Origin: a virus
Strand: one strand, 5' to 3'
Length of the DNA: 15,233 bases
Virus record (IMG/VR): IMGVR_UViG_3300045988_162231
Span: 1 to 15,233 of that record
In this document: piece by piece, positions 1-15,233 of the stretch
Position numbering within the stretch: position 1 is the first letter of the stretch
How the letters are laid out: every line of letters begins with the position of its first letter
Program-made: the position numbers and the translations under genes
Notes under the pieces: model-generated
Database searches by the model: none
Told to the model about the DNA's origin: nothing
The model's input: only the letters and a program-made list of their open reading frames with translations

Positions 1-327
1 AAGAGTTCATTATATAAACTTTTTATGTTCCCCAATTATGTAAACCGAACAAACATACGCAAACCTGCAACCTTAGAGCCGTAACGGTTACAAGGCTTAC
101 AATAACTGGAAATAACTCAAGTTAACATAATATTATTATTATTTTACAAAAAGCCTAAAAGCCTAGAGCCCCAAGGGATAGAGCGAGTTAACAAAATACA
201 AATAAGAAGTTTACATAAAACTATATTATGTAAACTAAAGTATATTATGTAAAGCCAATGTATTACATTTGTAATATTTATTTTTACTCTTTTTATTGAC
301 TTTTATCATTTTTTGTTATAATATAGG
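1..327. repeat. Left inverted terminal repeat (327 bp) of a linear genome; presumed protein-primed replication origin
   Basis: 1-327 is the exact reverse complement of 14907-15233, compared block by block. Identity stops at 328 (tat versus aaa). The window begins and ends exactly at the repeat. It contains arrays of short direct and inverted repeats and a promoter. Confidence 0.95.
296..322 (+). promoter_or_regulatory. ITR-embedded early promoter, left arm (extended -10)
   Basis: Perfect extended -10 TGtTATAAT (314-322). TTGACT lies at 296-301, but the spacer is only 15 nt, which is suboptimal. The predicted transcription start at about 328-330 coincides with the ITR boundary. No other promoter-like sequence precedes the first + strand gene at 399. 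Confidence 0.55.
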
Positions 328-398
328 TATAGTCGATAGGGTAACCTAATCGAAAATATATAGGGTTGTGACCGAACACAAGAAGGGAAGTAATACAA

Positions 399-812
399 AT
401 GGCTAATAAGTATGAGGTAAAAGTTAACGAAAAAAAAGGAAGTTGCGATAATGCACTTTTTGAAAAAATGGCAATGAAAGGTGATATTACTGCAACAAAA
501 CTATCTGAAGTATTAGGACAAGTAGTACATATTGTAGGATATGCAAGTTGTACTATTACAACAGAAGATAAGACTTTTGATATTAATTATTTTGATACAG
601 AAGAATTTGGACTAATAAGTTCTGGTAGCGAAATATTTTATGAAAGTGTAAAGGACTATTTTGAAAAAGTAGAAGAAGTAAGACTTACAGAAGTAAAAAC
701 TAAAAAAGGTAAGACATATAAAGCCGTTCCAATTTTAGATAAGAAAACAACAAACAAAGAAGAAACTACAAAGAAGGAAGAAGAAACAACAAACGACGAA
801 TTATCTTTTTAA
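399..812 (+). CDS. Putative single-stranded DNA-binding protein (phi29 p5-like), 137 aa
   Basis: ATG at 399 follows GAAGGGAAG (382-390). It is the first gene after the ITR promoter and lies directly upstream of the terminal-protein and polymerase genes. A compact core is followed by a K/E/T-rich tail ending NDELSF, resembling the acidic-aromatic C-terminal tip of bacterial SSBs. There is loose by-eye similarity to the recalled phi29 p5 (INYFDTEEFGLISSGSEIFYESV.. versus TTIFAADGSLYSAISKTVAEA..). Confidence 0.5.
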   Translation: MANKYEVKVNEKKGSCDNALFEKMAMKGDITATKLSEVLGQVVHIVGYASCTITTEDKTFDINYFDTEEFGLISSGSEIFYESVKDYFEKVEEVRLTEVKTKKGKTYKAVPILDKKTTNKEETTKKEEETTNDELSF

Positions 813-833
813 TTTGTAGGGAGTTGACAGTAA

Positions 834-1403
834 ATGGCTAATAAAAAAATTCCAATGACACATGCAAAGGTGTCATTGTTTAATGAAATGAAGAAGTTAG
901 CAAAAAGAGCTAATCAACGTATGTTAAGACTAGAACGACTTACTGGAATGACTGGCTCATTTGCTACTAAACAATTATATGACTATTTAGATAATGGAGT
1001 ATTACAAGCTATTACACCAAAGGGTAGAGTAGCTGTTAAAAAATCTTATTCTATAGATGAAATGAATTCAATTATAAAAGCCTTAAAAGATTTTATGAAT
1101 GATGTATCTACTACCCCTCAAGTAAGAAAATTAGTAAAAGAATATTCGGAACGTATAGGAAAGCCTATTGATATTGAAAGAGCTAATACAATATATCAAA
1201 TTGATACTAATTATAAATGGATATATGAATATTACGAGAGTGATTTTTGGGATATTGCAAGAGAAAGTGTTGTTGAAAATTGGTCGCTTGACGACTGGTT
1301 GGATAAAATACCAGCTAATGCAAGTAAAGAAATGGTAGTTGATGAAGAAATGAGATTAAAGCTTGAAAATTTATATACTTATACGAGGGATACAAAAATT
1401 TGA
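834..1403 (+). CDS. Putative terminal protein (replication primer), 189 aa
   Basis: It lies immediately upstream of the protein-primed polymerase and is translationally coupled to it, as in phi29 genes 3 and 2. The N-terminus is basic (KKLAKRANQRMLRLERL), like the phi29 TP N-terminal DNA-binding region. The C-terminal half is acidic and aromatic. GGGAG (819-823) sits 10 nt before the ATG. The call rests on position and composition only. Confidence 0.5.
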   Translation: MANKKIPMTHAKVSLFNEMKKLAKRANQRMLRLERLTGMTGSFATKQLYDYLDNGVLQAITPKGRVAVKKSYSIDEMNSIIKALKDFMNDVSTTPQVRKLVKEYSERIGKPIDIERANTIYQIDTNYKWIYEYYESDFWDIARESVVENWSLDDWLDKIPANASKEMVVDEEMRLKLENLYTYTRDTKI

Positions 1404-3514
1404 TACATTGGTTAGAATATGAAGGACACATACCAAAAATCAAAGGAAAACGTAATAGGTTTGATAATACAATATATACATTTGATATAGAAACTACTTC
1501 TTATATTATACTAAATGGTAAACAAATGAATACTAAAAAATATTTGAAGTTATCTGATAAAGAAAAAGAACAATGCAAATTTTATGCTTGTATGTATATT
1601 TGGCAATTCGGAATAGACGATAAAGTTTATTATGGAAGAACTTGGGAAGAATTATATCATTTTTTAGAACGTATTGAATGGTTTGCTACAGATGTTAAAA
1701 AATATGTATTTGTACATAATTTAGGTTTTGAATTTCAGTTTTTAAGAAATTATTTTACTTTTTCTGATGTATTTGCAAGAAAAAGTCATAAAGTAATTAA
1801 AGCTACTATGAATGAATTTAATTTTGAATTTAGGTGTAGTTTATTTATGACGAATTTGCAACTTAAAAAACTACCAGATGTTTATAATTTACCAGTAGAA
1901 AAATTAGTAGGTGATTTAGATTACAATAAAATTAGACATTATGAAACAAAATTATCTGATGAAGAATTACATTATTGTGAGAATGACTGTCTGGTTGTAT
2001 ACGAATATATTAAAAAAGAGCTTGAGCAATACGAAACAGTAAAAAATATTCCTTTAACATCAACTGGACACGTAAGACGAGAACTTAAAGATACAGTTCG
2101 AACAAACTATCCATATAGAAATAAAGTTAGAAAAAGTATAAATACTGATGGACATATTTATAATTTACTTATTAAGGCATTTGCTGGGGGTTATACGCAC
2201 GCAAATTGGTTATATACAAATGAGATAGTAAAAGACATTACAAGTTTTGATTTTACGAGTTCTTATCCTTACGTAATGGTAACACATAAGTTCCCAAGTC
2301 GAACTTTTAGAAAATGCAATATAAAAAATAGAAGTCAAATGTTAAAATCTATGGCATATTTATTAGTAGTACGTTTTACAGATATAAGTTGTAAGTATTT
2401 CAATAATTTTATTAGTCAAAATAAATGTACAAAAATTAGGGGCGCTAAATTTGATAATGGTAGAATTATTGGAGCAAAAGAAATAGAAATCGTACTAACT
2501 GATGTTGATTTTTATTTTATTTTAGCTACTTATAGTTGTGAATACGAAATTCTAGAAAGTTATTATTCTAAATATGATTATTTGCCAAAAGATTATATTA
2601 ATTTTATTTTAGATAAATATGTTACTAAAACAAAGTATAAAGGAATTGAAGAAAAAAAGCTAGAATATAATTTAGAAAAAGCAAAATTTAATAGCTTATA
2701 TGGTATGACAGTTACTAATAATATTAAAGATATAGTAGTTTTTGATAATGAGGTTGGCTGGTCAGAATTAAAAATGACAAATGATGAAATAATATCAAAA
2801 TTAGAAAAAGAAAAAAAGGACGGCTTTTTGTCTTTTAGTTATGGTGTTTGGGTTACTGCTTGGGCTAGATATAATCTATTAACTAACGTAATAAAACAAG
2901 ATAAGTTCTGTGTTTATTGTGATACTGATAGTATGAAACTAAAAAAAGGTTTTGACATAAGCTATATAGACGAATATAACAAAAAAGTAATAGAAAAAAT
3001 AAAAGTAGCAAGTAAAGAATTAGAAATAGACATAGACAAATTTAAACCAAAAGATAGTAAAGGAAAAGAACATATTATAGGCTTATTTGATTTTGACGGA
3101 CACTATGAAGAATTTATAACACAAGGGGCTAAAAAATACGCATATACAAAATATATAGATAAATCTAAAATTAATGATAGTATGAACGTATTAAAAGTAA
3201 AAGATGATACGGCATTAATACTTGAAATAACGGTCGCTGGAGTTCCAAAACAAGGGGCTAAAGCACTTAAAAGTTTAAAAGATTTTAAAGACGATTTTGT
3301 ATTTGATTTTAAGTATACAAATAAAAATTTACTTATATATAATGATGAAATGAAACCGTTTGAGCTAACTGATTATAAAGGAAAAACAAGAACAGTTACA
3401 GATAAATATAGTTGTGTTTTAATTCCTACGACTTATGTGTTAGGAAAATCTGAGGAATACGCAAATTTACTTTCAGATGAAAGTTCAGCAAGAGCAATAT
3501 ATAATGAGGAGTGA
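1400..3514 (+). CDS. Protein-primed family-B DNA polymerase, 704 aa
   Basis: Motifs read directly from the translation: ExoI FDIETTS, ExoII HNLGFEFQFL, ExoIII YCENDCLVVYEY, motif A DFTSSYPYVM, motif B KAKFNSLYGM, motif C YCDTDSMKL, KxY GAKKYAY. These parallel the phi29 polymerase motifs. The only in-frame start upstream of ExoI is TTG at 1400, with GAGGGA at 1385-1390. This start overlaps the upstream stop codon (ATTTGA). Confidence 0.95.
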   Translation: MIHWLEYEGHIPKIKGKRNRFDNTIYTFDIETTSYIILNGKQMNTKKYLKLSDKEKEQCKFYACMYIWQFGIDDKVYYGRTWEELYHFLERIEWFATDVKKYVFVHNLGFEFQFLRNYFTFSDVFARKSHKVIKATMNEFNFEFRCSLFMTNLQLKKLPDVYNLPVEKLVGDLDYNKIRHYETKLSDEELHYCENDCLVVYEYIKKELEQYETVKNIPLTSTGHVRRELKDTVRTNYPYRNKVRKSINTDGHIYNLLIKAFAGGYTHANWLYTNEIVKDITSFDFTSSYPYVMVTHKFPSRTFRKCNIKNRSQMLKSMAYLLVVRFTDISCKYFNNFISQNKCTKIRGAKFDNGRIIGAKEIEIVLTDVDFYFILATYSCEYEILESYYSKYDYLPKDYINFILDKYVTKTKYKGIEEKKLEYNLEKAKFNSLYGMTVTNNIKDIVVFDNEVGWSELKMTNDEIISKLEKEKKDGFLSFSYGVWVTAWARYNLLTNVIKQDKFCVYCDTDSMKLKKGFDISYIDEYNKKVIEKIKVASKELEIDIDKFKPKDSKGKEHIIGLFDFDGHYEEFITQGAKKYAYTKYIDKSKINDSMNVLKVKDDTALILEITVAGVPKQGAKALKSLKDFKDDFVFDFKYTNKNLLIYNDEMKPFELTDYKGKTRTVTDKYSCVLIPTTYVLGKSEEYANLLSDESSARAIYNEE

Positions 3515-3520
3515 TGAGAT

Positions 3521-3715
3521 ATGAGTAAGCAAAAAGATTTACAATTTATACAAGGTTTTAGTAAAATATCTATAACTAGTATATGCGAAAAAAATAATAT
3601 ATGTAAACAAAATATTTTTTCTGGAACTGCGTCCGAAAAAAATTTAGCAAAAGTAAAAGAAGAAGTACAAAAAGAATTTGCTAAATTGTATTTACAAGGT
3701 GATGACAATGAGTAG
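3521..3715 (+). CDS. Hypothetical 64-aa protein, possibly a small helix-turn-helix DNA binder
   Basis: ATG at 3521 lies 9 nt after GAGGAG (3506-3511). The ORF is tightly packed between the polymerase and ATPase genes. The segment ISITSICEKNNICKQNIFSG has an HTH-like pattern, but I recognise no family. Confidence 0.55.
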   Translation: MSKQKDLQFIQGFSKISITSICEKNNICKQNIFSGTASEKNLAKVKEEVQKEFAKLYLQGDDNE

Positions 3716-4787
3716 AACACAAATACATTATAATTTGGATAAAATTGATAATTTAAATGCCAATTATAATTTGATATATGGTGAAAAATCTAACGGAAAA
3801 AGTTATCAAGTTAAGCACAAAAAAGGTATTGAAAAATACTTAAAAACGGGTAGAAGGTTCATCTTAATGAGACGTTGGGAAAGTGACTTAACTTCGGCTT
3901 GGATAGAAAGTTATTTTTCGGACGTAGATATACAAAAGCTAACTAACAATAAATATAATTGTGTAACTAAATTTAGAAATGAATTATATCTAACTACAAT
4001 GACAGAAGATTACAAGAAAAAAAGAGGAGAAAAAATAGGATATGCAATACCTATTTCACTTGAACAACGTTATTCTGGAGCAAGTTTTTTAGATGTAGAC
4101 GATATAATTGTCGAAGAGTTTATGAGTAGAGGTATTTATATTGTAAATGAGCCAAGCAAATTAATGACATTTTATAGTACAGTTGACAGAAAAAGAGGAA
4201 CTACTAAACTTTGGCTTGTAGGTAATACTGTAAGTAGAGTATGTCCGTATCTTAAAGAATGGGGTTTATATGATATAATGAAAAATCAAAAACAAGGTGA
4301 TATAAACACTACTATTATACATAATGAAGAAAATGACGTAAAAATTGCTGTAGAATATTGTAGGTCATCTGGTGGTAAAACAATGGCTATAGGACAAGCA
4401 AAAAATATGATAGACAAAGGCGAATGGCAAACAGACATACAACCAAAACTTCCAAAAAGTTATAAGGCTTATGATATATTATTTAGGTTTGGTTTTCAGT
4501 ATCAAAGTTTTAAATTTATATGTGAGTATTTAGTAGACAAGCAAGAAAAGAAATATCCTTGTTGGTTTATATATCCATACAATAAAAATTTTGAGGATAA
4601 CTTTATTGTTTTTTCTGATGAAATAAAATTAAGTCCTTATTGGCAACGTGATATATATAATATAACAATAAAAAACGAAAAACTTAAACATTTATTTCAA
4701 AGTTTTAGGGAAGATAAAATTTTTTTCAGTTCTGATATGTGTGGTACGGACTTTAAACAAGTAATTGATTTTAATATTAAGAGGTGA
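3708..4787 (+). CDS. DNA encapsidation (packaging) ATPase, phi29 gp16-like, 359 aa
   Basis: Walker A is GEKSNGKSY and the Walker B-like motif is DDIIVEEF. By-eye alignment to the recalled phi29 gp16 gives IGARGIGKSY/FIYVRRY/GWAIPLS versus YGEKSNGKSY/FILMRRW/GYAIPIS. I moved the start from the track position 3678 to ATG 3708, which has AAGGTGA at 3696-3702 and a 5-nt spacer. This start overlaps the upstream ORF by 8 nt. Confidence 0.9.
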   Translation: MSRTQIHYNLDKIDNLNANYNLIYGEKSNGKSYQVKHKKGIEKYLKTGRRFILMRRWESDLTSAWIESYFSDVDIQKLTNNKYNCVTKFRNELYLTTMTEDYKKKRGEKIGYAIPISLEQRYSGASFLDVDDIIVEEFMSRGIYIVNEPSKLMTFYSTVDRKRGTTKLWLVGNTVSRVCPYLKEWGLYDIMKNQKQGDINTTIIHNEENDVKIAVEYCRSSGGKTMAIGQAKNMIDKGEWQTDIQPKLPKSYKAYDILFRFGFQYQSFKFICEYLVDKQEKKYPCWFIYPYNKNFEDNFIVFSDEIKLSPYWQRDIYNITIKNEKLKHLFQSFREDKIFFSSDMCGTDFKQVIDFNIKR

Positions 4788-4793
4788 TAAACT

Positions 4794-4922
4794 ATGCTTG
4801 AATATTTACAAGAATTATTACAAGATATACAAAATATCGATATTAAAGAACAAAAGCAAAAATCTTTTGCATTGGAAACTGCTATTGATATTTTATTAAA
4901 ATTAAGAAATGAGAAAGGGTGA
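4794..4922 (+). CDS. Hypothetical 42-aa helical protein (not in the ORF track)
   Basis: ATG at 4794 follows AGAGGTGATAA (4780-4790). Translation: MLEYLQELLQDIQNIDIKEQKQKSFALETAIDILLKLRNEKG. Its TGA stop (4920-4922) is embedded in the Shine-Dalgarno sequence of the next gene. It exactly fills the gap between two confident genes. Confidence 0.5.
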   Translation: MLEYLQELLQDIQNIDIKEQKQKSFALETAIDILLKLRNEKG

Positions 4923-4927
4923 TAAAA

Positions 4928-6595
4928 ATGGCAACATTACATAGTGAAATAATTTTATGTAGAAATATTAAACTTGATAAAAATTATATAAATGTATTAA
5001 GCTATTCAACTAATCAAATGCTTGATTTATGTAAACGTAATGCAATAGCAACCGCTAGTGACTATTCTTTTATTAGACAACATAATAATAATATATTTAC
5101 TGGTTTTACATACGAACAATGCTTACAAGCCAATTATATAGCTTTTCAAAATAAAGATTATAGTAACAAATGGTTTTTTGCATTTATTGATGAAGTAAAT
5201 TATTCAGGTGAAAGTAACACAGAAATTCGTTATACTATTGACGCTTGGTCTACATTTTTTGATGATTGGCAAAAACAACCTTGTTATATAACAAGACAAC
5301 ACGTAAACGATGATACAATAGGTGCAAATTTAATAGACGAAAATTTAAACGTTGGGGAAGTTGAGGCAATAAACGTAGTAAAAGACGACAGTTTAGACAA
5401 TACATATGGTTATTATATAATTGTAGGTTCTACTTGGGATATAGGGGATAATAACAACCCATCTAAACAAGTAGTAGGTTCTAGTCTATATAATGGTTTA
5501 ATATCTGCTGAAAAACTTTTTGTTATTTCTGGGGCATTTGGTGATAGTATTGTAGACGCTGTTAAAAATTTACAACTATTTCTTTTTCAATCTGCTGAGG
5601 ACGGACACTTAGCCGACGTAAGAAACGTATATATAGTACCTAATTTTTGTATAAGTCCAGCCGACTTACAATTACACGAAAAAACTACAGGAGAATATAC
5701 TTGTACATATTATACTTTAAATACTGGAGTAGATATACCTAGTGCAAAATTACAAGCAACTTGTACTACAAATTATAGAGGATATAAGCCAAAAAATAAT
5801 AAATGTTTTATTTATCCATATCATTATCTATTTGTTACTAACAATAATGGTAATAATAATATATACAAATATGAAAATTTTTCAAACTTTTTTAGTCCAG
5901 AATTTCAAATAAATTTGATAATGATGCCTGGGTGTTCTGGTAGAGTAATTCCACAAAATTATAAAGGTGTATCGGATAACGTTGACGAGAGCTTACCACT
6001 TGCAAAATATCCAATATGTGAATGGAATTGCGACGCATATATTATTTGGCTATCTGCTAATGCTGTAAATATTCCTACTCAAATTATGGGAGTTACTAAT
6101 AATTTAAGTGGTCAAGTTCAAAATGGTAATTTTTCTATAACTCCAGGAGCAAATGGTGGTATAGGTTCAACTGCTGGTTCTACAGCAAGTAATATTATAA
6201 ATGTTGCTGGAAATATTGCAAATATAATAGGACAATTTTATTCTGCGTCTTTACTTCCTAGTATTCAAGGTGGTAACAATACTGGTGATGTAAATTTTGT
6301 AAGTAATGCAAATAATATATTGATATATGAATATAAAGTAAAAGACCAATATTTAAAAGTTATTGACGAATATTTTACAAGATTTGGTTATAGAATAAAT
6401 GAAGTTACTATGCCAAATATTATAGGTAGACGTAATTGGAATTATATAGAAATACCAAGTTCCGAAAGTATTGGTTATGGAACAGTTCCTTCGCAATATA
6501 TGGAACAAATTAATAATGCTTGTCGTAAAGGTGTAACTATTTGGCATAATCACGATAATTTAGGAAATTTTAATTTGGATAATTCTATAGTATAA
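4928..6595 (+). CDS. Tail knob / distal tail tube protein, phi29 gp9-like, 555 aa
   Basis: By-eye alignment to the recalled phi29 gp9: ANYIAFQNKDYSNKWFFAFIDEV versus ASYIMFQNADYGNKWFYAFVTEL. The C-terminus gives FTRFGYRINEV..NYIE...GVTIWHNHDNLGNF versus FHKYGYKINRV..NYVQ...GITLWHTDNIGNY. There is a Gly/Ala/Ser/Ile-rich internal loop. I moved the start from the track GTG at 4919 to ATG 4928 (GAAAGGGTGA at 4913-4922). Confidence 0.9.
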   Translation: MATLHSEIILCRNIKLDKNYINVLSYSTNQMLDLCKRNAIATASDYSFIRQHNNNIFTGFTYEQCLQANYIAFQNKDYSNKWFFAFIDEVNYSGESNTEIRYTIDAWSTFFDDWQKQPCYITRQHVNDDTIGANLIDENLNVGEVEAINVVKDDSLDNTYGYYIIVGSTWDIGDNNNPSKQVVGSSLYNGLISAEKLFVISGAFGDSIVDAVKNLQLFLFQSAEDGHLADVRNVYIVPNFCISPADLQLHEKTTGEYTCTYYTLNTGVDIPSAKLQATCTTNYRGYKPKNNKCFIYPYHYLFVTNNNGNNNIYKYENFSNFFSPEFQINLIMMPGCSGRVIPQNYKGVSDNVDESLPLAKYPICEWNCDAYIIWLSANAVNIPTQIMGVTNNLSGQVQNGNFSITPGANGGIGSTAGSTASNIINVAGNIANIIGQFYSASLLPSIQGGNNTGDVNFVSNANNILIYEYKVKDQYLKVIDEYFTRFGYRINEVTMPNIIGRRNWNYIEIPSSESIGYGTVPSQYMEQINNACRKGVTIWHNHDNLGNFNLDNSIV

Positions 6596-6633
6596 AAAAA
6601 TAAACTAGAGGTGATAACCTCTAGTTTTAGTTT
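6594..6633. terminator. Bidirectional intrinsic terminator at the junction of the two convergent arms
   Basis: Perfect 10-bp stem AAACTAGAGG (6602-6611) / CCTCTAGTTT (6618-6627) with loop TGATAA. An A7 run (6594-6600) gives a 7-U tract for - strand transcripts. TTTTagTTT follows the hairpin on the + strand. It lies between the last + gene (stop at 6595) and the last - gene (stop at 6714). Confidence 0.8.
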
Positions 6634-6674
6634 CTAAAGAGTAAATATAAAATTGAATAATAGTAGCTTGGAAT
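6594..6674 (-). ncRNA. Predicted ~80-nt non-coding transcript (promoter 6681-6709 to terminator 6602-6627)
   Basis: The predicted start is the A at 6674, 7 nt after the -10. The RNA contains no AUG. It ends in the 10-bp hairpin plus a U7 tract. The hairpin loop and 3' stem read UUAUCACCUCU, which is anti-Shine-Dalgarno-like. This is purely a sequence-based prediction. Confidence 0.3.
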
Positions 6675-6680
6675 GATTAA

Positions 6681-6709
6681 ATATTATCATAATTTTTTAT
6701 TTTTGTCAA
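6681..6709 (-). promoter_or_regulatory. Orphan sigma-A-type promoter facing the junction terminator
   Basis: On the - strand: TTGACA (6709-6704), a 17-nt spacer ending in TGa, then TAATAT (6686-6681). It is intergenic, immediately after the fibre gene stop. It closely resembles the promoter at 12232-12260. No ORF lies downstream before the terminator. Confidence 0.5.
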
Positions 6710-6713
6710 ATAA

Positions 6714-7559
6714 TTATTGACCAGGTGTAATGTCTGATTGTTCAAAGGCTTGCAATAAATATAAAGAATTCCAGAAGAAAACTCTGACCTCTTTTGTTGA
6801 ACTATCGATAGCAAACCAAGTATCAATTTCAATAGTTCCATCAGTTTTAATTGTTATATTTGCAGTATCTGTTCTAGTAAAATTTTGTCCATAACACGTT
6901 AAAGCAACAGTATTAATAGTTATGTCTTGTGTTGGTCTTAATGGTGTATTTAATAATTTGATTTTACGTGCTAGCCCACCATCATCTGGATTATGTATTT
7001 GTAAAATACCATAAAGCTTAAAAATTGATTTAGTATCATCATATACAAGTGTCAATCCACTATTTCCAAAATCATTTCCACACGCAGTACCATTTACAAT
7101 ATTTCCTGTACTAGAATTAAAAATCATAGAATTTTTTAGATTAAATTTATCCAATTCATTAAGTGCTTTATTTGCATTTGTATTAGCATTTTGTGCTGTT
7201 GAATTAGCTGAACTTGCTAAACCGTTTGCTGTATTTGCTGTTGATAATGCTGTTTCAGCATTTTGTTTTGCTGTACTTGCGTTGTCATTTGCTGTTGTTG
7301 CTAAACTTAAAGCATTTGTTGCATTAGTATTTGCTCCATTTGCTGTTGTGTTTGCTTGATTAGCTGTTTCTAATGCTTGTGTTGCTGAACTATTTGCATT
7401 TTCTGCGTTTGTTTCTGCACTCTGTGCTTTACTGTCATTTGCTTTCATTTGTGTGTCAATTTTAGACATTGCTTGATTAAAATCACCTAACCAAGAAGGT
7501 ACGTCATTTGCTACAAATTGTGGTAGCTCATAATTTGGTGTTTTATTTGTTGAACTCAT
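6714..7559 (-). CDS. Tail fibre / receptor-binding protein with Ala/Asn/Thr-rich stalk, 281 aa
   Basis: AAGGAG sits 8 nt before the ATG at 7559. The N-terminus NYELPQFVANDVPSWLGDFNQAMSKID is typical of Firmicute phage fibre N-termini. About 95 aa follow of periodic A/N/T/S low complexity (..TANQANTTANGANTNATNAL..), probably a coiled-coil stalk. The protein ends in a globular beta-rich C-terminal domain. It is the last gene of the structural operon. Confidence 0.65.
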   Translation of the reverse strand: MSSTNKTPNYELPQFVANDVPSWLGDFNQAMSKIDTQMKANDSKAQSAETNAENANSSATQALETANQANTTANGANTNATNALSLATTANDNASTAKQNAETALSTANTANGLASSANSTAQNANTNANKALNELDKFNLKNSMIFNSSTGNIVNGTACGNDFGNSGLTLVYDDTKSIFKLYGILQIHNPDDGGLARKIKLLNTPLRPTQDITINTVALTCYGQNFTRTDTANITIKTDGTIEIDTWFAIDSSTKEVRVFFWNSLYLLQAFEQSDITPGQ

Positions 7560-7589
7560 AATAAAAATCTCCTTTCAAATTAATTTATT

Positions 7590-8477
7590 TTATGGCATTA
7601 AAATAGATTTGCCAGTAAAATCATAGTTGTATGCTGTAATATCTTTATCGTCGTAGTTTTGAGCTGTTAAGCTTAAACTATCATATTCACTTGCTGTTAT
7701 AGGATTTTCCTTATGGAAGTTAGCAAGTTGAATAATTACGTCTGTAATTAATGTATATTCTCCTGTGAATGGACTAATCATATAAAATCTAGGGTCGTGA
7801 CCTAAATAGTATCTAGCATATAAATCATAAGTTCTAGCACTTAAATTTTTATTGTCATATTCTTCTGCTGTAAGTCCTAAACTATCATATTCTAGTGCTG
7901 TTAGTCCGTAGTATCTTAAATATCCATACAAGTCGTCAAGGGTTGCTTGTAAATAATCATATTTACCAGTTACTGGGTTATAAACTTTTATACCATTTTT
8001 TGCTATGTCGTCTATTTCTTTTTGTATTTTCTGTATTTCACTATCGATATATATTTTAAGTAGACTATCTTGATTATCTAAATATTCCTTAATATTTGTT
8101 ATTTTATTGTCGATATATTTCATAAGTGTACTATTTATTTTTGCTATTTCTTGGTCTGTATATAGTTTTGCTTGTACCAGATTTTCACTAATTAATGTTT
8201 TTAGTTCATTATCGTTATTATCTATATATTGATAAATTGCGTCGTCTTTATTATCTATATAAGTTTGTAATTGTTTTATCTGTTCGTCGACATAATCAGT
8301 AAATGTATCAAAATTTAAGTCTTTTAGATAATTTTCTATATATAAAACTACACCAGCTAATTTGCATAGTCTTTTATATGTTGTTAAGCTGTCAAAACTT
8401 TCCTCAATAAAAGGAAAACTACCATTTTGACAACAACCCATAAAATCTAATGGTATTGGGGTAAAAGCTCCTATCAT
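7590..8477 (-). CDS. Tail fibre / appendage protein with coiled-coil region and duplicated C-terminal module, 295 aa
   Basis: It lies between the lower collar and the fibre gene, at the position of phi29 gp12. The central region has repeated YIDN-type heptad-like segments. The C-terminal part is a tandem duplication of a ~55-aa module that ends in (L/I)TAxEYDSLxLTAxxYDxKxxxAxxYD. Confidence 0.6.
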   Translation of the reverse strand: MIGAFTPIPLDFMGCCQNGSFPFIEESFDSLTTYKRLCKLAGVVLYIENYLKDLNFDTFTDYVDEQIKQLQTYIDNKDDAIYQYIDNNDNELKTLISENLVQAKLYTDQEIAKINSTLMKYIDNKITNIKEYLDNQDSLLKIYIDSEIQKIQKEIDDIAKNGIKVYNPVTGKYDYLQATLDDLYGYLRYYGLTALEYDSLGLTAEEYDNKNLSARTYDLYARYYLGHDPRFYMISPFTGEYTLITDVIIQLANFHKENPITASEYDSLSLTAQNYDDKDITAYNYDFTGKSILMP

Positions 8478-8499
8478 TTATTTTTCACTTCCTTTCAAT

Positions 8500-9243
8500 T
8501 TAAGGTATCATATAAAATAAACTTTCTAAGTCTTTGTAAATTAATGAATATATACTTTGTATATTTTGTTGCATTTCCTTTAATATAGATATTTTATCGG
8601 CTGGGCTACGTTCTATTATTTCATTATATTTGTTGGTATCCTCTGAATTACTACTACCTTTAGAATTAGAACTATCTGTACTTGTTGCGTTGTTTGTATC
8701 GTAATTATAATTAGTAACATATTTACCGTCGCGAACATTTTCAAGCTGATTTTGAGGTGTGTTGCTCTCTCTTCTATCTGATATATTATTAGTATTAGAA
8801 CTTGAACTATTTTCTAATGTATTACTTGCTGTATTTATTCTATATTCGTCACCGTATCGTTTAGAAGTTTCGCCGTCATTAAAAATATCCCAATTTTGCA
8901 ACGCGTCAAACATTTTGTTATAAATTGGCATTATTTCGTTTAACTTCACATCTAGTTGTATTTTAAATGCTACAAATGTTTCGTACCCAATTCGACGCAT
9001 AAGAAAATGATTCAATATATTTGTTTCAAATTTATCCTTATCAATATTTTGGCTTAAAGGATAATTAAAATCAAAAACTCTTGTGTGTCCTTCTTTAGCT
9101 AAATCTTTTATTTTTACTTGTTCATTTTCTGCTTTACCAAAATTAAGCATTGAATCTAATATTTCATATATAGTTGGTGGTCTATCATCTGTAGGTGTGA
9201 ATATTGGGTTTACAAAAAAGTAACTATTAAAAAATGGATACAT
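8500..9243 (-). CDS. Lower collar protein, phi29 gp11-like, 247 aa
   Basis: It lies immediately downstream of the connector gene and is coupled to it by a 1-nt TAATG overlap. Size and position match phi29 gp11. It contains a motif LNHFLMRRIGYETFVAFKIQL, followed by a Ser/Asn-rich disordered stretch. Confidence 0.7.
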   Translation of the reverse strand: MYPFFNSYFFVNPIFTPTDDRPPTIYEILDSMLNFGKAENEQVKIKDLAKEGHTRVFDFNYPLSQNIDKDKFETNILNHFLMRRIGYETFVAFKIQLDVKLNEIMPIYNKMFDALQNWDIFNDGETSKRYGDEYRINTASNTLENSSSSNTNNISDRRESNTPQNQLENVRDGKYVTNYNYDTNNATSTDSSNSKGSSNSEDTNKYNEIIERSPADKISILKEMQQNIQSIYSLIYKDLESLFYMIP

Positions 9244-10109
9244 TATTCGTCAACCCCTTCCATATCAAAATTTTTGTCATCTTCGGGTTCTTCTATTGTA
9301 GAAGGTACCCCGTCATAATAACTAACTTCTATATTCATATTGAATTTTTTGTTTATTTGCTGTACTGCACGTTGTCTAGGCTCAAAACGACTAAATCTAC
9401 TTGCTATAGTTCCACCTTGCATTGCGTTTATTTCATCTTTTATATTACGCTCTTTTTTCTGATATGATAAATTTGAAATACCTATAAGCCTTAAAAATTC
9501 ATTCCATATCTTTTCTTGGTGTTGGTCTATTTTATCAGCTACAAATGGTGCTGGCTCTAATACAAGTGTCGTATCGTCCAAGTCTAAATTGTCATAGCTA
9601 ATTACAGTTTCTGCATTACTATCAACGTTATTCACTAAGTCTTGTATACTTTTTAAGTTTTCTGTTTTTGTCTTCCAAAAACGAGGTGTACGTTGCTGAC
9701 TTATATTTATGTCTGATGTTCTTGTGTTCATTGCGATACGTTCTGCATATTGAATAATATCTGCTAATAATGGATAATGTCCGTTATTATCGTACATTAT
9801 AACAAACTCACCATAATTCAATTTTTTGTTATATCTAGTATTTGAATATACTTGTATTTGTTTTGGTCTACCGTAAACGTCTAAGCCACCAAAATTGGTA
9901 TAAGGTAAGGCAAGCAAACCTAAAATGTCATCATAGAAAAATGCTATACTACCATTAATTACAAGCTGTGCGTTTAAATATGATACGTCAATAAATTCTG
10001 GAAGTCCTTTGAATTCAAAAACATTTTCGGCAAGTGATAAAAGTTGTCTACGATACATTAAATACGTTTTGTAATTATTAAGCTGACTATTAATAAAACG
10101 TTTTTGCAT
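9243..10109 (-). CDS. Head-tail connector / portal (upper collar), phi29 gp10-like, 288 aa
   Basis: By-eye alignment to the recalled phi29 gp10: PAPFVADKIDQHQEKIWNEFLRLIGISNLSYQKKERNIKDEI versus [42 protein letters not shown]. Also FVIMYDNNGHYP versus VVIYNNDMAFP, and INISQQRTP versus VNQNAQKTP. Confidence 0.92.
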   Translation of the reverse strand: MQKRFINSQLNNYKTYLMYRRQLLSLAENVFEFKGLPEFIDVSYLNAQLVINGSIAFFYDDILGLLALPYTNFGGLDVYGRPKQIQVYSNTRYNKKLNYGEFVIMYDNNGHYPLLADIIQYAERIAMNTRTSDINISQQRTPRFWKTKTENLKSIQDLVNNVDSNAETVISYDNLDLDDTTLVLEPAPFVADKIDQHQEKIWNEFLRLIGISNLSYQKKERNIKDEINAMQGGTIASRFSRFEPRQRAVQQINKKFNMNIEVSYYDGVPSTIEEPEDDKNFDMEGVDE

Positions 10110-10130
10110 TTCTTATCCTTCCCCTTTCTA

Positions 10131-10160
10131 AAAATATAAAGGTAGCAAAATGCTACCTTT
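10131..10160 (-). terminator. Hairpin attenuator/terminator just after the capsid gene
   Basis: On the - strand: AAAGGTAGC (10160-10152), loop AUUUU, GCUACCUUU (10146-10138), then AUAUUUUU. It begins 1 nt after the capsid stop and precedes the connector Shine-Dalgarno sequence. It is probably leaky, raising capsid/scaffold transcript abundance relative to downstream genes. Confidence 0.55.
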
Positions 10161-10161
10161 A

Positions 10162-11535
10162 TTATTCAGCAATAGTAATAGTAGCTGTTCCAGTTTTAGT
10201 ATTATTAAATATTGAAGTTGCTGTAACTGTTACTGTTGTTGCTGTTGACTCTTTAGCTACTTCTAATACACCGTTTTGATTTATAGAAACCCCTTTGCTC
10301 TCACTGTCACTATCTATAGACCAAGCAACTGCTTTATTTGTAATACCAGTTACTTCAACAACTGCTGTAAGTACAAGGCTTTGACCTTTTGTAACTGTAG
10401 CTGTAGAAGGATTTACAGTAACACTTGTTACTGTGCTTGCGTCTTTTGTAAATGCCAAGCATTGCTCAAATGGAGAAGTTGCAAATATTCTCCAGCTGTG
10501 TAACCACATAGTTCTTGATAATGTTTCTGGATTTCTGAATTCTGTAGACATTGTATCTGCTGTGTTGTCTAATGCGTAGTAATAATCTTTGAAGAAATTA
10601 TCACTTATGATTAAACCTACAGTATTTTTAAGTCTTGTAAGTTCATTTTCTGTAAAGGCTGTATAAGCATTACCTAATAATTTTGATAGTCTATCCCAGT
10701 CATTGTTTCCAAAACCGTCTATTAATGCTAATTTTGTACGCATTTCTGCATCATTTCTAAAGTAAGAAGTTGCTAATACTTTTGTAGACATTTGAGCTTC
10801 AAAACCAGTAGAAACAATAGTTCTTTGTCTATCAAATGGTGTTGCAAGTCTTAGCCCAGCTGGGTTATAGTTTGGACTTAAAAATGTCATATTATTAGAA
10901 TATTCTTTCATTATTGCAACGTTATCTCTTGAGTCGTTTGTGTCAAAGTCTTCTATTGTAACACTTGGAATTGTACCATTGATTAAACGTCTTTGAACTT
11001 GGTATTTATCAACTATATATCTATCATATACATAAGATTTTCTTAATGCTGTGTAAACTGCTTGTATTAAATCATATACACCAGTTTCATTATAAAAAGC
11101 TAATGCTATTTCTTGGTCATTTACTGTTGCCTTATAAAATTTTTGGAAATTTATTTCGTGCATATAGTTTAGAACATTTGGAACTTGTTGCTCTAAGAAG
11201 TGAGTAGGGTTATTCATATATTGATTGTAGTCTTCTGCTTCTATTAAATCTACAATCATTTCACGAACTGTTTGTCCGTATCTAATTTGTCCTTGGTTTG
11301 TGAAATCTTCCCAAGGGTTAGCCCACGCGTCACTTACGATTAAAGTCAATGCGATTACATTAACTGCATTTAAAAAAGCATTTTTGTATCTTGTATTAGA
11401 TACAATTAAATCACCTATTTTTTGTATGTCGGCTCCTTGTTGTGGTAAGTCTATTACTTCTTGTAACTCTGGACTTACTTGTGCCATATAATTTAAAAGT
11501 TTGGCACTACTTTTAGTTGCTAATGTTTTTGCCAT
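10162..11535 (-). CDS. Major capsid protein, phi29 gp8-like, with C-terminal Big_2 Ig-like domain, 457 aa
   Basis: The C-terminus VTSVTVNPSTATVTKGQSLVLTAVV...AVAWSIDSD...VSINQNGVLEV...ATITI is a typical Big_2 pattern, as in phi29 gp8. The N-terminal region shows by-eye similarity to gp8. I moved the start from the track position 11574 to ATG 11535 (AAGGAGGAAT, 7-nt spacer), which removes an overlap with the scaffold gene. Confidence 0.9.
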   Translation of the reverse strand: MAKTLATKSSAKLLNYMAQVSPELQEVIDLPQQGADIQKIGDLIVSNTRYKNAFLNAVNVIALTLIVSDAWANPWEDFTNQGQIRYGQTVREMIVDLIEAEDYNQYMNNPTHFLEQQVPNVLNYMHEINFQKFYKATVNDQEIALAFYNETGVYDLIQAVYTALRKSYVYDRYIVDKYQVQRRLINGTIPSVTIEDFDTNDSRDNVAIMKEYSNNMTFLSPNYNPAGLRLATPFDRQRTIVSTGFEAQMSTKVLATSYFRNDAEMRTKLALIDGFGNNDWDRLSKLLGNAYTAFTENELTRLKNTVGLIISDNFFKDYYYALDNTADTMSTEFRNPETLSRTMWLHSWRIFATSPFEQCLAFTKDASTVTSVTVNPSTATVTKGQSLVLTAVVEVTGITNKAVAWSIDSDSESKGVSINQNGVLEVAKESTATTVTVTATSIFNNTKTGTATITIAE

Positions 11536-11539
11536 TTTT

Positions 11540-11842
11540 TTATTCCTCCTTGTCAGTATCTTTAAATATATCAACTTCCTCGACTTTTTCCTCTTCTTTA
11601 GGTTCGTCGATTTTTTCTTCTGTTTCTTTTTTTTCTGTTCCTAAAAATCTATTTTTGTATTTATTCTTAATGTCATCATATTTTGTTTTTAAGTCCTCAT
11701 TTTCTGCTTTTAAAGTTTCAACTTCTGAATTGTCTATTATATCCATACTATCTTCTACATCTTCTAATAATGCTATTTGTACGTCTTCATCTGTTACAGT
11801 TTGTACAATTTTTTGTTTAAGTTCATCTTTACTTAGTTTCAT
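11540..11842 (-). CDS. Scaffolding protein, phi29 gp7-like, 100 aa
   Basis: It is small, very acidic and coiled-coil, and lies directly upstream of the capsid gene. LKAENEDLKTKYDDIKNKYKNRFLGTEKKE parallels the recalled phi29 gp7 [27 protein letters not shown]. I moved the start to ATG 11842 (GGAAGGGGTGA, 5-nt spacer). Confidence 0.8.
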   Translation of the reverse strand: MKLSKDELKQKIVQTVTDEDVQIALLEDVEDSMDIIDNSEVETLKAENEDLKTKYDDIKNKYKNRFLGTEKKETEEKIDEPKEEEKVEEVDIFKDTDKEE

Positions 11843-12197
11843 TCTCTTCACCCCTTCCAACTTTTAAAATTTCTGACAATTTACCTAAATGAATACCCGC
11901 CTTTGTTAAATTCTCAAAAATTGATAATATTTCCATTATTAATATATATATTGCAATAGATTTCATACAGAAATTAAAACCAAAAGTACTATCTAAAATA
12001 AAACCTAAACCAAGCAATAATAATAATAATACTTTATGCAATAAACCTGTTCTCATCTTTGTTGTGTCAACATCGTTATTAATAACGGCTTGTATAAATC
12101 CTGTTATAATATCAGCTAAACTGAAAACTAGTGGGGTTAATAATTGCCAAAACATACTAACGAAATTAAGGTTTGCTATAATATTTTCAATATCCAT
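11829..12197 (-). CDS. Holin, phage_holin_4_1 (TcdE / LL-H) family, 122 aa
   Basis: Family pattern: ..DIITGFIQAV....D.TKMRTGLLHKV (membrane segment) ...IMEILSIFENLTKAGI.., with 3 predicted hydrophobic segments. ATG at 12197 follows AGAGGTGAG. It is the first gene after the promoter at 12232-12260. Its last 14 nt overlap the scaffold gene. Confidence 0.85.
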   Translation of the reverse strand: MDIENIIANLNFVSMFWQLLTPLVFSLADIITGFIQAVINNDVDTTKMRTGLLHKVLLLLLLGLGFILDSTFGFNFCMKSIAIYILIMEILSIFENLTKAGIHLGKLSEILKVGRGEENETK

Positions 12198-12231
12198 TTA
12201 TCTCACCTCTCTTTCGTATTTACTATAAAAA

Positions 12232-12260
12232 TTATTAGCATAAAATTTTTGTTTTGTCAA
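12232..12260 (-). promoter_or_regulatory. Sigma-A-type promoter of the holin-structural (late) operon
   Basis: On the - strand: TTGACA (12260-12255), a 17-nt spacer ending in TGc, then TAATAA (12237-12232). It lies directly after a terminator, about 35 nt before the holin ATG. Confidence 0.6.
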
Positions 12261-12290
12261 CATAAAAAAGACAGTTTAAAACTGTCTTTT
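12261..12290 (-). terminator. Intrinsic terminator overlapping the 3' end of the M23 peptidase gene
   Basis: On the - strand: AAAAGACAGU (12290-12281), a loop containing the TAA stop (12278-12276), ACUGUCUUUU (12275-12266), then UU. This gives a 10-bp stem and a 6-U tract. Confidence 0.75.
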
Positions 12291-12845
12291 ATTTCGTAAT
12301 TTTCGAAAATAGATTACCCAAGGAAAACGTTTATTTACTTCTTGTACTGGTATTGGTTCGGGTGGAATTATACTTCCGTCGTATTCAATTATAGTATTAT
12401 CGACATTTGGAATTCCTAATATTGTACAAGGGTTTAAAAATGTTGAACAATTCCAACTTTGTGTAACTGAACATTCTAAATGTAGATGTATTCCAGTTAC
12501 TTTACCAGTCGCTCCCATTCTACCAATAATAGTATTTAAATCTACACTGTCACCTACATTTACTTGCAGGCTTCCTTCAACCATATGACAATATCTCCAA
12601 TAATGACCTTCTTCATCAAGTATTTGAGCTTGAACTCCTAACGAGTGTGAAGTAGATGTATTTATATATATAACTCTACCTTTTTTAACTGGATATAAAT
12701 AAGGGTTTCGTTCTGTATCACCATATGGTGCAAAGTCTGTTCCAGTGTGCCAACCGCACGAATAGCGACTATCTTTTACCCCAAAAGGGTAAGTAATTAT
12801 TGAAGTTGAATGTATAGGACTATTATTCATCTTAATAGTTGACAT
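12276..12845 (-). CDS. M23 (LytM/lysostaphin-type) peptidoglycan endopeptidase, 189 aa
   Basis: Zinc-site motifs HTGTDF (HxxxD) and GIHLHLE (HxH), plus GRMGATGKVTG. The C-terminus is cationic and aromatic: KRFPWVIYFRKLRNKRQF. It is coupled to the endolysin gene by a 1-nt TAATG overlap. Confidence 0.85.
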   Translation of the reverse strand: MSTIKMNNSPIHSTSIITYPFGVKDSRYSCGWHTGTDFAPYGDTERNPYLYPVKKGRVIYINTSTSHSLGVQAQILDEEGHYWRYCHMVEGSLQVNVGDSVDLNTIIGRMGATGKVTGIHLHLECSVTQSWNCSTFLNPCTILGIPNVDNTIIEYDGSIIPPEPIPVQEVNKRFPWVIYFRKLRNKRQF

Positions 12846-13678
12846 TATAGACCCCCATTATATTTGACAAAACCTAGTTTTCGGTTTGTTACTTCACCTT
12901 TTGAATTTGTTACAAAATAACAAACTATATATTTTCCGTCTTTGATTCCATAACAGTCCGCATATTCTCTAGGATATATAGTACCTATTTTTTGAGTACA
13001 AGCTAAATCTTGATATACTGGTTCATCTGTACTTCCATTTCTCCAAGTTTTTGGCATATCGAAATCACCCCCAACATTATTTGAATTACTATTGTTAGAA
13101 TTTGAAACATCAATATAACTGTAATTCATATCAACTCTACCAGATATTCCACTAATTGAACCATCACTTGTATATTGCCATATATCAACTCGAAAATCTA
13201 CAGTATAATTAGTTTTATTCCATTCAGCAAGCCATATCTTATAATTAAGTAATTGGTTTATATCTAATTTATTAGTAAACCAATTCTTATTGGCATATAT
13301 TCCAGTATTTTCAAAACTTTGACAAAATTGGATTGCTAAATTAGTCATAGATTTTTTGTCTATATAACTTATTTGACTGTCTTCTAAATCTAAAAATATT
13401 GGGTATTCAAAACTTTTACCTTGTATTTTATTTTTTACCCAATTAATAGCACTTGTCATAGCCTTTGATGTTTCAACATAGCTATAAACATAGCAACCTA
13501 CTTTAAGACCTACACTTTTGGCTGAATTGTAATAACTTTCAAATTTACTATCTAGTGTGTGATTTTCTTTGTTGCCTATCCAACCTAGTCTAAGGATAAC
13601 AAAATCAATACCATTTTGTTTTAATAAATTAAAATCTACATTTCCATTATGTGTAGATAAGTCAAGACCTTTTGTCAT
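12845..13678 (-). CDS. Endolysin: GH25 muramidase with C-terminal SH3b-like cell-wall-binding domain, 277 aa
   Basis: GH25 pattern: GLDLSTHNGNVDF..GIDFVILRLG..GCYVYSY..PIFLDLE..IWLAEW..DIWQYTSDGSISGISGRVDMN. An NSNNSNSNN linker follows. The ~70-aa C-terminal domain (TWRNGSTDEPVYQD...GKYIVCYF...KLGFVKYNGGL) resembles clostridial phage lysin binding domains. AGAGGTGATAA precedes the ATG at 13678. Confidence 0.88.
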   Translation of the reverse strand: MTKGLDLSTHNGNVDFNLLKQNGIDFVILRLGWIGNKENHTLDSKFESYYNSAKSVGLKVGCYVYSYVETSKAMTSAINWVKNKIQGKSFEYPIFLDLEDSQISYIDKKSMTNLAIQFCQSFENTGIYANKNWFTNKLDINQLLNYKIWLAEWNKTNYTVDFRVDIWQYTSDGSISGISGRVDMNYSYIDVSNSNNSNSNNVGGDFDMPKTWRNGSTDEPVYQDLACTQKIGTIYPREYADCYGIKDGKYIVCYFVTNSKGEVTNRKLGFVKYNGGL

Positions 13679-13770
13679 TTTATCACCTCTTTACAAAAAT
13701 TAATATATATGATATATTTGTTTCGACCAATTTCCATTTGTTGGTCTCCTTAAATTTTATTATATATAAC

Positions 13771-13800
13771 AAAAAAATACAAGGGTTTACCTTGTATTTT
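13771..13800 (-). terminator. Intrinsic terminator ending the right-arm early cluster
   Basis: On the - strand, immediately after the TAA at 13803-13801: AAAAUACAAGG (13800-13790), loop UAAAC, CCUUGUAUUUU (13784-13774), then UUU. Confidence 0.7.
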
Positions 13801-14043
13801 TTATTTTAGTAAAGTTTTTATTAAATCATTTATACTCTTTTTATGACTATCAATTACTTGGTCATCTAAGTTATTTTCTTTAATAACTTTAGCTAAGATA
13901 GATAATACTATATCAACATCAACTATATGTTCTTTCACTAAAGAATCAATTATTGTTCCAAATTCATTAATAATACTTTTTCTATTTCCTGTAATTTCAC
14001 AAACTGTACATTTTTTATTTTCATTCCATTTTGCTCTAATCAT
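13801..14043 (-). CDS. Hypothetical early protein, 80 aa
   Basis: ATG at 14043 overlaps the upstream stop by 1 nt (TAATG), with AAGGGGT 8 nt upstream. I recognise no family. Confidence 0.6.
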   Translation of the reverse strand: MIRAKWNENKKCTVCEITGNRKSIINEFGTIIDSLVKEHIVDVDIVLSILAKVIKENNLDDQVIDSHKKSINDLIKTLLK

Positions 14044-14348
14044 TATATATCATACCCCTTTTCTTTTAATATTTTAGATAATGCTTTAAATTTTAATTTT
14101 ACTATATCAGGTATTGGCTGAGAATTTAATATTTCATTATATCCGTCCATTAATTTATCATATATATTTTTTTCAATTTGTATATAATTAGATATTAAAT
14201 CATATAAATTATTTATAATTTCATCTGACATTTGAGGGATTCTTTCCTTAAACCCTGTACTTTCTATCATTAAATTTCTTTTTTCTAATACTTTTATTAT
14301 TTTTTCTTCTTTCTCAGTTCTATTCAATTTTGCTTTTTTATCTTCCAT
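14043..14348 (-). CDS. Hypothetical early protein, 101 aa, helical
   Basis: I moved the start from the track GTG at 14357 to ATG 14348 (GAAGGGTGA plus a 5-nt spacer, the same Shine-Dalgarno geometry as other genes here). I recognise no family. Confidence 0.6.
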   Translation of the reverse strand: MEDKKAKLNRTEKEEKIIKVLEKRNLMIESTGFKERIPQMSDEIINNLYDLISNYIQIEKNIYDKLMDGYNEILNSQPIPDIVKLKFKALSKILKEKGYDI

Positions 14349-14353
14349 ATTTT

Positions 14354-14668
14354 TCACCCTTCTATATAATATAAGTTTAAAAATGATTTGTTTGTTATTT
14401 TACCATTAAAATTGTATTCTTTTTGTATATTTTCTTTTGCTGGCTTTAATGCTGTTGTCATCATATTTTCAATGTTCCTTGGACTTACAAAATATAATTC
14501 GGCAAGTTCTTTATAAAGGTCTTTTATAGTATATTTTGGTAGCATTGTTTTACCTTTTGTATATAGCATTAAGGCTGTATTCCAGATTATAAAACCTTTG
14601 CTATTAATATTAAAACCTAAGTTCTTTAAATAATCTGTATTTTCTAAATACTCTTTTGTTTTGCTCAA
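14354..14668 (-). CDS. Stand-alone Spo0A C-terminal (effector/DNA-binding) domain-like protein, 104 aa
   Basis: By-eye alignment to the recalled B. subtilis Spo0A C-domain: IGVPAHIKGYLYLREAI / [28 protein letters not shown] / KPTNSEFI versus LGFNINSKGFIIWNTAL / TIKDLYKELAELYFVSPRNIENMMTTAL / KITNKSFL. No receiver domain is present. I set the start to TTG 14668 (AAAGGGGTGA plus a 5-nt spacer) rather than the track GTG at 14677, which lies inside the Shine-Dalgarno sequence. Confidence 0.6.
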   Translation of the reverse strand: MSKTKEYLENTDYLKNLGFNINSKGFIIWNTALMLYTKGKTMLPKYTIKDLYKELAELYFVSPRNIENMMTTALKPAKENIQKEYNFNGKITNKSFLNLYYIEG

Positions 14669-14685
14669 TTTTATCACCCCTTTCT

Positions 14686-14714
14686 ATTATATCATATTTT
14701 ACAATACTATACAA
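14686..14714 (-). promoter_or_regulatory. Possible internal promoter with phased direct repeats upstream of the Spo0A_C-like gene
   Basis: On the - strand: TTGTAT (14714-14709), a 17-nt spacer ending in TGa, then TATAAT (14691-14686). It overlaps two GTATTGT repeats spaced 10 bp apart. The predicted start would leave only a ~13-nt leader, so the call is uncertain. Confidence 0.35.
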
Positions 14715-14719
14715 TACAT

Positions 14720-14881
14720 TTACATATATTTATCTATTAAATTATACATTATATATTTATATAAATTAAACTTAAATATCCTATAACTTATTAATTGTAT
14801 TGTCATAAATATAATAAAACCTATTAATAAATAAAATATTATAATTCCTGCATCAAATAATAAAATTGCTAATTTTTCCAT
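14720..14881 (-). CDS. Small membrane peptide, 53 aa (not in the ORF track)
   Basis: ATG at 14881 lies 9 nt after AGGAAAGGGG and is the first ORF after the right ITR promoter. Translation: MEKLAILLFDAGIIIFYLLIGFIIFMTIQLISYRIFKFNLYKYIMYNLIDKYM. It has one clear hydrophobic helix followed by a basic/aromatic tail. An open frame of 53 codons is unusual in DNA this AT-rich. Confidence 0.45.
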   Translation of the reverse strand: MEKLAILLFDAGIIIFYLLIGFIIFMTIQLISYRIFKFNLYKYIMYNLIDKYM

Positions 14882-14906
14882 ATATTATTACCCCTTTCCT
14901 ATATTT

Positions 14907-15233
14907 CCTATATTATAACAAAAAATGATAAAAGTCAATAAAAAGAGTAAAAATAAATATTACAAATGTAATACATTGGCTTTACATAATATACTTTAGT
15001 TTACATAATATAGTTTTATGTAAACTTCTTATTTGTATTTTGTTAACTCGCTCTATCCCTTGGGGCTCTAGGCTTTTAGGCTTTTTGTAAAATAATAATA
15101 ATATTATGTTAACTTGAGTTATTTCCAGTTATTGTAAGCCTTGTAACCGTTACGGCTCTAAGGTTGCAGGTTTGCGTATGTTTGTTCGGTTTACATAATT
15201 GGGGAACATAAAAAGTTTATATAATGAACTCTT
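14907..15233. repeat. Right inverted terminal repeat (327 bp)
   Basis: It is the exact reverse complement of 1-327. Confidence 0.95.
14912..14938 (-). promoter_or_regulatory. ITR-embedded early promoter, right arm (mirror copy of 296-322)
   Basis: Its sequence is identical to the left ITR promoter because it lies within the perfect ITR. It faces inward toward the - strand early cluster. The first Shine-Dalgarno sequence and ATG follow within ~30 nt of the ITR boundary. Confidence 0.55.

Follow-up and report, generated by a model that had tools for sequence, protein, structure and literature searches.

Genome ends and completeness

The sequence analysed here, a stretch of 15,233 bp with a GC content of 27.9% (referred to in its full length as the window), is bounded by inverted terminal repeats (ITRs) and filled with phage genes, which raises the question of whether it is an entire viral genome and, if so, of what kind of virus. 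Very probably it is a virulent phi29-type podophage genome, complete to within a few nucleotides at its ends, from a large uncultivated clade of the human gut and rumen, with a host that is most likely a low-GC member of the Bacillota (probably Clostridia). An earlier note, made by reading the sequence alone, had reported perfect ITRs at both ends, and this is borne out: bases 1-327, once reverse-complemented, are identical to bases 14907-15233, and the identity breaks off sharply at base 328. A match of this length cannot be chance, and a 327-bp perfect repeat at both ends is in keeping with the linear dsDNA genomes of phi29-like podophages.

1-327, not stranded: left ITR, exact reverse complement of 14907-15233, with a presumed replication origin, a repeat array and a putative early promoter inside
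14907-15233, not stranded: right ITR, mirror of the left ITR

That the two arms match perfectly is no independent evidence, since a de Bruijn assembler merges such a repeat into one sequence. The ITRs might accordingly not be physical ends, the window being either an assembly artefact (an inverted chimera or a fragment bounded by repeats) or a segment excised from a prophage or larger element. In favour of this, the window is apparently metagenome-derived, because its close relatives are metagenome contigs; a collapsed repeat would yield identical arms, and the contigs of many relatives break within the ITR. However, ITRs of diverged sequence occur at homologous positions in the isolate HM2 and across independently assembled contigs. 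They measure 97-290 bp in independent relatives (for example, 281 bp in contig L027 and 186 bp in L162) and about 170 bp in HM2, and in contig L029 the two arms are not identical (83% over 137 bp). The terminal ~45 nt are kept, at equal distance from the contig end, in relatives that are only about 70% identical overall. Two assemblies share the same homologous start base, while a third begins five bases farther out. Among the best 120 of more than 6,000 polymerase homologues found in metagenomes, no contig is longer than about 16 kb, and in no case does the phage sequence lie within a larger or bacterial contig. The window itself has a coding density of 92% and a full phage gene set, with no integrase or other integration genes and no flanking host DNA. 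Taken together, these observations make an artefactual or excised origin very improbable. Relatives' contig ends are ragged, and contig L158 (93% identical to the window) has five additional bases, TAAAT, outside base 1 of the window, which may therefore lack a few terminal nucleotides.

Size, relatives and host

The earlier note had called the genome unusually small and suggested a distinct lineage, so that one reading is a lineage of protein-primed phages that is exceptional in its small size and had not been seen before. On size this is refuted by four smaller described isolates, astrithr (11,569 bp), AD70P3 (12,228 bp), CI55P1 (14,205 bp) and CI461P1 (14,601 bp), and by a 2024 review that lists 2,115 phi29-related genomes, many of them of 12-16 kb from the human gut (PMC11476376); 15.2 kb is an ordinary size for the clade. 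In favour of a new lineage, megablast of the window against 50,697 deposited phage records gave no match, and the best protein identities to cultured phages are just 22-37%. That distance from cultured phages stands, as does the claim of low similarity to phi29 (23-30% over long alignments of the polymerase, gp16, connector and capsid protein). Novelty of the lineage is nonetheless limited, because one publicly available contig from the human gut matches the window at 93.4% identity across 14 kb and thousands of homologues exist in metagenomes. The window phage belongs to an already known kind of phage, a large uncultivated group in public metagenomes, and an unseen lineage is highly unlikely.

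A clostridial host, as proposed earlier, is plausible only. The nearest bacterial homologues of the lysin are in uncultured Clostridia metagenome-assembled genomes (MAGs) of 26-28% GC (33-49% identity), but one related phage contig was binned with a 'Bacilli' MAG. Judged from these matches, the host is most likely a low-GC gut member of the Bacillota, probably Clostridia.

Replication genes

The left end of the genome encodes three proteins with a likely role in DNA replication.

399-812, plus strand: g01, candidate SSB-like early protein, 137 aa, with an acidic C-terminal tip
834-1403, plus strand: g02, candidate terminal protein (TP), 189 aa, adjoining the polymerase gene upstream with a 4-nt overlap
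1400-3514, plus strand: g03, protein-primed-type family B DNA polymerase (PolB), 704 aa

The polymerase matches PF03175 (47 bits, cut-off 25.8) and phrog_1907 (E = 5e-58), and its sole match among PDB sequences is phi29 DNA polymerase (1XHX, E = 1e-8). Exo I-III, motifs A-C and KxY all align, and spacers of 136 and 72 aa occur where phi29 has TPR1 and TPR2, these being length inserts seen in the sequence alignment only. Profile, motifs and TPR-length inserts are those of the protein-primed PolB of phi29-like podophages.

The product of g02 is the most likely candidate for the TP, which it fits in position, size, helicity and conserved Ser/Tyr residues. Its AlphaFold2 model is all-helical (pLDDT 86.8) with a basic N-terminal helix, and residues T37, S92, S136, Y181 and Y183 are invariant. 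A profile comparison with hhalign links it weakly (E = 3.7e-5) to astrithr gp02, which is encoded upstream of the Astrithrvirus polymerase and is regarded in the review as a TP counterpart (PMC11476376), and an (A)NxRLxRLE helix motif is common to g02 and the upstream-of-polymerase ORFs of the 700-aa polymerase group. Neither hhalign nor the AlphaFold2 model revealed sequence or fold similarity to the phi29 TP, and no informative match was returned by a profile search of PDB sequences or by Foldseek against PDB and BFVD. The TP label given earlier keeps the link to astrithr gp02 but not one to phi29.

For g01, which has 681 homologues within the clade, the predicted structure is a beta-rich core, then a low-complexity linker, and finally a conserved (D/E)(D/E)L(P/S)F tip that resembles the C-terminus of bacterial SSB. 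The tip favours the SSB-like label of the earlier note, but no profile (Pfam, PHROGs) or fold match was found, and neither phi29 p5 nor the LE1-1 SSB was matched in hhalign. The AlphaFold2 model of g01 is poor (pLDDT 61), and its Foldseek matches are meaningless.

Packaging, structural and lysis genes

Gene labels were taken as confirmed when they scored above the Pfam gathering thresholds or were supported by PHROGs. The start of g05 was set after gene calls in relatives.

3521-3715, plus strand: g04, 64-aa protein conserved in the clade
3708-4787, plus strand: g05, gp16-type DNA packaging ATPase (PF05894, 59.7 bits; phrog_2150)
4794-4922, plus strand: g06, 42-aa protein, gene called in relatives
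4928-6595, plus strand: g07, gp9-type tail knob (PF16838 and PF20934; phrog_2248, E = 6e-46)
6714-7559, minus strand: g08, tail fibre/receptor-binding protein (PHROG tail-fibre families, best E = 1e-12; Alanine_zipper)
7590-8477, minus strand: g09, putative tail or appendage protein, 295 aa, with internal (L/I)TAxEYD repeats (repeat family D1)
8500-9243, minus strand: g10, gp11-type lower collar (phrog_5472 and phrog_3225, E ~1e-19)
9243-10109, minus strand: g11, gp10-type connector/upper collar (PF05352, 131.7 bits)
10162-11535, minus strand: g12, phi29-type major capsid protein (PF25622, 169 bits)
11540-11842, minus strand: g13, candidate scaffold protein, 100 aa, acidic
11829-12197, minus strand: g14, holin (PF05105, 61.9 bits)
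12276-12845, minus strand: g15, M23 metallopeptidase (PF01551)
12845-13678, minus strand: g16, GH25 muramidase endolysin (PF01183, 91 bits), C-terminal domain unclassified

The earlier note had listed a full phi29-type complement of genes. Pfam or PHROGs uphold PolB, gp16, gp9, gp10, gp11, the gp8-type capsid protein, tail fibre, holin, M23, GH25 and Spo0A_C, while the SSB, TP and scaffold labels come only from position and composition; for g13 these are its place upstream of the capsid gene and its composition. The window has profile matches to both members of the packaging pair of phi29-like phages, the gp16-type ATPase (PF05894), which in this group has no functional nuclease, and the gp10-type connector (PF05352), and also to the trio of phi29-type capsid protein (PF25622), tail knob (PF16838, PF20934) and lower collar (phrog_5472). 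With its ITRs, a protein-primed-type PolB, full head, tail, packaging and lysis modules, and neither integrase nor host flanks, the window agrees with the earlier view that it is a whole phi29-type virion genome.

An exact-protein look-up of the g11 connector found no record. The C-terminal Ig-like label of g12 comes from a sub-threshold match to Pfam Big_2 (19.6 bits, cut-off 22.8) and from phrog_215. The fibre protein g08 consists of a coiled coil plus a C-terminal domain, and in relative L195 a single 688-aa beta-helix protein replaces g08 and g09. The product of g15, which is 28% identical to the gp13 region of PZA, is probably a virion-associated or second lysin. Residues 203-277 of g16 have no Pfam match, and the SH3b-like label previously given to this end of the lysin is dropped.

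The nearest counterparts of the polymerase, the ATPase and the ORF that precedes the polymerase are in the group of Astrithrvirus, Phanie, AD70P and HM2, and the Acinetobacter phage Phanie depends on the tail of a helper myophage (PMC11476376), so that a helper-dependent, satellite-like phage might be suspected. The window differs from that group in that its gp9 tail knob is one full-length protein, its lower collar is of full size and fibre proteins are present, and its structural module resembles those of the autonomous Gram-positive podophages CI461P1 and LE1-1; dependence on a helper is even less probable than the two alternatives weighed above. Least credible of all is a protein-primed linear plasmid or phage-plasmid in place of a virulent phage: linear plasmids also typically carry ITRs and PolB, and phi29-like phage-plasmids are mentioned in the review (PMC11476376), but the window has no partition, maintenance or lysogeny genes, and virion, packaging and lysis functions take up most of its coding capacity.

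Terminal repeats and transcription signals

Beyond its coding sequences, the window carries the following elements.

8-45, plus strand: end-proximal conserved block, candidate origin recognition site, including TTCCCCAA at 28-35
9-253: ATTATGTAAA repeat array, with plus-strand copies at 9-18, 35-44, 225-234 and 244-253 and minus-strand copies at 122-131 and 210-219
296-324, plus strand: putative early promoter of the left ITR (TTGACT, then TGnTATAAT / TAATAT), directed inward, with the ITR boundary 3 bp beyond
366-381, plus strand: leader hairpin TTGTG-ACCGAA-CACAA, directly 5' of the g01 ribosome-binding site
6602-6627, not stranded: bidirectional intrinsic terminator at the meeting point of the convergent arms
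10136-10162: terminator hairpin after g12
13772-13802, not stranded: terminator closing the right early operon
14910-14938, minus strand: putative early promoter of the right ITR, identical to the left copy, directed inward

The block at 8-45 is 96% identical, at equal distance from the end, in contig L021, though that contig is only about 72% identical genome-wide, and in L024 its identity is 92%. In L027, L162, L163 and L204, a motif resembling TTCCCCAA occurs 30-40 nt from the contig ends. The ATTATGTAAA array is mirrored in the right ITR, and all exact copies genome-wide (6/6) are within the ITRs. When one mismatch to the 9-mer is allowed, 14 of the 39 matches fall in the terminal 350 nt (1.8 expected). 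The repeats are enriched also at the termini of L030, L027, L162 and L204. A scan of IMG/VR for the 14-mer ATTATGTTCCCCAA was dominated by chance matches and was uninformative.

Each ITR contains the same strong promoter, and two identical promoters would therefore fire inward into two convergent arms. A hairpin equivalent to the terminator at 6602-6627 is found at the arm junction in the relatives examined, and terminators are enriched in the window (11 observed, 3.6 expected). The stem of the leader hairpin is preserved by paired changes in relatives: TTGCG/CGCAA (L195), TTGCGT/ACGCAA (L024) and TAGC/GCTG (L032). The best promoter match genome-wide (11/12) is at 12260-12231, near the holin gene g14. 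GGAGG/GGTGA-type sequences precede most genes, matching the Firmicute-type Shine-Dalgarno sequences seen earlier.

Two candidate RNAs were rejected. An outward promoter-like site at 253-225 suggested an ITR-encoded pRNA, but the ITR folds are ordinary (z = -1.8 and -2.2) and the three ITR variants compared have no covariation on either strand; no Rfam match to a pRNA was found across the window at E <= 1. Only Salasmaviridae-type Bacillus phages have a documented pRNA (PMC11476376), which is therefore not required for the broad phi29-like group, made up of Salasmaviridae, Guelinviridae, Madridviridae, Rountreeviridae, Astrithrvirus and unclassified phages. A small RNA at 6709-6602 (a promoter-like site, an 80-nt spacer and the terminator) was dropped because it occurs only in the species group of the window and more distant relatives lack it.

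Predicted early genes of the right arm and a Spo0A-like protein

Four small genes follow the right ITR.

13801-14043, minus strand: g17, putative early protein, 80 aa
14043-14357, minus strand: g18, putative early protein, 104 aa
14354-14677, minus strand: g19, receiver-less homologue of the Spo0A DNA-binding domain, 107 aa (PF08769, 31.9 bits, cut-off 25; phrog_24603)
14720-14881, minus strand: g20, hydrophobic putative early protein, 53 aa

The PF08769 match of g19 spans profile positions 3-72 of 104, and at only 107 aa the protein cannot accommodate a receiver domain. It has the C-terminal DNA-binding domain without the receiver, the make-up of the truncated Spo0A class described in gut phages (bioRxiv 10.1101/2023.01.19.524802). 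The only perfect Spo0A box in the window starts at base 4109, inside the ATPase gene, which is the chance level. Relatives that lack g19 have perfect paired 0A boxes a short way downstream of this promoter, a hint that the same control may be wired in either of two ways. Phage phi29 couples to the sporulation state of its host via host Spo0A and 0A boxes. A speculative and rather unlikely extension is that the long ITR is a combined origin and regulatory module in which the clade-specific ATTATGTAAA array and the twin promoters would be under an early DNA-binding protein of the phage, most attractively g19. If true, both early operons, and possibly origin firing, would be tied to the sporulation state of the host. 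In a weaker variant, the ITR might also encode a highly divergent, two-copy pRNA.

Proposed life cycle and significance

By homology with phi29, the TP, most likely g02 and presumably linked covalently to the DNA, would prime synthesis by the 704-aa PolB from either end of the genome, with the conserved block near the tip of each 327-bp ITR acting as the origin. Strand-displacement replication would follow, with g01 probably coating the displaced strand. The strong sigma-A-type promoters that close the ITRs, an identical pair, would drive transcription inward. The left arm would express g01, g02, the polymerase, the packaging ATPase and the tail knob. The right arm would start with the four small early genes including the Spo0A_C-like g19 and, past their terminator, continue through the lysins, holin, scaffold, capsid, connector, collar and fibres with the help of internal promoters and terminators. 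Both arms would end at the bidirectional terminator (6602-6627). Unit-length TP-DNA would be packaged by the gp16-type ATPase through the gp10-type connector, and lysis would involve the holin and the GH25 lysin, probably also the M23 peptidase.

With the window, a clade of small phi29-type phages of gut Bacillota that is very abundant but uncultured gains a complete reference genome with an ITR at each end. Three features of this clade are documented: ITRs of hundreds of base pairs in which an array of repeats and identical early promoters are embedded, a mosaic that joins a replication module of the Astrithrvirus/HM2 kind to a structural module of the CI461P1/LE1-1 kind, and a Spo0A DNA-binding domain carried by a phage. 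Knowledge of the minimum genome size or the replication mode of tailed phages is unchanged by it.

Comparison with known phages

A close relative, one of many among uncultivated human-gut sequences, is the contig OPDH01001755 (ENA; IMG/VR UViG 3300045988_156456), with 93.4% nucleotide identity over 14.0-14.3 kb, the same gene order and an ITR of the same sequence family. Its proteins are 83-100% identical to those of the window, except for the holin (68%). The contig lacks the right ITR, has five extra bases at its left end, and g20 was undetected. Identity times coverage is roughly 90%, so the two are probably separate species under the 95% rule.

Phages phi29 and PZA (Salasmaviridae) have the same parts, namely an ITR, PolB, gp16, gp9, gp10, gp11, a gp8-type Ig-like capsid protein, a holin and an M23-containing lysin, and 8 of the 20 window genes have PZA matches at 23-40% protein identity. 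The ITR is 327 bp in the window and 6 bp in phi29. The window is predicted to be transcribed inward from both ends, whereas the phi29 layout is early-left/late/early-right, and, unlike in phi29, the ATPase and tail knob genes sit on the replication arm. The pRNA, p6, p4 and TP of phi29 have no recognisable counterpart in the window. Nucleotide, TP, SSB and pRNA matches to Salasmaviridae are all absent, which places the window outside that family proper.

The closest structural module is that of Clostridium phages CI461P1 and CI55P1 (about 14.2-14.9 kb), Hungatella phage CH17P1 and Eggerthella phage LE1-1 (deposited as Guelinviridae), all of them small gut or sewage genomes: the capsid protein is 32-36% identical, the connector 29%, the lower collar 27-31% and the tail knob 25-31%. 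CI461P1 also has a g09 homologue, a hypothetical protein (31% identity), and a similar fibre N-terminus (51%). Its polymerase has no tblastn match to the window, and that of LE1-1 is only 22% identical. Gene order in these phages is unlike that of the window and largely unidirectional, and they have no nucleotide similarity to it. More widely, the capsid protein matches 30 Clostridium phage records, each below 60% identity, and LE1-1 and AD70P3 (deposited as Guelinviridae) are 22-36% identical in a handful of window proteins.

The 700-aa polymerase group comprises Astrithrvirus (Salmonella, 11.6 kb), Acinetobacter phage Phanie, Amedibacillus phages AD70P2/3 (12.2 kb), Clostridium phage HM2 (17.5 kb) and the gut contig MT836125. 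The window capsid protein has no detectable similarity to those of astrithr or AD70P3, and the Gram-negative members have a tail knob split into two genes and lack fibres. This group nevertheless has the replication and packaging module closest to that of the window: the polymerases are 32-37% identical over their full length with insertions in common, the ATPase is 30-33% identical in astrithr and MT836125, and the ITR of MT836125, like that of HM2, is long (at least 100 bp).

Genome ends and completeness

Bases 14,907–15,233 of the 15,233-bp window (GC 27.9%, 0 ambiguous bases) are the exact reverse complement of bases 1–327, and the match stops sharply at base 328. A perfect 327-nt inverted repeat placed exactly at both window ends cannot be due to chance, so the perfect inverted terminal repeats (ITRs) described in the earlier note are borne out. 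The identity of the two arms and their shared end base are not independent evidence, because de Bruijn assemblers collapse such repeats. Relatives were retrieved from IMG/VR, JGI/ENA metagenomes and Logan assemblies, and ITRs were found at the homologous ends of several of them (L-numbers denote metagenome contigs).

ITRs at the homologous ends of relatives
L027: 281–290 bp
L162: 186 bp
L037: 97 bp
L029: 137 bp, 83% identity
Clostridium phage HM2 (isolate): about 170 bp
Gut contig MT836125: at least 100 bp

As the arms of L029 are only 83% identical over 137 bp, its ITR is not a collapsed repeat, and the presence of ITRs in several relatives independently supports the existence of that of the window. 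Each window ITR contains a conserved end block. In L021 and L024, whose genome-wide identity to the window is only about 70%, the first roughly 45 nt are 92–96% conserved and lie equally far from the contig end. Members more distant than these carry a TTCCCCAA-like motif 30–40 nt from their ends. The first base of L021 is homologous to that of the window, the 93%-identical contig L158/L019 has five extra bases (TAAAT) outside window base 1, L027 has ATAT preceding its own AAGA, and other relatives have ragged contig ends. The precise end bases of the genome are uncertain, and the window could stop a few nucleotides short of them.

Metagenome searches returned more than 6000 homologues of the polymerase and 681 of the very conserved g01 family (g01, nt 399–812, + strand). 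Among the best 120 listed of each search, the longest contigs cluster at 14–16 kb and none is embedded in a larger contig. The window carries no integration or maintenance genes. Taken together with the relatives' ITRs and the conserved ends, these results lead us to conclude that the window can be regarded, exact terminal bases aside, as a unit-length linear genome, and the proposal of a complete protein-primed phage genome is well supported.

Gene content

The 20 ORFs cover 92% of the window, lying on the + strand from nt 399 to 6595 and on the – strand from nt 14,881 down to 6714. Gene labels were accepted above Pfam gathering scores, which identified PolB (PF03175), the gp16 ATPase (PF05894), the gp9 tail knob (PF16838 and PF20934), the gp10 connector (PF05352), a phi29-type capsid protein (PF25622), a holin (PF05105), an M23 peptidase (PF01551) and a GH25 muramidase (PF01183). 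The lower collar and tail fibre were assigned using PHROGs. Much of the phi29-type gene set claimed previously is therefore confirmed, as is the Spo0A_C-like gene (PF08769; g19, nt 14,354–14,677, – strand). Confirmation did not extend to the SSB-like label of g01, which returned no profile or fold match, nor to the SH3b-like end of the lysin, for which there was no match; g13 (nt 11,540–11,842, – strand) is a candidate scaffold by position and acidity only. The capsid protein has a C-terminal Big_2 match of 19.6 bits, under the gathering cut-off of 22.8. Searches of the window for tRNAs and for Rfam families, among them pRNA, found none.

The sole relative of the polymerase among solved structures was phi29 DNA polymerase (E = 1e-8). 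In the alignment, Exo I–III, motifs A, B and C, and KxY are all kept, and the spacers have the length of TPR1 and TPR2. The C-terminus of the g01 family (nt 790–812) consists of a low-complexity Lys/Glu/Thr-rich linker followed by a conserved (D/E)(D/E)L(P/S)F, similar to the C-terminal tip through which bacterial SSB recruits proteins.

The receptor-binding module would consist of g08 (nt 6714–7559, – strand) and g09 (nt 7590–8477, – strand), which in L195 are replaced by a single 688-aa beta-helix tailspike-like protein. L195 also has two M23 genes where the window has GH25 plus M23, and in L183 (CALVSQ010000029.1) GH25, M23, gp16 and gp9 are colinear on one strand; modules are shuffled within the clade. 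A homologue of g09 is present in Clostridium phage CI461P1. The g09 protein contains several copies of a (L/I)TAxEYD(S/N)L motif in two diverged blocks of 27 aa, with DNA repeats at nt 7618–7699 and 7822–7903.

A candidate terminal protein

The g02 gene (nt 834–1403, + strand; 189 aa) immediately precedes the polymerase gene and overlaps the polymerase start codon with its last 4 nt. Residues T37, S92, S136, Y181 and Y183 are invariant in 24/24 homologues, and the AlphaFold2 model is confident (pLDDT 86.8) and all-helical, with a long basic N-terminal helix. Nothing informative was returned by a profile search of PDB sequences, by Foldseek of the model against the PDB (including the phi29 terminal protein complex, 2EX3) or by hhalign against the phi29 terminal protein, and BFVD gave only uncharacterised metagenomic 'Podoviridae' and 'Tectiviridae' proteins. 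The g02 profile did match the ORF found upstream of the polymerase in Salmonella phage astrithr, gp02 (hhalign E = 3.7e-5, probability 71%), and gave a weaker match to its counterpart in Amedibacillus phage AD70P3; a common (A)NxRLxRLE helix is part of both alignments. Since a 2024 review treats this Astrithrvirus ORF as the terminal protein counterpart (PMC11476376), it is a reasonable inference that g02, the candidate named earlier, is the terminal protein.

Regulatory architecture

Each ITR has a promoter (TTGACT ... TGnTATAAT) at its inner end, with 3 bp between the end of the promoter and the ITR boundary. Each ITR also carries six ATTATGTAAA repeats (three exact, three with one mismatch) in both orientations, at nt 9–253 and mirrored at nt 14,981–15,225. 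All exact copies in the genome (6/6) are inside the ITRs and, allowing up to one mismatch, 14 of the 39 matches to the 9-mer fall in the terminal 350 nt (1.8 expected). The same terminal enrichment is seen in L030, L027, L162 and L204, and the array looks like a candidate operator or origin-binding array for a protein.

Terminator-like hairpins numbered 11 (3.6 expected), including:

nt 6602–6627, bidirectional, between the arms; an equivalent is found in the relatives examined
nt 10,136–10,162, after the capsid gene (nt 10,162–11,535, – strand), overlapping its stop codon and just before the connector gene
nt 12,266–12,290
nt 13,772–13,802, after the four right-end early genes

The hairpin at the capsid stop codon fits attenuation setting a high capsid-to-connector expression ratio. 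On the – strand, nt 6602–6709 comprise a promoter-like site (TTGACA-17-TGnTAATAT), an 80-nt spacer and a terminator; these could yield a small transcript of about 80 nt, which is probably not a conserved element, because the spacer is confined to the window's own species group.

A conserved stem-loop (TTGTG-ACCGAA-CACAA, nt 366–381) abuts the g01 ribosome-binding site. Its stem is kept in relatives by paired changes (TTGCG/CGCAA, TTGCGT/ACGCAA, TAGC/GCTG), and it may act as a translational operator or stabilise the mRNA. The g01 leader of L212, a 94%-related contig, contains a tRNA-like gene (L212 nt 133–223; Rfam tRNA 38.4 bits, cut-off 29) with 36 nt in place of the model's 18-nt anticodon arm, and in which ARAGORN finds no tRNA. 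At the homologous spot (about nt 333–356) only the 5' part is present in the window (GATAGGGTAAC), pointing to the loss of about 70 nt in the window's lineage.

A short distance downstream of the ITR promoter, L204–L206 and L021/L160 have two perfect Spo0A boxes (TGTCGAA) in inverted orientation to each other, and the leaders of L196, L197 and L207 have one. The window has only degenerate boxes (AGTCGAT, AATCGAA; nt 331–354) although it encodes g19, while L021, the only box-bearing relative checked in this small sample, lacks a g19 homologue. The regulatory architecture of the ITR and its possible link to the Spo0A-like gene, which is speculative, are what is most interesting about this genome.

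Replication would be primed by terminal protein at both ends and proceed by strand displacement. Of the two identical promoters, one would drive the replication/packaging arm on the left and the other the early operon on the right, with late genes presumably transcribed from internal promoters (for example, an 11/12 match at nt 12,260–12,231). Terminal protein-DNA would be packaged through the connector by gp16, and lysis would involve the holin and GH25, with or without M23.

Host

The DNA evidently comes from the human gut, and other metagenome collections also contain relatives. The nearest homologues of the GH25 lysin in bacterial assemblies are in MAGs of uncultured Clostridia or Clostridium (26–28% GC, 33–49% identity), one matching over its full length (41%) and another having an adjacent holin homologue. 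Receiver-less Spo0A homologues are reported mainly from phages of spore-formers (10.1101/2023.01.19.524802). The best lysin match overall (55%) is another phage of the same clade that was binned with a 'Bacilli' MAG. The clostridial host proposed earlier is plausible, and it would be low in GC and probably spore-forming.

Relationship to known phages

No nucleotide similarity to deposited phage records was detected, and protein comparisons indicate that the genome is a mosaic. For the polymerase, ATPase and polymerase-upstream ORF, the closest phages are the 700-aa polymerase group (MT836125, Astrithrvirus, Phanie, AD70P and HM2; 30–37% identity), whereas for the capsid, connector, collar, knob and g09 they are CI461P1/CI55P1, LE1-1 and CH17P1 (25–36%); the CI461P1 polymerase does not match that of the window. 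Eight genes share 23–40% identity with phi29/PZA.

The genome was thought to be unusually small, yet those of astrithr (11,569 bp), AD70P3 (12,228 bp), CI55P1 (14,205 bp) and CI461P1 (14,601 bp) are all smaller, and many human-gut members of the 2115 phi29-related genomes reviewed by Evseev et al. are 12–16 kb (PMC11476376). Nor did strong novelty hold up. The closest public sequence, human-gut contig OPDH01001755 (IMG/VR 3300045988_156456), is 93.4% identical over 14.0–14.3 kb; identity times coverage is roughly 90%, which puts the two in one genus and probably in separate species. Several other samples yielded additional contigs in which g01 is 94% identical. The phage is probably a new species within a known, abundant kind.

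Follow-up and report, generated by a model that had tools for sequence, protein, structure and literature searches.

Long inverted terminal repeats with a conserved terminal core, a box family and a predicted early promoter in an uncultured phi29-like gut phage

The genome and its terminal repeats

The window, by which we mean the whole stretch of DNA analysed, is a linear genome of 15,233 bp and 27.9% GC from a small phi29-like podophage, and it is complete or nearly complete. A protein-primed family-B DNA polymerase is encoded at 1400-3514 (PF03175, phrog_1907). The virion and packaging genes encode a gp16-type packaging ATPase (Podovirus_Gp16), a gp9-like tail protein, the lower and upper collar proteins (Phage_connector), and a phi29-type capsid protein (Phi29_MCP), and the lysis side comprises a holin, an M23 peptidase, and an endolysin. 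As judged from its gene content, with a type-B polymerase and a phi29-type morphogenesis module both present, the genome is that of a protein-primed phi29-like podophage. Genes are directed inward from both ends and converge at a bidirectional terminator (6602-6627). The left operon starts with gene 1, encoding an SSB-like protein (399-812), followed by a 189-aa ORF (834-1403) which overlaps the start of the polymerase gene; 68 of 81 relatives have a homologue of it. Profile searches gave no family match for this ORF, which is therefore named the putative terminal protein by its position only. A 64-aa protein is encoded at 3521-3715, immediately upstream of the packaging ATPase gene. The right early operon contains four small genes (14881 to 13801), including one for a Spo0A_C-like protein (14354-14677), and ends at a terminator (13802-13772).

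No nucleotide match to the whole genome or to its first 400 bases was found by blastn among GenBank phages, and for the polymerase the best matches there (human-faecal contigs, Clostridium phage HM2, Astrithrvirus) do not exceed 37% identity. Searches of IMG/VR with the polymerase, capsid, and upper-collar proteins yielded about 85 related contigs of 13-16.7 kb, and a scan of species-representative genomes yielded 20 further relatives, such that conservation was judged over about 100 related phage genomes from gut metagenomes. Close relatives from independent samples, with about 92-95% nucleotide identity, were obtained by protein look-ups. Together these phages form an uncultured gut clade of about 15-kb genomes that was not described before. 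The 20 species-representative relatives were binned mostly in gut MAGs of Clostridia, Mollicutes, and other low-GC Bacillota, which is a weak hint at the hosts.

The left inverted terminal repeat (ITR; 1-327, plus strand) is identical over its whole length to the reverse complement of the right one (14907-15233, minus strand), and the identity breaks off at 328. Every left element at position x has its mirror at 15234-x. The preliminary description had claimed ITRs of this length and had made ten claims about motifs within them, all of which are correct to the base: ATTATGTAAA at 35, 225, and 244; a 13-mer at 222 and 241; an 11-bp inverted repeat at 208-218 and 226-236; AATAACT at 101 and 111; AAAGCCTA at 150 and 158; TAGAGC at 74, 164, and 179; AGTTAACA at 120 and 186; and the palindromes GTAACgGTTAC (81-91) and TATTACA-tt-TGTAATA (261-276). 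The repeat had also been called GC-richer in places, which applies modestly to the outer 200 bp (33.5%, compared to 27.9% for the genome); the inner 127 bp are very AT-rich (17.3%).

More than 25 relatives have ITRs, measuring 281, 240, 214, about 204, 187, 185, 173, 172, 159, 155, 150, 144, 141, 139, and 119 bp, down to about 55-70 bp. Long ITRs are therefore a trait of the clade, and the 327 bp of the window are the longest seen in it. Measured on the reference records, ITRs are 236 bp in Cp-1 (perfect; 352 bp at 98%), 350 bp in Mycoplasma phage P1, 210 bp in 44AHJD, about 170 bp in Clostridium phage HM2, at least 101 bp in MT836125, 18 bp in Astrithrvirus, and 6 bp in phi29, and Clostridium perfringens podophages have ITRs of 25-30 bp (PMC3362512). 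The preliminary description had restricted ITRs of a few hundred bp to the Cp-1 group, which is wrong: Mycoplasma phage P1, 44AHJD, and the relatives within the clade (60-281 bp) contradict it.

The window begins with AAGAG, which is preceded by TAAAT in a 98%-identical relative and by AT in another. In other subclades, many ends begin with GTGGTA, and one begins with AAAGTA, as in phi29. The extensions in the relatives, together with the position of a C tract (28 in the window, 32-39 elsewhere), indicate that the window is probably short at its terminus, by at least 5 nt. A metagenome scan for the true terminus with the 17-mer GTTCATTATATAAACTT, a poorly chosen pattern, returned 120 random AT-rich matches and no ITR-like one.

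Boxes, terminal core and predicted early promoter

Direct repetition in the ITR exceeds chance. The ITR contains 17 repeated 8-mers, compared to 4.7 +/- 2.8 in dinucleotide shuffles (0 of 1000 reach 17), and 7 repeated 10-mers, compared to 0.46 (0 of 1000). Only about 2-3% of internal genome windows equal the ITR in this respect (8 of 286 for 8-mers, 6 of 286 for 10-mers). The 11-bp inverted repeat is not unusual for its length, being matched in 337 of 1000 shuffles; as a class, inverted 8-mers are enriched (16 of 1000 shuffles).

Several of the listed motifs belong to one box family with the core TTATGTAAAC. Allowing at most one mismatch, this core box has 15 matches genome-wide, compared to 5.4 expected, and 12 of the 15 are inside the two ITRs. 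Forward copies are at 10, 36, 226, and 245, and reverse copies at 121 and 209, with a weaker reverse copy at 186-197. AGTTAACA, which had been presented as a separate motif, is the core box in reverse orientation: it is contained in box 3 (120-131, minus strand, AGTTAACATAAT), which is identical in 5 of 5 close relatives. In relative L086, GTTAACATAAT is reiterated. The weak reverse box (186-197, minus strand, AGTTAACAAAAT) has two mismatches to the core box, and its positions 186-193 are likewise identical in 5 of 5. Nearer the promoter, we find a palindromic box pair, AGTTTACATAA-N7-TTATGTAAACT (208-236), conserved in close relatives, and a third promoter-proximal box, TATATTATGTAAA (241-253, plus strand), identical in 5 of 6 relatives. 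Close relatives have an insert of 11 or 23 nt at window position 236/237 which adds a fourth, reverse box, giving a second palindromic pair. This suggests an ancestral layout of two palindromic units, each with a reverse and a forward box 7 nt apart; the window appears to have lost half of one of them.

The phasing attributed to the repeats was not borne out. No AA/TT periodicity between 5 and 30 bp is significant in the ITR, the 10-bp peak being matched by 128 of 500 shuffles over all periods considered, and the box spacings (26, 17, and 19 bp) show no helical phasing. When compared by eye, DnaA, cre, and LexA boxes gave no good match to the box or to the CGAAC element that follows its second copy.

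Among the relatives, box density is 2.86 per kb in the terminal 350 nt, compared to 0.28 per kb internally, a 10-fold difference. Phage-specific variants of the box are repeated inside the ITR of the same phage: L033 and L051 match 16 of 16, L051 has CCAAAC in both box copies, and L078 has GTCAAAATGRCAAA in both. Across phages, the difference between own box and the boxes of other phages is modest (4.41 vs 4.78 mismatches).

The predicted terminal origin core (1-64, plus strand) has 62 of 63 columns invariant in close relatives. Box 1 (9-19, plus strand, ATTATATAAAC) is a one-mismatch variant of the core box and has the same place relative to the C tract in relatives. The C tract itself (28-35, plus strand, TTCCCCAA) is found 32-39 nt from the contig ends in most of 43 related ends. 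Box 2 with its CGAAC extension (35-54, plus strand, ATTATGTAAACCGAACAAAC) contains 8-mers that are 5- to 20-fold enriched in the termini of relatives. The layout in the window is the box ATTATRTAAAC, 8 bp, TTCCCCAA, the second box, and CGAAC. When the 43 contig ends are anchored on the C tract, they show about 15 nt, the box ATTAT(N)GTAAAC, about 8 nt, TTCCCC, and often a second box with CGAAC; boxes are located at about 19 and 46 in relatives, with the C tract at 37-39. This layout of box, C tract, and box keeps a fixed distance from the ends even at 52-70% polymerase identity.

The enrichment of individual words points to the same elements. The 8-mer TTCCCCAA occurs in the termini of 16 relatives, compared to 2.6 in controls, and when the window ITR is compared by 8-mers with the termini of 79 relatives, TTCCCCAA, ATGTAAACCGAACAAA, and the box copies at 209-237 stand out, each being enriched 4- to 20-fold relative to internal controls. 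The exact 15-mer TTATGTAAACCGAAC is found 13-60 nt from contig ends in six such phages in IMG/VR, and elsewhere only as scattered background matches. C tracts near the ends are also present in Cp-1 (TTCCCCCAAT at 34-43), 44AHJD, Mycoplasma phage P1, and phi29. We infer that the terminal core is origin-like.

At its inner end, the ITR contains a predicted sigma-A-type early promoter (296-324, plus strand), with TTGACT at 296-301, a 17-nt spacer, and TAATAT at 319-324; TGnTATAAT at 314-322 would be an alternative reading. Eight sequences, drawn from both ends, show no variation in any of its 29 columns, and relatives have TTGACA / (C)TATTGACA-N16-18-TAnnnT at the same position in about 50 ends. 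A genome-wide promoter scan gave 110 consensus matches, compared to 108 in shuffles and thus no better than chance, so it is conservation that carries the promoter call. The promoter faces inward at both ends (on the right, -35 at 14933-14938 and -10 at 14910-14915), and the ITR boundary is 3 bp past the -10 element, whereas in several relatives the ITR extends through the promoter into the leader and ribosome-binding site. Transcription is predicted to start near 331 on the left, ahead of the genes for the SSB-like protein, the putative terminal protein, and the polymerase, and near 14903 on the right, ahead of the four small genes. With an ITR of at least 200 bp and inward promoter elements predicted from sequence at both ends, the genome belongs to the type with long ITRs carrying early promoters. 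GenBank records annotate promoter elements within the ITRs of Cp-1 (236 bp) and Mycoplasma phage P1 (350 bp).

Upstream of the promoter, the palindrome at 261-276 is centred about 62 bp from the predicted transcription start. Its arms are identical in 6 of 6 relatives and its centre is TT, AA, or AT, such that it behaves like an operator. Near the early promoters, TACA-N2-4-TGTA is found in 15 of 49 ends of relatives, compared to 2.7% of control windows, and AACAWTTTGTA often occurs in the promoter spacer of relatives.

Uneven conservation along the repeat

We aligned five near-complete ITR copies from independent samples, taken from left and right ends, plus three partial ones. For coding DNA in the same kind of set, 92% of columns are invariant; 6% of 60-nt windows reach 98%, and none is as low as 58%. 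Along the ITR, the invariant fraction is 98% at 1-64, 58% at 65-90, 88% at 91-131, 53% at 132-165, 86% at 166-200, 79% at 201-258, 81% at 259-295, and 100% at 296-324. The segments 65-90 and 132-165 evolve faster than coding DNA, being below every coding window, and the earlier picture of an ITR packed with sites does not hold.

The motifs differ accordingly among themselves. The boxes at 9-19, 35-45, 121-131, and 186-193 are identical in every covering relative, the box at 208-218 in 4 of 5, and that at 244-253 in 5 of 6. TAGAGC is identical in 2 of 5 relatives for copy 1 and in 3 of 5 for copy 3, and GTAACgGTTAC in 2 of 5; the first TAGAGC and this palindrome lie in the hypervariable patch at 65-90, which has two haplotypes in close relatives. 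A degenerate 10-bp tandem repeat (98-117, plus strand, ..AATAACTGGAAATAACT) has its second copy identical in 5 of 5 relatives and its first copy, like the first AATAACT, in 3 of 5; at the same site, relative L114 has a perfect tandem of two TGGTAATAAC. Of the two tandem AAAGCCTA copies (150-165, plus strand), the first is found in 2 of 5 relatives and the second in 4 of 5; the repeat is probably a slippage duplication. One distant relative has three copies of its 55-nt terminal unit, at a single end. These termini are evidently subject to duplication and slippage, which would account for the repeats that are not conserved.

Comparison with related ITRs, proposed in the preliminary description as a check on its motifs, divided them: the boxes and the arms of the palindrome at 261-276 are conserved, whereas conservation is lacking for the first AAAGCCTA copy, for TAGAGC copies 1 and 3, for GTAACgGTTAC, and for the first AATAACT. 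Roughly half of the motifs in the list are constrained, namely those of the origin core, the box array, and the promoter and operator, and the remainder look like slippage products.

One could go further and regard the short repeats as mostly neutral by-products of slippage and local duplication, with only the extreme end and the promoter being functional. The two fast-evolving segments fit this explanation, as do the five variable motifs, which differ among phages that are about 94% identical overall, the indels of 11 and 23 nt that make or remove box copies, the triplicated terminal unit, and the range of ITR lengths across the clade (60-327 bp). Nevertheless, the boxes at 121-131 and 186-193 are unchanged in all covering close relatives and those at 208-218 and 244-253 in all but one, and the arms of the inner palindrome are invariant around a variable centre. 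Moreover, simple inheritance of a recent duplication cannot explain the 10-fold box enrichment in the termini of distant relatives. We consider a mostly neutral origin of the repeats somewhat unlikely.

A probable composite control region and its alternatives

We favour the explanation, and consider it probable, that the ITR serves this protein-primed linear genome as a composite control region with three layers: an origin core, a loose spacer, and an inner regulatory region with the promoter of the early genes. The outermost 55-65 bp or so would most likely be the origin core that positions the complex of terminal protein and polymerase at each end, by analogy with the adenovirus core at 8-17. 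The next layer, at about 65-200, would be a loosely constrained spacer, subject to slippage and short duplications, in which one or two reverse boxes are kept. The innermost layer, at about 200-327, would comprise the palindromic box pair, one more box, the dimer-type palindrome near -62, an AT-rich stretch, and the sigma-A promoter. Since the repeat ends just past the -10 element, both early operons would have the same origin, operators, and promoter, and might be switched together. That the predicted origin and the region upstream of the promoter share one box points to a single DNA-binding factor, encoded by the phage, which would link early transcription with the initiation of replication, in much the way p6 does at the right genome end of phi29. 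The preliminary description had viewed the ITR as an array of protein sites for origin recognition, nucleoprotein formation, or transcription control; the non-random conserved core, the boxes, the palindrome, and the promoter at both ends agree with that view, whereas the dense packing, the phasing, and several variable motifs do not.

Among the possible binders, the gene-1 protein has a globular domain and an acidic tail ending in D(D/E)LPF. Bacterial SSBs have a comparable C-terminal tip, and it is by this tail only that the protein looks SSB-like; a structure model (pLDDT 63), a PDB fold search, and a profile comparison with PDB sequences gave no usable match. It is missing from some box-bearing relatives. 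The family of the 64-aa protein is present in 73 of 81 related genomes, always beside the ATPase gene, and gave sub-threshold hits to HTH_7, HTH_19, HTH_Tnp_1_2, and TetR_N; a single-sequence structure model with a fold search was uninformative, and a homologue search with the protein itself returned only two near-identical sequences. The putative terminal protein and the polymerase are universal in the clade. This pair and the weakly HTH-like 64-aa protein are our candidates for box binding, and we favour the pair for the terminal boxes by analogy with adenovirus, whose pTP-polymerase binds ITR positions 8-17, and with PRD1, which requires the terminal 20 bp (PMC4150772).

In a more specific form, put forward tentatively, the ends would carry a sequence-specific origin code. 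The 11-bp box would flank the C tract in the terminal 50 bp and be reused as palindromic operators upstream of the early promoters in the ITRs, with one small phage protein, or the terminal protein-polymerase pair, coupling both processes. Box variants would co-evolve with this protein and define replication incompatibility groups.

Alternatively, the box array might be a Spo0A-type control region, through which host Spo0A or the Spo0A_C-like protein of the phage shuts off origins and early promoters. The phage does encode a Spo0A_C domain (PF08769, 31.9 bits vs a cut-off of 25), a perfect TGTCGAA is seen in at least 13 relatives at the transcription start of the ITR promoter, 34 nt past the start of its -35 element, and 0A boxes are found at both origins and at early promoters of phi29 (PMC2731898). 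However, TGNCGAA is absent from the ITR of the window (1-327), where the homologous site is AGTCGAT on the left (331-337, outside the ITR), with nothing similar on the right. The window protein has NIENMMTTA and thus not the RVERAMR-type helix, which 11 relatives keep as RVERAMRTA or a close variant, as in Spo0A. Furthermore, L071 and L086 carry boxes and have no detectable Spo0A_C homologue. Binding of the boxes by this protein is unlikely, and a Spo0A-type region is improbable.

The boxes might also be packaging-recognition sites for the 64-aa protein, acting like a small terminase subunit, given its constant place next to the ATPase gene and its weak HTH hits. All of these hits are below threshold, the structural comparison is uninformative, and the gene position is only suggestive; in addition, packaging of the phi29 type recognises a complex of terminal protein and DNA instead of a sequence. 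We regard this role for the boxes as quite improbable.

We regard it as highly improbable that the GC-richer outer ITR (about 40-205) encodes a small structured RNA such as a packaging pRNA, with the boxes forming its outward promoter, TTTACA-N17-CATAAT (253 to 225, minus strand). This promoter-like match scores 10 of 12, phi29 has its pRNA gene at the left end, the Cp-1 record annotates outward promoter signals inside the ITR, an Rfam search found no pRNA elsewhere in the window, and the patch at 65-90 retains hairpin potential in both haplotypes. Against it, Rfam gave no match in the ITR even at E <= 10, and folds of 40-205 on the two strands are not significant (z-scores of -1.5 and -1.3). 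The outward promoter itself is ruled out by the 11-nt insert of the closest relatives, which breaks its -35/-10 spacing.

Finally, metagenomic assemblers can produce inverted duplications and many related contigs break within the repeat, but an assembly artefact is hardly credible, given that contigs of either end, from independent samples, show one and the same ITR sequence on correct, different unique flanks, that so many relatives have ITRs, and that these are expected with protein-primed replication.

The composite control region that we favour has counterparts in other protein-primed systems. Cp-1, also a phi29-like protein-primed podophage with a long ITR, has the -35 element of an inward early promoter within the ITR at either end, and its C tract resembles the TTCCCCAAT found here at 28-36. 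It differs in that the whole core promoter is within the repeat here, together with a dominant reiterated box of 10-11 bp. In Mycoplasma phage P1, an inward promoter is annotated within the 350-bp ITR at each end and a C tract is located about 40 nt from the terminus, but its sequence is unrelated, its gene order is different, and there is no evidence of a reiterated box there. The short C tract is all that the ITR has in common with those of Cp-1 and Mycoplasma phage P1, blastn against GenBank phages giving no match.

The adenovirus ITR, of about 100 bp, has its core box a few bases from the end (8-17, compared to 9-19 or slightly more here), followed by auxiliary protein sites that boost the origin (PMC4150772). 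Adenovirus is a eukaryotic virus and not homologous, and its auxiliary sites bind the host proteins NFI and Oct-1, whereas the inner ITR here would be a bacterial promoter. Phi29 shares the replication mode, the virion module, and a C tract beside the terminus, and an end-proximal DNA-binding complex both activates its origin and represses an end-proximal early promoter (PMC4974454, PMC2731898): p6 has its nucleation site 46-68 bp inside the left end and is also the repressor of the end-proximal C2 promoter (PMC4974454). In contrast to the ITR described here, that of phi29 is 6 bp, p6 reads bendability rather than a sequence box, and the 0A boxes of phi29 are absent from our ITR. We found no 12/24-bp or other significant periodicity, and no protein matched the p6 family in profile searches.

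The architecture of this ITR is the expected design for a protein-primed phage with long ITRs and introduces no new principle, as Cp-1, Mycoplasma phage P1, and adenovirus already combine origin and promoter in an ITR; what is new is its occurrence in an uncharacterised gut clade. It corrects the notion that long ITRs are a peculiarity of Cp-1, and the terminal 64 bp, the box, the palindrome, and the promoter offer targets for minimal protein-primed replicons or amplification systems. It also shows the end architecture of a large group of uncultured gut phages of about 15 kb.

Leader and first gene of the left end

In some relatives, the stretch that separates gene 1 from the left promoter contains a tRNA-like element, roughly 80-100 nt long, with the T-arm GGTTCGAGTCC. 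This element is found at 166-262 in L013 and at 14505-14601 in L041, two related genomes in which ARAGORN called an odd tRNA. In L115 and L116, where the same program called no tRNA, it precedes gene 1 by some 60-160 nt. All that the window has of the element is a 21-nt hairpin at 333-353, TCGATAGG-GTAA-CCTAATCGA, which looks like both ends of the tRNA-like element with the middle deleted.

A second, small hairpin (366-381) lies immediately 5' of the ribosome-binding site of gene 1. Its loop, ACCNAA, is kept across relatives, and its stem exists there in three compensating versions, namely UUGCUA/UAGCAA, UUGUG/CACAA, which is the one of the window, and UAGCG/CGCUA. RNAalifold did not call this hairpin. 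It may be a translational operator.

Gene 1 itself (399-812), the first gene of the left end, encodes a 137-aa SSB-like protein with an acidic, Thr/Glu-rich tail. The last residues of this tail, NDELSF in the window and D(D/E)LPF in relatives, resemble the tip of bacterial SSBs, and searches with the protein returned no match to any family or fold. With 60-96% identity across the clade, it is more conserved than the polymerase.

Spo0A_C-like and 64-aa proteins

On the minus strand, 14354-14677 codes for a Spo0A C-terminal DNA-binding domain that stands alone (PF08769, 31.9 bits). The Spo0A_C-like proteins of 11 relatives retain an RVERAMRTA-like helix, where the window protein reads NIENMMTTA. 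A perfect match to the 0A box, the Spo0A binding motif (TGTCGAA), lies precisely at the start predicted for the ITR promoter in at least 13 relatives; those named for these observations are L032, L042, L054, L065, L070, L024, and L046. The window promoters have no 0A box, with AGTCGAT at 331-337 on the left and nothing on the right.

The 64-aa protein (3521-3715) is kept in 73 of the 81 related genomes, in every case encoded directly upstream of the packaging ATPase. It contains an HTH-like stretch, ISITSICEKNNICKQNIF, for which searches against HTH families gave sub-threshold matches only.

Variable ITR patch and genome ends

The ITR segment at 65-90 exists as two sharply distinct haplotypes among phages that are otherwise 92-95% identical, the window and L114 sharing one, and L001, L163, and L160 the other. 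Both can fold into an imperfect hairpin, about 9 bp long, and the segment may be either a patch exchanged by recombination or a selected structure. The end dynamics of other clade members differ: L298 (reverse complement, 1-165) has a 55-nt terminal unit three times in tandem at one end but only once at the other, and the ends of L039 and L288 carry runs of 7-8-nt repeats (CAAAGAC or CAAGTAC).

Transcription layout

No phi29-type pRNA was detected anywhere in the genome with Rfam, permissive thresholds included. A bidirectional terminator at 6602-6627 marks the meeting point of the two convergent genome halves, and a second terminator, at 13772-13802, ends the four-gene early operon of the right end. 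Transcription of the entire genome therefore appears to run inward, starting at the ITR promoter of each end and at internal late promoters.

Follow-up and report, generated by a model that had tools for sequence, protein, structure and literature searches.

Spo0A's DNA-binding domain makes base-specific contacts with G2, C4 and G5 of the sequence TGTCGAA, and the isolated domain binds its targets without phosphorylation (PMC3485338). Host Spo0A represses the early promoters of phage phi29 through 0A boxes (PMC2731898); in that system the host supplies Spo0A and the phage only the boxes. Receiver-less spo0A homologues in gut phages were the subject of an earlier bioinformatic report (Schwartz et al. 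2023, mBio; PMC10294663), so the class is already known. Those homologues are phage-borne, consist of the effector domain only and are about 100 aa long, and the report proposed that they manipulate host sporulation, with no operator analysis (PMC10294663). Phage receiver-less spo0A genes have so far been read as tools for manipulating host dormancy.

Here we analyze a 15,233-bp stretch of DNA (the window), which is a complete linear phi29-like genome with perfect 327-nt inverted terminal repeats (ITRs) and encodes a 104-aa Spo0A_C-like protein. In contrast to phi29, the phage lineage to which it belongs carries the protein itself, and the window clade has lost the boxes. The window clade also departs from the homologues of Schwartz et al. 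in lying off the family consensus at the base-reading residues. From our sequence comparisons, what appears to be new is that the gene is a core early gene throughout a lineage, that its recognition helix co-varies with 0A boxes, and that the window clade has lost both.

Homology and structure of the 104-aa protein

The Spo0A_C-like helix-turn-helix gene is a stand-alone coding sequence of 104 aa on the minus strand (14354..14668), with a TTG start. An open reading frame at the locus (14354..14677, minus strand) starts with GTG and encodes 107 aa. We find TTG at 14668 to be a better start than GTG at 14677, since the Shine-Dalgarno sequence GAAAGGGG (14677..14684, minus strand, read from the sequence) lies 8 nt upstream of the TTG but abuts the GTG. 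In related contigs, gene callers place the start at the equivalent Met.

The protein matches the Pfam Spo0A_C profile PF08769 above its gathering cut-off of 25 bits (31.9-32 bits, E about 1.3e-7 to 1.4e-7; model positions 3-72 of 104 matched), as do 105 of 106 homologues. A search of the PDB with the single sequence returned only noise and a family profile was needed; this profile aligns full-length with the Spo0A C-domain crystal structures 1LQ1 and 1FC3 (E 1.3e-12 and 2.5e-12, respectively; profile 6-103 against chain 6-113). An AF2 model of the protein (pLDDT 96.3, pTM 0.87) has Spo0A-C as its only significant PDB match: the top seven Foldseek matches are all Spo0A-C chains (TM 0.68-0.77, probability 1.00), the 1LQ1 and 1FC3 matches cover 98-113 columns, and the next PDB match has E>1. 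A first interpretation made by eye from the letters alone (the sequence-only reading) had aligned the protein along its whole length with the Spo0A effector domain, and the Pfam and structure comparisons that it had named both bear this out.

The same reading had described the protein as lacking a receiver domain, and this too holds. We found no receiver in the 104-aa protein, which has no sequence N-terminal to the effector domain, and the full-length Spo0A equivalog TIGR02875 reaches 11.6 bits, its cut-off being 200. With no phosphoacceptor domain, any activity of the protein would be constitutive. Overall, these data confirm a true, full-length, receiver-less homologue of the Spo0A effector domain.

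With the Spo0A C-domain of B. subtilis and G. stearothermophilus (1LQ1, 1FC3, PF08769), the window protein shares the whole-length fold, E213 and the KxTN..F motif; it differs in being virus-encoded and receiver-less, in the changes R214 to N and R217 to T, and in an overall identity of about 19-20%. The model predicts a basic (pI 9.3), five-helix protein with one helix fewer than Spo0A-C, because of a 5-residue deletion. The structural core (G25, W29, Y52, E67) is conserved, and the C-terminal motif K-I/L-T-N-K..F/L (KPTNSEF in Spo0A) strongly so. Of the 10 pairwise comparisons within the window clade, 9 give a dN/dS of 0.14-0.27; the value of 1.8 for the window-L021 pair comes from nearly identical sequences with very few changes. 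Judged by these substitution rates, the gene is under purifying selection and encodes a still functional protein.

Among known viral proteins, the best BFVD match is A0A8S5NMK9 (BFVD entries 'Spo0A C terminal'; TM 0.88-0.92, 32% identity), and PHROG 24603 matches the window protein with E 1.2e-7. INPHARED (GenBank phage records) yielded no DNA match to the window and no tblastn match with the window protein, and a search of IMG/VR with an alignment of the window protein and its closest homologues found no relative. Searches of INPHARED with family members bearing a canonical helix (defined below) returned only unannotated gut 'Bacteriophage sp.' records, or nothing. Lysin and capsid searches gave only distant matches (about 33-40%), to gut Clostridium, Hungatella and Eggerthella podophages.

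Genome organization and the right-end unit

The window encodes a protein-primed PolB, a Gp16 ATPase, a gp9 tail knob, a phi29-type major capsid protein (MCP) and a connector, which together with the ITRs bear out its earlier assignment as a phi29-like phage. The left ITR (1..327) carries an early promoter and four TTATGTAAA boxes (at 36, 210 on the minus strand, 226 and 245), as well as the palindrome TATTACATTTGTAATA (261-276); the right ITR (14907..15233) is 100% complementary to 1-327. The ITR promoter is of the sigma-A type (TTGACT ... TGTTATAAT). One copy, at the inner edge of the right ITR (14910..14938, minus strand), would drive the right-end unit, and an identical copy (296-324, plus strand) the left-end replication genes. 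An Rfam scan of the window found no pRNA and no other family, and the ITR interior shows no significant folding (z -1.5 to -1.7).

Four small minus-strand open reading frames follow the right ITR promoter. The first encodes a hydrophobic, probably membrane, protein of 53 aa (14720..14881, minus strand) that is conserved in relatives, and the second is the Spo0A_C-like gene. The third (14043..14357, minus strand) encodes another 104-aa protein in a slot that is variable among relatives; it begins within a 4-nt overlap (GTGA) with the stop of the Spo0A_C-like gene, suggesting translational coupling. The last gene of the unit encodes 80 aa (13801..14043, minus strand) and is conserved in relatives, as is the bidirectional intrinsic terminator that follows (13772..13802, a 13-bp stem and T-run), one of 2 sites found in a terminator scan against 0.3 expected. 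Beyond this terminator lie a GH25 lysin, an M23 peptidase, a holin and structural genes. The "early right operon" of the sequence-only reading therefore stands as far as its layout is concerned, with a promoter, four open reading frames and a terminator, while its early timing is suggested by the arrangement of the genes.

Directly upstream of the Spo0A_C-like gene is a second, internal promoter of the sigma-A type (14686..14716, minus strand), with a -35 element TTGTAT (14714-14709), a 17-nt spacer, an extended -10 TG (14694-14693) and a -10 element TATAAT (14691-14686). In this phage, the gene would thus be transcribed from its own promoter as well as from the ITR promoter.

The gene is present throughout related genomes. 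When we fetched genomes through the gp9 tail knob, an unrelated protein, eight of nine had a Spo0A_C-like gene at the same place, and an hmmsearch with the family profile placed it in the early unit at the right end of all related genomes that we examined, L025 excepted. In those genomes gp9 is 48-81% identical to that of the window, and the lysis modules differ. By these comparisons the Spo0A_C-like gene goes back to the ancestor of a large lineage of phi29-like podophages of ~15 kb and is conserved there as an early gene.

Recognition helix and 0A boxes across the lineage

The recognition helix spans residues 63-85 of the window protein, in which E67, N68 and T71 are the equivalents of Spo0A E213, R214 and R217. 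These three are reported to be the base-contacting residues of Spo0A (Zhao et al. 2002; PDB 1LQ1), and what backs the assignment here is their near-invariance in the phage family: across the wider family, the E213 position is E in 95/101 members, the R214 position R in 84/101 and the R217 position R in 92/101. The window clade (n=5) has E(D) at the first position, N, N, N, H and S at the second and T, T, T, T and S at the third. Both arginines are thus absent from all five members, and E213 is kept. The sigma-A-activating region (227-240) is also incomplete, with gaps at the G227-S231 columns in the window protein and, family-wide, in at least 97 of 101 sequences, and with an aromatic residue retained at the F236 position.

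We compared these helices with the distribution of 0A boxes. Sixteen loci combine a canonical helix (VERAMRTA, IERQMRYA or VERPMRYV) with a sequenced promoter region, and every one of them carries a perfect TGTCGAA within early-promoter DNA that is non-coding. The box follows the -10 of a TTGACA-17-(-10) promoter in 15 of these loci, starting about 5 nt beyond it. It lies at the right end in L007, L010-L013, L015, L016, L018, L019, L024 and L026, at the left end in L023, L027 and L030, and at both ends in L028; L022 has two left-end boxes, placed otherwise than 5 nt after the -10. The L013 contig begins at its TGTCGAA box. In L028, whose protein is encoded at 14167-14475, the promoter reads TTGACA-17-TATACT-ggtat-TGTCGAA. 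Nine sister-clade loci (L007, L009, L011-L013, L015, L016, L018 and L019) were scanned along their whole length; every other TGNCGAA match in them is inside an open reading frame, bar one imperfect box in L018 that sits at a break in a long reverse-strand open reading frame.

Conversely, a perfect box is missing from the early promoters of all seven loci that have either a non-canonical helix (the window, L021, L003, L005, L006 and L002) or no gene (L025). The window genome has seven TGNCGAA matches against 2.85 expected, all of them coding, and none in its ITRs, promoters or intergenic DNA. Helix and box therefore co-vary across the lineage as sequenced, a pattern made up of few separate events, with about 4-5 lineages of canonical helix on one side and the window clade and L025 on the other. 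The canonical sisters (L027/L028, L024, L026, L015) are 39-47% identical to the window protein and share its early-right slot and phage architecture; unlike it, they keep E-R-x-x-R and a perfect TGTCGAA at early promoters, and many bear extra termini, either a C-terminal NHIPRID tail or an N-terminal CxxC...CxxC extension. The proteins closest to the window protein, those of L027 and L028 (47% identity), have both the canonical helix and the box, which argues that the loss of the helix arginines and of the box in the window clade is derived, and that the two losses are coupled.

Role of the window protein

We consider the best reading of the window protein to be a phage early-promoter regulator with changed DNA specificity, and we give this a probability of roughly 55%. 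The Spo0A_C-like protein of this lineage would act on the phage's own transcription, its likeliest mode being repression or timing of early promoters. The operator in canonical-helix relatives would be the consensus 0A box, which sits at about +1 of their early promoter. In the window clade, Asn and Thr, residues that typically read A:T pairs, have taken the place of the two guanine-reading arginines. As the homologous promoter of this clade has no box, the combination points to a protein re-specified to another, probably AT-rich, site. That the window protein binds DNA, that it represses, and which operator it uses are all inferred from these sequence patterns.

Such a protein might fill the role that the regulator p4 has in phi29, a possible likeness that lies in both being small phage DNA-binding regulators of early promoters in protein-primed podophages. 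The analogy is functional only: the window protein has no sequence or fold relationship to p4, which is not among the Foldseek PDB matches, and no Pfam or PHROG match to p4 was found.

The co-variation of helix and box could also reflect a host shift. The 0A box would then serve host Spo0A~P as in phi29, where a 0A box overlaps the early promoters A2c, A2b and C2 (PMC2731898), as one overlaps an early promoter in the window's relatives, and the box would have been removed and the helix relaxed together.

The strong conservation of the fold and the C-terminal motif despite changed DNA-reading residues, together with the purifying selection on the gene, would suit a protein that acts through retained Spo0A surfaces on sigma factors or on the host Spo0A C-domain, as a decoy that redirects or poisons host transcription. 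We regard this as unlikely, given that the protein is still basic, that its helix-turn-helix geometry is predicted at high confidence, and that it has no known partner. Moreover, since Asn and Thr are typical A:T readers, altered specificity explains the replacements more simply than lost binding does.

The sequence-only reading had offered two options: a constitutive mimic acting on host 0A boxes, and the phage's own transcription regulator. As a mimic, the protein would sit on host 0A boxes and block or force Spo0A-dependent decisions, or compete with Spo0A~P on the phage genome. Homology across the whole effector domain, phosphorylation-independent DNA binding by the isolated Spo0A domain (PMC3485338) and the enrichment of phage spo0A homologues in phages of spore-formers (PMC10294663) are all in its favor, and canonical relatives are expected to recognize TGTCGAA anywhere, the host chromosome included. 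For the window protein, however, we judge it distinctly unlikely and not supported, as both arginines are replaced (N/H/S and T/S in the clade, only E213 being kept) and there is no box at the promoters or elsewhere in the regulatory DNA. The deletion of G227-S231 in essentially the whole phage family also speaks against it, as does the position of the gene as a syntenic core gene of the lineage and not a sporadic accessory; as a weak further point, one sister contig is binned with a Mycoplasmatota MAG. Of the two options, a regulator of the phage's own transcription is the better, in view of this synteny and the helix/box co-variation among relatives, and the earlier interpretation is thus supported in part.

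Candidate operators

Two sites in the window are candidate operators of the re-specified protein, neither of them convincing. The first is the TATTGTA-N3-TATTGTA tandem at the gene's own promoter, a 7+3+7 arrangement (TATTGTA-TAG-TATTGTA, 14716-14700) that corresponds to the GTATTGT repeats proposed earlier as a target. The tandem is real and overlaps the -35 element of the gene's own promoter, making it a possible auto-operator. L005 and L006 have it unchanged, L003 has an altered version, and L001, L002 and L021 have none. It occurs once, and its conservation is limited to the closest relatives. The second candidate is a set of ATAGG repeats just past the -10 of the ITR promoter.

We also considered several other sequences and rejected them. 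The TCGA and CGAA elements of the left 5' leader (333-380), considered as "relic" 0A boxes, are instead stem and loop parts of two RNA hairpins predicted there, one of which has compensatory changes across clades. A near-box, GGTCGAA, at about 13718-13724 and upstream of the lysin gene, is not kept in relatives with the same protein helix, and a palindrome GACCAA...TTGGTC, also upstream of the lysin gene and considered as an activator site, has a sequence that does not follow the protein from relative to relative. A search for enriched k-mers in non-coding DNA gave no clade-specific motif.

The ITR repeats, the other target suggested by the sequence-only reading, are genuine: TTATGTAAA occurs nine times against 1.33 expected, with 8/9 copies in the ITRs, and is the only strongly enriched non-coding motif. 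Least probable of all is that the protein binds these boxes, which are conserved in relatives amid diverged flanks, or the ITR palindromes, and so organizes genome ends for protein-primed replication or packaging in the way that host Spo0A binding near the phi29 origins (PMC2731898) might suggest, because TTATGTAAA is found equally in canonical-helix clades and in the gene-less L025, does not track the protein, and is unlikely to be its specific operator.

Discussion

Beyond the window protein itself, we tentatively propose, at somewhat less than even odds, that the phage spo0A genes of this lineage are self-contained repressor-operator modules captured from Spo0A, and not sporulation-hijacking accessories. 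In such a module, the phage protein would shut off or time the ITR-borne early promoters via the 0A box. The window clade would then be a natural re-specification, in which the change from Arg to Asn/Thr and the loss of the box may have been accompanied by a new AT-rich operator.

If this is true, the window clade shows how a Spo0A-type recognition helix changes specificity, and the clade and its relatives are matched natural variants with which to dissect DNA reading by such helices. If the boxes instead serve host Spo0A, the spore-entrapment strategy of phi29 would extend to an uncultured lineage that has added a competitor encoded by the phage itself. Should the phage proteins prove to bind their own promoters, the "sporulation gene" label published for a widespread gut-phage gene family would have to be changed to "phage early regulator derived from Spo0A".

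Genome organization and relatives of the phage

At 15,233 bp and 27.9% G+C, the window is a complete linear phage genome whose perfect inverted terminal repeats (ITRs; 1-327 and 14907-15233) measure 327 nt, far longer than the 6-nt ITR of phi29. On the plus strand (399-6595) lie genes for two small proteins, a protein-primed family-B DNA polymerase, a Gp16-type packaging ATPase and a phi29 gp9-type tail knob; those on the minus strand (14881-6714) specify four small proteins, the GH25 lysin, M23 peptidase and holin, a scaffold-like protein, the phi29-type major capsid protein, and the connector and tail proteins. Despite the phi29 Gp16-type ATPase, an Rfam scan of the whole window revealed no pRNA and no other Rfam family, and the G+C-richer ITR interior (about 50-200) shows no significant gain in folding over shuffled sequence. 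No GenBank phage has near-identical DNA; the polymerase and capsid are just 32-37% identical to those of the nearest gut podophages (Clostridium innocuum, Hungatella, Eggerthella) and astrithr-like phages, and relatives number in the thousands in metagenomes, on contigs of about 14-15.7 kb.

We collected related genomes through the Spo0A_C sub-family alignment (loci L007 and L008-L020) and, independently of that gene, by way of the gp9 homologue (L021-L028 and L030). All share the window's architecture, and a sister clade is 47-66% identical to it in capsid, connector, tail and ATPase proteins. One sister-clade genome is fused to bacterial genes for a short-chain dehydrogenase, EF-P and an NMN transporter (L030:1-2570), a junction that points either to chimeric assembly or to the host; binning placed the L007 contig in a MAG named "uncultured Mycoplasmatota". 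A metallo-beta-lactamase domain is present in large tail proteins of sister-clade phages (L024:6629-8512(-) and L025:6454-8481(-)), the latter with an additional weak match to the anti-Pycsar Apyc1 family.

The phage encodes a Spo0A effector-domain homologue lacking a receiver

The Spo0A_C-like gene (14354-14668, minus strand) begins at a TTG codon 8 nt downstream of the Shine-Dalgarno sequence GAAAGGGG; an upstream GTG at 14677 is an unlikely start because it abuts this element. The equivalent Met is the called start of five close homologues (67-99% identity), which lie on syntenic contigs of about 15 kb. Nine of ten pairwise comparisons within the window clade give dN/dS values of 0.14-0.27; the tenth value, 1.8 for the nearly identical window-L021 pair, stems from very few changes. 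Judged by these sequence comparisons, the ORF is a real gene under constraint.

The basic product (pI 9.3) matches Pfam Spo0A_C (E = 1.4e-7; 31.9 bits against a cut-off of 25) and PHROG 24603, of unknown function (E = 1.2e-7), and scores 11.6 bits with the full-length Spo0A model TIGR02875, below the cut-off of 200. An exhaustive profile search returned 107 proteins, nearly all stand-alone and about 90-160 aa long, with no full-length Spo0A among them; the Spo0A_C model matches 105 of 106 family proteins, and the family profile aligns end to end with the Spo0A C-domain structures 1LQ1 and 1FC3 (E about 1e-12). An AF2 model of the window protein (pLDDT 96.3) has five helices, and its only significant PDB neighbours are seven Spo0A-C chains (TM 0.68-0.77; next match E>1); the best BFVD neighbours (TM up to 0.88-0.92) come from gut viromes and carry the annotation "Spo0A C terminal". 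The sequence-only reading had identified a Spo0A effector-domain homologue without a receiver and proposed the Pfam and AlphaFold comparisons as checks; the Pfam, profile and structural matches, along with the sub-threshold score for full-length Spo0A, confirm that observation, and its functional interpretation is supported in part.

Gut-phage spo0A homologues reduced to the DNA-binding effector domain were described by Schwartz et al (mBio, 2023; PMC10294663), who proposed that host signals may not be needed for their action. The receiver-less class and the main idea of the sequence-only reading are thus already in the literature, as a proposal, and the window protein is a divergent member of this class. 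Among the family proteins from the profile search, P0062, P0077 and P0103 (428-454 aa) are made up of three or four Spo0A_C domains in tandem; their helices are canonical (VERA.RHAIE) and a receiver is absent. An N-terminal, zinc-ribbon-like CxxC...CxxC extension occurs in L022:14486-14923(-), L023:13901-14347(-), P0027, P0036 and P0048, and a C-terminal tail, REGE(I/V)(N/D/G)(K/R)WK.L.NGL.Q, in L022, L023, P0027 and P0048.

The window clade has lost both recognition-helix arginines

The 2002 account of 1LQ1 by Zhao and colleagues is reported to assign base-specific contacts to Spo0A residues E213, R214 and R217. Guanine is usually read by arginine. The specific contacts of Spo0A go to G2, C4 and G5 of the TGTCGAA 0A box (PMC3485338). 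We located these positions by numbering the 1LQ1 sequence from its C-terminus and aligning it with the family; they are E in 95/101, R in 84/101 (K in 6) and R in 92/101 sequences of the wider family. In the five window-clade sequences, position 213 is E (D in L021), 214 is N/N/N/H/S and 217 is T/T/T/T/S. Across essentially the entire phage family, five residues of the sigma-A-activating region (G227-S231) are missing. A C-terminal peptide, (N/Q/T)HIP(R/S/Y/H)(I/L)D, is conserved in many phage proteins (L007, L011-L013, L015, L019, L024, L026, L030, P0007, P0020, P0030, P0038, P0043, P0052, P0053 and P0082) and absent from the window protein; it may be a docking motif for some partner.

0A boxes at early promoters co-vary with the recognition helix

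Each ITR ends at its inner edge with an identical sigma-A-type promoter, TTGACT ... TG-T-TATAAT (296-324 (+) and 14938-14910 (-)), so that a single promoter sequence would drive the two inward-facing units, early by their layout. The right-end, minus-strand unit opens with a 53-aa hydrophobic ORF, after which come the Spo0A_C-like gene, a 104-aa ORF with a 4-nt overlap between its start and the stop before it, and lastly an 80-aa ORF; a bidirectional terminator with a 13-bp stem (13772-13802) lies ahead of the lysin gene. Past this terminator (13706-13745, minus-strand sense), a hairpin, GACCAA-N10-TTGGTC, is followed by a conserved ATATATCATATA before the lysin RBS. A clear -35 is lacking here, and the region may be a late promoter needing an activator, or a read-through control point.

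The window contains seven degenerate TGNCGAA boxes against 2.85 expected, a count reached in 5 of 200 shuffles. All seven lie in coding DNA, and just one matches TGTCGAA perfectly, whereas phi29 has six consensus 0A boxes at promoters and origins (PMC2731898). By profile search, every collected genome but L025 carries the Spo0A_C-like gene in its right-end early unit. Where the helix is canonical, a perfect TGTCGAA in non-coding early-promoter DNA lies 5 nt after the -10 at the right end (helix VERAMRTA; L007, L010-L013, L015, L016, L018, L019, L024 and L026, the L013 contig beginning at the box), at the left end (VERPMRYV or VERAMRTA; L023, L027 and L030) or at both ends (VERAMRTA; L028); L022 (IERQMRYA) has two perfect left-end boxes, not at a recognised -10. 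The usual layout is TTGACA-17 nt-(-10)-5 nt-TGTCGAA, placing the box at about +1 to +7, and the box is invariant while the nucleotides separating it from the -10 vary. Other TGNCGAA sites in the nine fully scanned sister-clade loci (L007, L009, L011-L013, L015, L016, L018 and L019) all fall in ORFs, bar one in L018, an imperfect box where a long reverse-strand ORF is interrupted.

Where both arginines are lost (the window, at both ends, and L021, L003, L005, L006 and L002), non-coding early-promoter DNA has no perfect TGTCGAA; in L002, a single TTCGGCA lies about 50 nt upstream of the -35. L025, without the gene, has no perfect box at either end. The box is thus present in 16/16 canonical loci and 0/7 others (Fisher p about 4e-6, 1/C(23,7), on a naive count of loci), a co-variation that is suggestive rather than conclusive because independent lineages number only about 4-5 versus 2. 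The protein closest to the window's, in L027/L028 (47% identity; P0006), retains the canonical helix, with a box at the homologous ITR promoter, so that loss of arginines and box in the window clade is derived and coupled.

L025 (14,948 bp) encodes in its early right unit a small protein matching the Acb2/Tad1 hairpin family (anti-CBASS/Thoeris sponge), and its left leader has a tRNA-like element (194-289) with an odd anticodon loop.

Other repeats and leader elements

The window has nine exact copies of the nonamer TTATGTAAA, where 1.33 are expected (0/200 shuffles reach nine). Eight are in the ITRs, four in each (36-44, 210-218(-), 226-234 and 245-253, with mirror copies at 14981-15198), one of them within a conserved ATTATGTAAACCGAACAAAC close to the terminus. 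The motif is conserved in relatives of all clades of the lineage; since these include the canonical clades and L025, it more likely serves replication, packaging or another factor, and may be an origin, packaging site or other protein-binding site.

CGA-containing elements of the left leader were rejected as 0A boxes, being stems of predicted RNA hairpins. Directly upstream of the first left-end gene's RBS, a short hairpin, TTGTG-ACCGAA-CACAA (366-382), has homologous sites in L021-L028 and L030, with compensatory changes in 3/4 pairs across clades; it may be a leader element for translation or RNA stability.

A model for early-promoter control

A box at +1 predicts repression. TGTCGAA is confined to phages whose own protein can read it, and is gone in L025, which lacks the gene, and in the window clade, with its changed helix. 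On these sequence patterns, the most economical model is a repressor-operator pair carried by the phage, which would control the early promoters, the repressor being constitutively active because it has no receiver domain. The window protein would play the same role with a new operator. One candidate is upstream of its own gene, where the sequence-only reading had noted GTATTGT repeats as a possible target. These repeats are present, as TATTGTA-TAG-TATTGTA (14716-14700), and overlap the -35 of a second promoter (TTGTAT-17-TG-A-TATAAT) in the 51-nt gap before the gene; their operator role is only a candidate one. The tandem has the 7+3+7 spacing reported for tandem 0A boxes (PMC2731898), and occurs once in the window; L005 and L006 conserve it, L003 has an altered version, and L001, L002 and L021 lack it. 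The second candidate comprises ATAGG(A/T)...ATAG repeats in the box position just after the -10 at both ends. Neither candidate is well conserved.

Alternatively, the boxes could serve host Spo0A~P as in phi29, a host shift having removed both box and helix arginines. Mimicry directed at host 0A boxes, also suggested by the sequence-only reading, is unlikely for the window protein in particular, given the loss of R214/R217 and the lack of TGNCGAA outside coding DNA. Overall, the point of interest is the co-variation of helix and box, which makes the function of "phage spo0A" directly testable.
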